Shown: positions 1 to 64,000, counted from the first letter of the stretch. The stretch: DNA of 64,000 bases from Cenarchaeum sp. (GCA_965242695.1 CBDESU010000001.1:64001-128000), one strand, 5' to 3'. Made by a program: numbers and translations. The notes: generated by a model not told the origin, from the letters alone.

Positions 1-987
1 GACCGGTACCGGGATCTTGAGTCGGAGGCCAACGGCCTGACAGAGTCGATCCACGGCCTAGTCAACGAGAGGTTCGCGATGGGGCAGGCGTCTGACATGT
101 ACAGGGACAGCCTAGAGGAAGAAAGCGATGCGACGCCCGAACAGGTACTTGCAGTCTACAGGGAGGCCGACGTGCTGTTTCCCGACTCGGTTCGGAAGGG
201 ACTGGAGGAGGCGCGTGCATTCCATGCCGCCATCGTCCGCAACAGACGCGGCTTTCTGGGATCCGAGATCGACAGGCTGGGAGGCGAGATGTCCAAGAGG
301 GACCTGCAGATAGACGAGCTTGGGGCGAGGCGGGCCGCCGTCATGGGGATACTCCGGACGCACGGGGCCATCGACGAGCTCGTCCGGCTGCAGGAGCGCC
401 ACAACGCGACGGCGTCCGAGCAGGCGGACGCGGCCAACAAGCTGGCCCAGCTCAAGAAGATCGACGAGGAGAAGACGGATATAGATGCCCGCATGAACAA
501 TCTGCGACGTGATGCGACGATCGACTTTGACGAGCGCCGTGATCGGCGGAAGGCGGCAATCCTGGCATTCAACGACTACTCAAAGCGCCTGTACAGGGCG
601 CCTGGCAAGCTGGTCATCGATATAAAAGACGGGCTGTACCGCTTCAACGTAGAGATCGAGCGGTCCGGCAGCAGCGGCATTGGCAGCATGAAGATATTCT
701 GCTACGACATGATGCTGGCAGGGTTGTGGGCCGGGCGGCCCAATTCGCCTGGATTTCTCGCGCACGACAGCGACCTGTTTGAGGGGGTCGACTCTAGACA
801 GACCGCCAAGGCGCTAGGCCTTGCCGCAACCGAGTCGGCGGAGCGCCAATTCCAGTACATCTGCACGATGAACATGGATGATGTCCCGCACGACGACTTT
901 GACAAGGGATTCGACTTTGACTCGCTCGTGGCCGAGACGCTCACGGACAGGGATGCGGGCGGCAGCCTGCTCGGCATCAGGTTCTAG
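1..987 (+). CDS. DUF2326-type SMC-like ABC ATPase (ABC-three-component / Lamassu LmuB-like), 5' truncated by window edge
   Basis: Frame open from base 1. Long coiled coil followed by C-terminal 'SSGIGSMKIFCYDMML...PGFLAHDSDLFEGVDSRQ...QYICTMN', typical of DUF2326 proteins. Confidence 0.75.
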   Translation, partial: DRYRDLESEANGLTESIHGLVNERFAMGQASDMYRDSLEEESDATPEQVLAVYREADVLFPDSVRKGLEEARAFHAAIVRNRRGFLGSEIDRLGGEMSKRDLQIDELGARRAAVMGILRTHGAIDELVRLQERHNATASEQADAANKLAQLKKIDEEKTDIDARMNNLRRDATIDFDERRDRRKAAILAFNDYSKRLYRAPGKLVIDIKDGLYRFNVEIERSGSSGIGSMKIFCYDMMLAGLWAGRPNSPGFLAHDSDLFEGVDSRQTAKALGLAATESAERQFQYICTMNMDDVPHDDFDKGFDFDSLVAETLTDRDAGGSLLGIRF

Positions 988-996
988 CCGGGCAGA

Positions 997-1103
997 GGTG
1001 CGCATGCGATCAACCTGGGGCGCGCCTGCGAGTTGATGCCCGCCGTCCTTGCCGCCCCGACCCCCCGGGTGCGCATGCGATCAACCTGGGGCGCGCCTGC
1101 GAG
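997..1103. repeat. Two perfect 36-bp direct repeats separated by 35 bp
   Basis: GGTGCGCATGCGATCAACCTGGGGCGCGCCTGCGAG at 997-1032 and 1068-1103. Confidence 0.9.
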
Positions 1104-1344
1104 CCATGTTCCGGGACATGGCGGTACGCCGGCGGCTCGCGCCCGGGCATGCCGCAGGAGATGTTGGCTACAGGCCGAAGGCACGAGGGCATAGTTCGTG
1201 TGTATGGCGCGCAGCATGGATGGCAGGCCGCGACCCGCATCGCATCATGAGCGCGCCGTGCATGGCCGTGTCCGGCGGCGGCGCCACCTGCGCACCGCCG
1301 GCGGGTCGGCCGGTGCGCCTAGACGGGGGCATGCCGGCGGGACG

Positions 1345-1778
1345 CGATCCCGTGCGGGCAACGGCGAAGTTATATACGACAAATCTGGCCCGCGAAATCG
1401 AAACATGTCCTACGACTCGGCCGACGTAGCGCCATCACGCGTAGCGCCGCCCCTACTGGGGGGGGGGGGGTGGCAGGAGCTGCGGGATGCGATCTCGTGC
1501 GGGCAACGGCGAAGTTATATACGACAAATCTGGCCCGCGAAATCGAAACATGTCCTACGACTCGGCCGACGTAGCGCCATCACGCGTAGCGCCGCCCCTA
1601 CTGGGGGGGGGGGGGGGGGGGGGGTGGCAGGAGCTGCGGGATGCGATCTCGTGCGGGCAACGGCGAAGTTATATACGACAAATCTGGCCCGCGAAATCGA
1701 AACATGTCCTACGACTCGGCCGACGTAGCGCCATCACGCGTAGCGCCGCCCCTACTGGGGGGGGGGGGTGGCAGGAGC
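1345..1778 (+). repeat. Tandem triplication (periods 145 and 154 bp) of promoter, start codon and poly-G leader
   Basis: Three copies of ...GAAGTTATATACGAC...AAACATGTCCTACGAC...CTACT(G)nTGGCAGGAGC. ATGs at 1405, 1550 and 1704; G tracts of 13, 22 and 12. Confidence 0.95.
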
Positions 1779-4700
1779 GGCGGGACGGCGCGGCCTGCCG
1801 TCCTTTACGCCGCATCAATAGCTGCCGTGGCGGTGCTGGCCGCGGCTGCGGCCTTGGCGCCGCCAGACGGATCGGGGACCGCATTCGCGCAGCATGCCGA
1901 CGGGATCACCTGCCCGTCGGCGGCGGCCGGCTCTGAATGCGTGTACCACGTCACGGACGCGCTTGCCATACGGGACATAAAGCCCACCGTCATACGGGTC
2001 GACCCCGACACGGGATACGTGTACGTGTCCACCGTCCCCCATGCGGGCTCGAGGGACTTCAACTACTCGTACCTCAACGCGTACAACAGCTCGGCCAACG
2101 GCTACCTCCCCATCGCCGAGTTCAGGTTTGACGAGGGGATCAACACCCGCATCGCGGACTTTGAGATCAACAGCCGGACGAACGAGCTGCACGTGGTCCA
2201 CACGTGGGGCCTGGGCGACCCGTCCGAGGGGTGGACGGGGCAGAGCCATGACGGCCAGGGGAGGGCCAACCTGACGACGATAGACCTGGAGACACACGAG
2301 ATATCGAAGACGATCCGGCTCTACTACAACGAGACGACCCCGCTGCCCGGCTGGAGCCTTTGGGGCACCGACCGGTTCTTGATACACGACATCGCGCTCG
2401 ACAGGGAGCGCGATCTCGCGTACATCGGCGCCGAGCGCGCCCCCATACTGGTCGTCGACACGAGCACGACGACGCTGGTGCCCGCCACGGTGAACCGCAC
2501 CGGCACCAACAGCGGGGACGACGGGTGGAACGCGTACGCGGTCGGCACCATATCGATGAGCATGTCAGTCGACGAGGACTCGGGGCTCGTGTACGCCGGC
2601 GTGGTCGTCGGCAACAAGCTTGACGACCTGCATGCGTCGTGGGGCATTGCGGCGCTCAACTTTACGGGCGCGAACGGCTCGGCGACGGCACACTACGAGC
2701 GAGTCGCATTCCACAACGTATCGTCGCAGCAGGCGCCAAGCGATCCCTGGCCATGCTCCAACTACTACAGCTACAGCTGCGACGTATGGGACCTGTCGGG
2801 AGAGGGCGCTAGGGATGCGCGCATCGAGGCCATCCGCCTTGACGGGCCGAACGACAAGCTGTTCGCGCTGTACGAGAACCACACCGTGTGGGCCGTGCCC
2901 CTCGGCGGGGACGGGCTCCCGTCCGGCGCGATGACGGCGGTCCACATTCGGACGCCGGAGGAAGAGGGCCGGCGCGACGACGCGAGCATCCACGACATTG
3001 CGCTCGACTCGCAGAGGGGGCTGCTGTACGCATCCCTGCGCGACTATACAGACCCGCGCGTGATCGTAATGGACTCTGCCACGGAGGCCCGCGTGGGGGT
3101 CGCATCGACGACGAGCGAGCCCTGGGACATGGGGATCAACCCCGCCGACGGGTCCGTGTACGTGCTGCCGCTGTGGGCGCTCGGCGCGTACGTCATCGAG
3201 GCCGAGCCGAGGACCGGCCTGCAAAAGGCGATCGATGCCGCGCCGGCCGGCGCCACGGTGGTGGTCGAGCCCGGAACGTACGCCAACGCGGTCCTCGACA
3301 TAAACAAGTCGCTGACCCTGACGACTGCCACCGGCGAGCCGGGCGCCGCAAAGTTCACGGGGTACTCGCGCATCGAGGTCGAGGCCGACGACGTGGCCGT
3401 CAGGGGGCTCGTGTTCGAGGATACGGACTGCATGCCGGGCTTTGGCGGGTCGCTCGTCGAGATCAGGACGCACAACGGCATTACGCGGGAGAACGTCACG
3501 ATCGAGGGCAACGTGTTCCGCGACACGTGCCATGCGGCGATCCAAAAGGAGGGCCGCGGCGACGTGGCCGGCATCAGCATCCGGAACAACACGTTCGTGA
3601 ACATCGGGCTGCGACTCGATCCGGGCATGGCGGGGCCGCTCGACACCGGGGGCGAGAGCGAGTTTCAGATCATGCACGGCGCGATCGGGCTGGCGCACCA
3701 CCCCAACCAGAACACGGTCAGCGGCAACATAACCGGCAACTACATCAGCGGCACGAGCGCGGCCGGCATTCGCGTGTTCAACGCGCACGACATGGTCATA
3801 TCGGACAACTACATCGCCGACACCCCCGCGAGCGCGATCGGGCTGGCGCACAACCCGCAGAACGTCGTGGTCCGCAACAACACGATCGTCGGCGCCAACA
3901 GCGAGCCCGACCTGGACTACATCGGGGGCATCGAGGGCAGCGGCGATGCGGACTACTGGCAGTTCCTCAGGACGTACAGCATCATCCTAGAGTCGGACAC
4001 CCTGTCGCAGGACCACCCGCTGCACGGCGACGGCAAGCCGGCGCCGGACGCGGCCATCAACGTGTGGTCCGACGGCGAGGACATACGGGTCGAGGGAAAC
4101 ACCATACGGGACAGCGACGGGGCCTTTACGATATGCACCGGCGTGTGCGCGTTCGAGAGCGACGGGAACGTGCGCGGGGGCGACGAGAACGGGCATGCGG
4201 GCTGGCCGCCGAACACGCCGGACATACGCAACATACCGTTCGACAGGAACATTACGGATGCCCGGTTTGTGTTTGCCGACAACGTCGTGCACGCCTACAA
4301 CGGCACGGACAACAACGGCGCGCTCGTGCGGAGCGACACGATCGGCGAGCTCGACGCGTCCGGCAACACGTTCGTCGGGTGCGGCGCGGGCATGGCCGGC
4401 CGGCCGGTCCCGACGTTCGGCAACGTGACCACAGGCTCGGCCGTGTACGAGGATGCGGGGTGCGAGTACGAGTACCACGTCACGCGCACGCTCGGCGTCG
4501 GCGACATCATACCGCATATGGTCGCGGTAGACGAAGAGACGGGGTACGTGTATGTCGCCAACACGCCCCACCTGGGCACGCGCGACCAGGACTACTCGCA
4601 CCTGCGCATATACGACGGGGGCACGGGAGAGGCGCTCGGCGACATCCGCTTCAACGGGACAAACTCGCGCATATCCGATGTCGAGGTCGCCGGCGGAACG

Positions 4701-7700
4701 GTGTACGTCGCCCACATGTGGGGCATTGGTGACAGCTCTCTGGGATGGGACGGCCGCATGTGGAACGGGGACGGACTGATGAACCTGACGGCGATCGAGG
4801 CCGGCTCGTACGAGGTGCTCGGCACGATCGAACTGGTGCACGGGGACGGCGCCGGACAGAACGCGACAAGGGGCGTGATATCCGACCTGGCCCTCGATCC
4901 GCTCAGGAGCAGGGCGTACGTCTCGACCGCAAGCGAGGGGCCCGTGCTCGCCGTCGACGTGTCCGATCCCGGTTCGATGATGCTGATGTACACGGCTGCC
5001 GGAAACGCCAGCGCGGGCGAGTGGAGCCCGTACGGCGCAGCCGGCCCCGCGTCGGCGCTCGCCGTCGACAACGGCACGGGCATGGTGTACGCGGCAGCCC
5101 GCGTCGGCGACAGGGACGACAGCACCCTGCACTCTTGGGGGATCGCGATGCTGGACTTTGGCGCCGGCGGCGCCTTTGGGCCAAACTACACGCGCGCGCA
5201 CTTTCTGAACATGTCGGCAAACCCCGCGCCGGATCCCGCGGAAGAGTGCGGGGGCGACTACAACCGGCACCCGTGCAACGAGGACGTCCTGGTCGAGTCG
5301 CTGCTGCTCGACGCGGCCGGCGGCAGGCTGCTTGCCCTGTACGCAAACCACTCCGTGTGGGCGTTCGGCCTCGACGGCGCGGGCTATCCTGCCAACTACA
5401 CCGAGGTCGACGTGAGGCAGCGGGATCCCGCGCCCGGAAGCTACGAGGACGGCTACGGCAGAAGCCGAGACCACAACCAGATCAGCGACATCGCGCTGGA
5501 CGGCGAGCGGAGGCTCCTGTACGCATCGCTCCACGACTTTGCAAACCCGCGGGTCGCCGTGATCGACGCCGACACGCACGAGCGGGTCGGCCTGGCCTCT
5601 ACGAGCAGCCAGGCCTCAAGCCTTGGACTGGATGCGAGGACGGGGGCGGTATACGCGCTGCCGCAGTGGACGCCGAACGCGTACGTGATAGAGGCTGCCG
5701 CAAAGACCCGCCTGCAGTCCGTAATCGACGGCGCCCTGCCGGGCGAGGCGGTGAGGCTGCTGCGGGGCACGCACGACGATACCGTCCTGGACGTGACGCG
5801 GCCGCTGACGCTCGCATCGGCATCCGACCTGCCCGGCTCGGTGACCTTTACGGGGTACTCGCGCATCGAGGTAGAGGCCGACAACACCGCCATACGCAGC
5901 CTGTCCTTCAGGGACACGGACTGCATGCCCGGCCTGGCCGCCTCGCTCGTCGAGATACGGACGTACGGCAACGACTACACGCGCAGCAACGTCACAGTGG
6001 AGGGCAACGCGTTCAGCGACACGTGCCACGCGGCGGTGCAGCAGGAGGGGGTAGGCCGCCTCGACAACGTCCAGGTGCGGGGCAACACGTTCGTAAACAT
6101 AGGCCTAAAGGTTCCCGACGGCAGGATGCAGCCGATCGACACGGGCGGCGAGAACGAGTTCCAGCTCTTCCACGGCGCGATCGGCCTGGCCCACCACCCG
6201 TCCCAGATGCCCGTGAGCGGAGTCGTCGCCGACAACCGCATAGTAAACACGAGCGCGGCCGGCATACGGGTGTTCAACGCCGACGGCATGGCCATAACGG
6301 GCAACTACGTCGAGGGCACCCCGGCGAGCGGCATCGGGCTTGCGCACGGGCCGAGCAACACCGCCGTCGCAAACAACACGCTCGTGCGGACCAACAGCGA
6401 GCCGAACCTGGACTACCTGGACGGAATCGAGGGCAGCGGCGAGCCGGGCTACTACGGGTTCATCAACTTTGACCGCCCCAACCCGCACGCCTACCTGGGC
6501 CTGCAAAAGGTCAGGGACGGCCCGCCGTACGCCGTGCCGTCGCCCGATGCGGCCGTCAGCGTCTGGGCCGGCGCCGTGAACGTCAGCGTCACCGGAAACA
6601 CCATACGGGGCAGCGACGGCGCATTCACGGTCTGCACCGGAGTGTGCGCGTTCGAGAGCGACGGGCCGGTCCGCGACAACCCGCGCAACGTGCCTTCCAA
6701 CGACGTGCCGGTGAACGAGCAGGTGCGGTTCGCCGGCAATACCATACACGCGCACAACGGGACGGACAACAACGGCAGGCTGGTGCGCAGCTATGCGCTC
6801 GGCACGCTGGATGCGACGGGCAACACGTTTGTGGGCATTGATGCGGCCGGCGCCGCCGCCGGGATGGTGAGGGCCGATGCGGGCGGCGAGCCGATCGGAA
6901 CGGCCGTCGTTGCAGCATTCGTCTCGCCGGGCAGGATACTTGCAATCTACGGCGCGCCGCTCGGCCCGCCGGCCGGGCATGCGGGCCCCGTGTACGGCAG
7001 CGTCACCGGACCGGGCGGCCTGGACGAGGCGCCCGCCGGCGAGTCGGGCCTCTACACCAAGGTGCACGCGATCGAGATCGGCGGGGACGGCGTGGACTCC
7101 ATGCAGAGCGGCACGATCGCGCTCAGCGTCGACTTGGAGGGCATCGATCGAAGTGGAACACACTATGCCTTCCGCGGCGACTCGATACCCGTAAGGCCGA
7201 GCGGCACGAACGCGGCGGCAGCGTCTGCCGCATTCACGTCGCCCGGCACGGCCCGGATCGTGTACGGCGCGCCGCTGGCCGCGTCCGCGTCCGACTATAC
7301 TGGCCTGCGCGTGGGGCCCCTGAACGCATCGGCCGCCGTACTGGGCGTGTCTGGGTCGGGCACCGCGGCCCATACCCTGTCGATCAAGTCCGACTATGCG
7401 GTAACGGCGGCGACGGCCGGCTACATCGACATTGCGCCGCTGGCGCTGCTGCCGGACGGAGGCCTGTTTGCAGGCGCCGACGGCCTGCCGATTGGCAGCG
7501 GCCTGGGGGCGGGAACGACCGCCGTTGCGCCTCCGGGATCTGATCCCTTTGTGATCGAGGCGGACACCTTTGCAGACTCGCTCAACGGCACCGGCAGCGC
7601 GGCGATCCGCGTGCCGGGCGGCGCGATCCCCGCCGTGAACTTTACGGTGTCTATGGAAGCGGCCACCATCACGTTCGCATCGAGGACGAGCATTACCGAC

Positions 7701-9683
7701 AGGGGCACGGGCATGCCGTACGAGGGGCCGATCAACGTCACGGTGGCGGCAGCGGAGAGGCGGGCGGCGGCCGCAGGCGCGCTCGGCGTCGCAGGCGACT
7801 CGGGCCGGATCGGCATCGTCGTGGAGATCGGCGATCCGAACGCGGACATTGCGCTCGACCGCCCGGCGCGCATACTGCTCGCCGGCCAGCCGGCGCCGGC
7901 CGACGTGTACCACATGGACAGCATGGGGACCGTGGCCAGGATCGCCGAGTGCGGCGATGCGGCGGCCGGCCCGGCCGGATGGCTGGCCGACAACCGCGAC
8001 AGCGTGCCGTTCTGCCATACGGTGGAGGGCGGGGCGGAGGCCGGCACGGGCGACTATGCGATCTACACGTACCGCCTCAGCGCATTCTTCGTCGTAGGCG
8101 AGGACGACGACGGCGGCACGGGCGGCGGCGGCGGCCCGGCGCCCGCGGTGTCCCGGGTCGAGCCGGCGAGCGCCAGCGGGACGTACGGGGAGGGCGAGGC
8201 GATCAGCATCGCAGTCGTGTTTACAGAGGGCGTCAACGTGACGGGCACGCCGCTGCTCGAGCTCGAGACGGGCGCAGTGGACCGGAACGCTACGTACGCC
8301 TCGTCAGACTCTGCGACGCTGATGTTCCGGTACGTGGTTCAGCGGGGCGACGCCACAATGGACCTGGGGTACACCGGCACGGACGCGCTGGCGCTCAGCG
8401 GCGGCGCGATCCGGGATGCCGACGGCAACGATGCAATCCTGGCACTTCCGGCACCCGGATCGCCGGGCTCGCTCTCGCACTCTGGCGACATTGCGATCGA
8501 TGCGCCCAACCGCTTGGTGCAAAGGATGACGGCCGTCCTGGTCGTCCCGGATGCGCCCCCGCCGGAGACTCGGGAGCCTCCGGCGCCGCAGGTCGTCGCA
8601 GCGCCGCCGCTTGCGCCGTTCGGAGGCGGCGGAGGCGGCGGCGGCGGCGGCGGGGGCGGCGCGCGTATCATGGCGGACGGCACCGGCCAGGTGATCCTCT
8701 ACTCGGCCGCATGGGACTGCAACGAGGGCACGATCCGAATAACTGCCAGCGACGCGGCCGGCGCCGACGTTAGCATCCTCTCGTCGGCCGGCGCGGTCGC
8801 CGCAAGAACGTCCGACGGGCCGCACCCAGAGGGCCGCACCGTCTACGAGGCGCCCCTCCCAGAGGATGCGATACTGTCGATCAGGGCCGCTGCGGTAGAC
8901 GGCAGGACAATGTCGACTGCGACAGAGGCGGTGCGGACGGGCGGGCAGTGCACGGGCGAGGCCGTGTTCAGGGCGTACGGAATGCCTGCCGACGCCGCGC
9001 AGCCGGAATCGGCCGACCGGGAGAGCCCGGCAGGCGAGCCGCCGACGTCCGATCGCCCTGATGCGCCTGAAGACCGGGAGAGCCCGGCAGGCGAGCCGTC
9101 GACGGCCGATCGCCCTGATGCGCCCGAAGACAAGGCGAAGGGGCAGTCCGACATGCCGCCGCCGCCCCGCGATCCGGACGAGGATGCGCCCGGTGCGGCT
9201 GATGCCGATCGCGTTGCGCCGCCAGCCGAGGCGCCGGCATCCTCCGAGCCTGATGCGCCCGGTGCCGAGGGCGACGACGAGGGCGGCTGCCTGATCGCGA
9301 CTGCCGCGCACGGGACAGAGATGGCCCCGCAGGTGCAGCGCCTGCGCGAGGTTCGCGACGGCACGCTCTTGACGACAGAGTCTGGCAGGGCGTTCATGGC
9401 CGCGTTCGGCTCTGCGTACTATGCATTCTCGCCGCAGGTGGCGGATCTGGAGCGCGAGCACCCGGCGTTCAGGCAGGCCGTCGCCGCGCTTGCCGCGCCG
9501 ATGCTGCTTGCGCTGCAGGTCGTCGATGCGGCCGAGCCCGGGTCAGAGCACAGCGTCGCAGCGTACGGCGCGCTGGCGATCGCACTCGTCATGGGCATGT
9601 ACGTCGCGGCGCCGGCAGCCGGCATGGGGTATGCGATCCGCCTTGCCCGGGGCGGGGGCGGCCTCTGCAAGCCACGTGTGTAG
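1704..9683 (+). CDS. Giant secreted surface protein: 2x (beta-propeller + right-handed beta-helix), Ig-like modules, C-terminal CFI-box-CTERM anchor
   Basis: ATG about 35 bp downstream of TTATATA. Signal peptide ending TAFAQ, duplicated ~800-aa module with PbH-like repeats, and C-terminal 'GGCLIATAAHGTEMAPQVQRLREVRD...YYAFSPQVADLER' plus TM helix. Confidence 0.85.
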   Translation: MSYDSADVAPSRVAPPLLGGGGGRSGGTARPAVLYAASIAAVAVLAAAAALAPPDGSGTAFAQHADGITCPSAAAGSECVYHVTDALAIRDIKPTVIRVDPDTGYVYVSTVPHAGSRDFNYSYLNAYNSSANGYLPIAEFRFDEGINTRIADFEINSRTNELHVVHTWGLGDPSEGWTGQSHDGQGRANLTTIDLETHEISKTIRLYYNETTPLPGWSLWGTDRFLIHDIALDRERDLAYIGAERAPILVVDTSTTTLVPATVNRTGTNSGDDGWNAYAVGTISMSMSVDEDSGLVYAGVVVGNKLDDLHASWGIAALNFTGANGSATAHYERVAFHNVSSQQAPSDPWPCSNYYSYSCDVWDLSGEGARDARIEAIRLDGPNDKLFALYENHTVWAVPLGGDGLPSGAMTAVHIRTPEEEGRRDDASIHDIALDSQRGLLYASLRDYTDPRVIVMDSATEARVGVASTTSEPWDMGINPADGSVYVLPLWALGAYVIEAEPRTGLQKAIDAAPAGATVVVEPGTYANAVLDINKSLTLTTATGEPGAAKFTGYSRIEVEADDVAVRGLVFEDTDCMPGFGGSLVEIRTHNGITRENVTIEGNVFRDTCHAAIQKEGRGDVAGISIRNNTFVNIGLRLDPGMAGPLDTGGESEFQIMHGAIGLAHHPNQNTVSGNITGNYISGTSAAGIRVFNAHDMVISDNYIADTPASAIGLAHNPQNVVVRNNTIVGANSEPDLDYIGGIEGSGDADYWQFLRTYSIILESDTLSQDHPLHGDGKPAPDAAINVWSDGEDIRVEGNTIRDSDGAFTICTGVCAFESDGNVRGGDENGHAGWPPNTPDIRNIPFDRNITDARFVFADNVVHAYNGTDNNGALVRSDTIGELDASGNTFVGCGAGMAGRPVPTFGNVTTGSAVYEDAGCEYEYHVTRTLGVGDIIPHMVAVDEETGYVYVANTPHLGTRDQDYSHLRIYDGGTGEALGDIRFNGTNSRISDVEVAGGTVYVAHMWGIGDSSLGWDGRMWNGDGLMNLTAIEAGSYEVLGTIELVHGDGAGQNATRGVISDLALDPLRSRAYVSTASEGPVLAVDVSDPGSMMLMYTAAGNASAGEWSPYGAAGPASALAVDNGTGMVYAAARVGDRDDSTLHSWGIAMLDFGAGGAFGPNYTRAHFLNMSANPAPDPAEECGGDYNRHPCNEDVLVESLLLDAAGGRLLALYANHSVWAFGLDGAGYPANYTEVDVRQRDPAPGSYEDGYGRSRDHNQISDIALDGERRLLYASLHDFANPRVAVIDADTHERVGLASTSSQASSLGLDARTGAVYALPQWTPNAYVIEAAAKTRLQSVIDGALPGEAVRLLRGTHDDTVLDVTRPLTLASASDLPGSVTFTGYSRIEVEADNTAIRSLSFRDTDCMPGLAASLVEIRTYGNDYTRSNVTVEGNAFSDTCHAAVQQEGVGRLDNVQVRGNTFVNIGLKVPDGRMQPIDTGGENEFQLFHGAIGLAHHPSQMPVSGVVADNRIVNTSAAGIRVFNADGMAITGNYVEGTPASGIGLAHGPSNTAVANNTLVRTNSEPNLDYLDGIEGSGEPGYYGFINFDRPNPHAYLGLQKVRDGPPYAVPSPDAAVSVWAGAVNVSVTGNTIRGSDGAFTVCTGVCAFESDGPVRDNPRNVPSNDVPVNEQVRFAGNTIHAHNGTDNNGRLVRSYALGTLDATGNTFVGIDAAGAAAGMVRADAGGEPIGTAVVAAFVSPGRILAIYGAPLGPPAGHAGPVYGSVTGPGGLDEAPAGESGLYTKVHAIEIGGDGVDSMQSGTIALSVDLEGIDRSGTHYAFRGDSIPVRPSGTNAAAASAAFTSPGTARIVYGAPLAASASDYTGLRVGPLNASAAVLGVSGSGTAAHTLSIKSDYAVTAATAGYIDIAPLALLPDGGLFAGADGLPIGSGLGAGTTAVAPPGSDPFVIEADTFADSLNGTGSAAIRVPGGAIPAVNFTVSMEAATITFASRTSITDRGTGMPYEGPINVTVAAAERRAAAAGALGVAGDSGRIGIVVEIGDPNADIALDRPARILLAGQPAPADVYHMDSMGTVARIAECGDAAAGPAGWLADNRDSVPFCHTVEGGAEAGTGDYAIYTYRLSAFFVVGEDDDGGTGGGGGPAPAVSRVEPASASGTYGEGEAISIAVVFTEGVNVTGTPLLELETGAVDRNATYASSDSATLMFRYVVQRGDATMDLGYTGTDALALSGGAIRDADGNDAILALPAPGSPGSLSHSGDIAIDAPNRLVQRMTAVLVVPDAPPPETREPPAPQVVAAPPLAPFGGGGGGGGGGGGGARIMADGTGQVILYSAAWDCNEGTIRITASDAAGADVSILSSAGAVAARTSDGPHPEGRTVYEAPLPEDAILSIRAAAVDGRTMSTATEAVRTGGQCTGEAVFRAYGMPADAAQPESADRESPAGEPPTSDRPDAPEDRESPAGEPSTADRPDAPEDKAKGQSDMPPPPRDPDEDAPGAADADRVAPPAEAPASSEPDAPGAEGDDEGGCLIATAAHGTEMAPQVQRLREVRDGTLLTTESGRAFMAAFGSAYYAFSPQVADLEREHPAFRQAVAALAAPMLLALQVVDAAEPGSEHSVAAYGALAIALVMGMYVAAPAAGMGYAIRLARGGGGLCKPRV

Positions 9684-9998
9684 GCGCCGGGTTGCCGCCC
9701 CGCCGCATCTCCGATGGCGGTGCGGCGGGCAGTGGGCGGCGGGACGGATGCAGGGGCGGGGACGAGCCGGCGCGGGCCGCCTGCACCGCCCGGTACGATC
9801 CGTGATCTCTCCCCCTGCTTGCCTGCCTGCCGTCCGGCGCCCGCCGGCGGGCCCCGCACCGCCTTGTGCTGCATCGGGAGGCGGTGCATCCCAGCCCCGC
9901 CCCGCTGGGCGCGCGTTCGACCGCGCCCGCGCCCTGCGGCGGCGCATTGCGCCGCCCCCGCGATCCGCTTAATTAGGGCGGCCGGCGGCGGCGCGCCG

Positions 9999-10664
9999 AT
10001 GGGCAAAAAGTCCTCGGCCAAGCGGGGCGGCAAGGGCGGCGGCGCCGCGCCAGCCGGGGGCCGCTCCTACCGCGATGCGCCGCACCGGACCGAGGCCGAG
10101 AGGCGCGAGAGCCACGCGGCCAAGCGCAGCAAGAGCAAGAGGCGCAACTACATGGTCGTGATCGGAGCGGCCGCCGCCGTGGCGGCCATCGTAGGGTGGT
10201 CTGCGTACACGTTCACCACCCTCCAGCCTGCCGTCTCGGGCATACCCCCGGGGGCGGGCCTGTACGGCGACGAGCACGAGCACGCCTCGATACTCGTCGT
10301 CATATTCGGCGACCGGTTCGACTTTTCAGGCCCGTCGTTCCAGATACAGAACCGCTGGATACACTTCGAGGCGCAGGACGGGACGACCATACACCGCCAC
10401 TCGTCGGGCGTGACTACGGGGTACCTCTTCGAGACGCTCGACATACGCGTCGACGAGGACTGCTACGTGTTCCCCGACGGCCGCGAGTTCTGCACCAACG
10501 AGGACTTTGAGCTGCGCTACTACGTCAACGGCGAGCAGGTCGACTCGGTCAACGACTACGTGTTCGGCGACCAGGACCGCATACTCGTGACGTACGGCAA
10601 CGAGACGCCCGAGGAGATCAACGAGTACCTGGCCGAGCTCAACGCGCAGCCGATAGTGGCCTAG
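9999..10664 (+). CDS. Conserved thaumarchaeal single-pass membrane protein
   Basis: Start MGKKSS after a TTAATTA box. Basic N-terminus, TM helix, then 'HEHAS...WIHFE...TIHRH...[11 protein letters not shown]' extracellular domain. Confidence 0.75.
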
Positions 10665-10723
10665 CCGCGGCCGGCGCCGCCCCGGCAAAACCCAATATAC
10701 CGACCGGCCGGCGCGGCGGCGGC

Positions 10724-12511
10724 ATGCCGGAGGGAGCGGGCGGAAGCGGGGACCGCGGCGGGGACCGCGCGGGCCCAGCCATATCGAGCCGGAACGTCCT
10801 CGAGGGCGCCGAGCGCGCGCCGCATCGGGCCATGTACAAGGCCATGGGCCTCGACGATGCCGACCTGTCGCGGCCGCTCGTCGGCGTGTGCCACACGGGC
10901 AACGAGGCGACGCCGTGCAACGTGCACCTCGCCGGCCTGGCCGCCGAGGCCAAGCGCGGCGCGTCTGACGGCGGGGCCACGCCGCGCGAGTTCTCTACGA
11001 TTGCGGTGAGCGACGGGATTGCGATGGGCCACGAGGGCATGAAGTCCTCGCTCGTCTCGCGCGAGGTCATCGCCGACTCGATCGAGCTCATGGTCAGGGC
11101 GCACCAGTACGATGCGCTCGTCGGCATCGCCGGCTGCGACAAGTCGCTGCCGGGGACCATGATGGCCATGGCCCGCCTCGACGTGCCGTCCGTGTTCGTG
11201 TACGGCGGGACGATAATGCCCGGCGAGCTCGGCGGCCGCGAGCTTACCGTGGTGGACGTGTACGAGGCCGTCGGCGCGCACGCCTCGGGCGCCATCACGG
11301 CCGGCGACCTCCGCGACATAGAGAACGCGGCCTGCCCGGGGGCCGGATCGTGCGGCGGCATGTTCACGGCCAATACCATGGCGTCAATCTCGGAGGCCGT
11401 CGGGCTTGCGCTGCCCGGCAGCGCCTCGCCTCCAGCCGAGGACTCTAGGCGCCGCAGGGCCGTATACGATGCGGGCGCCGCGTGCGCGGCCCTGCTAGAG
11501 TCGGGCACGCGGCCGAGCGACATACTCTCGTTCGAGGCGTTTGAGAACGCGATCGCGATGCTAAACGCCGTCGGCGGCTCGACCAACGGCATACTGCACC
11601 TGCTCGCACTCGCCCGCGAGGCCGGCGTGCGCCTCACGTACGACGACTTTGAGAGGGTGCGCAAGCGCACGCCGCACATCGCCGACATGAAGCCGGGAGG
11701 GGGCTACGTCATGAGCGCGCTCGACAGGGCAGGCGGCATCCCGTACGTAATGGCCCGCCTGCATGCGGCGGGGCTGCTCCACGGCGAGTGCCTCACCGTC
11801 ACGGGGCGCACGCTCGCCGAGAACCTGGACGGCGCCGCGGCGGCCGCGGCCGCGGCATCGGGGGGATCCGCCGTGGCCGATGCCGGCGCGGCGGCATCCG
11901 CGCCTCCGGGGCGGATCGTGCGCCCCGTGTCGGACCCGATACACCGCACGGGGACGGCGGTCATACTCCGCGGCAGCCTCGCCCCGGACGGGGCCGTCAT
12001 CAAGACGGCCGGCGTCGAGATGGACAGGTTCGAGGGGCCGGCGCGCGTGTTCGACCGCGAGGAGGACGCCTTTGCCGAGGCCTCGCGCGGCGGGATATCG
12101 CCGGGCGACGTCGTCGTGATCCGGTACGAGGGCCCGCGCGGCGGCCCCGGAATGCGCGAGATGCTCGCCACGACGGCGGCCCTCGTCGGGCAGGGGCTCG
12201 GCAGGCGGGTGGCCATGGTGACGGACGGGCGGTTCTCGGGCGGCACGCGCGGGTTCATGGTGGGGCACGTCGCGCCGGAGGCGTTCGCCGGCGGGCCCAT
12301 CGCGCACGTGCGCGACGGCGACCGCGTGCGCATAGATGCCGCGTCGGGATCGATCGACCTGCTCGTCGATGCGGCCGAGCTTGCGGCGCGGGCGCGCGGC
12401 TGGGAGCAGCCAAGGCCGAACTACGCGTCCGGCGCCCTTGCAAAGTACGCGTCCCTTGTCGGCTCGGCCGCCGAGGGGGCCGTCACGAGGCCGGCCGCCG
12501 CCGCGGCATGA
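10724..12511 (+). CDS. ilvD: Dihydroxy-acid dehydratase
   Basis: Motifs [67 protein letters not shown]. Confidence 0.97.
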
Positions 12512-12585
12512 CGCGGCCGCCCCTGGGCGCAGTGCGAAAATTCCGGCCGGAAAAGCGGCCGTGGGGGAAGGCTGCCGGACCCCTG

Positions 12586-12786
12586 TCATGCGTGCATGCT
12601 GCACCGCAGGACGGTGCGGCCGCTCGAGCTGTCCGCCGACAGCGAGTAGCCGTCCTCCAGGCCCCTGCCGCACACGTGGCAGGCGACCGGCTCGGCGCTT
12701 GTCATGAGGTATGCGGCCGAGCCGTCGGGCAGGAAGACGTCGTGGATGACGACGGGCCTGAGCATGTTCGATCTTCTGCTGCTCAT
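12586..12786 (-). CDS. Small putative zinc-binding protein
   Basis: CHVC...CSMH motif. Start MSSRR lies downstream of an AT-rich TATA-like element near 12810. Confidence 0.6.
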   Translation of the reverse strand: MSSRRSNMLRPVVIHDVFLPDGSAAYLMTSAEPVACHVCGRGLEDGYSLSADSSSGRTVLRCSMHA

Positions 12787-13168
12787 GGGCGGGCCGCCAC
12801 ACGGCCCCCTATTAAGCATACCGTACGCTTACAGGGCTTTATAGGGGCCATACGGCAGAGTATGGGTGCTTGACGTCCGTGTGACGCACGGCGCACGGGG
12901 CGATCGCCGGCGGCCCGGCCCTGCCGCCCGCCCGGGCACGACGTCGCGGCGCTTGCGCGGGCAGCCGGGATCCGACCATCGCGGCGCCCTGCGCCTGCTC
13001 GAACCGGCGGCCTTCCAGGCCGTGCCAGAAGTCGCTCCTGCGCGCCGCGCCGCCGGCCCTCGCAGCCAGCGCCTTGGATCGCCCTGGGCCGCATCTGGCG
13101 CTGGCCGGGCGCTTGGCCCGCTGGCCGGACGGGCCGGACGCCGCGCGCCGGCGCTGCGGGCGCCGGCG

Positions 13169-14956
13169 CTAGCGGCCGCCCTTCTTCCTACGACCCGCCC
13201 TGCCGGCCGCCGCCGCGGCCTTTCTCCACGCCGCGGCGGCCTTTTGCGCGTCGGGGTCGGCCTGCCCGCGCGCCGCCTCGCCGTCCGCCCATGCCGCCGA
13301 CCGCCTGGACGCGGCGGCCTCCATCCTCCGAATCTCGGACGACAGCCGCGCCGTCTCCCCCGCATGCTCTTCGGCCGCAGCCGACAGCATGCGCGCCTGC
13401 CCTGCATCCTCCCGCGCGCCTGCCTGCACCGACGGCAGCGCGTCGCGGTCGCCGTCCCACCTGTACCCTGCCGACGACCACCGGTCAGAACTCTCTGCCA
13501 GCCTGATTGCGTCCAGCAGCAGCGCCTTTGCCCAGTCGATTGCACTCGCCACAAGATCGGACGCGGTCAGCGCATAGCCGTGCGACCGTATGGACCGCTC
13601 CGTCATGGACGCGTCGTGATTTGGCTCCGCTGCCAGCCTGTACGCCTTCGCAGCCTCGAGCTGCTTTTTCCCGGCCGCATTGCTGAGATCGGCCGAGCGG
13701 CTGAACGCCCCGGCGGCCCGATCCGATGCCTTCGCGGCATCCATCAGCAACTCCCCCACGCGCCCCATCTCATCCGCGTCTACCGCGCCCTGCGCATCGA
13801 TCGACCGCCCGAACGCCTCCGCCGCCCGCCCCCTGGCATCGTCGGCCTCGGCCCCGGCCGCCCATCCCTTCCTGCGCTTTGCCCATGCCGCATGATCTCG
13901 AATCGATCCCTCCCACGCCATTGCATCGGCGGCCGCCTCCCAGAGTGCGGCCGCCGCCGGCTTTGTCCCGCCTGCTCCGCCTCCGAGCCGATCGATCTGC
14001 CGCTCTCCGCCGAGCCCCGCCGCGCCGCCCCGGCCGCCATGCTCTTCCGATCCGTCTTCGGCGGCGCGCCCGCCGGCGCTTCGTGCCCCCCGCATGCGGC
14101 CGGCAGCGGCGGCGCGCCCGCCGCCCGCCTCCGCCGCCCGGCTTTTCGGCCCCTCGCCCCTGTCAGCCCTGCCGGCCGATGCCGCGGCCTCCTTCCATGC
14201 CGCCACGGCCTCTTCCTCGTCGGGGCCGGCCCGCCCGCGCGACGCCGCCGCCCTCTCGGCCGCGCCCGCCGCCTTTTCGGCCACGGTCGCCGTCATGTCC
14301 CTCACCGCCTCTGCCGCCCTCTCCCCCTCCTTCGCGAGCTCGGCCATTTCAGCCGGCTTTGTGCGGTTGTGCCTAGCATTCTCCCACGAGCCGGCCAGCC
14401 AGGGCGCCTGGGCGGCCTGGCTGCCGCCCAGAATGGGCGTGTCGGGCGCCCGCTTGGCCGCGCCGGCCGCCAGCCGCTCGGCATCCAGCACGATCCCCTT
14501 CGCATCCTCGGCCACGGCCGCCGCCATCATGGCCTCCGTGCGCGCATTCTTGTGTGACTCTTCCGCCCATTCGCGCATCATCTGCGCCCGTTCCGCCTCC
14601 GCGGCCCGCCCGTGCGCCGCGGAAGACCTGGTTTTCGCATCCCCTGCCGCCTCTTTCATCTCCGACGCCCGCATGAACCCCCTGGCCGACTCCCTCATCG
14701 ACGCCGCGGCCTGCGACATTCCCCTCGCCGCCCGTTCCGCCGCGCCCGGGCCCGCGCCCGCCCGGCCCTGCGCATCGGCCGCGTTGCCGCCCGCATCCCC
14801 CGCCGCGTCGTCTGCAGCTGCCTTGGCCTCCCAGGCCGCCCTGCGCGCCCTCCATGCGGCATGCTCGTGTATGGACGCCTCCCACGCCATTGCCTCGCTT
14901 GCCGCCGCCCACCGCGCCGCGGCCGCCGAGGACGACGACGACAAAGCATCTCCCAT
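13169..14956 (-). CDS. Ala-rich alpha-helical hypothetical protein with internal duplication
   Basis: Two homologous halves beginning 'WAAASEAMAWEASIHEHAAW' and 'WEAAADAMAWEGSIRDHAAW', each ending 'AAAW(K/R)xAAA'. Confidence 0.7.
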   Translation of the reverse strand: MGDALSSSSSAAAARWAAASEAMAWEASIHEHAAWRARRAAWEAKAAADDAAGDAGGNAADAQGRAGAGPGAAERAARGMSQAAASMRESARGFMRASEMKEAAGDAKTRSSAAHGRAAEAERAQMMREWAEESHKNARTEAMMAAAVAEDAKGIVLDAERLAAGAAKRAPDTPILGGSQAAQAPWLAGSWENARHNRTKPAEMAELAKEGERAAEAVRDMTATVAEKAAGAAERAAASRGRAGPDEEEAVAAWKEAAASAGRADRGEGPKSRAAEAGGGRAAAAGRMRGARSAGGRAAEDGSEEHGGRGGAAGLGGERQIDRLGGGAGGTKPAAAALWEAAADAMAWEGSIRDHAAWAKRRKGWAAGAEADDARGRAAEAFGRSIDAQGAVDADEMGRVGELLMDAAKASDRAAGAFSRSADLSNAAGKKQLEAAKAYRLAAEPNHDASMTERSIRSHGYALTASDLVASAIDWAKALLLDAIRLAESSDRWSSAGYRWDGDRDALPSVQAGAREDAGQARMLSAAAEEHAGETARLSSEIRRMEAAASRRSAAWADGEAARGQADPDAQKAAAAWRKAAAAAGRAGRRKKGGR

Positions 14957-15073
14957 GCGGCGGCCTGCGCCGCATGGCCGCCTTTATGCCGTTCGGCCGG
15001 GCCCAGCCCGCGCCCCGGCCGCCGCCGGCCGCGCCGGGGCGCATGCCGGCGCGCCGCCGCCGGCCGCCCCGCC

Positions 15074-15706
15074 CTACCACGACGGCTCGTCGCGCATCAC
15101 GGCCCGGCCCGACTCGACGGCAAACCCCATGGCCTCGAGCGTCGCGCGGGCCGTCGGCGAGTTGCGATCGAGTATGTTCTGGGCAAGGCGCTCCCTGTGC
15201 TCCCTGCCCAGGTGCTGCCCTATCTTGTACTTGCCGCGCATGCTCTCGGGGGTGACGCGCATGATCGCGACGTGGTCGACGACGTCCATCTCGGGCCTTA
15301 TCGGCTCGTACCTGCCCTCGGGCTGGTACTTTGCCATGAGGGCGTTGAGCGCGGCGGCCTTTTCCTTCCTGTCATCGACTATGCTGCACAGCCCCTTTGC
15401 GACGACGCTCACGTACAGCGTGTCGGCGAGCGACGCGTCGGCCGGATCCTCAAAGTACGACGGCAAAAACTCCAGCTCACGGTCGACCTCGAAGCCGACG
15501 CGGGGGTTGCGCCTGGCGTTGTCGAGCTTTTCGCCCCTCGTGTGCGAGTGCATGTAGATCGACCCGCCCATGTAGGCAAAGTTCATCGGAATGACCTGCG
15601 GGTACCCGTCGGCGTCGATCGTCGCGATGCGCCCGACGTGCTCCGCATCGAGGAACTCGGCGATCCTCTCGGGCGACCTGATCTCGAGCCTGCCTGCAAG
15701 CTGCAC
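15074..15706 (-). CDS. Pyridoxamine 5'-phosphate oxidase family (NimA-like) flavin-binding protein
   Basis: 'VGRIAT...GYPQVIPMNF...IYMHS..GEKLDN...NPRVGFEV...YVSVVAKG' split-barrel signature. Confidence 0.85.
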   Translation of the reverse strand: MQLAGRLEIRSPERIAEFLDAEHVGRIATIDADGYPQVIPMNFAYMGGSIYMHSHTRGEKLDNARRNPRVGFEVDRELEFLPSYFEDPADASLADTLYVSVVAKGLCSIVDDRKEKAAALNALMAKYQPEGRYEPIRPEMDVVDHVAIMRVTPESMRGKYKIGQHLGREHRERLAQNILDRNSPTARATLEAMGFAVESGRAVMRDEPSW

Positions 15707-15758
15707 GCCCGTCCGGCCGCCCGCGCCGATATAAGCGCCGCGCCGCCGCCCGGCGCCC

Positions 15759-17021
15759 CTAGATGTAGTCCTTGCCCATGGCGCCCCTCAGGGCGCGCGG
15801 CACCTCTATGCGCCCGTCGCCCGTCTGGAAGTTCTCGATTATGGCCACCATGGTGCGCGTCGTGGCCACGACCGTGCTGTTGAGCGTGTGGACTAGCCCG
15901 GTCGGCACGTCGGGGCTGTCCCTGTACCTGACGGCGAGCCTCCTTGCCTGGTAGTCCAGGCAGTTCGAGCACGAGACGACCTCCCTGTACGCCCCCTGCG
16001 AGGCCATCCACGCCTCGATGTCGTACGTCTTGGCAGACACCTTGCCCATGTCGCCGCTAGAGAGGAGCACGACGCGGTGCGCCAGGCCGAGGCTCCTGTA
16101 GTACTCTTCGGCCGCCGACAGCATCCTCTCGTGCTCGGCCCACGACTCGTCGGGCCTTGCGAACACGAACTGCTCGACCTTGTCGAACTGGTGCACCCTG
16201 AATATGCCCTTCTGGTCGCGCCCGTGCGCGCCGGCCTCTTTGCGGAAGCACGGGCTCACGCCGGCGTACCTGACCGGCAGCGACTTGCCATCTAGTATCT
16301 CGCCTGCATGCATTGCGGCCATCGCGTGCTCGGACGTCCCGATCAGGTACAGGTCGTCGCCGTCTATCTTGTATATGACGTCCTCAAAGTCGTCGGCGAT
16401 TACGGCCCCGTCCATCGACCTCCTGTTGAGCATGTACGGGGGCTGGACGGGCTCGTACCCCCTTGCGGCGAGCATGTCGAGCGCGTGCGATATGAGGGCG
16501 TGGTTGAGGCGGACGAGGTCGCCCTTCAGGTAGTAGAAGCGCGCGCCGGCCGCCTTCGCGGCCCTCTCCAGGTCGACAAGGCCCCTCGACACGGACAGGT
16601 CGACGTGGTCGCGCGCCGGCGCGCCGCCTTCTGCACTGCCCCACCTCCGCACCTCGACGTTGGCCGAGTCGTCGGGGCCGACGGGCACCGACTCGTGCAG
16701 GACGTTGGGCATGGACCTTGCGAGCCGGTCGTACCCGGCCTCGGCAGCCCTCTTTTTTTCCTCGGCCGCATCGATGGCGGCCGACAACTCGCGCATCTGC
16801 CCGATCAGGCCGGCCGCCTCGGCGCCGCCCCCGGCCTTCTTGGCCCTCGAGATCGCCGCCGCAAGCTCGTTGCGCCGCCTCTTGAGGGACTCGGCAGCGC
16901 CGATCGACTCGACGCGGGCCGCATCGGCGCCTATCAGCGCGTCCAGGTCGTACGCCGACCCCCTCGCCGAGAGCATGTCCCTGAGGGGCCCCGGCTCGCC
17001 GAGAAGCTTGCGGTCGATCAC
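15759..17021 (-). CDS. serS: Seryl-tRNA synthetase
   Basis: N-terminal coiled coil plus YLIGTSE, CFRKEAGAHG, GIFRVHQFDKVEQF, EVVSCSNC, HTLNST. Confidence 0.98.
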   Translation of the reverse strand: MIDRKLLGEPGPLRDMLSARGSAYDLDALIGADAARVESIGAAESLKRRRNELAAAISRAKKAGGGAEAAGLIGQMRELSAAIDAAEEKKRAAEAGYDRLARSMPNVLHESVPVGPDDSANVEVRRWGSAEGGAPARDHVDLSVSRGLVDLERAAKAAGARFYYLKGDLVRLNHALISHALDMLAARGYEPVQPPYMLNRRSMDGAVIADDFEDVIYKIDGDDLYLIGTSEHAMAAMHAGEILDGKSLPVRYAGVSPCFRKEAGAHGRDQKGIFRVHQFDKVEQFVFARPDESWAEHERMLSAAEEYYRSLGLAHRVVLLSSGDMGKVSAKTYDIEAWMASQGAYREVVSCSNCLDYQARRLAVRYRDSPDVPTGLVHTLNSTVVATTRTMVAIIENFQTGDGRIEVPRALRGAMGKDYI

Positions 17022-17275
17022 CGCCGCGTCACCCCGAGGGCCACCTGCACGTGGCCTAGCACCTCGTCTATCGTGGATGCGAGCGACGAGACCCTTGCCG
17101 CGCCGCGCGACTCGAACTCTAGCGTCATGGACGTCTCGCCCGCGTCGATGCGCATCGACAGCCCCTCGGGGAACCCCGTGTTGTCGGGCTCGAGGGCGGC
17201 CGCGGCGGCGGCTGCCCCGCCCGGCGGCAGGTCACGAAGCACTATCGTCACCGTGCACCCTGGCGACATCTGCAT
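17018..17275 (-). CDS. pcc1: KEOPS complex subunit Pcc1
   Basis: 'ALEPDN..FPEGL...SSLASTIDEVL' motif; conserved position between the DHH gene and serS. Confidence 0.7.
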   Translation of the reverse strand: MQMSPGCTVTIVLRDLPPGGAAAAAAALEPDNTGFPEGLSMRIDAGETSMTLEFESRGAARVSSLASTIDEVLGHVQVALGVTRR

Positions 17276-18716
17276 CGAGGCGGTCGAGAAAGTCGTCCAA
17301 TTTGTCTCTTGGCACGCGCGCGCCTGCGGCCGCGTCGTGCCCGCCCCCGATGCCGCCGAACGCGGCGCCCGCATCCCTCATGAGCACCGCCAGGCTGACC
17401 GCGCCGGGCGCGCCGGGCGCGGCCCTTGCCGAGACCTTTGAGGTGCCCGCCTCGTCGCCGTCGGCCGTGAGGACGACGATCATCCCGGCGTTGCGCGGCG
17501 AGCCGGCGAGCAGCGACGCTATCGTGCCGGCCATCGACTCGGGGACGATGCCGGCCGCGTTGACCGTGAGGATGCGCCTGCCCCTCTGCGACCGCCCCCG
17601 CTCGCCGGCGATCCTGTCCATCTGCTCCCTTATGCGCCTGCGGTACTCGGCCAGGGACGCCTCGCCCTCGCGCAGCGCCGCTCCCCTGTCGCCCATGCAT
17701 ATGCATATCCCGACGCCGGCCCTGCCTATGCGCCCGCACGAGTTGAGCATGGTCGAGAACTCGCGCGCGTCCCTGAGGAAGCCGCGCTCGTCCTCGGCCG
17801 ACAGCGTGTACGTGTACCCGACGATCTGGTCGGCCGCCGCATCGGCGCCGCTCCCGCCGCCCTCTTCCCCGCCTTCGCCGGCGGCGGCGGGGGGCGGGGC
17901 CGATGCGGCCGCGCCGGCCGCGTACCTTGCGACGGCCTCGACGAGCATGCGCTTTTCCTCGTCGGTCAGCTCGGCGGCCACGCGCCACCTGCCGCCGTCC
18001 TTGAGCGGTATGCCGGCCGACGTGAGCAGCGCGGTGCACGCGCTGCGGTTCCACGTCAGCCCGCCTATGAACGGCCGCGACGTGAATGCGAGCGAGTCGG
18101 GCAGGGGCCGCGTCTGCCGGCCGACGAGGAGCAGGTCCATCTCTACCTCCAAGAGGCCTCGCTCGACGGCCGCGTCGCGTATCTTTGCGTTCCTGCCGGT
18201 CATCGAGCAGCGCTCGCCCGAGTCCTGCCTGTCGCCGAGGGCGGCCACGACGGCCGTCGCCGACAGGTCGGCGTTGCGCGGGTCGACGGCCTCGGCGGCC
18301 AGGTACGACATTCCGCCGCCGCACACCTCTGACCCGCCGTCGATGCCGAACCGCCACGCGTTGATCACCCTCTCGTTGTCCATCTCGTCCTCGGGTATCT
18401 GGTGGTGGTCGAGCACGACCCAGTCGCCGCCGAGCCGGGCGTCGAGCTCGCCGGCCATGCCGCCGCCCAGGTCGGATATGATGTGGAACCTTCCGGGGCC
18501 CCGACCGAGCGAGGCGACCGCCTTTGGCCCGAACTCCTTTACGGCCGACACCGTAAACGTTGCGCCGGCCCTGCCGAGGGCCCTTGCGAGTATCCCGCCG
18601 GACGCGATCCCGTCGCAGTCGATGTGCGTCGTCACGGCTATGGGGGTGCGCGAACGGACGCGGTCCGCCACGGCGTCGGCAAAGTACGACAGGCCCTGGT
18701 CGATGCTGGGAGCCAT
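17232..18716 (-). CDS. DHH family phosphoesterase (RecJ/Cdc45-like)
   Basis: HIDCDG, SDLG, LDHH and GGGHDAAAG motifs. Start ATG overlaps the rps15 stop. Confidence 0.92.
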   Translation of the reverse strand: MAPSIDQGLSYFADAVADRVRSRTPIAVTTHIDCDGIASGGILARALGRAGATFTVSAVKEFGPKAVASLGRGPGRFHIISDLGGGMAGELDARLGGDWVVLDHHQIPEDEMDNERVINAWRFGIDGGSEVCGGGMSYLAAEAVDPRNADLSATAVVAALGDRQDSGERCSMTGRNAKIRDAAVERGLLEVEMDLLLVGRQTRPLPDSLAFTSRPFIGGLTWNRSACTALLTSAGIPLKDGGRWRVAAELTDEEKRMLVEAVARYAAGAAASAPPPAAAGEGGEEGGGSGADAAADQIVGYTYTLSAEDERGFLRDAREFSTMLNSCGRIGRAGVGICICMGDRGAALREGEASLAEYRRRIREQMDRIAGERGRSQRGRRILTVNAAGIVPESMAGTIASLLAGSPRNAGMIVVLTADGDEAGTSKVSARAAPGAPGAVSLAVLMRDAGAAFGGIGGGHDAAAGARVPRDKLDDFLDRLDADVARVHGDDSAS

Positions 18717-19165
18717 TACTCGAGCTGCGCCACCACTGACTTGTACTTCCAGCCGGGCGGTATCCTGCCCGTCCTCTTGTAGTACACCGAGAGGCGGTGC
18801 ACCTTTGCCTCTATGAGCTCGAGCGACCTCACGTTGCGCCGGTCGCCCTTGTTGGCCCTGAGGTGCCTCTGCAGGCCGACGGCCTTCTTGACCATGTTGT
18901 CCAGGTCCTCGGGCATCTCGGGGCCTGCGCCGGCCTCGGCGAGTATCTCGCCCATGGTCATGCCGGCGACGGACTGGACGAGCGGGATCGCGTGCTGGTC
19001 GCGCAGCTTTACGCCGATCTGGCTCGGCGAGAGGCCCTCGCCGGCGTACCTTACGACGAGCGCCTTTGCCTCCTCGGGCGTCTGCTTGACCCATACGGGG
19101 GCGGCCGGCTTGACGGGCCTCGTCGAGTGCGACTTGCCGTGCCTGTGCGAGTGGAGCCTTCCCAC
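18716..19165 (-). CDS. rps15: 30S ribosomal protein S15 (uS15)
   Basis: 'GRLHSHRHGKSHSTRP...PSQIGVKLRDQHAIP...PEDL...LELIEAKVHRLSVYYK'. GTG start. Confidence 0.97.
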   Translation of the reverse strand: MGRLHSHRHGKSHSTRPVKPAAPVWVKQTPEEAKALVVRYAGEGLSPSQIGVKLRDQHAIPLVQSVAGMTMGEILAEAGAGPEMPEDLDNMVKKAVGLQRHLRANKGDRRNVRSLELIEAKVHRLSVYYKRTGRIPPGWKYKSVVAQLE

Positions 19166-19283
19166 GGCCGGGCCGCCGGGGGTTCCAAATTAAACGTTGC
19201 CTGCGGCCGCCCTGCCGCCCGCCGGCGCGGGGCGCCTTTTAAGGGCCGGCAAGGGTTAAATAGCCGCCCTAGCAAGCCCGGCC

Positions 19284-19613
19284 ATGCTTAGAGCAGTGCT
19301 CTTGGGCGGATTGTTTGCCGTTATCGGCGTTGGCAGCCTCGGGTTCATCGGGGTCGCCTATGCCGCGTACATGGGCAACGTCGGCGACCAGGGCCAGACG
19401 GGCCAGAACACGCTCGAGGAGACCCTCGAGCTTGCCAGGCGCCGGATAGATGCTGCCGAGTCCAACCCCTCTTCGGGCTCGGGGACGCCCTATCTTGACG
19501 CCAGCGGCGTGCTCGGCTCGTCTGCGATTGCGGGCGCCGTCTTTGGCGGCATTGCGGCCGCGCTCTTCTTCAGGTCCCGGACCGGCAAGTATGCCGCCCA
19601 GGGACGTGGGTGA
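19284..19613 (+). CDS. Small two-TM membrane protein
   Basis: TTAAATA box at ~19257. TM helices at both ends and 'GSGTPYLDASGV' linker. Confidence 0.75.
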   Translation: MLRAVLLGGLFAVIGVGSLGFIGVAYAAYMGNVGDQGQTGQNTLEETLELARRRIDAAESNPSSGSGTPYLDASGVLGSSAIAGAVFGGIAAALFFRSRTGKYAAQGRG

Positions 19614-19932
19614 GCAGGCCGACAGGCAGCCGACATTTTTCTATTTTAGGGGCGGCGGGGGGCGGTTGCCCCCTCCCCTGTCCGGCATGCCATGCCCGCA
19701 GCGCGCCTGGCGGCGCGCTGGCCGCCCCGGGGGGCCGGCGCGGGCCGCCTGACTGCGCGGCGCCGCCTTGGCGCCTGTGGAGCAGGGGGCCGGCGCCAAG
19801 CGACGCCTAGGCACTGCCTTGCCCGCGGCCGCGGGGATGGGGGCGGGGCTGCAGGGGGGCCTGCAGGCGCCCCGGCACCGCGCTGGGGCGCCTTGGGAAA
19901 TGTATATAACGCACATGTTGGGGCGCCCGCGC

Positions 19933-20202
19933 ATGACACCTATAGTGGGTGCATTCCTGAGCATCCTCTCGACGATGACGGGGCAGCTCGGCCCGAACTA
20001 TGATCCCCTGTTCTACGACGTCATGATCTACATCTTTGGGACCATCATGTTCACCGTCTTCCTGCTCGCCATCATCGCCTTCTGGCTGCGCGTACACGGC
20101 TGGGGCTACAAGGACAACCGCGAAAGGTGGATCGACGAGCTGGATCGGCACTTTGAGCGCGAGGGCATCGGCCTGATTCCGGACAACGGCAAGTACTGGT
20201 AG
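19933..20202 (+). CDS. Small membrane protein
   Basis: TATATAA at ~19903 ahead of ATG 19933. Hydrophobic segment 'VMIYIFGTIMFTVFLLAIIAFWL'. Confidence 0.7.
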   Translation: MTPIVGAFLSILSTMTGQLGPNYDPLFYDVMIYIFGTIMFTVFLLAIIAFWLRVHGWGYKDNRERWIDELDRHFEREGIGLIPDNGKYW

Positions 20203-20225
20203 GGCCATCTCACTATTTTCACTCT

Positions 20226-20246
20226 CCTATCCGCCATGCGGATAGG
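20226..20246. terminator. Perfect 9-bp hairpin downstream of small membrane gene
   Basis: CCTATCCGC-CAT-GCGGATAGG following a pyrimidine-rich run. Confidence 0.35.
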
Positions 20247-20710
20247 GGGCCCTGCGCGCGGCGCCGTGTCCGGCCCAGGCCCGACGGGGGAGGGGGGGGG
20301 GGGGCGCCCCTGGTGGCCCGCCGTCCGTGCCGCCGGGCTCCTGCGCGCGGCGCCGTGTCCGGCCCGCGCCAAGTGCGGCCGCCTGATCCCGTGGCATGTG
20401 CCATCCGGCCCTGCGCGCGGCCCGCCGTTCCCGTCCAACGGGATCGATCAGGGCGCCGCCGGCGGACGGCGCTGAGCAGGGGGCGCCTGCGCGGACCTGC
20501 AGCCTGCGCACCTACTTTGCGGCCCTGCGCGCGCCGCCTGCCTGCGGCCCGCAGCGTCCTGCGATCATCCACGGCGCAACGCCGCGGCCACGTTGCCTTG
20601 GCGAGGCCGACATGCTGGCGCCGAGTAGTCGGCCCCTGCGCGCGCCACTTGGGGGGGATGTCCTAGCGCGGATCGGCGGGCTTGATGCGCCCGCCTGCCC
20701 GCCTGCCGCC

Positions 20711-21235
20711 TCACACGTCCGGCGGCAGAAAGTCCTGGTCCTTGCTGTCGTCGTACGACTTTGACGTGAACTCGGCGACGTACTGCGAGCCGTCGACCAG
20801 CGGGGCGCGTATGAACTCGGGCGATGCCCTGCCGTCGACGATGATCCGGGACTTGTCCTCGACCATGTCCCTGAGCGGAAAGTCCCAAGTCCACAAAAAG
20901 TGACCGATCTCGAACGGGTACTCCTCGGACCAGGATGCGTGGATCGTCCCGTCGCTGGTGAGCGTGTACAGGCTGCGCTGGCAGCCGCCCTCCTCGAACC
21001 CGACCCTTGCCGGTATGTCCGCCCTGTTCCCGTCGACGTACATCTCTAGCGTGGCCGTGATCGTATAGGGCGTGTCCATGTCGTTTATGCATACCTTGAG
21101 GGGGTTGTCTAGGTTGGCCCACTGCTGGACGAGCGTGCTTGCGGCGGCCACCGATATGCCGATGGCCGCCGTTATGATGAGGAACCTGATCGTCTGCCTG
21201 CGCTTGGCGGGATCCCCCATGCCGGGCCAGAACAT
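20711..21235 (-). CDS. Conserved thaumarchaeal membrane-anchored hypothetical protein
   Basis: N-terminal TM helix, then 'IPARVG...CQRSLYTLTSDGTIH...FEIGHFLWTWDF'. Confidence 0.75.
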   Translation of the reverse strand: MFWPGMGDPAKRRQTIRFLIITAAIGISVAAASTLVQQWANLDNPLKVCINDMDTPYTITATLEMYVDGNRADIPARVGFEEGGCQRSLYTLTSDGTIHASWSEEYPFEIGHFLWTWDFPLRDMVEDKSRIIVDGRASPEFIRAPLVDGSQYVAEFTSKSYDDSKDQDFLPPDV

Positions 21236-21645
21236 GGCCCGTCGTGCCGGGCGGCGCAATAAAGGCGTTTTCCGCAGTGCGCGGCCTGCCGCGGGGGAGG
21301 GGCGGCTGAGGCGGCCCCGCTCGCCAGGATCCGTCCCTGCCCTGATGCCTCCGGCGTGGGCTTGCCGGACGCCGGCCCGTGCCGGGGGATGGGGGCGCCC
21401 GCAGCCTGCACTTGTCGCGTCACATGCCCGGCGCCCGCTGCGATGATGCGTGCGCCCGGTCGCCGCTGGCGGATGGCACATGCCAAAGCGGGGCTTGCAG
21501 GGGGTTTCGACTTGGACTGTCGGGCGCGCGAGGGCGCACAGCGCCCGGCCCGTGCCCCCTGCCGCGCCCTTGGGAGGGGCACCTCCCTGTGCGGGCCATT
21601 GGCTGCCATCCGACATGTCATATACGCCCTCCGCCACGTGCCTGC

Positions 21646-22062
21646 ATGGTCGTTAGACGGCAAGAGCCGGCGGGGGCGGAGCGCGGCGGCAGGGCGGATC
21701 CGAGCCGGCGGGATGCCTCTGCTCAGGGCTTTGATCCCGGAGATGCCCCGCAGCATCTCCGTGTGCGGGACGAACAAACGGGGCGAGTGCGCCCAGCGAG
21801 AATGGATGACGAGGAAGAGCGGCGCAGGAGGGCGGCAAGGATCAAGAGGCTGAACGATGCGATTGATGAACGGCTCGCCCGTCGCATCGGCCGGCGAATC
21901 GACAGGGGGCTAGACCAGCGCATTGGCCAGCGGCTTGACGAGGGGATGAAGCGGCGGGCACGCGAGGCGATGGAGCGCCGGCGGGACAGGTACGCCCAAG
22001 TGGGTATCCACAGGGCCTTTGCGCGGGACTGCGCAAGGTACATGGCCGGCGTGTCGTGCTAG
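21646..22062 (+). CDS. Hypothetical Arg-rich helical protein, copy 1
   Basis: TATA-like TCATATAC upstream; near-identical to the ORF at 22158. Confidence 0.55.
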   Translation: MVVRRQEPAGAERGGRADPSRRDASAQGFDPGDAPQHLRVRDEQTGRVRPARMDDEEERRRRAARIKRLNDAIDERLARRIGRRIDRGLDQRIGQRLDEGMKRRAREAMERRRDRYAQVGIHRAFARDCARYMAGVSC

Positions 22063-22157
22063 GCGCGTTGCCGCCTTGCGCCTCTGATTGGGGCGCCGCC
22101 GTGCAGGCCTTGACGGCCACCCTACATGTTATATACAGCCGCTTGCCCTAGGCCTAC

Positions 22158-22610
22158 GTGAGCGTGACAAAACAGGAGCCGGCGGGGGCGGAGCGCGGCG
22201 GCAGGGTGGATCCCGACCGGCGGGACGCCTCGGTTCAGGACCTTGATCCCGGAGATACCCCGCAGCATCTCCGCGTGCGGGACGAACAGACGGAGCGAGC
22301 GCGCCCGGCGAGAATGGATGACGAGGAAGAGCGGCGCAGGAGGGCGGCAAGGATCAAGAGGCTGAACGATGCGATGGATGAGCGACTCGCCCGGCGCATC
22401 GGCCAGCGGATCGACAGGGGGCTAGACCAGCGCATCGGCCAGCGGATCGACAGGGGGCTAGACCAGCGCATCGGCCAGCGGCTTGACGAGGGGATGAGGC
22501 GGCGGGCGCGCGAGGCGATGGAGCGCAGGCGGGACTGGTACGCCCAGGTGGGAATCCACAGGGCCTTTGCGCGGGACTGCGCAAGGTACATGGCCGGCGT
22601 GTCGTGCTAG
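22158..22610 (+). CDS. Hypothetical Arg-rich helical protein, copy 2
   Basis: TTATATA upstream. Tandem paralogue of copy 1 with one extra 36-bp IDRGLDQRIGQR unit. Confidence 0.55.
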   Translation: MSVTKQEPAGAERGGRVDPDRRDASVQDLDPGDTPQHLRVRDEQTERARPARMDDEEERRRRAARIKRLNDAMDERLARRIGQRIDRGLDQRIGQRIDRGLDQRIGQRLDEGMRRRAREAMERRRDWYAQVGIHRAFARDCARYMAGVSC

Positions 22611-22703
22611 GCGCACGGATGTACACATGCGCATTTTTGGACGGTCGATCTGAGTGCTAGGTGCACTTCCGAGCACCATGGCTTAGTAGCACATGGCTCG
22701 CGT

Positions 22704-25118
22704 CTACACATGGCGTTCCTGCCACCTGATCCTTCGCATCTCTGTCGCCCTGTCACGATATTTCTTGCCCTCTGCATACCTTCCCACTCTGTCCAACACA
22801 TGTCCTAGTTCTTCATACGTGTCGGGGTTGGCAGGATCTAGCCGGGCCGCGGCCTCGTAGGCGGTCACAGCCTCGGCATACCTGCCTGCCTCGTACAGCG
22901 CCTTTCCGAGCCCGAGCCTGGCGTCAAGGCTGCCGGGATCCAGCCGGGCCGCGGCCTCGTAGGCCGGCGCCGCCTCGGCATACCTGCCTGACTCGTACAA
23001 TGATCGGGCCAGCCCGATCCTAGCATCAAGGCTGCCGGGATCCAGCCGGGCCGCGGCCTCGTAGGCCGGCGCCGCCTCGGCATACCTGCCTGACTCGTAC
23101 AGCGCCTTTCCGAGCCCGAGCCTGGCGTCAAGGCTGCCGGGGTCCAGCCGGGCCGCGGCCTCGTAGGCATGCGCCGCCTCGGCATGCCTGCCTGACTCGT
23201 ACAATGATCGGGCCAGCCCAATCCTAGCATCAAGGCTGCCGGGGTCCAGCCGGGCCGCGGACTCGTAGGCCGGCGCCGCCTCGGCATGCCTGCCTGACTC
23301 GTACAGCGCCTTTCCGAGCCCGAGCCTGGCATCAAGGCTGCCGGGGTCCAGCCGGGCCGCGGCCTCGTAGGCCGGCGCCGCCTCGGCATGCCTGCCTGAC
23401 TCGTACAATGATCGGGCCAGCCCAATCCTGGCATCAAGGCTGCCGGGGTCCAGCCGGGCCGCGGCCTCGTAGGCCGGCGCCGCCTCGGCATGCCTGCCTG
23501 ACTCGTACAGCGCCTTTCCGAGCCCGAGCCTGGCATCAAGGCTGCCGGGGTCCAGCCGGGCCGCGGCCTCGTAGGCCGGCGCCGCCTCGGCATGCCTGCC
23601 TGACTCGTACAGCGCCTTTCCGAGCCCGAGCCTGGCGTCAAGGCTGCCGGGGTCCAGCCGGGCCGCGGCCTCGTAGGCGGTCACAGCCTCGGCATGCCTG
23701 CCTGCCTCGTACAGCGCCTCGCCGAGGCCGAGCCGGGCATCAAGGTCGCCTGGATCCAGCACCGCGGCCTCGCGCATGGCATCGGCCGCCCTGGCGTAAT
23801 GCCCCATCTTCAGCAGCGACTCGCCCATGCCGCGGTGCGCCGCGGCGCCCCCGAGCTCGTGAACAAACGTGTTGCCTGGATCGCTCCCCCTGTCGCCCCG
23901 CCTGCGCGGCGCGAATGCGACTATCTCGCTTCTCTTGATTCCGGCACTGTATGACTTTGCGGCATCTTCGTGCCTGCCTAGCGCCTGCATCGCGTTTCCA
24001 AGTCCCACGCGCGCGGCGGCATCGTCGGGATCCTGCGCGATCGCCCCGCGGTACTGCTCGGCAGCCTCTGCGTGCCTGCCCGCCAGCGCAAGCGCAGTGC
24101 CGTGCCCCGTCTGGAACGGCGCATCGCCGGCGCCCTTGCGCGCCTCAGCCTGGTAGTACTGCACGGCTGGAATCCCGCCGCCGTCGTCCGCCACGGCCAG
24201 CGCGCGCCCTGCGGCGGCGCGCACCGCGGCGTGGCCGGGATCGACGGCGGCCGCCTTCCCGTACCACTCGACGGCCTCTTTCGGCCGTCCTGCCAGCACC
24301 AGAAAGTTGGCCATGCCGACAAGGGGGAGGATGCTCCCGGGGTACGCCCCTGCCGCCTCTTCGTACGCCGCCTCTGCCTCTGCGCTCCTGCCCAGGCGCG
24401 CAAGGCAGTGTCCCGTGTACAAAAGGGACCACAGGTCGCACTTTGCACCCTTGGACACTGTCCTGTCCCTGTACCGCCTGCATATCTTGAGGGCCGCCGC
24501 GGCCGCCTTTCGCGCTCCGATGAAAATGCCGGCCGCATCCATTACAGAGGCCTCTACGATGAGGGCCGTGGCCAGGTACTTGTCGCTGCCCGCCAGGACG
24601 GCCCGCACGAACCTCTCAAGGACGGCCAAGTGCCGCACGTCGTCAAACTTGAACGCGCCGAGCGAGTGGACCAGCGCGTGGCGCAGGTCGAACAGGCGGG
24701 CAAGGTCGTCGCGCATCTCCTCCAGGCACTTCCGCAGCAGGGGCAGGCCGTACGTGTCGGCCAGCCGCCCGATCGCATCGACGCTTTGGAGTCCGTGGCC
24801 GAGCGCATCGATGCGGGACATGCTGACCCGGACGGCCCGGCCCACGTCCTTGATCTGCGCTGGCATGTGTGCCCTGCCGTGCATCAAGTCGAGCCGCTCC
24901 TCGAGGATCAGCCGCAGGAACTGCTCGAGAATGGTGACGGCCTGCGTGACGATGGCCGCCTTTATGACAGGATCGCGCGACCCCGCGCGCACCTTCAGAT
25001 GCGCTATGCCTATGAATACGTCAAGCATGCCCATGCCGATCATCGCCAGCGTGATCGGGTACCTTGGCATGTGCACGGTGCGACCGCCTGCCTTATCCTC
25101 TGTAGATGTACTAGGCAA
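22704..25118 (-). CDS. TPR-repeat protein with N-terminal putative HEPN RNase domain
   Basis: Helical N-domain with 'LEQFLR' and RHALVH (Rx4H), followed by many 34-aa TPRs. Start is TTG 25118 (below a TTAAATA box) or ATG 25070. Confidence 0.8.
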   Translation of the reverse strand: MPSTSTEDKAGGRTVHMPRYPITLAMIGMGMLDVFIGIAHLKVRAGSRDPVIKAAIVTQAVTILEQFLRLILEERLDLMHGRAHMPAQIKDVGRAVRVSMSRIDALGHGLQSVDAIGRLADTYGLPLLRKCLEEMRDDLARLFDLRHALVHSLGAFKFDDVRHLAVLERFVRAVLAGSDKYLATALIVEASVMDAAGIFIGARKAAAAALKICRRYRDRTVSKGAKCDLWSLLYTGHCLARLGRSAEAEAAYEEAAGAYPGSILPLVGMANFLVLAGRPKEAVEWYGKAAAVDPGHAAVRAAAGRALAVADDGGGIPAVQYYQAEARKGAGDAPFQTGHGTALALAGRHAEAAEQYRGAIAQDPDDAAARVGLGNAMQALGRHEDAAKSYSAGIKRSEIVAFAPRRRGDRGSDPGNTFVHELGGAAAHRGMGESLLKMGHYARAADAMREAAVLDPGDLDARLGLGEALYEAGRHAEAVTAYEAAARLDPGSLDARLGLGKALYESGRHAEAAPAYEAAARLDPGSLDARLGLGKALYESGRHAEAAPAYEAAARLDPGSLDARIGLARSLYESGRHAEAAPAYEAAARLDPGSLDARLGLGKALYESGRHAEAAPAYESAARLDPGSLDARIGLARSLYESGRHAEAAHAYEAAARLDPGSLDARLGLGKALYESGRYAEAAPAYEAAARLDPGSLDARIGLARSLYESGRYAEAAPAYEAAARLDPGSLDARLGLGKALYEAGRYAEAVTAYEAAARLDPANPDTYEELGHVLDRVGRYAEGKKYRDRATEMRRIRWQERHV
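22841..23758 (-). repeat. Nine near-identical 102-bp tandem repeats encoding TPR units
   Basis: GCCGGGCCGCGG(C/A)CTCGTAG recurs at 22841, 22943, 23045 ... 23657, period 102. Confidence 0.95.
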
Positions 25119-25448
25119 CGAAATTTGCGGTATTGGGCTTCTATTTAACTCACACGGGCCTCTGAGCGCCTGAACAGGCGTGCCCACGCCGCTTGGCGGG
25201 GCGCGCCCGGCATGCGCTCCGCACATGAAGGGCGGCCGAGCTGGCGGGAGATGCGGGGAGCGCCCGGCGCGCCGCGCCCGCTGACGCGATCTCTCCGGAT
25301 CCTCCCGCCACATCGCATGCCGGGCGGCTAGCCCCCGGCGGGGCGATCTGCGCCGTCCGCCCGCGGCGGATGGGCGCGGGCGCGCCCGCGGCCGCGGCCG
25401 GCCCGCCGCGGGCAAGGAACAATAGCGGCCGGCCGGACGGCCGCCTCC

Positions 25449-26279
25449 GTGCGGGGAACAGGCGGCCGCCTAGGTTGCAAGGCAGAGCGAGACGGCGCCG
25501 CCTCCGCCGCCTCAGCCGCCGGCTGCGACGAAGGCCCGCCTCCGTCCGTCCGGTACATCCGCATGTTCAACAGGTTCTTCAGGGATGCGGCCATGACAAG
25601 CACGTACAAGGTCGCGCTGCTCAGGTCGCTGGCCGACGTCGGCGGATACGGCACATCCCGGCTCGCAGGCGGGCACTGGATCGGCAGGCTCTGCGCATCC
25701 GGCGGCGCATCCGCCTGCCGCCTGGTCATGGACCTCAACTTTGCCGCGGCGCGGTTTGCAAAGTTTTACTGGGACATGGAGGTCGGCTTTGGCCTCCTGC
25801 ACATAGCGCCCGGCAGCGGGATGCGTCGCCGGCCGCGCCGCCTCCTCATGTCCCGCCTGGTCGCCGACGCCGCGGCGCGGCGGGCGGCCGCGGGGGAGAG
25901 CGGACAGGCCGGCCTGTCCGCCGTCGCCGTTCCGAGGCTCGACGAGCTTGCATCCGACGACATGTCGGGCCTGCGATCAAAAACAATCGCCGTAATCCAG
26001 CGCGACGTGCTCGATGCCGTCTCCCGCGACATGCCGGGCCTGTACGACATACTGCCCGGCCGCCGCCACATTTCATTCGATGCCGATCTCGTGTGCTTTA
26101 TGCGCGAGTACGGCCCGACCGTCAAGAGGGCCCTCAACCACCGCCTTGCCGTCCTGCTCGAGGGCCTCAACCCCGACGCGGTCCACGTTGCCACAAAGAC
26201 CGACGAGCTTCCGATCGCCGAGAGGGTGGATGCCGCCAGGCGGCTCGCCGGCGCCGCCGGCCGCGATGCCCGAGCCTGA
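25449..26279 (+). CDS. Protein resembling the N-terminal domain of HNH endonucleases, without the HNH domain
   Basis: 'TSTYKVALLRSL...FAKFYWD...LEGLNP' pattern; no CxxC or HNH C-terminus. Start uncertain. Confidence 0.5.
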   Translation: MRGTGGRLGCKAERDGAASAASAAGCDEGPPPSVRYIRMFNRFFRDAAMTSTYKVALLRSLADVGGYGTSRLAGGHWIGRLCASGGASACRLVMDLNFAAARFAKFYWDMEVGFGLLHIAPGSGMRRRPRRLLMSRLVADAAARRAAAGESGQAGLSAVAVPRLDELASDDMSGLRSKTIAVIQRDVLDAVSRDMPGLYDILPGRRHISFDADLVCFMREYGPTVKRALNHRLAVLLEGLNPDAVHVATKTDELPIAERVDAARRLAGAAGRDARA

Positions 26280-26436
26280 CGCATGCCGTCCGTGCGCCGC
26301 CCTTATCGGCCGGGGCGGCGCGCGGGGGCGCCCCGCGGGAGGCGGGCGCCGCATCCGGGCGGCCGTCGCCCGCATGCCGCGCGGCGCGGGGCCGCGGCGG
26401 CCGCATGCCGCTGGGAAAATGAAAAGGGGTGGGTAA

Positions 26437-27006
26437 TCAGATTACCTGCCAAGGCCTTGTCGCAAACGTAATCACGTAGCCGACGCCGATGATGATCGAC
26501 TGGTACGCAATGTTGGTGTATGGTATCTCCTTGAGGATGTACTCGCCCGACACGACGACGGTCTGGCCCGGACCGAGCCCCGGCCCGACGCTGGCCACGT
26601 TGAGCTGCGTGTGCACGTGGTACACGCCAGGCTCTAGGGCCATCGCGCATATCTGGTACGGAACGACGGCGTTGCCCGGTATGTCAAAGACGTTGCCCGG
26701 GGGGTCCCTGGAGAGAATCTCCCACCTGTTGCCGGCGTTGGTCGACTCGGAGAAGATCGAGTTCCATGCCCTCATGTCCCTCTCGACCAGGCTGACAAAG
26801 CTGCCAGACAGGCAAAGGTTCTCACCTGTCTGGAGCGACTGCCTGTTGAACGTCTCGTCCTCGATCCTCACAAAGCGGCTCTGAAGCTGGGCCTGTACGC
26901 CGTGTGCCTCCACGGTCGGCAGTACGGCCTCGATCCAATTGAAGCCGAGCGTGCCGAGCGCCAGAACGGCGCCCAGTCCGACGACTAGAATCTTGTTGTT
27001 GATCAT
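26437..27006 (-). CDS. amoB: Ammonia monooxygenase subunit B
   Basis: 189 aa. 'AHGVQAQLQSRF...NAGNRWE...GVYHVHTQLN...FATRPWQVI'. Confidence 0.97.
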   Translation of the reverse strand: MINNKILVVGLGAVLALGTLGFNWIEAVLPTVEAHGVQAQLQSRFVRIEDETFNRQSLQTGENLCLSGSFVSLVERDMRAWNSIFSESTNAGNRWEILSRDPPGNVFDIPGNAVVPYQICAMALEPGVYHVHTQLNVASVGPGLGPGQTVVVSGEYILKEIPYTNIAYQSIIIGVGYVITFATRPWQVI

Positions 27007-27267
27007 ACTTGTCCCCTGTTTGCGGCGCCGAATTGGTCTTGCGTTATAACCCTTGCCCCCGCCGCGGGCGCCCTGCAATGCTTATCATTGATGCTTATCA
27101 TAGGGGCCATCTTGCCGCCCAGCGGAAATTGTAGCTGGGGCATTGCCATGTCTTGCGGATTTGACGTAAAAATTTTCTAATATTTGGATTTTATGCACGT
27201 AGGATTGACGGTTTGACGGCCATACAGACATCATTCCTTAAATTGCGTTGGAGCGCATAGGTCTCCA
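27007..27267. promoter_or_regulatory. Divergent amoB/amoC promoter region
   Basis: AT-rich island with TTATAA (~27044) and CTTAAATT (~27237), an ATGCTTATCAT direct repeat and three TTGACG. Confidence 0.7.
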
Positions 27268-27831
27268 ATGGCACAAATGCCGGCTCTCATACCCAAGGAA
27301 GTCGAGATCCAGAGACTCAAGAAGATCTGGCTCATCGTCATCGCCATGGGTTCCACCGCCGCGTCGGTCGAGGTCGACAACTTTGTCGACGGCTCGCTGC
27401 ACCAGACCTCTATCAGGGACAGCGCGTTCACGCCTGCCCACTGGTGGCTCTACTCCCACTTTGTGGCCCTGCCGCTAGGATGGGGCGCAGTAGCCATCTA
27501 CGATAGGAGGGTGCCCATACTCAGGGGCCCGAACAACTCGATGAACACTGGCCTAAAGATGACCATACTCGGTTATCTGGCCACGATGTTCACGATCGGG
27601 GTCAACGAGATGTGGCACTTCTGGTTCGTAGAGGAGATCTTTGCGGTCCCGAACCACTGGATGTTCAACATGGGCGTTGTAGTGGCGTTCATGGGCGCAC
27701 TGGCCTACGTGGTCAGGGTGTACGCGCGTCTGGTCGAGCTCGGGGCGGAGACTCCTGGCGAGAACCCGTACGTGGCCGAGATGTACAAGATGGCCCTAGA
27801 GGGCAAGCTGTACAGCCGCTCGATCCCGTAG
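27268..27831 (+). CDS. amoC: Ammonia monooxygenase subunit C
   Basis: 'MAQMPALIPKEVEIQRLKK...DGSLHQTSIRDSAFTPAHWWLYSHF...NEMWHFWFVEEIFAVPNHW'. Confidence 0.98.
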   Translation: MAQMPALIPKEVEIQRLKKIWLIVIAMGSTAASVEVDNFVDGSLHQTSIRDSAFTPAHWWLYSHFVALPLGWGAVAIYDRRVPILRGPNNSMNTGLKMTILGYLATMFTIGVNEMWHFWFVEEIFAVPNHWMFNMGVVVAFMGALAYVVRVYARLVELGAETPGENPYVAEMYKMALEGKLYSRSIP

Positions 27832-28366
27832 GGAAACAGCCTGCGCGCGTATGGCGCGCATATTTTTCATGCGGACGAGGGGGAGACCCTGCGCAGCCCA
27901 CGGGAGGGTGGGGGGGGGGGGGGGGACGCCGGCCCCCTTTCGTGCGCATCCATGGTCCCACAGGCACGTGCCCCCTGTGGCTGCGCCCGCATGTGCCGCA
28001 CCGCGGGCTTCGAGTGCGGGCCGGCCGGCCGCCCGACAGCCCGCCCGCCAGCCACCTGCATGTCCTGCGGCGCCGCACGGGGCAGGATGCGGCATACGCC
28101 GAGGCGTCGGGGCCGACGCCCGCGCGGTGGCGGGATGCGAAGCGCCGCGATGCGGCGCCCTGTCGCGGTACGCACACATGCGCCGCGATGCGGCGTCCCG
28201 GGAATGCGACCGTCGCGCCACTGATCGCAATACGCATGGCATGCCGCTTAAATAATAGCGTGGGAGCGGGCGTACGTAGCAGAATGGTGTTGAAGCGGAT
28301 GGTGGCCGGCCTGTCCTGCGTTGCCCGGCTCGGACATCTTCCCGGCATGGGGGGGGGGGTAGCGCA

Positions 28367-31300
28367 ATGCCGCTGCCGGCCCGCGAGCGGCTGCGCCGCC
28401 GGCGCGCCGCGCCGCATCTTGGCGTCCTTGCCATGGCGGCCGCTCTCGCAATCGGGCTGACTGCCGCGGCCGCACCGCCGGCGATCTGGGACGGCGGCAC
28501 GGGCGCCGCGCCTGCCCCGCACCCTGACGTCCCCCACCGTGACGCCTTCTCGCAGGCGCTGCTGCCGTCGGCGCATGCGCATCCCCACTACTGGCCGTGC
28601 AGCTACACCCAGCGCAGCCCGACCACCCAGGATGCGCCCCAAATGTCGTTCCACAACACGCCCAACGATGCGTACGGGATAGGCGACACCATCCTCATCA
28701 GGGGCTACAACTTCGACGGATTCGGCAATCCCACCAACACCCACGCCCACACGCGGCTTGCGCTCGAGACGGGGGACGTCGACCGCTTTGCCGTCTGGCA
28801 CGACACCAGTTCAGACTGGAGGAACGTCTACTACAGGTACACCGTCCAGCCTGGCGACTATTCCGAGGATCTCGACTACAAGTCGTCCAACGCGCTGCAC
28901 TTTGGGACCAGCCCGACTAGAAACCTTTCCGACACCGTAAACTGCTGGCTGTCGACCCCCGGCACCAACGACTACCACCGCACCTGGAGCACGCAGCAGG
29001 CGGGCAACGGCAAGCCGTCGCTTGCGGTGAACCACAACGTCGTAGTCGACGGCATCATACCGCGCGTGGAAAGCGTCGCGATGCCAAGCGGCGCGTACGG
29101 GGCGGGCTCGCAGCTCAACGTCACCGTCAGCTTTGGAGAGAATGTCACTGCAACGGGGCCGCCGCCGTCGTTAATCATTTCGCTGGACGGAGGGAACAGG
29201 ACGATCCCGTACCTGGATGGCAACGGGACGAGCTCGCTCGTCTTCAACTACACGGTGCTGCCGGGCGACCTTGCCGACGACCTGGACTACGCGGGGGCGG
29301 GCGCGCTTGTCCTTGCGGCGGGCGGCATCTTGGCGGACCGCGCCGACAACGGCGCAGACCTGGCGCTGCCCCTTCCGGGATCGCCCGGCTCGCTCGGCGC
29401 GACCTCGAACGTCAGCATAACGGCCGCATCCGGCGGGGTGGCCGCCGTCGGCTCGCCCCTGCCCGACGGCACGTACCCGGCGGGGTACCGGATTGCGGCC
29501 GTCGTCAACTTTAGCGAGCCCGTCGTGTACTCGGGGACGGCGCCGTCGCTGGTGCTCAATTTCAGCGGCTCGAACCGGACGGCCTCGTACGAGTCGGGCA
29601 ACAACACGCGGTCGCTTGCCTTCGCCTATGCGGTGCAGCCTGGCGACCCGCAGGTCGCCCGCCTGGACTATGCGGGCGCGGATGCGCTGCGGGCGGGCGC
29701 AGGCGGCCTGAGGGACAGGGCCGGCGATGCCGTCGATCCGGCCCTGCCACTGCCGGGAGGCGCCGGGCATCTCGGCAGCCTGCGCAGCATAGGGATTGAC
29801 CCGGCCGCCGCGGCGCACGTCGTCGGCGTCGACTCGCCCGACGGCGACTCGACGTACAAGCGCGGCGATACGGTCCGCATCGCAGTAGAGTTCTCGGCAT
29901 CCGTCGCGGTCATGGGCGAGCCTGCGCTGGCGCTTGCGACCGAGCCTCCGCGCAGCGCCCCGTATGCGGGCGGCGCCGGCACCAGCACCCTGGTGTTCAA
30001 CTACACGGTGCGGCCGGGCGACGCGGCGGCCGACCTGGACTATGCCGGCCGCGCGGCCCTGTCCCTGGAGGGAGGCGCAGCGATCCGCCTCGATGCGGAG
30101 GGCGGCGCGGATGCCGTCCTGGCCCTGCCGGCCCCGGGCGACCCGGGCTCGCTCGGCCGCAGCCGGGACGTTGCAATAGACGGGGCCGCGCCGGCGGTGG
30201 TGAATGTCACGTCGACGAGCCCCGGCGGCACGTACGGCACGGGCCGCATCGTCGACATTGCGGTGGCGTTTGACGAGCCCGTCGTCGTCGAGGGCGAGCC
30301 CACGCTGGGGGCCTACATGGATCTGCCAAGCGATGCGATCCGCTGCGTGCAGGGCCCGCCGCAGGGGCAGTGCGAGCTGGGAGCGCTGGCGGATCTGCCC
30401 GGCGGCGCCTCGTACGCGGGCGGCAGCGGCACGAGCAGGCTCGACTTTGCGTACGCGGTGCAGCCGGGAGACTCGGCCGCCGGCCCGGGGCGCGCGGGGG
30501 ACTCGGCCCTTGTCCTGGGGAGCGGCGGCAGCGGCGCGGCGATCAGGGACGGGCTGGGCAACACGCTAGAAGGCGCCAGGGCCCTGCCGGCTCCGGCGGG
30601 CATAGACCTCCACGGGCGCCCCGTGCCGGTGCTGGCGGCGGCCGCAGTTGCCGTCGACGGGCAGGGCTCGCCGAGGTTTGACAGGCTTGGAGGCGCCCAG
30701 GGCGTGTCCGTGTTCAGGATGGGCGAGGGCGACACGTTCGCACTGGTGGCCTCTGCGGCGGACCGCGCCGTGCAGCTGATCCGAATACACGAGAACGGCA
30801 CCCTGCGGGCGGTCTCGACGCTCAACGACACCGGCGATCTGGAGCTGTACGGGCCCAACGCGGTCGACACGATCGACATGGGCGACAGCGGCATGTTCGC
30901 CGTCGCCGCCTCGCAGCCGGACAACGGCGTGCAGCTGATCAGGATACACGAGAACGGCACACTCGAGGCGGCCGACCAGCTTGACAACGACAACACCCTG
31001 GAGCTGAACGGCGCCAGGTCGATCGATGCGTTCTGGACTGCGGGCGGCCGCGCGTTCGCACTCGTGGCCTCGCACTACGACAACGGCGTGCAGCTCGTGC
31101 GGATACGAGCGAACAGCACGCACGGCACCCTGGAGGCGGCCGGCAGCCTCGACGCCGGCAGCGGCGACCTGGTGCTGCGCGGAGCCGGCGGGGTGTCGGC
31201 ATTTCGCGCGGCCAACGGGACTACCATGGCCCTTGTGGCCTCGTACCAGGACGGCGGCCTGCAGCTCGTGCAGGTCGACGAGGAGGCCGGCACGCTGAGG

Positions 31301-34300
31301 GCCGTCGGCTCTGCCACAAGGGGCGACCCGGGACTTGGGCGCCTCGACAGGGCCATCTCCGTCACGGCCGTGGAGGCGGCCGGGGGAAGGGGCGCCGGCA
31401 GCACGCTAGCGATGGTCTCGCCCCTGGACAGGGACCACGTGCAGCTGGTGCGCGTCTACGACAACGGGACGATCGAGGGCGCTGGATCGGCGGCGGCCGG
31501 ACAGGACGGCTTTGACAGGCTCTGGAAGCCCAAGGGCTCGGACTTTTTCACGATGGGCGGCCGCACCTTCTCCGTCGTCACCTCGGCGGAGGGCAACGGC
31601 GTGCAGCTGGTGCGCGTGCACGGCAACGGCACGCTAGAGGCCGTCACATCGGCCGCGGACGGGCTGGACGGCTTTCTCGGGCTCGGCAACGCGCACGACA
31701 TCGACGCATTCGAGACGGCGGGCGGCCGCGCGCTTGCGCTTGCCGCCTCGTACGACGGAACCGTGCAGCTGATCCGGCTCTCGCCGGCGTCCGTGGAAAG
31801 CGTCGACATCGCGCCGCCGGGCGTCACGTATCCGCTGGGCCACCCGTTCGAGATCGCCGTCGACTTTGATGCGCCGGTCAACGTGTCGGGACCCCCTCCG
31901 TCCCTGCTGCTCTCGTTCGACGGACGCGAAAGGGCCGCCGACTACGTGTCGGGCAACGGGACGGCCAGCCTGGTCTTCAACTACACGGTGCAGCCCGGCG
32001 ACAGCGCGGACCGCCTGGTCTACGCGGGCCCAGGCGCGCTGGTGACGCGCGGCGCCGTGACGGACACGATCGGGATGGGACTCCCGGCGGCAAGGTATCC
32101 CGTGCCCGGCTACGTCGTCGAGGGGCTGATCGACGCCGGGCGGCAGCATCTTTCGCAGTATGGCGCGCAGAGCCCGCCGCGGATCGAACCGAGCCTGCGG
32201 GGCGCCGTCCCGGCCGCCGACCTGGAGCTCCCTGCGACGGACAGTGCGGAGCAGCTCGGCCCCGCGCAGCGCATCGCAGTCGACTCGTCGGGCATCGCGT
32301 ACGTCACCGGCGTCTCCTCGCCCAACGCAAGCGGCCCGTACGCCCGGGGCGCCGTCATCGACGTACACGTCCGGTTCTCCGTCCCGGTCGACGTGGCGGG
32401 CGCGCCGCGGCTGGCGCTGGCGACCGAGCCGGCGCGGTACGCGGCGTACGACTCGGGCAGCGGCACAGATGTGCTGACGTTCCGGTACGAGGTGGAGCAG
32501 GGCGACAATGCGGCCGACCTGGAATACGAGGACGGGGCGGCCCTGTCGCTGCACGGCATCGCCGCGTACATCCGCGACAGCTCCCACGGCACGGATGCCG
32601 TCCTGGGGCTTCCACCGCCCGGCAGGGACGGCTCGCTCGGCCGCTCGAACAACATCACGATCGACACCGCGGGGCCGCTCGTCGAGCGCATCACGTCGCC
32701 GACCGCCGACGCCGTATACGGCACGGGCCGCATCGTCGACATTGCCGTGCACTTTGACGAGCGGGCCGAGGTGGAGGGGGTTCCGCTGCTGGGCCTGGCG
32801 ACCGAGCCGCGGCAGCGCAGCGCCGCGTACGGCTCGGGCGGCGGCACGAACGTACTGTCGTTCCAGTACGCGGTGCAGCCGGGCGACGAGGCCCCCGACC
32901 TGGACCACGCCGGAGCGGATGCCCTGGTCCTCGGAGGCGGCGGCGGCGCGGCGATCACGGACGGGGCGGGCAACGCCGCAAACTCGTCCCTGCCGGGCCG
33001 TGGGTCGCCGGGGTCGCTGGCCTCTTCCAAGGACATTGCGATACGCGGCGCCCCCCTGCCCGTGCTTGCGGCCGCCGGCAGCGCCGCTGCCACCTCGCTC
33101 GACTTCGCCGGCGCGCGCTACCCTGCGGTCTTCGAGGCGGAAGGCCGCACGTACGCGGTCGTGACCTCGTTCAGCCAGGGCACCGCCCTGCTGGCGCGGG
33201 TGCACGAGAACGGCACGCTCGAGGCGGCCCACAATGTGACCAACAACGGCATGGACCTCCGGCTGGCCGGCGCCGTCGGCGTCGACGCCTTCGGGATCGG
33301 CAACCGAACGTTCGCCATCGTCGCCGCGCTCAGCGGCAACGGCGTCCAGCTGCTGGAGGTGCACCCGGGCAACGAGTCGCTCACGCCGGTCGACGACGTC
33401 GCCGGCGACAACAGCGACTCAAACTCGCTCGAGCTCCTCGGCGCGTACGGCGTCGACGCCTTCGGGATCGGCAACCGAACGTTCGCCCTCGTCGGCTCGA
33501 TCTGGGACGACGGCGTCCAGCTGCTGGAGGTGCACGCCGGCAACAACACGCTCAGGCCGGCCGACCGGCTGGACAAGAACGACGGCGGCGGCCTGGGGCT
33601 GGACGGAGCCGCCGCCGTCGCCGCCTTTGAGATCGGCGATCGCACGTACGCCGCCGTCGCCTCGCGCGACTCCAACGCCGTCCAGGTGGTGCGGATCCAC
33701 GGCAACGGCACGCTCGAGGCGAGCCCCGACCACCAGATCGCCGACACGGACTCGCTGGCGCTGGCATCCCCCCTGGCGATCGACGTCCTCGAGATCGGCG
33801 GCGGCACGTACGCCATCGTCGCCGCGCGCGGCGGCGACAACGGCGTCCAGCTGGTGCGGATCCGCGGGGACGGCACGCCGGAGGCGAGCCCCGGCAGCCG
33901 GCTCGTCGACACCGACGAGCTGAGGCTGACCAACCCGCACGGCGTCGCCGCCTTTGAAATGGGCAACCTGGCGTTCGCGGTCGTCGCCGCCAACGGCGAC
34001 GACGACGGCGTCCAGCTGGTGCGGATCCGCGGGGACGGCACGCCGTTCCCTGCCGGCTCGGCTACCGACGGCGCCGACTTTCCCGCACTCAAGGACGCCT
34101 ACGGCATCTCCGTGTTCGGCATGGGAAACCGCACGTATGCAATGGTGACCTCTGCCGACGGCAGCGGCGGCGGCGACGTCCAGCTGATCAGGCTCTCGCC
34201 CGTGTCCGTGGCAAACGTCTCGTCGACGCTGGGGGACGACGAGTACGGAGCGGGCCAGCAGATCGACATCGCCGTAGGGTTCGACGCGCCGGTGTCCGTC

Positions 34301-36641
34301 ACCGATCCTCCCCCCTCCCTACTGCTCGACCTTGGCGGGCGCGGCGGGGCCGCCGAGTACCTGTCCGGCAGCGGGACGGACTCGCTCGTGTTCAACTACA
34401 CGGTGCGCCCGGGCGACAACGCGGGCGGCGGCCTGGACTACGCGGGGCCTGGCGCCCTGGTGACGCGCGGCGTCATTAGGGAGAACGGCTCGTCTGCGAG
34501 CACCGCCGCTGCCGTCGACCTCGAGCTGCCCGCTCCGGGAGAGCGGGGATCGCTCGGGCACGGGCGGAGCATAACCATAGACACGCCGCCCGTCGCCGTG
34601 TCTGTCCGCTCGCCGGACTCTCCCGGCGCGTACTCTGCCGGATCTGCGATCAACATCACCGTGGCCTTTACCGAGGCGGTGACCGTGACGGGCGCCCCGC
34701 TTCTCTGGCTCTCGACCGACCCGCCCCGGAGCGCCGAGTACGTGGCCGGCATCGGCGGCGATTCCGAGATCGCGTTCCTCTATACGGTGCAGCCGGGCGA
34801 CGGCGCCGACCGCCTGGGCCACGCAAACCGCAGCGCACTGGACCTCAACGGCGGGACGGTCAGGGACGCGGACGGCGACGACGACGCCGTCCTCGGGCTG
34901 CCTCCGCCAGACGGGCGGGGGCTGCTCGGCGCCTCGGGCGCCATCCGGATCGACACCGTCGAGCCGCGCGTGATCCGCGTCGCGGAGGCCGAGCCAAAGG
35001 GCTCGGCGTACGGGGCGGGCGACACGGTCAGGATCGCGGCAATCCTTGACGAGCGCGTGGTGCTCTCCGGCGGCTCGCCCTCCCCGTCGCTGCTGCTCGC
35101 ACTTGACGGGGGCACTGACGCGACGGCCCGGTACGAGCGGCAGGTTGACGCGGGCGGGAGGACGACGCTCGTCTTTGCATACGAGGTGCGGGGCGGCGAC
35201 AGCGCGGATCCCCTCGGCTACGACGACACGGCGGCCCTGTCCGCGGGCGGGACGGCCATATTGGACATGGCCGGCAACGCCGCAAGGCTGAAGCTGCCGC
35301 CTGTAGACTCTCCCAACTCGCTGCATGCCTCGGGCATTACAATAGACGCCAGCGGCACGGACCCGGGCACGGACCCGGGCACGGACCCGGGCACGGACCC
35401 GGGCACGGACCCGGGCACGGACCCGGGCACGGACCCGGGCACGGACCCGGGCACGGACCCGGGCACGGACCCGGGCACGGACCCGGGCACGGACCCGGGC
35501 ACGGACCCGGGCACGGACCCGGGCACGGACCCGGGCACGGACCCGGGCACGGACCCGCAGCCCCGGCGGGAGCACCAACGGCACGGACGCTGGCGGCGGC
35601 GAAGGCAATGCCACACGGGCAGTCACTGTCGACGTTAGGCCGGGCGGGATTGCCGGCCAGGGCAACCTTACCGGCAGGGGCGACGAGGTGCGCATTACGA
35701 TCGACGTGTCGGGCCTGCCGGGCGCCGGCACGGCAGGCGGAACCGTCCGGTTCCCGCCAGGCGGCGTTGCCGTGACGGCGTCGTTCGCATCCGTCTCGTT
35801 CCCGCCGGGCGTGAATGCAACGTCCGTGCCGGCCAGCGGCCGGCTCGCACTGCATGTCGTCGCCTCGTCCGACGGCCTGCCGTCCAACTCGAGCATCCGT
35901 GACGCGCTTGCATACGACGGATCGGGCGCGGTCGCACTGCAGAGGGTCGTCGAGGTCGGAGACGAGGGCGACCGCATCGCATTTGATGCGCCCGTCCGCG
36001 TATCTCTCGACGGACAGGCCGGCGGCCGCGCGTTCTACATCGCCGGCGGCGCCGGCGGGGCGATCGAGCCGATCGACATGGCATGCGCGGCCGACGACAC
36101 GGAGAGGGTCCACCGCCAGCTCGACGGCGTGGGCGAGTGCCGGCTCGACTCGGCCGGCGACATGGTCATCTACACGTACCACCTGACGCGGTTCGGCACC
36201 GTCGTCTCTGAGCGCGGCACGCCGCCGCCCGTAGAGTACACGTGCTCGGTGCGCCTCGGCTCGACCGACCTGGCCGTGGGCGTGATTCCGGGCGGCTATT
36301 CAAAGGCGGTCGGGCAGGCCGTGGTCAATTCCGGCTCGCAGCCGTTTGACCGCGTCGGACTCGATGCCACCCCGTGGTACATCGACCCGTCCTCGGGGCG
36401 GCAGGGGCCGGCCGCCAAGCCGCTGCCTGCCTCGCTTACCGTGGTGGGCACGGGCGGGCCGGGCGGGGAGTTTGCCGCGCTGCCGGCCGGCGGCGCCGCG
36501 GTCGCGCGCGACCTTGCCGGCGGCCTAGAGGCGCCGATATGGCTCAAGATCAACCTGACGGGGCACGACCAGGTAAATGCCACCAAGCTCGTCCAGAAAG
36601 TCACGTACACCGCAGAGTGCGGCGGCCCGCCGGGGCAGTAG
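28367..36641 (+). CDS. Giant secreted adhesin-like protein (11 Ig-like repeats, two 7-bladed propellers, (GTDP)17 linker, ZU5/GPS-like and C-terminal domains), frameshifted at ~35558
   Basis: ORF 28367-35638 continues in the +1 frame from 35559 (SPGGSTNGTDAGG...) into ORF 35688-36641. Signal peptide, 'LxFxYxVxxGD' modules and 'GVQLxRxHxNGTL' blades. Confidence 0.8.
35354..35557 (+). repeat. 17 perfect copies of a 12-bp unit
   Basis: (GGCACGGACCCG)17 = 204 bp, encoding (GTDP)17. Confidence 0.97.
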
Positions 36642-36941
36642 CTGGCGCCGCCGGCCGCGTGGACGGACGGCTGCGCCTCGCCGCGGAGCCGGCAGTGCGC
36701 AGCCGGGCCTGGCCGGCGGGCATGCATCCCTCCGCCGCATCCGCTCGCCGGATGCCTCGGACAGGCCAAAAGCCGCCGGCCGCGGGGGGCGGGAAGGGGC
36801 GGGATGTGATGCGGCCCTTGGGATCTGCAAACCTGCAACGCCTGACCCAATGGTTATATTGCGCACAGATTGGCGCGCGGCGTTGGGGTGCGCGGTGCAG
36901 GCTCGACATGTGTGGGTGTCCACGGCCGTCGGTGGTGGCCC

Positions 36942-39900
36942 ATGCTGAACCGCTCAGCCCGCACGGGGCACAGTGCGGGGGCGATCGCCGCATTTGCGAT
37001 CGCAGCGGTTGCGATCGCCGGGCTTGCCGCCGCGCCGCCCGCCGACGTCGCCCCGTGGTCGGCCCATGCGCAGTCGTCTGCTACGGTAAAGGTCGGGGCC
37101 CTCGTGGCCAACGCCACCGGCTCCGACTTTAGGGACGACAACCGAACGGCGGTAATCGAGCGCGCGGTACGCCTGTTCAACGGCATGTACGACGACATTG
37201 ACCTGGACCTGAGCGTGACCGAGTTCGTGCGCAACGAGACGGTAAACCGCGAAGAGCCGCGAGCGCTGGCAGGCGCCTATGACAACGGCGCCGGCCCGTC
37301 GTTCTACATTGGGCCGACGACCAGCGAGGGGCTGACGCACATACTCGAGAACGACACGACGCAGGCGCTGCTTGACGGCGACGACGTGCTCTTGGTCACG
37401 CCGTCGTCCGAGGCGCCGCGGCTCGCAGACGTCGACAACATATTCAGGCTCGCCTTCAACGTGGCGCGGCAGGGCGACATGCTCGTCGACGAGATGAAGG
37501 CCGCCGAAATCAAGTCGTACATTGTGGTCGCGCGCAACGACACCTGGGGGCAGGACATCGCCGGCTACGTCGTCAAGAGGGCCGGGCAGGAGGGCCTGGA
37601 GAGCAAGGGGCGGTTCATGTTCGACATCAACAGGAGCGCCGCGCACTGGGAGCAGGTACGGGAGAGGGTCGAGTCGAGCGCGGGCAGCGTCCCCGCAGGC
37701 GAGGACCGGATCGGCGTCTTCTTCTTCGGGTACGACCGGGACTATTCGGACATGGCCGCGGCGGCCAACGGCTCGGACGCGATACGCGGCAACACCGCCT
37801 GGTTCGCCCCGTCGTCTACCGGCATCGGGGCCCCGTCGCGCATCTCCAACGACACTGCGCGCGACTTTTCTACGGACGTCGGGCTGACGGCCCTGAGCCA
37901 GGACATTGCGGACAGCGAAGCGAAGCGGGGCATCGACGAGTTCCTGTTCGGCGACGGGAGGAGCAGGAACGCCACGTTCTACGAGTACTCGGCGCACGAC
38001 TCTGTATTCGTGCTCGGACATGCCATGAGGATGGCCATAGCCGCCGGCGGGGATGCCGACAACGTGACGGCGGTCAAAAGGTACATGGCCGCCGCCGCAA
38101 TGAACTACACGGGCGCGGCGCTCGGAGACGGCCTGCTGCTCGACGGCAACGGCGATCTCCGCGCGCCCGACTCCTTTACCGTGCACACGCTTGATCGGTC
38201 GACGGGCGAGTGGTCCGACGGCCGCACAGTGGGCAGCACGGTCACCCTTGTAGGGGCCCTCTTGGCGATCAACAACACGGACTATGACGACGACGAAGCC
38301 CGGGATGCACTGCTCCAGGCAGCCGCCGAGTACAACAACGGCACCGACCGGAGGCCCCTGGTCAAGCTGATCACGTACGACATTACCGACCCGGCCGACC
38401 AGGGCGGATACGTCGCACTCGATGCACTCATGCGCGCCCACGACAACGGCGCCGGCCCGTCCGCCTACATCGGGCCTTCCCTGAGCTCGAACGTAGATGA
38501 GGTGCTAAACTACTCCAACGACAACGACATCCTCTTACTGAGCTACGGATCAGAGTCCGAGGACCTGTCGATCCCCGGCGACAACCTGTTCCGGACGGCC
38601 GTCAGCACCGACCGCCACGGCAAGTTCATGGCAGAGGTCATGAAGGATGCCGGCGTGCAGTCGGTCGTCACCGTAGTGTACGGCGACTCTTGGGGGCTGT
38701 CGTACAACGCGTCGATCGCCGCCGCGCTCGCCCCGAACGGCCTGAGCCAGGCCGGCTCGGTAAAGTTTGAGGAAAACAACACTGCATGGGGCCCCGTGCT
38801 GGATGTAATAGCCGCGGCCGTGGCCAAGGGCGGCATGGTGGGCGTGGCCTTTGTCGGCTTCGATATGGATCAGAACTCGCTTGCGGCAGCGGCGCTGGCC
38901 AACTCGACGGCCCGCTCGGTGCAGTGGTTCGTCAGCCCCACGGGATTCTACGAAATGGAGGGGGACGCGCTCGACTTTGCAAGGAACGTCAGCCTGACGG
39001 CGATCGTAAACGACGTGGAGGAGAGCGCGAGGATGTTGTCACTCGACGGCAGGGTGGCGGGGGACCTGGACTTTTATGACTATGCCGCCTACGACAGCCT
39101 GTTCATCCTGGGCAACACAATCGCCGCCGCCGTAGAGTCGGGCAAGGCGACGAACATCACTGCCGACGACCTACGGCCGCTCGTCCCCGCGCAGGCCGAC
39201 GCGTACGACGGCATACTCGGCGACATCGCGCTAAACGCCAACGGCGACCTCGGCTCGCCCGACAGGTTTGCCGTCTACAAGATCGACGGCACGTCGGGCA
39301 AGTGGATGAAGACGGATGCCGCAAAGTCGACGCCGGTAGTCCGCATAGGGGCCCTCTTGGCGATCGACAATGCGGACTACGCCGACAACAACGCCAGGGA
39401 TGTCCTGCGCCAGGCGTCGGCCGACTTCAACGCCGCCCCGGGCGATCGCCCGTTCTACGTGAGCCTGACGACGTACGACATTACAGACCCGACAAACTCG
39501 AGCGCATACGTAGCGCTAGGCGCGATGACGGACGCATACGACAACGGCAACGGCCCGTCGGCGTACATCGGGCCGTCCCTGAGCTCGAACGTAGAAAGGG
39601 TGCTGTCCTACGCGACCAGCAACGACATCCTCGTGCTAGGCTATGCATCCGAGTCCGAGTCGCTGTCGAAACCGGGCGACAACCTGTTCCGCACCGCGAT
39701 CAGCACCGCCCGGCACGGCCACTTTATGGCGCAGGTAATGGCAGACGCCGGCGTAGAGTCCGTCGTCACGGTAGTGCGCGACGACCCGTGGGGGCAGTCG
39801 ATGAGCGCATCGATCGGAGAGGCGCTAGCCCCGAACGGCCTGCGGCTGGCCGGCGCCGTAAAGTTCGCCCCTGCAACCACTGACTGGGCCTCGACGGTCG

Positions 39901-42900
39901 AAGAAATCGCCGCGGCGATCGGCGACAACTCCCAGGTTGGCGTGGCCTTTGTCGGCGTGAGGTCGGAGCAGGACGGCCTTGCGGCCGCCGCGTCGGGCAG
40001 CATGGCGGCCACCAGTGCTACATGGTTCGTGACGCCGAGCGGGTTCTACCGTGACATGTCCGAGGCGACCAGCAGCTTTGCAAGGGCCGTCGACATGACG
40101 GCCATCGTGCTCGACGTGGAGGACGGCGACAAAAAGTCGGCGCTCGACGGCAAGGTGGTAGGCGAGCTGAACTTTTACGACTATGCGGCCTACGACGGCC
40201 TGTTCATCCTTGGCAACTCTGCGGCGGCCGCATCGGGCGACACTGGCAGGGACGTCTCGGCCCTCAACGCGACCGACCTGCGTTCCGTAATACCGGCGCA
40301 GGCCGACCTGTACGAGGGCGTACTCGGCGACATTGCGCTCAACTCAAAGGGCGACCTGCGCTCGCCCGACAGGTTTGCGGTCTGGAAGGTGGACGGCACG
40401 ACCGGCATGTGGATGGACACGGGAGTCACAAAGTCGACGCCCGTAGTCGACGTCGGGGCCGTCGTCATACTGGAGAGCGACAGGTTTGACGACTCGCCGC
40501 GCCTTGCGGCAATGCACATCGCAGTCGACGACTACAACACGGCGGCCGAGGACGGCGGCGCGCTGTACCTGAACCTGCGCGTCGTGCAGACGAGCCTCTC
40601 GCCGGGCTCGGCCACGCCCACGTCGCCGGTCGCACACGAGGCCGTCATGGCCGCGAGCGGCGGCGAGGATGGCATGAGGTACTATGTCGGCCCGTCGACG
40701 AGCGGCAACTCGCAGCGCGTCCTAGAGTACGCCAATGCGAACAACCTGACTCTGATCAGCCCGTCGTCTACGGCGCCTTCGCTTGCCACCGAGGGCGATG
40801 CCCTGTTCCGCCTCGTCCCGAACGACTCGCAGCAGGGCAAGGTGCTCGCCGACATAGTTCACAACCAGCAGGGAGCGCTCCTTGCCGCCCTCATCGACCA
40901 GACCGGCCACGAGCACGTCGTCATGGTGGTCCGCAACGACACGTGGGGACAGGGCCTGGACGCCTCTACCTCTGGGCGCCTGGGCGTGCACGAAGTCGAC
41001 ATTACAAGGATCGTACACGAAGAGTCGGACGCCGACTGGTCAAAGACGGCGATGGATATCAGCGCCGAGATCAATCGGGTGCGCACGGCTACCCCGAACG
41101 ACCCGATCGCCGTCCTGCACATCGGCTTCCCGGGCGACTTTGTCTCGCTGGCAGCCCAGGCGCCCGACTATCCCGACATGAGGACGGTGCCCTGGTTCGG
41201 CACGGACGGGGTGGCAGGCACCGCGCCCCTGGTCACCAATGCGACGGCCCGCCAGTTTGCCGACGACGTAAACCTGACTGCGACAAAGTTCGACGTTATA
41301 GCCAACGAAAAGTTCGACAGGCTGACGGCCGCGCTCGAGTCGCGGGGAGTACAGGTCAGGACGACCTACGAGTACTCTGCATACGACAGCGTCTTCGTCC
41401 TGGGCCAAGCCATAGAGGCGGCGATGTCGGAAAGCGACTCTTACGGCCCGCTCGACGTCCGCTCGGCCGTGCGCGCCGCTGCTGCCGAGTACGAGGGCGT
41501 CCTGGGCGATATCGAGCTCAACCGCGCCGGCGACCTGCGCACCCCGAACAGCTATGCGGCTTGGACGGTAGAGGGCGATTCGTGGACAAAGGTCGAGACG
41601 CACCCGTCGACTCCGGTATTCGACGTCGGGGCCCTGCTCCTGCTCGACAACAACCCCGTGTGGACGGACGATCGCGAAAAGGCGGCCATGGATGTCGCCG
41701 TCGACGACTTCAACACGGACCACGAGCTCGTCGGCGACTTTTACCTCAACCTGGCGGTCCAGAGGATCAGCATCGCGCCGAACACGGACTCGCCCGACCC
41801 CGACGCGCTCGCCGGCCTGATGAGCGCGCACGCCAACGGCGCCGGCCCGTCGCTGTACATCGGCCCGTCGACTAGCGGCAACACCGGGCGCGTCCTGGAA
41901 TACGCAAACGCCAACGGCATCGTCCTGATCAGCCACTCTTCCACGGCGCCGTCGCTTGCCATGTGCGGCGACAACCTGTTCCGCATGGTCGCCCCCGACA
42001 GCCGCCAGGGGGGGATACTGGCCGACCTGATCGGCGCCGGCGGCGGCGGCGTGACGGACCTGGTAATGGCCGTGCGCGACGACACCTGGGGGCGCGGAGT
42101 GGATGGGACGACAGCGGAGGGGCTGGGAAACGGCACCTCTGTCACGCGCATCTCGTTCGCCGAGTCCGAGGGAGACTGGGCGGGAGTGGCCGCCAGGCTC
42201 GGCGCGGCCGTCGACAGCGCAAGCGCATCGGCTGCCGCAAAGCCGCAGGGCAAGGCGGCGGTCCTGTTCATCGGGTTTGCCGGCGACTTCAACTCGATCG
42301 CATCGCAGGGGTCTGCGGTGCCTTCCCTGTCGTCGGTGGACTGGTTCGGGCCCGACGGCGTCGGAAACAGCCCCGCCATCATTGCGAACTCTACGTCGGT
42401 TGCGTTTGCAAAGCAGGTCAACATAACGACCGTCATATTTACTGTCCGCGGCAACGCCGTCAACGAGCGCCTCGATCCGAGCGCCGTGTACGGCCCGTCT
42501 GCGTACGACTCTGTGCGCATCATGGGCGATGCGATAAAGGCCGCGTACGCCGGGTCCGGCTCGGTGCCGGCCGCCCTGGACGTAAAGGCCGAGATACCGC
42601 CTGCCGCGGCCGCCTACTCGGGGGCGCTCGGAAACGTCACGCTCGACGCCAACGGCGACCTGCTCTCCCCGTCGGCATACGGGGTGTACCGCATAGGGGC
42701 GGACGACACCTGGGATCTCGTACGCGTGCAGGATGCGCACGGGGATGCGGGCACCTGCGAGGCCCGATACATTACGATCGGCGAGCTGTTCACGGCGGCG
42801 ATCGGCGAGGTGGGCCCGCTCAACGACGCGGTCCACAAGGCGTACGCGCTTGCCGTGGAGGACTACAACCGGGAGCAGGCAGCGGCGGGATCGCCGGTGC

Positions 42901-44261
42901 GGGTGCAGCTGCAGCGCGTCGACACGCCGCCGGTCTCGCCGGTCGAGGGCGTGAGCCGCGCATACGCCGGCGGCGGCGGGCCCGTGGCGTACCTGGGGCC
43001 GATGTTGCCGGCCTCGGCCGCGCCGCTGGCCAAGTTTGCGACCGACAACGGCCTCGTAATGGTCAGTCCGGGAGCAACGTCTGCGAGCCTCGCAATGCGG
43101 GACAACTTTTTCCGCCTCTCGCTGACGGACCGGTACGAGGCCGATCTGCTCACGATTGCGGCCCACCGCGAGGGCGTCCGGACCGTCCTGCCCGTCCTGC
43201 TCGACGAGACGCTCGGCCGCAGCTACGGGAGCGAGATCAGGATAGAGGCAGCCAAGCTCGGCATGGCGTACCTAGATCCCGTCTACATACCGTTTTCGCG
43301 CCAGGCGCTGAACCTGTCGTCGACCGTGGCCGAGATCGACGGGATTGTGGCCGGGCTAGAGTCGAGCGGGACCGACCTGTCGTCGGTCGGGATAATTGCG
43401 GTCGCGCTCAACAAGGACCTCCACTCGCTGGCCCACTATGCGGTCGACTATCCGCGCCTCGCATCGGTAAAGTGGTTCGAGCCGACGCTGCTGTTCGCGC
43501 CGCAGCCGATCACGGATCCAGAGACGCTCCGGCTTGCGCAGACGGTCCCGTTCTACAGCCTGTCTTGGGATCTTCCGCAGACGGAGAGGCTCGAGCGCGT
43601 TCGCAGCACGCTTGCCGAGCGGGAGGGCTTCCCGCCAAACCAGTTCTCGTACGCCGCGTACGACGCCGTGTACATGCTCGCCGACGCAATCCGAATGTCG
43701 ATGGCCCCCGACGGCTCGTACGCGGGGGCGGACGTGGCCTCGAACATGCATGCAGCCGCCGACGGGCTCGACGGCGTGCTCGGCAGCAGCGTGCGCCTGG
43801 ACGAGAACGGCGACCGCATACTGCCAAACCGCGCCATCATATGGAAGACGTCGAGCGAGGGCGCCTGGGAGGACACGACGGACCGTGCCGAGCTGGATCC
43901 CGTGTGCGGCATCTCGCTCGAGAGGGGCACGATCTCGTTTGGCCGCGTAAACGCGGGCGGGCAGTCGGGCACCGAGGCGCAGACGATAACAAACGTCGGC
44001 ACCCTGTCCATTGACGGCATGGAGATCGGCGCGACGGACTGGACGGGCGCCGCAAACTCGACCGTCCTGGACAAGGGCGCGACAAGCGTGATGATCGGCG
44101 GCGGGGAGTGGACCTCGCTGTCCGGCGCGGCCGCGGCGGCGCCCGAGGGCGTGCAGACCGACGCAAAGTTCCGCCTTGATGTACCGCGGTTCACGCCGCA
44201 GAGCAGCGCCGGCGATGCCGAGCAGACCATAACGTACACCGTCTCGTGCGGTGCGCCGTAG
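36942..44261 (+). CDS. Giant secreted protein with six tandem LivJ/ANF-type periplasmic binding domains and a C-terminal beta domain
   Basis: Six 'Y(I/V/L)GP..S...FR...D.WG...Y.AYD...G.I.L...GD' modules. Signal peptide ending SAHAQ. Confidence 0.88.
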   Translation: MLNRSARTGHSAGAIAAFAIAAVAIAGLAAAPPADVAPWSAHAQSSATVKVGALVANATGSDFRDDNRTAVIERAVRLFNGMYDDIDLDLSVTEFVRNETVNREEPRALAGAYDNGAGPSFYIGPTTSEGLTHILENDTTQALLDGDDVLLVTPSSEAPRLADVDNIFRLAFNVARQGDMLVDEMKAAEIKSYIVVARNDTWGQDIAGYVVKRAGQEGLESKGRFMFDINRSAAHWEQVRERVESSAGSVPAGEDRIGVFFFGYDRDYSDMAAAANGSDAIRGNTAWFAPSSTGIGAPSRISNDTARDFSTDVGLTALSQDIADSEAKRGIDEFLFGDGRSRNATFYEYSAHDSVFVLGHAMRMAIAAGGDADNVTAVKRYMAAAAMNYTGAALGDGLLLDGNGDLRAPDSFTVHTLDRSTGEWSDGRTVGSTVTLVGALLAINNTDYDDDEARDALLQAAAEYNNGTDRRPLVKLITYDITDPADQGGYVALDALMRAHDNGAGPSAYIGPSLSSNVDEVLNYSNDNDILLLSYGSESEDLSIPGDNLFRTAVSTDRHGKFMAEVMKDAGVQSVVTVVYGDSWGLSYNASIAAALAPNGLSQAGSVKFEENNTAWGPVLDVIAAAVAKGGMVGVAFVGFDMDQNSLAAAALANSTARSVQWFVSPTGFYEMEGDALDFARNVSLTAIVNDVEESARMLSLDGRVAGDLDFYDYAAYDSLFILGNTIAAAVESGKATNITADDLRPLVPAQADAYDGILGDIALNANGDLGSPDRFAVYKIDGTSGKWMKTDAAKSTPVVRIGALLAIDNADYADNNARDVLRQASADFNAAPGDRPFYVSLTTYDITDPTNSSAYVALGAMTDAYDNGNGPSAYIGPSLSSNVERVLSYATSNDILVLGYASESESLSKPGDNLFRTAISTARHGHFMAQVMADAGVESVVTVVRDDPWGQSMSASIGEALAPNGLRLAGAVKFAPATTDWASTVEEIAAAIGDNSQVGVAFVGVRSEQDGLAAAASGSMAATSATWFVTPSGFYRDMSEATSSFARAVDMTAIVLDVEDGDKKSALDGKVVGELNFYDYAAYDGLFILGNSAAAASGDTGRDVSALNATDLRSVIPAQADLYEGVLGDIALNSKGDLRSPDRFAVWKVDGTTGMWMDTGVTKSTPVVDVGAVVILESDRFDDSPRLAAMHIAVDDYNTAAEDGGALYLNLRVVQTSLSPGSATPTSPVAHEAVMAASGGEDGMRYYVGPSTSGNSQRVLEYANANNLTLISPSSTAPSLATEGDALFRLVPNDSQQGKVLADIVHNQQGALLAALIDQTGHEHVVMVVRNDTWGQGLDASTSGRLGVHEVDITRIVHEESDADWSKTAMDISAEINRVRTATPNDPIAVLHIGFPGDFVSLAAQAPDYPDMRTVPWFGTDGVAGTAPLVTNATARQFADDVNLTATKFDVIANEKFDRLTAALESRGVQVRTTYEYSAYDSVFVLGQAIEAAMSESDSYGPLDVRSAVRAAAAEYEGVLGDIELNRAGDLRTPNSYAAWTVEGDSWTKVETHPSTPVFDVGALLLLDNNPVWTDDREKAAMDVAVDDFNTDHELVGDFYLNLAVQRISIAPNTDSPDPDALAGLMSAHANGAGPSLYIGPSTSGNTGRVLEYANANGIVLISHSSTAPSLAMCGDNLFRMVAPDSRQGGILADLIGAGGGGVTDLVMAVRDDTWGRGVDGTTAEGLGNGTSVTRISFAESEGDWAGVAARLGAAVDSASASAAAKPQGKAAVLFIGFAGDFNSIASQGSAVPSLSSVDWFGPDGVGNSPAIIANSTSVAFAKQVNITTVIFTVRGNAVNERLDPSAVYGPSAYDSVRIMGDAIKAAYAGSGSVPAALDVKAEIPPAAAAYSGALGNVTLDANGDLLSPSAYGVYRIGADDTWDLVRVQDAHGDAGTCEARYITIGELFTAAIGEVGPLNDAVHKAYALAVEDYNREQAAAGSPVRVQLQRVDTPPVSPVEGVSRAYAGGGGPVAYLGPMLPASAAPLAKFATDNGLVMVSPGATSASLAMRDNFFRLSLTDRYEADLLTIAAHREGVRTVLPVLLDETLGRSYGSEIRIEAAKLGMAYLDPVYIPFSRQALNLSSTVAEIDGIVAGLESSGTDLSSVGIIAVALNKDLHSLAHYAVDYPRLASVKWFEPTLLFAPQPITDPETLRLAQTVPFYSLSWDLPQTERLERVRSTLAEREGFPPNQFSYAAYDAVYMLADAIRMSMAPDGSYAGADVASNMHAAADGLDGVLGSSVRLDENGDRILPNRAIIWKTSSEGAWEDTTDRAELDPVCGISLERGTISFGRVNAGGQSGTEAQTITNVGTLSIDGMEIGATDWTGAANSTVLDKGATSVMIGGGEWTSLSGAAAAAPEGVQTDAKFRLDVPRFTPQSSAGDAEQTITYTVSCGAP

Positions 44262-44272
44262 GGGGATGCGCA

Positions 44273-47200
44273 GTGTCCCCGCACCCCGCGAAGGAAGCGA
44301 GCGCCGCCGGCGAAGAGCACGCGTGCAGCAGCGGCCCTGCCCGGGCCGGGGCATCGCCGCCTAGCAGGCCCCCGTACGCCGGCCTCGCATCGATCGCGAT
44401 GGCGGTGCTGGCAGTGGCCGGAGTCGCCGTCGTTGCCCTTGCAGGCGCTGCCGCGCCAGGCGGCCCTGCCCAGGACGGCGCGCAGCTTGACGCGCCGTGG
44501 GCGGCGCACGCCCAGCTGCAGCCGGCCGAGCCGGTCCGCATCGGGGCATTCATGGCGCCGGGCGGCGGATTCGACGACACTCCCCGCATACTCGCGCTCC
44601 GGCACGCCGTCGGCGAGTTCAACATGCAGGGCGGCGGCGCCCTGCTAGAGCTGGCCGAGTACAACTTTACGCGCGGCAACGAGTCGGCCGCACTCGAGGC
44701 CGCGTACGACGGCGGCGCCGGGCCGACGTACTACGTGGGCCCCACGACGAGCAGCGGCCTGTCCTCCATAATGGGCCTTGCCAACGGGAGCGGAATAGTG
44801 CTCGTCAGCCCCGCCTCTGACGCGGCGCACCTTGCCGTGCCGGGCGACACTACGTTCCGCCTCACGATCAGCGTCGAAAAGCAGGCGCGCGCGCTTGCCC
44901 GCATAATGTCAAACGCATCGATCGATGCGGCGGTCACCGTAATACGCGACGATGCGTGGGGGCGCAGCTTCAACGCCTCGCTCAGCGACGAGCTCGGCCT
45001 GCGGGGAGTCGAGCTTGCCGCGTCGGTGCCGTTTGCCGACTCGGGCGCCGACTGGGACGCGGCGGCGGGGGCGGCCGGCGCCGCGGCCTCGGACTTGGCC
45101 GCCGCGCAGGGATCGCCCCGGGCTGGCATCGTGTTTGCCGGCTTTGGATCCGACTACCGCGAGATGGCCGCAGCGGCCGCATCCGCCGGGCCCGGTGACG
45201 CGGCCGCCGCGGCCCGCGGCGTGCCCTGGTTCGCGCCGTCGGCCGCAATCGAGGGATCGACGCTCGTCCCAATAGCCAACAGTACGGTCCGCGCCTTTTC
45301 AGCCCAGGTCAACCTGACTGCACTCGGGCACAACGCGCCGTCAAACGCAGTCACCGACAGGCTGGATGCGGCCCTTGCGCCGCCCGGCGGCGATCCCGAG
45401 CGCCTGACGTACTACGAGTACGCCGCGTACGACTCGCTGTTCGTGCTCGGCACCGCGATCGGGATGGTCCGCGACGCAGCGGGGGGCGATATGCCAGACC
45501 CCGCGGCCGTCGCAGCGGCCATGCCGGCGGCCGCCCTGGCCCACAAGGGGGCCCTGGGCAGGATCGCGCTCAACCCGAGCGGCGACCTTCTCATGCCCGA
45601 CGCGTTCGGCGTGTGGCAGGTCGACGCGTCGGGGGCGTGGAACCGCACGGGCACGGCCGCATCCGGCACTCCGGTCACCGAGATCGGAATGCTCGCCATC
45701 CTGGCCGGCGGGCACGAGGCCAACAGGGTCGCCGCCGCGCGCCTTGCCGTCAACGACCACAACTGGGCGCAGGATGCGGCCGCCGCATCCTCGGGCGAAG
45801 GAGGGGACGGGCGCCACTACCTGCACCTGTCCGTACACAACATTACCGTCAACGACACCCCGCCGCGCGTGCTCGACGTCCTGCGGAATGCCCACGCCGG
45901 CGGAGAGGGCCCGTCGGTGTACGTGGGCCCGTCGACGAGCGGCAACACGGGGAGGGTCCTAGACTACGCCAACGCCAACGGCATCGTGCTCGTCAGCCCG
46001 TCGGCGACGGCGCCGTCCCTGTCGATCGAGGGCGACAACCTGTTCCGACTGGCGCCCGACGACAGCCAGCAGGGCCTCGTGCTTGCGAACGTGATCGGCC
46101 GCGACCTGGCGGCCGCCGGAGGGTCCGGCGGCGGCGCCGGCACGGTCGTAGTGGCCGCCCGCGACGACGCCTGGGGGCGCGACCTGAACCGGACCGCGGC
46201 CGTACGGCTCGCCGCGCTCGGCCTGGACACCGTGCCGATCCAGTTCTCGGAGCGCGCCGAATGGCAGTCGGTCGCGCAGCGGCTAAACGCGGCGATCGAC
46301 TCTGCGAGCGGCGCGGGCGGCCCTGCCGCCGTCCTGTTCATCGGCCTGGCGCCGGACTTTAGGGGGATCGCCCCGCTGGCAGGCGATGCCCTGCCGTGGT
46401 ACGCCCCCGACTCGATCGCCGCCTCGCGCGACATCGCCGGCGATGCGGCCGCGCGCGGCTTTGCCGACAGGGTCAACCTGACGGCGACGCTGTTCAACGC
46501 GCCGGCAAACGCCGAGCAGGACCGCGTCCGGTCGACCCTTGCCGAGTCGGGGATATCGGGCCTGCGCACGTACGACTATTCCACCTACGACTCGGTCTCC
46601 GTTCTCGGCGAGGCCGTTGCCAATGCCTGGGACTCGGGCGCGGACGCGGCGGCCGTTGCGGCCGCAATACCGCCGGCGGCAGGGGCGTACGAGGGGGCCC
46701 TCGGCGACATCGCGCTCAACTCAAAGGGCGACCTGCGCTCGCCCAACGACTATGCGCTTTGGACGATGGAGGACGATGCGTGGAAGCGCATCGAGGTGTT
46801 TGCGGGCACGCCGGTCGTCGAGTTCGGCGCCCTAGTGTCCCTGGACGGCACGCCGGCCTCTGACGCGGCCCGGCTCGAGGCCATGATGCTCGCCGTCGAC
46901 GAGTACAACGGCGCAGCCGAGGCGGCGGGGGGCCCGATGTACATCGACCTGTCCGTGTTCCGCACGAGCATAGTGCCGGCGGCCGCCACGCCGTCGTCGC
47001 CTGCTGCGGCCGCGGCCCTGGAGGCTGCCTACGCCGCCGGCGCCGGCCCGTCGTACTACATCGGCCCGACGACGAGCGGCAACGCCGCCCGGGTCCTCGG
47101 CTTTGCAGACTCGAACAACATTACGCTGATCAGCCCGTCGTCGACGGCCGCGTCCCTTGCCAGGGAGGGCGATGCGCTGTTCCGCCTCGCCCCCAACGAC

Positions 47201-50200
47201 GCCCTGCAGGGCCGCATCCTGGCCGACATCATACACAACCGGCAGGGGGACATCATCGCCGGCCTCATCCGCGGATCGGGCGCGGACGCGGTCGTCTCGC
47301 TAGTGCGCAACGACACGTGGGGGCGCGACCTGGACGACTCGGCGTCGGCCCGCCTTGCCGCTCACGGCATACCCGTAACCAGCATACTGCACGCCCCGCA
47401 CGGCGCAGACTGGACGGATACGGCATCCGAGCTGGACTCGGCGATCGGCTCGCTGCTGGACGGGGGCTCTTCCCCCGCAGTCCTCCATGTCGGGTTCCAG
47501 GGCGACTTTGCCGCGATCGCCGGCGAGAATGCGGCCGGCGGCTACGGCCGCCTTGCATCCGTTCCCTGGTACGGCACGGACGGCATCGCGCGCGGCTCGT
47601 CCGTCGTGTCCGACCCGGACTCGCTTGCGCTCGCCGGCGCGACAAACCTGACGGCGACCGTGTTCGACGCCCCGGCATCTCCGCGGCTTGATGCCGTCAA
47701 GGCGGCCCTGGCCGCGCGCGGCATCGCCTCGCCCGGCCCGTATGCGTACTCTTCGTACGACGCCGTCCTGGTCATGGCCGGCGCCGTCGAGATGGCCATG
47801 GAGTCGAAGGGCGCCTCTACGTACGCGCCGGCCGACGTGCGCGGCATGGTAAGGGCCGCGGCGGCGGCGCACGACGGCGCCCTGGGCGACATCGAGCTCA
47901 ACGGCGCCGGCGACCTGCGCACGCCCAACGGGTACGCCACGTGGACGGTCGAGGACGGGGCCTGGAAGAGGGCCGGCGCGCACCCCTCCACGCCCGTGTT
48001 CGACGTCGGAGCCCTGCTCGTCCTTGGCGCCGGGCAGCCGTACACGGACGGGGCCGAGCTGGGAGTCATCGAGGCGGCCGTCGACGACTTCAACACCGCG
48101 CACGAGCTCGTCGGCGACTTTTACCTCGATCTCGAGGTGCAGCGGATCCGGGCCTCGCCGGGATCGGGATCGGCCGACCCTGGCGCGCTTGCCGGCCTAG
48201 AGGCCGCGCATGCGGGCGGCGCCGGCCCGTCGTACTATGTCGGCCCGTCCTCGAGCGCCAACGCCGCAAGGATGCTCGACTATGCAAACCGCAACGGGCT
48301 CGTCCTGGTCAGCCCGTCGTCGACCGACCCGTCGCTTGCCGTGCCCGCAGATGCCCTGTTCCGCATGATCCCAGACTACACGAGGCACGCCGATGCCCTG
48401 GCGCGGCTCCTCGGCGAGAGGGGCGCGGCCGAGGTCGTGCTCGCCGTCAGGGACGACGCCTGGGGGGCAGGCGTGAATGCATCCGTGCGCGCCGCGCTCG
48501 GCGACCTAGAGGCGCCGCCGGCCGTATCGCAGGTCTCGTTTGCCGAGGACAACGCCGACTGGGCCGCCGTTGCGCGCGAGCTCGGGGCCGCCGCGCAGTC
48601 GGCCGCCTCGCGCGCGGCCGCATCCTCTGCCTACCCAGCCGTCGTGTTCGCCGGATTCGACGGCGACTTTGCGGCCCTCGCGCAGCGGGCGGCGGCCGAT
48701 CCCGATGCGGCGCGCGCGCTTGCATCCGCGGAATGGCTCGGCGCCGGCGGCATCAGCGCCGACCCCGCCACGCTGGCGGGCCCCGGCGCGCTGGATCTCG
48801 CGACGGCCGTCAACCTGACTGCCGTCCGCTTCGCCCCGCCCGCGACGGCCGTTGCGGCCGGCCTGGATCCCGCCGCCACGTACGGGCCGTCCGCGTACGA
48901 CTCTGTGCGCGTCCTGGGCGCGGCGATCGGCGCCGCGTACGCCGACTCGCCAAACGGCACCGCCCCGTGGGGCCCCGCGGTGGGCGAGGAGATGCGCGAG
49001 GCCGCCGCCGAGTACACGGGCGCCCTCGGGGACCTCGAGCTCGACGAAAGCGGCGACCTTGACCACCCAGCCACGTTCGGGGTATACTCGGCGGGCGCAT
49101 CGGCGGCGGACGGCGGGGGCGCATGGACGCTCGACCGCATCCTCGCGCCGGGCGCGGCCGGCGAGTGCCCTGCCGGCACGCGCTGCATCGCGATCGGCGA
49201 GCTGTACACGGCCGAGCTCGGCGAGGCCGCCGAGGAGATTCACGAGGCGTACGCGATGGCCGCCGAGGACTTTAACCGCGAGCAGGCAGCATCGGGCGCC
49301 TCGCCGCGCGCGCATATAGTCCTGCAGCGCGCCGAGGTCTCGCTCTTTTCTCCCCTCGAGGGGCTGGAGGCGGCGTACGCCGGCGGCGCCGGGCCGGCCG
49401 CGTACGTGGGCCCAATCACGAGCTCGTCGGCGCTGGCCATGAAGCCGCTCATCGACAAGGAGGGCATCGTCCTCGTCAGCCCGACGTCGGCGTCGACGGG
49501 CGGCGGCCTGGCCGATGCGGACACGCTGTTCCGCCTGGCCCTCAGCGACACGTACGAGGCGGACCTGCTCGCGATCTCGGCCGGCTACGAGGGCGTCGAG
49601 ACCCTGATTCCTGCCGTCCGCGGCGATGCGTACGGGCTGAGCTACGAGTCCGAGCTGCGCGCCGAGGGGCGGATACTCGGCATTGGCGTGCCCGGCTCGG
49701 TCGTCATGGAGATCGACGACTCTTCCCCGGCGCACGGCCTGCTCGACGCAAGCGCCGACGCGGCCGACCTGAACCGGCTCGCATCCGCGGCCGTCGCGTC
49801 CGGCACGCCGGCATCCGCGGTCGGGATCGTGGTGGCCGGCACGACGACAGACCTCCACGACCTGGCCCACTACGCCGTCGAGTACCCGCTGCTGACCGAG
49901 GCAAAGTGGTTCGAGCCGGGCAACCTCTACCCGCCGCGCCCCATAACTGACGCCGAGACGCTCGAGCTTGCAAGGACGGCCGAGCTGTTCAGCACGCAGT
50001 GGGACGTCCCGCAGACGGGCCGGTTCGACGACGTCCACGACCGCCTTGCCGCAAGGGTCGGCATCGAGCCGCACATGCACTCTTACGCGGCGTACGACGC
50101 CGTCCTGCTCCTCGCCGATGCCGTAAACAGGTCGATGGCCGCCGACGGCTCGTACGCCGGCCCCGACGTGGCGGCCGAGGTGCCCGCCGCCGCGGCGCGG

Positions 50201-50716
50201 CTCCACGGCCTGCTCGGCGACGGCCTGGTGCTCGACGCCGGCGGCGACCGCGTCTCGCCGAGCAGCGTCGTCCTGTGGAAGACCGAGCAGGGGACGGGCA
50301 GGTGGATCGACGACGGCCACCTGCACCTTGATCCTACATGCGGTATCGCCCTCAGGTCGGCCGAGCTTGCGTTCGGCGACGTCCGGCCCGGCCTGCCTTC
50401 GAATGCGGCCGTCCAGGGCGTGCGGGCTGCGGGCACCGTGCCCGTATCCGGACTGGACGTGCATGCGACGCCGTGGACGTCTGCGGGTACGGGCGATACG
50501 GTCCTGCCGAGCGCGGCGACGCAGCTGCTCGTGGGGCGCGACTGGACGCCGCTGGCGGGGACGGTAGACCTTGGAGGCGGCGAGGGCGGCAGCGGCGCCG
50601 CAGTCGCCTCGATCGCCTCTTGGCGCGACCTCAGCTTCCGCGTGAGCCCCGATGCCGGCGCCCCGATGCCGGGGCAGATTGTCCAGACCGTCACGTACGC
50701 CACTACGTGCGACTAG
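44273..50716 (+). CDS. Giant secreted protein with five tandem LivJ/ANF-type binding domains and a C-terminal beta domain
   Basis: Five modules (YVGPTTS, YVGPSTS, YIGPTTS, YVGPSSS, YVGPITS). Signal peptide ending AAHAQ. Start GTG 44273 or ATG 44399. Confidence 0.88.
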   Translation: MSPHPAKEASAAGEEHACSSGPARAGASPPSRPPYAGLASIAMAVLAVAGVAVVALAGAAAPGGPAQDGAQLDAPWAAHAQLQPAEPVRIGAFMAPGGGFDDTPRILALRHAVGEFNMQGGGALLELAEYNFTRGNESAALEAAYDGGAGPTYYVGPTTSSGLSSIMGLANGSGIVLVSPASDAAHLAVPGDTTFRLTISVEKQARALARIMSNASIDAAVTVIRDDAWGRSFNASLSDELGLRGVELAASVPFADSGADWDAAAGAAGAAASDLAAAQGSPRAGIVFAGFGSDYREMAAAAASAGPGDAAAAARGVPWFAPSAAIEGSTLVPIANSTVRAFSAQVNLTALGHNAPSNAVTDRLDAALAPPGGDPERLTYYEYAAYDSLFVLGTAIGMVRDAAGGDMPDPAAVAAAMPAAALAHKGALGRIALNPSGDLLMPDAFGVWQVDASGAWNRTGTAASGTPVTEIGMLAILAGGHEANRVAAARLAVNDHNWAQDAAAASSGEGGDGRHYLHLSVHNITVNDTPPRVLDVLRNAHAGGEGPSVYVGPSTSGNTGRVLDYANANGIVLVSPSATAPSLSIEGDNLFRLAPDDSQQGLVLANVIGRDLAAAGGSGGGAGTVVVAARDDAWGRDLNRTAAVRLAALGLDTVPIQFSERAEWQSVAQRLNAAIDSASGAGGPAAVLFIGLAPDFRGIAPLAGDALPWYAPDSIAASRDIAGDAAARGFADRVNLTATLFNAPANAEQDRVRSTLAESGISGLRTYDYSTYDSVSVLGEAVANAWDSGADAAAVAAAIPPAAGAYEGALGDIALNSKGDLRSPNDYALWTMEDDAWKRIEVFAGTPVVEFGALVSLDGTPASDAARLEAMMLAVDEYNGAAEAAGGPMYIDLSVFRTSIVPAAATPSSPAAAAALEAAYAAGAGPSYYIGPTTSGNAARVLGFADSNNITLISPSSTAASLAREGDALFRLAPNDALQGRILADIIHNRQGDIIAGLIRGSGADAVVSLVRNDTWGRDLDDSASARLAAHGIPVTSILHAPHGADWTDTASELDSAIGSLLDGGSSPAVLHVGFQGDFAAIAGENAAGGYGRLASVPWYGTDGIARGSSVVSDPDSLALAGATNLTATVFDAPASPRLDAVKAALAARGIASPGPYAYSSYDAVLVMAGAVEMAMESKGASTYAPADVRGMVRAAAAAHDGALGDIELNGAGDLRTPNGYATWTVEDGAWKRAGAHPSTPVFDVGALLVLGAGQPYTDGAELGVIEAAVDDFNTAHELVGDFYLDLEVQRIRASPGSGSADPGALAGLEAAHAGGAGPSYYVGPSSSANAARMLDYANRNGLVLVSPSSTDPSLAVPADALFRMIPDYTRHADALARLLGERGAAEVVLAVRDDAWGAGVNASVRAALGDLEAPPAVSQVSFAEDNADWAAVARELGAAAQSAASRAAASSAYPAVVFAGFDGDFAALAQRAAADPDAARALASAEWLGAGGISADPATLAGPGALDLATAVNLTAVRFAPPATAVAAGLDPAATYGPSAYDSVRVLGAAIGAAYADSPNGTAPWGPAVGEEMREAAAEYTGALGDLELDESGDLDHPATFGVYSAGASAADGGGAWTLDRILAPGAAGECPAGTRCIAIGELYTAELGEAAEEIHEAYAMAAEDFNREQAASGASPRAHIVLQRAEVSLFSPLEGLEAAYAGGAGPAAYVGPITSSSALAMKPLIDKEGIVLVSPTSASTGGGLADADTLFRLALSDTYEADLLAISAGYEGVETLIPAVRGDAYGLSYESELRAEGRILGIGVPGSVVMEIDDSSPAHGLLDASADAADLNRLASAAVASGTPASAVGIVVAGTTTDLHDLAHYAVEYPLLTEAKWFEPGNLYPPRPITDAETLELARTAELFSTQWDVPQTGRFDDVHDRLAARVGIEPHMHSYAAYDAVLLLADAVNRSMAADGSYAGPDVAAEVPAAAARLHGLLGDGLVLDAGGDRVSPSSVVLWKTEQGTGRWIDDGHLHLDPTCGIALRSAELAFGDVRPGLPSNAAVQGVRAAGTVPVSGLDVHATPWTSAGTGDTVLPSAATQLLVGRDWTPLAGTVDLGGGEGGSGAAVASIASWRDLSFRVSPDAGAPMPGQIVQTVTYATTCD

Positions 50717-50960
50717 GCGGCGCGGCGCGGCGCGCTGTAGACGCGGCCATGCCATGGGATGCTCCCTGCGGGGCGATCGCACTGGGGCCGCCCGCACGAG
50801 GCCTGATTTTGGGCGCCTGCACCGCCATGCGCCGCCGTACTGCGGCCCCTGCTGCCGCCATGCGTACCGTACGCCCCCCATCGCCGGCGCCCGTGCCGCC
50901 GACCCGGGAGCCGCCAGGCCGCCCCTGGCCATACCGTACGGCCCCACCGCCCCGCCCACG

Positions 50961-51000
50961 CCTAGGCGCCCCTAGGCGCCCCTAGGCGCCCCTAGGCGCC
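50961..51000. repeat. (CCTAGGCGCC)4 upstream of the amoX promoter
   Basis: Four exact 10-bp units ending about 35 bp before the TTTAATA box at 51036. Confidence 0.95.
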
Positions 51001-51065
51001 CCCGCGTGCCAGCGCTGGCCCGAAAATGAAAAGGCTTTAATACATGGAATCGAGGCTCGGCGCAA

Positions 51066-51428
51066 ATGACTCTTCCAAAGGGATTTGGATCGGGCGGCGC
51101 CGGCGGCACGAGCTCGGCCGATGTCGAAAAGATGATCGGGCGCCGTGTCGAGAACATGACCGGCCTGATTACCATCTCGTACATCGCTGCATGGCTTGCG
51201 ACCTTTGGCGGCACCGCGGCCGGGTACTTCTACTACCCATGGGCCTATCCGACCCCAAGCGGCCACTACGCCTTCATCGTCCTGACGATAGTCGAGGCCA
51301 TTGGCTACCTGTTCAGCGTAAAGGTGTCCGAGGAGGGATCCACAAAGAAGAGCAACGGCATCATAGCCGCGACGCTCGCTGGCACCGCGGTCGGCACCGT
51401 GCTCATATCGCTGTTCGTGGGCAACTAG
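51066..51428 (+). CDS. amoX: Ammonia monooxygenase-associated subunit AmoX
   Basis: 'MTLPKGFG...DVEKMIGRRVENMTG...YYPWAYPTPSGHYAFIVLTI'; located between amoC and amoA. Confidence 0.9.
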   Translation: MTLPKGFGSGGAGGTSSADVEKMIGRRVENMTGLITISYIAAWLATFGGTAAGYFYYPWAYPTPSGHYAFIVLTIVEAIGYLFSVKVSEEGSTKKSNGIIAATLAGTAVGTVLISLFVGN

Positions 51429-51888
51429 CCCGGGGATCCATTTTTCGTTTTTCGTCGTCGGGAGGGGCGCCTGCGCCCCGCCCTGCGCCGACGGCTGCGG
51501 CGGCGCGCGTGGGGTTCGCCTCGACTCGGGCCTGCGCACCCAGCGCCGCGTACCCGCCGGCATCGTGCAAGGTGGAGTGCATGCCCGCCCGGCGCCGCCC
51601 TGCCGTCCATGGCACTGCCTGCACATCCCTGCCGCCGATCGCCTCTGGCCCGGCACCTGTGGGATGGATGCAGCTGTAGGACATGTCAGATTCCTCCTAG
51701 AATCGAGCACCCGGCGCCCGGTGCGCGGGACTACCGCGAAAATTTCTTGGCGTGACCGTCGATCCGCCCGTCTTTTTGCCCTGCTGACTCAGAGGCCGTG
51801 TTGCACTCCGCGCGAGCAAAAGACGGCCCGCCTGCTGTGCGCACTCGGCTACCCTCTGGCAGGGGACCTGCGAAAAGGGGAGCCTACA

Positions 51889-52392
51889 TTACGCTTGCGC
51901 GCCGGCACGACTGTCCTGCGGCATGTAAAACCCGGCTGCCCTGAGACGGTCAATGATTTCTTGGTGATCTGCATGGCTTAACAGCCCCCTGTCCTCGAAC
52001 TCCTTGAGCAAGCCCGTCATGCCCGTAAATCTGATGCCCCACTTCTTGGCGAGCTTCCGAGCGCGAAGGTCGTCAAGCACACATTTTGCATCCACGCCAA
52101 TGTTTTTCAGACGCTGCCCGGTGAGGATGGCCTCGGACTCGCCAAGTCCCATGCGCCTGTGTCGTCGCATGAAGCGCTTCAGATCTTCTGGCACAACAAC
52201 ATCGACGATCGCCATTGTCCCGTTTGCGGCATGTTCGTCAATAAGCCCCTGATTCCCAACCTCGATCTCCGTCACCACAGAGGCGGGTACCAAAATTTCA
52301 CCATAGGTGGATTTTAGCTGCCGGACAAGTTCAGGACGGTCGAGTCGTTCGAGGAATGCTATTACTACGGTGCTATCAATAATCAGCGCCAT
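51889..52392 (-). CDS. PIN-domain toxin (DUF3368-like), copy 1
   Basis: 'IIDSTVVIA...VPASVVTEI...GLGESEAI...LDDLRARK...FTGMTGLL...GFY'. Confidence 0.88.
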   Translation of the reverse strand: MALIIDSTVVIAFLERLDRPELVRQLKSTYGEILVPASVVTEIEVGNQGLIDEHAANGTMAIVDVVVPEDLKRFMRRHRRMGLGESEAILTGQRLKNIGVDAKCVLDDLRARKLAKKWGIRFTGMTGLLKEFEDRGLLSHADHQEIIDRLRAAGFYMPQDSRAGAQA

Positions 52393-52436
52393 AAAAAACC
52401 ACTCGGAGATTGTGGCACGACCTCCGGCCGCTGTGC

Positions 52437-53036
52437 CTAGTAAAGGTTCACCATGCCGCGCCGTCCCATCATGTCGAGCACGTCGCGGTAGTTCACTTTC
52501 AGGATCTCGGCGGCGCGGCCCGACGATATTTTTTCTTCCTTGACCATACCAATAACTATCTCTTCGGCACGCGGTACTATGTCATTGTAGACCTTGGAGT
52601 TCACGGCCATGTCGGGGTACACCTGGTAGATGTACAGGAGCAGCTGCTCGTCGGTCATGTCGTTGAAGAACCTCTTGCACTCGCAGATTATGGCGGTCTC
52701 GGTCTCGTCAAGGTCCCTGCCGGCATCCCTCGCGGCGGCGCGTCCCTCGGAAGTCAGGGTGATCTTCCCCTGCACGTGCGACACCAGGCCGTCCCTCGAC
52801 AGGGCGTCCAGCCCGTCGGCCACCTGCTGGCTGTACGGGCCGTAGTCGTGCGGCCTAAAGGTGGACTCTACACCCTCGTCGTCTGCGTCCTTTGCCAGCA
52901 CGTACAGCATTTTCTGGAGCATCGTATGCCCGCGCACGCTCTCGTCTCCGGCGCCGGCAAGCAGCAGCATGTAGCGGCGGATCCTGCCGCCGCATGGTAG
53001 GGTCGAACGCAGTACGGTCATTGCCATCGGGAGCAT
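52437..53036 (-). CDS. Antitoxin-like protein: SocA/Panacea(YwgA)-like wHTH plus C-terminal UPF0175-like HTH, copy 1
   Basis: 'LQKMLY...FRPHDYGPYS...LLLYIYQVYP' plus 'EKISSGRAAEILKV..DVLDMMGRRG'. Confidence 0.75.
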   Translation of the reverse strand: MLPMAMTVLRSTLPCGGRIRRYMLLLAGAGDESVRGHTMLQKMLYVLAKDADDEGVESTFRPHDYGPYSQQVADGLDALSRDGLVSHVQGKITLTSEGRAAARDAGRDLDETETAIICECKRFFNDMTDEQLLLYIYQVYPDMAVNSKVYNDIVPRAEEIVIGMVKEEKISSGRAAEILKVNYRDVLDMMGRRGMVNLY

Positions 53037-53894
53037 CTCCGGCGGAAGCGTGGCCGGACTCTGTACCCTTCAAGGCCACCAGTCCATTCCATGCATGTGC
53101 GCGCCGCGCCGAGCATAAGTAAGTTGTCACTGCGTGGGGCACCGCACGGGCTACTTCGTGCCGTCCGCCTGCATGCCGCCGTCCTGTCGTGCCGTCCGGC
53201 CCGCCGTGCTCCGGGCCGGGGTTGGTAGGGTGCGGCCAACGTTGCCCGTACGACTCTTCCAGTTACGACCTTCGGGCTTGTCGGCCGCCGCCTGAGACGG
53301 GGCCGGACGCCGGGATCGCCGCAAGGCCCGCCCTGCGCGGTATGTCGTTGCGCCGCGATGCGTGGGTTGCGGCGTATGCGGGCAGGAACGCGGCCCCCCG
53401 TGCCGCGCAACGGCCCTACCGGCAGTTTGTTCACGGACCGCCGCAACGCCTTGTACACCTCCGGCCCACGTTGCACGCAGACGCCGCAAAAGGCGTCGCG
53501 GCACCAGCTCCTGCTATCCGAAGTCGCACCACTACGCCTTTGAGATGCGAACCAAATATGGCCGCCGGGTTTGTTTGGCCGACCACTGGACTCCGGCCCT
53601 AAATGTCTGATGTGCAAGGCAACTGCAAAATTTTTTAGCGTGACTACGACGTACCTATAATCACGAGCACAAGTTCTTGACCCTCTTTTTGATCCACCAA
53701 CGCCTAATTGATGCACATAAAAAGGCCAGAAGCTTATGCTCGGGACTATGCTCCCCTCGCCCCAGCTGCCCCCTTCAAGGGGCGTCACCGTGCGGACGAA
53801 ACTGCCTGCCCCTCTGCCTGCTCCGACTACTTTCAGGCTTAAAGCCACTCGGGCAGCGATCGTCAACGCCGTTCTTATGCGCGCACACGCCGCT

Positions 53895-54371
53895 CTACGG
53901 GATGCGAAAGTCGGATGCCTTGAGCTTGCTGATGATTTCACCGTGTTCTGCGTTGCTCAAGTAACCTCTGAGTTTGAACTCCTCAAGCAGGCCCAACACG
54001 CCTGTAAATTTAACGGATAGGTTCTTGGCCTCGCTGCGCGCACGACCATCATCAAAGGCGCATTTTGCATCAACGCCCTTCTCATTTAGGCGTTGCCACG
54101 TAAGAATGACATCCGATTCGCCGGGGCCCATCTCTTTGTATTTCACCATAAATTCGTTAATATCTTCTACCGTGACAATGTTCGTGATTGTTATTGTCCC
54201 GCTTGAAATATATTTATCAACAAGCTCTGGATTTTTTACACTAAGTTCCTTCACCACAGAGGCGGGCACTATAACCTTGCCATACATAGAATCTAGATAA
54301 CGAATAAACTCAGGACGATGCAATCGTTCAAGCAACGCTATTATCACAGAAGTGTCGGCAATCAATACCAT
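53895..54371 (-). CDS. PIN-domain toxin (DUF3368-like), copy 2
   Basis: 'IADTSVIIA...VPASVVKEL...GPGESDVI...FDDGRAR...FTGVLGLL'. Visibly AT-rich. Confidence 0.88.
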   Translation of the reverse strand: MVLIADTSVIIALLERLHRPEFIRYLDSMYGKVIVPASVVKELSVKNPELVDKYISSGTITITNIVTVEDINEFMVKYKEMGPGESDVILTWQRLNEKGVDAKCAFDDGRARSEAKNLSVKFTGVLGLLEEFKLRGYLSNAEHGEIISKLKASDFRIP

Positions 54372-54416
54372 AAAAAATCACTCGCAGATTATGATGCGGC
54401 TCTCCACTAGTCGCGC

Positions 54417-55043
54417 CTAGTACAAGCTCATGCCGTGCCGCCCCATAATGTCGAGCACGTCGTGGTAGCTCACTTTAAGGATCTTGGCGGCACGGCCTGT
54501 TGATATTTTTTCTTCCTTGAGCATGCTCATGACTATATCTTCGGCGCGCGGCACTATGTCATTGTAGACCTTGGAGTTCACGGCCATATCGGGGTACACT
54601 TGGTAGATGTACAGGAGCAACTGCTCGTTGGTCATGCCGTTGAAGAACCGCTTGCACCCCCAGACTATGGCAGTCTCGGTCTCGTCAAGGCCCATGCCTG
54701 CATCCCTCGCGGCGACGCGTCCCGCGGAAGTCAGGGTGATCTTGCCCTGCACGTGCGACACCAGGCCATCCCTCGACAGGGCGTCTAGTCCGTCGGCCAC
54801 CTGCTGGCTGTACGGGCCGTAGTCGTGCGGCCTGAATGTCGACTCGACGCCCTCGTCGTCCACGTCCTTTGCCAGCACGTACAGCATTTTCTGGAGCATC
54901 GTATGCCCGCGCACGCTCTCGTCTCCCGCGCCGGCAAGCAGCAGCGTATAGCGGCGGATCCTGCCGTCGCACGGCAGGGTCGAACGCAGCCAGGTCATTG
55001 CCATCGGCCGCATCTCCCGTGGAGGCGTGGCCAGACCCTGCAC
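54417..55043 (-). CDS. Antitoxin-like SocA/Panacea-UPF0175 fusion, copy 2
   Basis: Highly similar to copy 1; true start probably ~55004-55013. Confidence 0.75.
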   Translation of the reverse strand: MQGLATPPREMRPMAMTWLRSTLPCDGRIRRYTLLLAGAGDESVRGHTMLQKMLYVLAKDVDDEGVESTFRPHDYGPYSQQVADGLDALSRDGLVSHVQGKITLTSAGRVAARDAGMGLDETETAIVWGCKRFFNGMTNEQLLLYIYQVYPDMAVNSKVYNDIVPRAEDIVMSMLKEEKISTGRAAKILKVSYHDVLDIMGRHGMSLY

Positions 55044-55658
55044 CCTCCAAGGCCGCTTGTCCCTTCCATGCGAGTGCGCGCCGTGCCGTGCATAAGTAAG
55101 TTGTTACTGCGTGGGGTGCCGCACGGGCTGCCCCGTGCCGGCGCTTGCATGCCTCCGTCCTGCCGTGCCGTCCGGCCCGCCGTCCTCCGGGCCGGAGTCG
55201 GGAGGATGTGGCCAACGTTGCCCGTACGACACCTCCAGTTACGACCTTCGGGCTCGCCGGCCGCCGCCTGGGATGGGGCCGTACGCCGGGATCGCCGCAA
55301 GGCCCGCCCTGCGCGGTATGTCGTTGCGCCGCGATGCGTGGGCTGCGGCGTATGCGGGCAGGAATGAGACCCTCCCGCGCCGCGCACCGGCCTGCCGGCA
55401 GCTCGCTCGCAGGCGCGCCGTGCCGCCTCGTATGCTGCCCGCCGTGGCGCGCTCAAGATTTGTGCGGTGCGACCGCCCGCCGCCGGGGCGTCGATCTGGC
55501 GGTTGTGCTCCGCCGCCGGCTCGGTCGCCGATGCTCCACATGTTGCCAGGCCGCGGCGGCTTGGGCGCACGCGGGATGAACCTTATCTGACAATGCATGC
55601 GCGCCCCGCCTAGTGGCGCACGGAGACTCTATAACTTGGTGGGGCACACCGCGGCACG

Positions 55659-55820
55659 ATGGAAGACACGACAGTCAAGGACTTGGAGTTTTTGGACGCC
55701 CTGAGGGCAGAGCGGGCCGATCCATACCGCGGGGAGTGGGTTGTGATCTACGACGGCAAGATCGTAGCACACGGAAAGGATCCGGAGCGAGTGCCGGGGC
55801 GGCACACGAAGCCGCCGTGA
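55659..55820 (+). CDS. Small DUF5678-like protein (not in ORF track, possibly truncated)
   Basis: Manual translation MEDTTVKDLEFLDALRAERADPYRGEWVVIYDGKIVAHGKDPERVPGRHTKPP*; CTATAAC box at ~55629. Confidence 0.65.
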   Translation: MEDTTVKDLEFLDALRAERADPYRGEWVVIYDGKIVAHGKDPERVPGRHTKPP

Positions 55821-55845
55821 GATTGCCCCTGATGGAGTACTTTTT

Positions 55846-55980
55846 TTAGCGATTCGTTAAAGGTGTCGTTTGAGTACATGCTGCTACCACGACCTGCCCT
55901 GCTGTGCCCGTAGACGGGCCTGGATGTCTAGACTGTTCGCGCAACGCTATTATTCCTGTAGCATCGGCAATCCGTTCCAT
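55846..55980 (-). pseudogene. Degenerate 5' remnant of PIN toxin, copy 3
   Basis: 'MERIADATGIIALREQSRHPG' aligns with 'MVLIADTSVIIALLERLHRPE' and lies downstream of antitoxin 3. Confidence 0.55.
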
Positions 55981-56071
55981 AGGGGCCGATGCGGGCGCCG
56001 CATTCGTGTCTGTGGATGCGAGATGGCGTGTAGGGCCCTCGGGCCAACTGCCGCCGCCCGTGCCGGCCTGC

Positions 56072-56671
56072 CTAGTGCAGGTACGCAATGCCGCGCCCCT
56101 TCATCATGTCGAGGATGTCGTGAAACGGCATCTTTAGGATCTCGGCGGCGTGGCCCGACGATATTTTCTCTTCTTCGACCATCCCCATGACTATGTCCGC
56201 CGCCCGGTGTAGCAGGTCTGCATGGGCCGCAGTAGTCGCAACCATGTCGGGGTACACCAGGCACGTATACAGGAGCAGCTGCTCGTCCGTCATGCCGTTG
56301 AAGAACCGCTTGCACTCGCAGAGCAACTCCCTCCTGTCGTAGTCAAGGCCCCTGTCCGCATCATCTGCCGCAGCATGCCCTGCGGCCGTCAGGGCGATCC
56401 TGCCCGGGGCTTCCACCACTAGGCCGTCCCTGGACATGCTGTCGAGCTCGTCGGCCACCTGCTGGCTGTACGGGCCGCGGCCGCGCGGTCCAAAGCCGGA
56501 TTCCACTTCCCTGTCGCCAGTGTCCTTCGCCAGCACGTACAGCATTTTCTGGATGGCTGCGCGGCCGTGCACGGCCTCCCCGCCAGCATCGGCGAGCAGC
56601 AGCATGTAGCGGCGGATCTTGCCTCTGCATGACGGGGCGGCCTGCGCCGGAACCGATGCCATCAGCGGCAT
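56072..56671 (-). CDS. Antitoxin-like SocA/Panacea-UPF0175 fusion, copy 3 (more diverged)
   Basis: 'IQKMLY...FGPRGRGPYSQQVADEL...EKISSGHAAEILKM'. Confidence 0.7.
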   Translation of the reverse strand: MPLMASVPAQAAPSCRGKIRRYMLLLADAGGEAVHGRAAIQKMLYVLAKDTGDREVESGFGPRGRGPYSQQVADELDSMSRDGLVVEAPGRIALTAAGHAAADDADRGLDYDRRELLCECKRFFNGMTDEQLLLYTCLVYPDMVATTAAHADLLHRAADIVMGMVEEEKISSGHAAEILKMPFHDILDMMKGRGIAYLH

Positions 56672-57373
56672 CCTCCGTGCGGGCGGCGCCCCCATTTGCA
56701 CCAGGCCAAACCGCCTACTCCGTCCACGCATGGCCGCACCGGGACGCGCATTAAATTGGATGTCACTGCGCGGGTGCGACCCGCCGGCACGGCATCGAGA
56801 CACCCTGCGCCGCAGGAATCCCGTCCGACGCTGCTAAAGGCCCGTGTGGGCCCGTCCGCACTGGCTCATCGATTCTGACCTCTGCGATCCCGCATGTGGT
56901 TGCAACGCCTGCAGTCTTGACACCTTGCCGCATCCGGGGCCAGAGCGCCCGATGCCTGCCATCCAATCCCGCCTACAGCCGTGGGCGCCTCAGCCTACTC
57001 CGAGTCGCCCCGTCGCGGTCCCCTCCAGGGCGCCGTCCCTGGGAGTCGGACCCGGCACCCGCGCCCCCCTTGGGAGCCGCCCGCACTCCGTGCCCGCACT
57101 GCGAGGCCGACGCGCCGGCCATACCCGCGCCCCCCTTGGGAGCCGCCCGCACCCAGCGACCTGCCGCCCCTTTGCTCCCTGCACTCCTTGGTCGCAGTCC
57201 GTACCGCCCTCCCGTAGTCTCCCTAGGCCTGCGCCAGCCACACAGCCTCCAACTGCCGCCTGCCGCTCCCTCCGCCCCTGCCCGCCCAGGCCACCCCTGC
57301 GCCGACGCCACGTCTGCCCCCTCCAGCCCCCCTCCAGCCCCCCTCCATCTGCCCCTTGCCCCCCAGCCCTGCT

Positions 57374-57432
57374 CTAGGCGCCCCTAGGCGCCCCTAGGCG
57401 CCCCTAGGCGCCGCCGGCCCCATCCCTAGGCG
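57374..57432. repeat. Four tandem CTAGGCGCC(C) units plus a fifth CCTAGGCG upstream of the amoA promoter
   Basis: Same 10-bp unit as before amoX; TTATATA box at ~57460. Confidence 0.95.
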
Positions 57433-57489
57433 TCAAACCGCCCCCGCGCGCCCAAATTCTTATATACAAACGACCGGCGTGCGGCCCCA

Positions 57490-58140
57490 ATGGTCTGGCT
57501 AAGACGCTGCACGCACTACCTCTTCATTGTGGTAGTTGCCGTAAACTCGACCCTGCTTACGATCAATGCCGGAGACTACATCTTCTACACCGACTGGGCT
57601 TGGACGTCCTACACCGTGTTCTCCATCTCGCAGACCCTCATGCTCGTCGTCGGCGCGACGTACTACCTGACGTTCACCGGAGTACCGGGGACGGCGACGT
57701 ACTATGCGCTCATCATGACGGTGTACACGTGGGTTGCAAAGGGGGCCTGGTTCGCCCTCGGCTATCCGTACGACTTCATCGTCACGCCGGTATGGCTGCC
57801 GTCCGCAATGCTGTTGGACCTGGCGTACTGGGCGACAAAGCGCAACAAGCACTCGCTGATACTGTTCGGCGGAGTGCTGGTTGGCATGTCACTGCCGCTG
57901 TTCAACATGGTCAACCTCATAACGGTCGCCGACCCGCTGGAGACGGCGTTCAAGTACCCGAGGCCTACGCTTCCGCCGTACATGACGCCTATAGAGCCGC
58001 AGGTGGGCAAGTTCTACAACAGCCCGGTTGCGCTGGGCGCAGGAGCCGGTGCCGTACTGTCGGTTACCATGGCTGCGCTCGGCGTAAAGCTGAATACGTG
58101 GACCTATAGGTGGATGGCCGCCTGGTCAAAGTGGGACTAG
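57490..58140 (+). CDS. amoA: Ammonia monooxygenase subunit A
   Basis: 216 aa. 'MVWLRRCTHYLFIVVVAVNSTLLTINAGDYIFYTDWAWTS...NTWTYRWMAAWSKWD'. Confidence 0.99.
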   Translation: MVWLRRCTHYLFIVVVAVNSTLLTINAGDYIFYTDWAWTSYTVFSISQTLMLVVGATYYLTFTGVPGTATYYALIMTVYTWVAKGAWFALGYPYDFIVTPVWLPSAMLLDLAYWATKRNKHSLILFGGVLVGMSLPLFNMVNLITVADPLETAFKYPRPTLPPYMTPIEPQVGKFYNSPVALGAGAGAVLSVTMAALGVKLNTWTYRWMAAWSKWD

Positions 58141-58384
58141 CCTTACCCCTCTTTTCATTTACTCGCGCCGCGCCAGCGGCGCCGCGCCCGCCCGCGCCGG
58201 ACGCCGGGCCGGGGCGGCGCGGCAGCGGACGGCCGCCCCTCAGCGGCGCGCGCCGGGCGGCCTGGCCTGCGCGGCACATCCTGCAGAATATCGGCCGCCC
58301 GCGGCTCGGCATGCGCCGATCGAAGGCGAGATGCTGCGCAGGGCCCGCCGCGCCTTGATATATCGGGCCGCCCGCCCGCGCCCG

Positions 58385-59248
58385 ATGCAGCGCGCTGCCG
58401 CAGCCGCCCAGGCCCCTGCCAAGCCGCGCCCGTTTGTAAAGTGGGCCGGCGGCAAGCGCCTCCTGCTGCCGGACATTGCCGCCGCCTTTCCGGACGGGTT
58501 CGGCCGCTACTACGAGCCGTTCCTCGGCGGAGGCGCCGTCATGTTCCACGTGCTCACCGGGCGCCGCGGCGTGGAGTGCTCGGCATCCGACTCGAACCCA
58601 GACCTTGTCGCCACGTACGAGGCGGTCCGCGACGGGGTAGAGCGGCTCATACTGCTCCTCGAGGCGCACGCAGCCGGGTACGCCGCCGGCCCAAAGGACT
58701 ACTACTACTCGGTCAGGGCCGGCGAGCCGACGGACCGGGACGAGCGCGCCGCCCGCATGATATTCCTCAACCGCACGTGCTTCAACGGCCTGTACCGCGT
58801 CAACAGCAGCGGCAAGTTCAACGTGCCGTTCGGGGGCCGCCTCCGCCCGAACATCGTGAACGCGGCCGTCCTGCGCGCCGCGAGCGCCCTGCTGTCCTCG
58901 GCGCGCCCCTCGATCGCGTGCGCCGACTTTGAGGATGCGGTCGCGGGGGCCTCGGAGGGCGACCTGGTCTACATGGATCCCCCCTACCAGCCGGTCAGCG
59001 CCACCAGCTTTACGCACTACACGCGGGACGACTTTGGGGGCGGCGACCTGGAGCGGCTTGCAGCCGCATGCCGCGAGCTCGACGGCAGGGGCTGCCGCGT
59101 CCTGCTGTCCAACTCGGACTCGCCCGAGGTGCGGCGGCTGTTCGCCGGCGGGCCCTGGCGCTGCAGGCGCCTCGAGGTGAACCGAATGATCAACTCGGAC
59201 GGGGCCAATCGGCGCGGCCACCACGAGCTCCTCATCAGGAATTACTAG
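58385..59248 (+). CDS. dam: Dam-family (D12 class) DNA adenine methyltransferase
   Basis: KWAGGK, YYEPFLGGGAV, FNGLYRVN..G.FNVPFG, DPPY, LSNS, ELLIRNY. Confidence 0.92.
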   Translation: MQRAAAAAQAPAKPRPFVKWAGGKRLLLPDIAAAFPDGFGRYYEPFLGGGAVMFHVLTGRRGVECSASDSNPDLVATYEAVRDGVERLILLLEAHAAGYAAGPKDYYYSVRAGEPTDRDERAARMIFLNRTCFNGLYRVNSSGKFNVPFGGRLRPNIVNAAVLRAASALLSSARPSIACADFEDAVAGASEGDLVYMDPPYQPVSATSFTHYTRDDFGGGDLERLAAACRELDGRGCRVLLSNSDSPEVRRLFAGGPWRCRRLEVNRMINSDGANRRGHHELLIRNY

Positions 59249-59320
59249 CTTCGAGCGGGATCTGAACCCGCGACCTTTACCTTACCAAGGTAACGCTCTA
59301 CCGGGCTGAGCTATCGAAGC
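59247..59320 (-). tRNA. tRNA-Thr(GGT)
   Basis: Reverse complement GCTTCGATAGCTCAGCCCGGTAGAGCGTTACCTTGGTAAGGTAAAGGTCGCGGGTTCAGATCCCGCTCGAAGCT folds as a cloverleaf with anticodon GGT. TTATAT box upstream. Confidence 0.95.
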
Positions 59321-59679
59321 GCGCGCGTGCGCCGTGCAAAATCCATATAACTCTTGGCCGCTTGATTTCGCGGCGGGGCCCCGCGGCGCGGCCGTTGCCG
59401 GAGGGGCGCGCGTGCACCTGCCTCGGCCGCCGGCAGGGGCGGGCCCGATCGGGGGACGCCGGCGCGGGGAGGGGAGGGAGAGGGCATATGCGCGCCTGCG
59501 CCTCCCTTGACCGCCGACAGGGGCGGGCCCTGTAGGCGAGACGCCTGCGCGGGGAGGAGGGGGCACGGCGCACACCTGCGCCTCCATCAGCCACTTTGCA
59601 CTTCCCACGGACGGGGGCAGAGGGCAGCGCAGGCGCCGCGCGAGAAGTGCGGCACTGGACGCGCACACCTGCGCCCCCT

Positions 59680-61158
59680 TCAGCACATCGACAGGTACAG
59701 CCACAGCGGGATGCAGACTATGGGATCGTCGACAAGGCGCGTATGGTCCTGCGTGAGCGCCAGCGCGACCCCTGCGCCGAACTTGTCGACAAAGCGCGAC
59801 AGGCCCCTGAGGTCGGACGACTCCACCTGCCGGCGGTACTTGACCGCTATCGGGACGGGCTTGTGCCGCAGGTCGATTACGAGGTCGACCTCGTCGCCCT
59901 TGCCGCTCCTCCAGTAGTACGGCATCTCGGGCAGGGCCGACGGGTCAAGCGTCGCCCACAGCCGCCTCGTATGGTCGCCGGCGATCGACTCGGCCAAGAG
60001 ACCCGTCTCGGCCGAGTCTGAGAGCGAGTCGATGTGGGTGCGGGAAGCGGCCGCGTTTCGCATGCCCGTGTCGACAATGTACGCCTTTTTCTCGGCCCGG
60101 CTGCGGACAGGGGCGTACGGATCAGAGTACGAGACAAGGCATGCCGCCTTTAGGAAGCCCAAGTACGCATCGAGCGTGATCTTGTTGATCCCGAGGTTCT
60201 TGGCGATCCTCTCCTTGTTGATCATGCGCGGGGACCGCCTCGCCAGCACGGCGAAGAGCGGCTCGAGCACGCGCGGGCTTCGCACGCCGCCGACCTTTAC
60301 GACGTCCTGGTACATCGCGAGGCGCAGGTGGGTCTCGAGCTGCTCCCTTTTGCTGTCGTGGCCGCCAGCGGCGGCGATTCCGGGGCAGCCGCCGTACACC
60401 ATGTACTCGGAGAGATCCGCCAGTATGTCGCCCTTGGCCAGCGCAAGCTCCCGCAGCGACTCCTCCGCGCGTTCGTAGAATGCGCCTGCGTCGCCGTCCC
60501 TTACGGACGCGGCAAGGGTACTGCGCATGCCCTCGCCGACCTTGGCCAGCGCGGGGGCGTACGGGCGGCCCTTGAACGAGGCGTACTCGGAAAAGCTCAT
60601 CGGCGACATGGCCTGGTGGCGCATCCTCCCGATCAGCTGCCTCGTGGTGCCGGCCATGTTCGCGCTCGACGATCCTGCCACTACGATCGTCGTCGGGCCG
60701 CGCCGGTCGACGACGTTCTTGAGCGCGGTCTGCCAGCTGCCTGCTGCCTGGATCTCGTCGAGTACTATGTACGTCCTCTGCGAGGGCGGACGCATCGGCT
60801 GCTCGAGTAGGACCCTTTGGCTGTACAGCGACAAGAGGCGGCGCAGGATGCCAGCGACCGGGAACAGCGCCTCGTCGTCGAACGAGGCAAACATGACGCG
60901 CCTTGGATCACCGCGGGACGCGAGCTCGTCGACCAGCTGGTACAGCACGGTGGTCTTGCCGACCCGCCTGGCTCCGACAAGGGCATGCACGTGATGCTCG
61001 TAGTCCTTGTCGTCTAGGCGCCGCAGCATCTCGGCATAGTCTGCCCTCTTGAACTCGCGCCGCACCTTGCTGGGCACGCCGCCTCCGGTCCACCATGGGT
61101 TTTGCGCCCGCAGCGCGTCAAAGAGCTCGTCATCGCTCGGGTACTCTGCCTCGATCAT
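59680..61158 (-). CDS. AAA+ ATPase (AAA_14 + DUF4143, C-terminal nuclease-like fold)
   Basis: QNPWW, GARRVGKT, LDEIQ, GSSS, YGGCPG, KAYIVDTGMRN, YYWR...EVDLV...IAVK. Confidence 0.88.
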   Translation of the reverse strand: MIEAEYPSDDELFDALRAQNPWWTGGGVPSKVRREFKRADYAEMLRRLDDKDYEHHVHALVGARRVGKTTVLYQLVDELASRGDPRRVMFASFDDEALFPVAGILRRLLSLYSQRVLLEQPMRPPSQRTYIVLDEIQAAGSWQTALKNVVDRRGPTTIVVAGSSSANMAGTTRQLIGRMRHQAMSPMSFSEYASFKGRPYAPALAKVGEGMRSTLAASVRDGDAGAFYERAEESLRELALAKGDILADLSEYMVYGGCPGIAAAGGHDSKREQLETHLRLAMYQDVVKVGGVRSPRVLEPLFAVLARRSPRMINKERIAKNLGINKITLDAYLGFLKAACLVSYSDPYAPVRSRAEKKAYIVDTGMRNAAASRTHIDSLSDSAETGLLAESIAGDHTRRLWATLDPSALPEMPYYWRSGKGDEVDLVIDLRHKPVPIAVKYRRQVESSDLRGLSRFVDKFGAGVALALTQDHTRLVDDPIVCIPLWLYLSMC

Positions 61159-61657
61159 GCAGTCGGGTCGAACAGACCGCCTATATGTGTTGATATCGTA
61201 ATGACGGGTGACGGCATGGATGGAGGATATCATAACAGGCTCAAGGGTTGACCATGTGGCATATCGTATTGTCGACAACTGTCCAGCGACCGCATCCGTT
61301 GCAGGCCGTGTCGTCTGAACCTAGCGCACGGGAGGGCGCAGCCCTGCCATCCCAAACGCGTGGGGCGGCCTGAGTGGACAGGCCGGCAGGCTGCGCCGGC
61401 TTTGGGCACCTGCGGACGAGCGTCGCATGGCGCGAGGGCCGCACCCGCATGCCAGGGGTTCGGAGCGAGACTGCGGCCGGCCTTGAAAGGGCGGGGGAGG
61501 GAACCGCACTTTGGGGTGCGTGCGGCGTGGGGGCCGACTGGGCGACTCGGCGTGCCGTGCACTGGGCGCCGGCCGCCTCTGCCGCGCAGGGATCGCACCC
61601 TGCCTGATTTGCGGGCCGCCGCCAACCGTTAAATCGCCCCCGCCCGCCCGCCGACGC

Positions 61658-61776
61658 GGGGGAGTAATCAAGCCTGGCCAAAGGAAGCCGGCGGCTTTTG
61701 GAGATGCAGGACTTAAGATCCAAGGTAGGGGATCCTGTCTCTTAGGAGTTCGCGGGTTCGAATCCCGCCTCCCCCA
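61658..61776 (+). tRNA. tRNA-Leu(TAA) with two introns (D-loop and 37/38)
   Basis: Acceptor stem GGGGGAG/CTCCCCC-A, T-loop TTCGAAT, anticodon arm CAGGA-CTTAAG[14 nt]A-TCCTG. Removing ~20 nt (61683-61702) and 14 nt (61718-61731) leaves an 85-nt Leu tRNA. Confidence 0.85.
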
Positions 61777-62022
61777 TCAACTGCCATCCGGGGCCGCCGG
61801 GCCGGACCCTGCCTGACCGCGTACCGCCGCCCTTTCTGGTTGGAGCTCCCGCGGCGGCCCTTCCGGTGGAACGCGCCGCCGCCGCAGGGCCGCCTCCGAC
61901 CAGGACCAATACCCTCCGCCCCACACCGGCCTAGAGGGGACGGATCAGGGTTCATGCCAACGCACTCGACACACGCGACGGCATATGGTTATTAGCGCCC
62001 CTGATCGTTGCTTGCCGTCAGC

Positions 62023-63180
62023 ATGAATTGGTCAGAGATCCGCCTGAAAGACACAGGACCCATAGAACAAGGCACGATCGGCAACAACAGGGTCAACGTG
62101 TTCCTGGGCCCCAACAACTCTGGCAAGTCCATCGCGTCAAGGATCATCTACGGCCTGAGGCAGCTGGACGAGGACGCCCTGCCGCCTGGCCTTGCCGCAG
62201 GACCGCGCATGGACGACTTGAGTGCCGAGGCCGCCGGATCCCTGCTCGCACCCGCCCTGATCGCAAAGAATGCGGGCATCGACGTCGGGGATGTCGCGAC
62301 GCACGGCAAACAGGTAGGGTGGATCGAGGTCTCCAAGGGGGAGGGGCGCACGCTCCGCTTTTCGTTTGAGAGCGGGCCGGGCTCGATGCGGCACAGGCTA
62401 GCACGGCGGGCCGCGGCTGGAATGGACGTCGCCGCATCTCGGGACGCCATATACGTCCCAGCGGGCAGGACGGGCGCCGTGCAATCGCTGCTCTCGCTCA
62501 TGCAGATCAAGAGCGACCTCCTTGACACCGTCTGGCTGGCACAGGGCGAAGGCCGCCCGCAGGGGGCCGGGCATGCGGGGCCGCCGGCGCCGCCGGGCAC
62601 GGGGCGCCGCCGCAGGATGCTCGCACCCGAGTACCTGGAGCGCTTCAACGATCTTGTGCTGGAGGCGGCGTCCGAGGGGCTTGCGGACGAGGCGGAGGGG
62701 CTGCTTTCAAGGCTGTTCGAAGAATCTGTCGGAATGGACGGCTCCGGCCCTCCGCAGGCATGCTGCCGCGACCGGCGCGGCCTTGTCGGCGGAATCGACT
62801 CGGCGGGATCGGGAGCCGCCTCGTCGTTCCCGATAATCGCCGGCATCGACAGGGTCGAGCCGGGCGGGATGCTCATAGTCGAAGAGCCCGAGGCGCACAT
62901 GGAGCCGCTGAGCCAGCAGAGGATGATCGCAGAGCTGGTCGGGGCGGCCGCGGCCAAGGACGTCGGCCTCTTGTTCACTACCCACAGCGAGTACGTGGTG
63001 TACCCGCTCCTGTCCATGGTGGAACGCGGCGACCTGAAGAACGGCGAGCTCGGGATATACCACTTTGACCGCAAGCCCGGCTCGTGCACCCGCATCGAGA
63101 AAATCGGCGTGTCGGAAGACGGCAGGGTGGACAGGGAGCTGTTCGAAGAGGCGCTCGATGCGCTGGGCACAAAGGCCTAG
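62023..63180 (+). CDS. ABC-type AAA ATPase (AAA_15/AAA_21 family, defence-associated type)
   Basis: GPNNSGKS Walker A, YVPAGR, GSG signature, LIVEEPEAHMEP, FTTHS. Confidence 0.85.
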   Translation: MNWSEIRLKDTGPIEQGTIGNNRVNVFLGPNNSGKSIASRIIYGLRQLDEDALPPGLAAGPRMDDLSAEAAGSLLAPALIAKNAGIDVGDVATHGKQVGWIEVSKGEGRTLRFSFESGPGSMRHRLARRAAAGMDVAASRDAIYVPAGRTGAVQSLLSLMQIKSDLLDTVWLAQGEGRPQGAGHAGPPAPPGTGRRRRMLAPEYLERFNDLVLEAASEGLADEAEGLLSRLFEESVGMDGSGPPQACCRDRRGLVGGIDSAGSGAASSFPIIAGIDRVEPGGMLIVEEPEAHMEPLSQQRMIAELVGAAAAKDVGLLFTTHSEYVVYPLLSMVERGDLKNGELGIYHFDRKPGSCTRIEKIGVSEDGRVDRELFEEALDALGTKA

Positions 63181-63229
63181 GCCGCGCTGCCGCGCGCACG
63201 GCACGGCCTGCCGGCCGACTCGAACCCGC

Positions 63230-63724
63230 CGGTGGGGATACTGCCAACTGCGGCATGTCCTGCATGCACGGCGCGCTTGCGGGGCGGACGGCGGGAATCT
63301 TGGAAAGAGCGGATCAAAGGCCCGTCGGCAAGGCGATCGCGCCGCCTGTAGCTGCGGCGGTCCGGTACTGCCGGACAGGGTTTGGGAGGAACAGGCGCGG
63401 CATCGGCCCCGCTGCGCGGGCAGGGTTCAGGAAGAGCATCCGCAAGCAAAAGCCTGTGGATGCAAGGCGCACTTTGCGATCCACAAGATCTAGCCGGAAG
63501 ATGGCGGGGAGGATCGGCGGCGGGGGGGGGGGGGCGGCAAGCACGACAGGGCGCACTTTGAGGCACTGGAGGCGGCCGTCTGCAGGGGGAGGCTCGGGGC
63601 ATGCCACGCCGCGTTTGCCTCCGCCGACAGGGCCGCGAGCAGCCGCATGGCCGAGGAGTTTCCTACCTTGATGCGAGGCGAAAGGCTCCCATCGTCGGCG
63701 GCGGGGATGCCCTTGCCGACCTGA
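63230..63724 (+). pseudogene. Possible degenerate PIN-like gene interrupted at a G13 tract
   Basis: 'GDTANC...IAPPV' before, and 'KHDRAHFEAL...FASAD' in another frame after, the poly-G at 63522-63534. Confidence 0.25.
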
Positions 63725-64000
63725 TCAGGACTAGAGTGAGCGGCATCCCTGACAGCCTCACGGCTGGCGGGCGGCGGGCGGCAGGGGTGCGGCGCGGGCA
63801 AGGGCGAAAGCGAGGGAAAAGGCAAGGGATGGAGAGGCGCCTGCCCTCGCCGGGCCGTCAAGGCCCAAGCCTGCTACAGACGGGGCAAAAGACGCGAGGC
63901 GCGCAGGTGCCGCACCTGCGGCAGGCACGGCCGAGGTGTGGCCGCGGCGCCCTGCGATCGAGGCCCTGCACGGAGCGGCTGCAGCTGGGCGGCCAGAGGG

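Follow-up and report, generated by a model that had tools for sequence, protein, structure and literature searches.

The window, that is, the whole 64-kb stretch of Cenarchaeum sp. DNA analysed here, contains amoA, amoB and amoC, so the source organism is an ammonia-oxidising archaeon. It is sponge-associated, and its genome is 3.9 Mb in size. DNA of the window is present in public sponge metagenome runs; no RNA datasets are listed among the runs that contain it. Three giant open reading frames (ORFs), genes A, B and C, follow each other on the plus strand at 28367-35638, 36870-44261 and 44246-50716, which confirms the row of co-oriented giant secreted proteins described in the first-pass annotation.

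Gene A is split in the assembly. Its first piece (28367-35638, 2423 aa) has a signal-type N-terminus followed by Ig-like repeats and EPTP-type propeller blades. Pfam matches in this body are to EPTP propeller repeats only; Big_5 Ig domains are found alongside EPTP in paralogues. A perfect 12-bp tandem repeat, GGCACGGACCCG x 17, occupies 35354-35557 of the plus strand (204 bp, 17.0 copies, 100% matches) and encodes a (GTDP)17 linker. The frameshift site at 35558 follows, where the window holds one base more than public contigs, and the final ~27 codons of the first piece, past this position, are out-of-frame read-through. Three contigs lack 1 base at 35558 and one lacks 7 bases from 35554, and each loss brings gene A back in frame. 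This comparison includes all four contigs that cross the site and all three public runs that cover it, from three studies; a fourth run has no cover there. The second ORF (35688-36641, +) holds the terminal domain. The second piece ahead of this domain (35559-36242, +) is a conserved module of ~230 aa, common to many paralogues and ending in ...IYTYHLTRFGT...PPP, and the terminal domain itself extends from its first Cys at 36243 to the stop codon at 36641 (+; match E 3e-51). Over 337 aa, the downstream piece shares 61% identity (E 6e-124) with residues 2472-2800 of an unbroken 2800-aa paralogue. Since the public contigs read in frame at 35558, gene A is most likely a single gene of about 2,750 aa. 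The earlier view of gene A as one protein ending in the shared domain thus stands as regards the homologous domain downstream, but not as regards a single ORF, because of the one-base shift in the assembly.

Genes B (longest ORF 36870-44261, likely start ATG 36942) and C (longest ORF 44246-50716, likely start ATG near 44399) both encode a signal-type N-terminus, a chain of ANF_receptor/Peripla_BP_6 domains and the terminal domain. ANF_receptor stretches number six in gene B (E 8e-93; 311.7 and 172.6 bits for ANF_receptor/Peripla_BP_6) and five in gene C (E 3e-65; 220.9 and 145.7 bits), all scores being above the Pfam cut-offs, in agreement with the sixfold and fivefold binding domains first counted. 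The terminal domains, from first Cys to stop codon, lie on the plus strand at 43905-44261 (match E 4e-63) and 50339-50716 (E 5e-58). The AHA(Q/H) motif described as ending the signal peptides is present in all three proteins, but it is found 12-30 residues past the hydrophobic stretch and not directly behind it. Of the 44 domain-bearing open frames of this genome, 20 have A[HQ]A within their first 220 residues, and the motif can be regarded only as a putative cleavage motif.

The C-terminal domains of genes A, B and C are 120-135 residues long and homologous (pairwise BLASTP E 8e-7 for A/B, 2e-6 for A/C and 2e-18 for B/C), within a few bases of where the first-pass annotation had placed them. 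Thirty copies from this genome, when aligned, have the invariant columns C, Q, G, W, Q, Y and C, which agrees with the C...Q...G...W...Q..TY...C pattern noticed before, and the first and last Cys are present in 30/30. The loops between the conserved strands vary widely in length. Because the Cys pair is invariant, we infer a first-to-last disulfide. All three genes stop 1-6 residues past the last Cys, leaving no C-terminal membrane anchor, as had been proposed. The three window domains match no Pfam family at E<=10 and no NCBIfam model, including NF041770, and a sequence-profile search of the PDB with the domain gave 0 matches at E<=10. The domain is a sequence family without an entry in Pfam or NCBIfam, and not an already annotated family scattered over internal positions. 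The domain goes unmentioned in the main text of papers found on Thaumarchaeota of sponges, NHL-repeat and surface proteins, and the expansion of genomes. Passages of PMC7848895 and PMC6790972 mention eukaryotic-like repeat proteins and not the terminal domain. A literature search for 'CFI-box' found no paper.

The 3.9-Mb genome has the domain in 44 open frames, far more than the three first noticed, and the carriers make up 5.7% of the genome. In 42 of the 44, the domain ends 0-19 residues before the stop codon. The two internal copies belong to metalloprotease-like proteins in which fn3 domains follow, so a free C-terminus is not strictly required. Of the best 150 public representatives in a library of 1.84 billion proteins, 146 likewise have the domain in terminal position. 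In the genus, each of three large genomes (3.2-3.9 Mb) has 41-46 matches, with 41-45 in the two that belong to sister species; two further sister species with small genomes (1.8-2.0 Mb) have none. Small stand-alone members, whose existence had been suggested, are present in low-GC relatives (158-173 aa) but absent from the 44 domain-bearing open frames of the source genome. These stand-alone forms can be arranged in tandem (in G271, and in G161 between two cargo forms). A collection of 5.8 billion proteins yielded seven proteins of stand-alone size in a search limited by its word index. Small matches in the global library were rejected as stand-alone members, being fragments of large high-GC proteins.

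The domain is carried by very different bodies. Compared with Pfam, 40 carriers, to which genes A-C are additional, include 14 with NHL, 10 with Big_5/EPTP, four with ANF_receptor, three with beta-helix and two with fn3 domains, and seven with no family. Six carriers are chains of one to six LivK-type binding domains. The idea of a shared module on unrelated bodies is therefore borne out by NHL, Ig/propeller, beta-helix and multi-binding-domain carriers. The cargo is also exchangeable, as had been claimed. A giant beta-helix protein at 1590-9683 (+) ends in CFI-box-CTERM (70.7 bits, cut-off 40), and its body shares 50% identity over 1776 aa with that of a paralogue ending in the Cys-bracketed domain. 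The source genome has 34 CFI-box matches, and domain carriers and CFI-box giants together amount to ~13% of the genome by summed open-frame lengths. The recurrent small genes that crude ORF clustering picked out within 4 kb of the 44 carriers were mostly antisense artefacts, with nothing enzyme-like among them. The same clustering placed one Zn-finger-like family near five carriers. A small CFI-box protein head-to-head with one carrier (L077) was considered as a local socket and set aside, being an isolated instance whose N-terminal module shows no relation to the partner protein found in relatives.

This partner, seen in low-GC relatives, is secreted and small, a stalked beta-sandwich protein with a CFI-box-CTERM or PEF-CTERM-like anchor. 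Its gene occurs in 13 of 401 genomes of the family, a tally that includes the unpublished G221. Eleven of the partner loci were read, and in 10 of these, over four genera, a gene ending in the domain directly adjoins the partner gene (G109, G271, G197, G159, G020, G266, G161, G223, G216 and G137); the eleventh locus, G298, is borderline (E 9e-4 to 4e-3). Four such loci contain an RTX-repeat protein whose strand after the signal peptide resembles the strand before the domain's first Cys. An hhalign comparison of the partner with the terminal domain gave a probability of 3.1%, and hence the two are not detectably related. The source genome contains no partner homologue at E<=10 (10-sequence HMM, all filters off), nor do its congeners (0/4). 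The whole partner as query retrieved only CFI-box tails from the source genome, and its N-terminal domain alone gave no match.

Complex prediction for the G109 partner domain and the stand-alone domain gave an ipSAE of 0.74 (runs 0.75, 0.72 and 0.74), which is a model confidence from unpaired alignments and not a measurement; the best of three controls reached 0.00. In calibration, 116 of 157 solved complexes attained this mark, against 2 of 215 mismatched pairs, counts that hold only roughly here because custom unpaired alignments were used. Contact agreement was at least 96% and partner pLDDT at least 82. The predicted interface consists of domain residues 16-31, 46, 51-54 and 134-145, that is, the strands with the two Cys, and the contact pairs 100:140, 102:142 and 104:144 point to strands that pair in parallel. 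Conservation is higher in the predicted interface columns than in the others, with a mean entropy of 1.68 bits (33 columns) versus 2.34 bits (91 columns; Mann-Whitney p 3e-6, with columns that are not independent). These results support a model in which the stand-alone domain binds the anchored partner via its first and last strands. The conserved Cys-bearing terminal strands could also reflect folding alone.

We propose that the domain probably plugs giant proteins, the three described here and about 40 others in the genome, onto the cell surface. This proposal starts from the observed homology, terminal position, cargo diversity, range and gene neighbourhood. The domain would be a beta-rich C-terminal plug whose first and last strands, each with an invariant Cys, may be tied by the putative disulfide. 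In the predicted binding mode, the two Cys strands would together present a conserved edge for pairing with strands of an envelope-fixed protein. Sec-exported cargo without a membrane anchor of its own would thereby be kept on the cell surface. The socket of low-GC relatives would be the stalked beta-sandwich protein with its CFI-box-CTERM or PEF-CTERM-like anchor, encoded beside the plug-bearing genes. In the source lineage, gene duplication would for the most part have brought the plug, together with its cargo, to ~42 giants including the three in the window, where it may continue to dock. The docking of the window proteins is extrapolated from relatives, because the source genome has neither a partner homologue nor a stand-alone copy. 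The balance of evidence leans slightly towards this reading as a whole, namely a plug docking cargo onto an envelope socket, expanded in a lineage in which the ancestral socket is undetectable. Of the earlier suggestion that the domain docks cargo onto a pilus or the S-layer, the docking role is retained from the gene neighbourhood and complex prediction in relatives, but the pilus or S-layer target is not supported, the predicted partner being membrane-anchored and the source genome having neither this partner nor a small subunit. A more specific version, which we regard as possible and clearly less probable, is a surface-display system in which a disulfide-tied TasA/Csu-like plug is completed or clamped by strands of the anchored socket. 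Sponge symbionts would then have copied the plug onto dozens of adhesin-like and solute-binding giants, and a new socket (the S-layer, CFI-box giants or the plugs themselves) would have replaced the ancestral one.

Evidence on the fold comes solely from a model, built elsewhere, of the stand-alone protein of a relative (pTM 0.66). This model comes near camelysin/Peptidase_M73 (TasA-family) clusters at TM 0.61-0.62, below the tool's bar for naming a family, and near Csu-pilin (SCPU) clusters at TM 0.53-0.60; the best structural neighbours, at TM 0.65-0.68, are unnamed clusters. Among named families, WxL clusters come closest in language-model features (0.79 for a window copy and 0.83 for a stand-alone relative), scores that below 0.9 are leads only. 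The arrangement is also WxL-like, with a terminal domain on secreted proteins (42/44) and an anchored partner adjoining in the relatives' loci, although the partner is absent from the source genome. PF13731 (WxL) has no match at E<=10 in the three window domains and none at E<=1 in the relatives' stand-alone and cargo forms, and PF05229 (Csu/spore-coat-U) has no Pfam match in window domains or relatives' forms. PF12389 has 0 matches in the source genome and is matched in one of 251 genomes of the phylum; hhalign of the domain family against this one archaeal member gave a probability of 0.2%. No chaperone- or usher-like gene was seen in the relatives' loci read, and no SipW-type partner came to light either. 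The likeness to TasA, Csu and WxL that was first proposed therefore survives as a fold and feature lead, but not as sequence-level membership in TasA, WxL or SCPU.

In a fibre made of such domains, the pilus version first suggested, a pilin fold of TasA/Csu type would polymerise or be capped through donor-strand exchange, with stand-alone forms as the shaft, cargo forms as the tip and the partner as the base. The camelysin (TM 0.62 and 0.61) and SCPU (0.60 and 0.53) neighbours fit this picture, as do the stand-alone forms, sometimes tandem, the RTX-repeat protein that begins with a strand like that before the first Cys, and the strand-to-strand interface predicted. We nevertheless consider it unlikely, as the source genome has no stand-alone subunit, only seven proteins of that size emerged from the word-index-limited search, PF12389 is unmatched in the source genome and its single matching genome in the phylum supplied the member with the 0.2% hhalign probability, and TM values of 0.5-0.6 between beta-sandwiches are weak.

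Alternatively, the domain could be a lectin-like cap that binds sponge matrix or glycan and not the cell's own envelope. Within the genus, the three large genomes alone show the expansion to 41-46 matches, sponge metagenome runs contain window DNA, loop lengths vary widely and the bodies are adhesin-like. However, conservation lies in the terminal strands and not in the loops, the family also occurs in low-GC relatives beside an anchored partner, and a binding module need not be extreme C-terminal in 42 of 44 cases; this cap is improbable. Least probable of all is a sorting signal that would be read by machinery devoted to export or processing and afterwards removed, like the type IX C-terminal domain of Bacteroidota, which would suit the strict C-terminal position on diverse large cargo and the alternation with CFI-box, another C-terminal sorting-type domain, but would make stand-alone forms a signal without cargo, finds no recurrent processing-gene candidate within 4 kb of the carriers by crude ORF clustering in the source genome, and sits poorly with the conserved neighbour in relatives, which is a small anchored protein of beta-sandwich type and not enzyme-like.

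The docking reading can be compared with several known systems. WxL Csc clusters of lactobacilli and enterococci encode small and large secreted proteins with a C-terminal non-covalent attachment domain, and a membrane- or wall-anchored partner nearby. Relatives of the source organism likewise have a terminal domain on small and large secreted proteins with a clustered gene for an anchored partner, but the host here is an archaeon without peptidoglycan and PF13731 does not match. To our knowledge, an invariant Cys pair at both ends is not a WxL feature. TasA/camelysin, the TasA-like archaeal bundling pili and Csu pilins assemble by donor-strand exchange. The relative's model resembles them at fold level and its predicted contact is also a strand pairing, whereas the domain here ends giant multi-domain proteins, has no sequence relation to them and lacks a major subunit in the source genome. 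In the cohesin-dockerin system of cellulosomes, a small terminal module on many cargoes plugs into a socket on an anchored scaffold. The way of working is alike, but dockerins are Ca-binding helical modules of unrelated sequence, and no repeated-socket scaffold is seen here. CFI-box-CTERM (NF041770) is the alternative ending of homologous giants in the same genome and the anchor of the relatives' partner. Unlike the terminal domain, which stops 0-6 residues past its last Cys, it has a hydrophobic membrane segment, and there is no sequence match between the two. The type IX Por_Secre_tail of Bacteroidota is a beta-rich domain of ~80-130 aa at the extreme C-terminus of diverse large secreted proteins, and type IX secretion requires an outer membrane and T9SS. 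The domain here shares the position and cargo diversity, but not a Pfam match, and both the stand-alone forms and the anchored neighbour favour docking over export.

In archaea with only a membrane and an S-layer, how large secreted proteins are held at the surface is poorly understood. Here, an uncatalogued family marks the C-terminus of ~42 giants in one genome, and the relatives supply a testable two-gene pair of socket and plug. If true, the display system would be an archaeal counterpart of donor-strand or cohesin-dockerin assembly, previously undescribed. Within the genus, the family also sets the three genomes of 3.2-3.9 Mb apart from the two sampled ones of 1.8-2.0 Mb, which bears on genome enlargement and the host-facing surface of sponge-associated ammonia oxidisers. 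According to PMC13552627, sponge ammonia-oxidising archaea take up branched-chain amino acids. The livK survey described there restricted matches by protein length, so LivK-type giants may have been left out. The giant carriers with LivK-type chains may be candidate proteins for such uptake.

Genes A, B and C, three co-oriented genes for giant secreted proteins that are placed between amoC and amoA, encode homologous C-termini (pairwise BLASTP E 8e-7, 2e-6 and 2e-18), as the first-pass annotation had proposed. Gene A (28367 onwards, +) encodes an Ig-repeat and propeller protein, assigned from its own family matches and paralogues, and genes B (36870-44261, +) and C (44246-50716, +) encode six and five ANF_receptor/Peripla_BP_6 domains, respectively. 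Across 30 copies of this terminal domain from the same genome, seven aligned columns are invariant (C, Q, G, W, Q, Y and C). The bracketing cysteines already described are among them, the first marking the start of the domain and the last lying 0-6 residues ahead of the stop. The domains of genes A-C match no Pfam family at E<=10 and none in NCBIfam at this threshold save one chance-level match (E 0.039). The domain profile likewise matches no PDB sequence at E<=10.

Gene A is split in assembly GCA_965242695.1 by a one-base shift at 35558, directly after a perfect (GGCACGGACCCG)x17 repeat (35354-35557), and its translation runs on in a different frame up to 36641. The downstream piece shares 61% identity over 337 aa with the closing part of a 2800-aa paralogue whose reading frame is unbroken. 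All four public contigs spanning 35558 (3/3 covering runs from three studies; a fourth run gives no cover at the site) are 1 or 7 bases shorter there, and either loss brings the gene back in frame. Together, the paralogue match and the in-frame public contigs point to one continuous gene, encoding about 2,750 aa.

The iterated HMM search of the genome suggested by the first-pass annotation found the terminal domain in 44 open frames, totalling 74,362 aa (5.7% of the genome), and no stand-alone form. The stop follows within 0-19 residues in 42 of the 44. Internal placement is limited to two copies, which lie in metalloprotease-like proteins with fn3 domains after them. The cargo, that is, the protein body ahead of the domain, was classed by Pfam scans of 40 carriers as NHL (14), Big_5/EPTP (10), ANF_receptor (4), beta-helix (3) and fn3 (2), with seven carriers lacking a family. 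The terminal-domain tree tracks these admittedly rough cargo labels, with 10 label changes vs a shuffle mean of 25.1 (0/200 shuffles as low), so the expansion proceeded mainly by whole-gene duplication.

Endings also get swapped between homologous giants. The giant encoded at 1590-9683 (+) ends in CFI-box-CTERM, an alternative C-terminal anchor, and its body shares 50% identity over 1776 aa with a paralogue ending in the Cys-bracketed domain. Its product, from the fourth giant gene of the window, is secreted, about 2,700 aa long and beta-helix/NosD/chondroitinase-B-like. CFI-box has 34 matches in the genome, in open frames that total about 94,000 aa by the sum of their listed lengths. A small secreted Ig-like protein with this anchor (L090 598-2106, +; G000:C1 about 2045496-2047004) is encoded head-to-head with the carrier L077. 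Its proline-rich stalk bears CG.GTV..G.CV motifs, which are also found in the partner proteins of relatives.

The small stand-alone members that had been anticipated are found in low-GC relatives but not in the genome of the window. They consist of a signal peptide and one terminal domain (158-173 aa) and are named only 'hypothetical protein' in databases. A conserved partner gene adjoins them. Its product has a signal peptide ahead of a beta-rich domain (about 116 aa), followed by a stalk and an anchor at the C-terminus. This anchor is either of the CFI-box-CTERM type (67.4 bits against a cut-off of 40) or, for a single partner, a PEF-CTERM-like tail that falls slightly below cut-off. The partner occurs in 13/401 genomes of the family, including the unpublished G221. 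At 10 of the 11 loci read, in four genera, a gene ending in the terminal domain directly adjoins it; the remaining locus is borderline, and two more, one at a contig end and one in the unpublished genome, were left out. Cargo types at these loci range from an S8-protease-like protein to propellers and NHL repeats. In one genus, proteins of about 300 aa with two tandem divergent terminal domains (L117 788-1753, +; L116 1261-2127, +) are encoded downstream of the partner gene.

For the partner domain and stand-alone domain of one relative, complex prediction gave an ipSAE of 0.74 vs 0.00 for the best of three controls, with contact agreement of at least 96% across runs and partner pLDDT of at least 82. 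In calibration of the tool, the ipSAE mark is reached by 116/157 solved complexes and 2/215 mismatched pairs, counts that are only approximate here because author-made alignments were used. In the model, the terminal domain makes contact through its first and last strands, which bear the cysteines and pair with the partner's own first and last strands, and the predicted interface columns are more conserved (mean entropy 1.68 vs 2.34 bits elsewhere). The prediction supports binding between the two domains in this relative. Terminal docking modules with anchored receptors are familiar from bacteria. In the best-supported mechanism, the terminal domain would be a plug by which anchor-less cargo docks, through strand pairing, onto an envelope-fixed socket, which in low-GC relatives would be the partner. 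Its main weakness for the proteins of genes A-C is that profile and homologue searches found no partner, the putative ancestral socket, in this genome or its congeners. This genome also lacks the stand-alone forms, so docking of these three proteins is extrapolated from relatives.

The first-pass annotation proposed cargo loading onto a pilus or the S-layer, and the pilus version, with the terminal domain as a subunit fold, is a live rival. The Atlas model of a stand-alone relative (pTM 0.66) lies nearest to unnamed structural clusters (TM 0.65-0.68), followed by camelysin/TasA-family (0.61-0.62) and Csu-pilin (0.53-0.60) clusters, and WxL is the nearest named family by language-model features (0.79-0.83). 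The proposed TasA/Csu/WxL likeness thus survives as model-based leads only, and membership in these families fails at the sequence level. The pilus version also draws on small subunits in tandem in relatives. An RTX-type calcium-repeat protein at relatives' loci (L109 6125-6985, L107 1415-2200, L105 1233-1889 and L083 1223-1975, all -) carries, after its signal peptide, a strand resembling the one preceding the first Cys of the terminal domain. This mature N-terminus, also in line with a pilus, could be a donated strand. A lectin-like terminal module or a sorting signal is less likely than either plug docking or a pilus.

Within the genus, terminal-domain matches number 45 and 41 in species with genomes of 3.2 and 3.7 Mb, respectively, and none is present in two species of 2.0 and 1.8 Mb, each 99% complete. 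Across the family, the domain occurs in 12/401 genomes and 5/27 genera (E<=1e-5). In a phylum sample, 6/401 genomes match, all in this family, with 0/344 in other families. Of the 1.84 billion representative proteins in a library, 518 give matches at E<=1e-3; among the 150 best of these, 146 carry the domain no more than 10 residues from the C-terminus. The family, with its bracketing cysteines, archaeal setting and expansion onto giant proteins, is uncatalogued in the libraries searched, and none of these features turned up in the literature searched. These are what is new here, the kind of system being already known.

The genome comprises 3.89 Mb in two contigs (67-68% GC), and its DNA in the window also occurs in public runs labelled sponge metagenomes. 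Since archaeal amoA, amoB and amoC are encoded in the window, the organism is an ammonia-oxidising archaeon. amoB (26437-27075, -) and amoC (27268-27828, +) lie just upstream of the giant genes and amoA (57490-58140, +) about 7 kb downstream, leaving an amoC-amoA gap of about 30 kb that includes the 22-kb giant-gene block. About 245 bp past the gene C stop codon, a 10-bp unit (CCTAGGCGCC) is repeated four times in tandem without mismatch (50961-51000). Beyond it are three ORFs, paralogous to one another and about 200-240 aa long (52437-53069, 54417-55040 and 56072-56800, all -), with a weak UPF0175-like C-terminus and lower local GC (0.60). The flanks carry defence-type genes, encoding a DUF2326/ABC-3C C-terminal domain protein (1-987), a D12-class adenine methyltransferase (58331-59248), an AAA_14/DUF4143 ATPase (59680-61320) and an AAA_21 (AbiEii-like) ATPase (62005-63180). 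TPR repeats make up nearly the whole of a protein of about 900 aa encoded at 22704-25415 (-).
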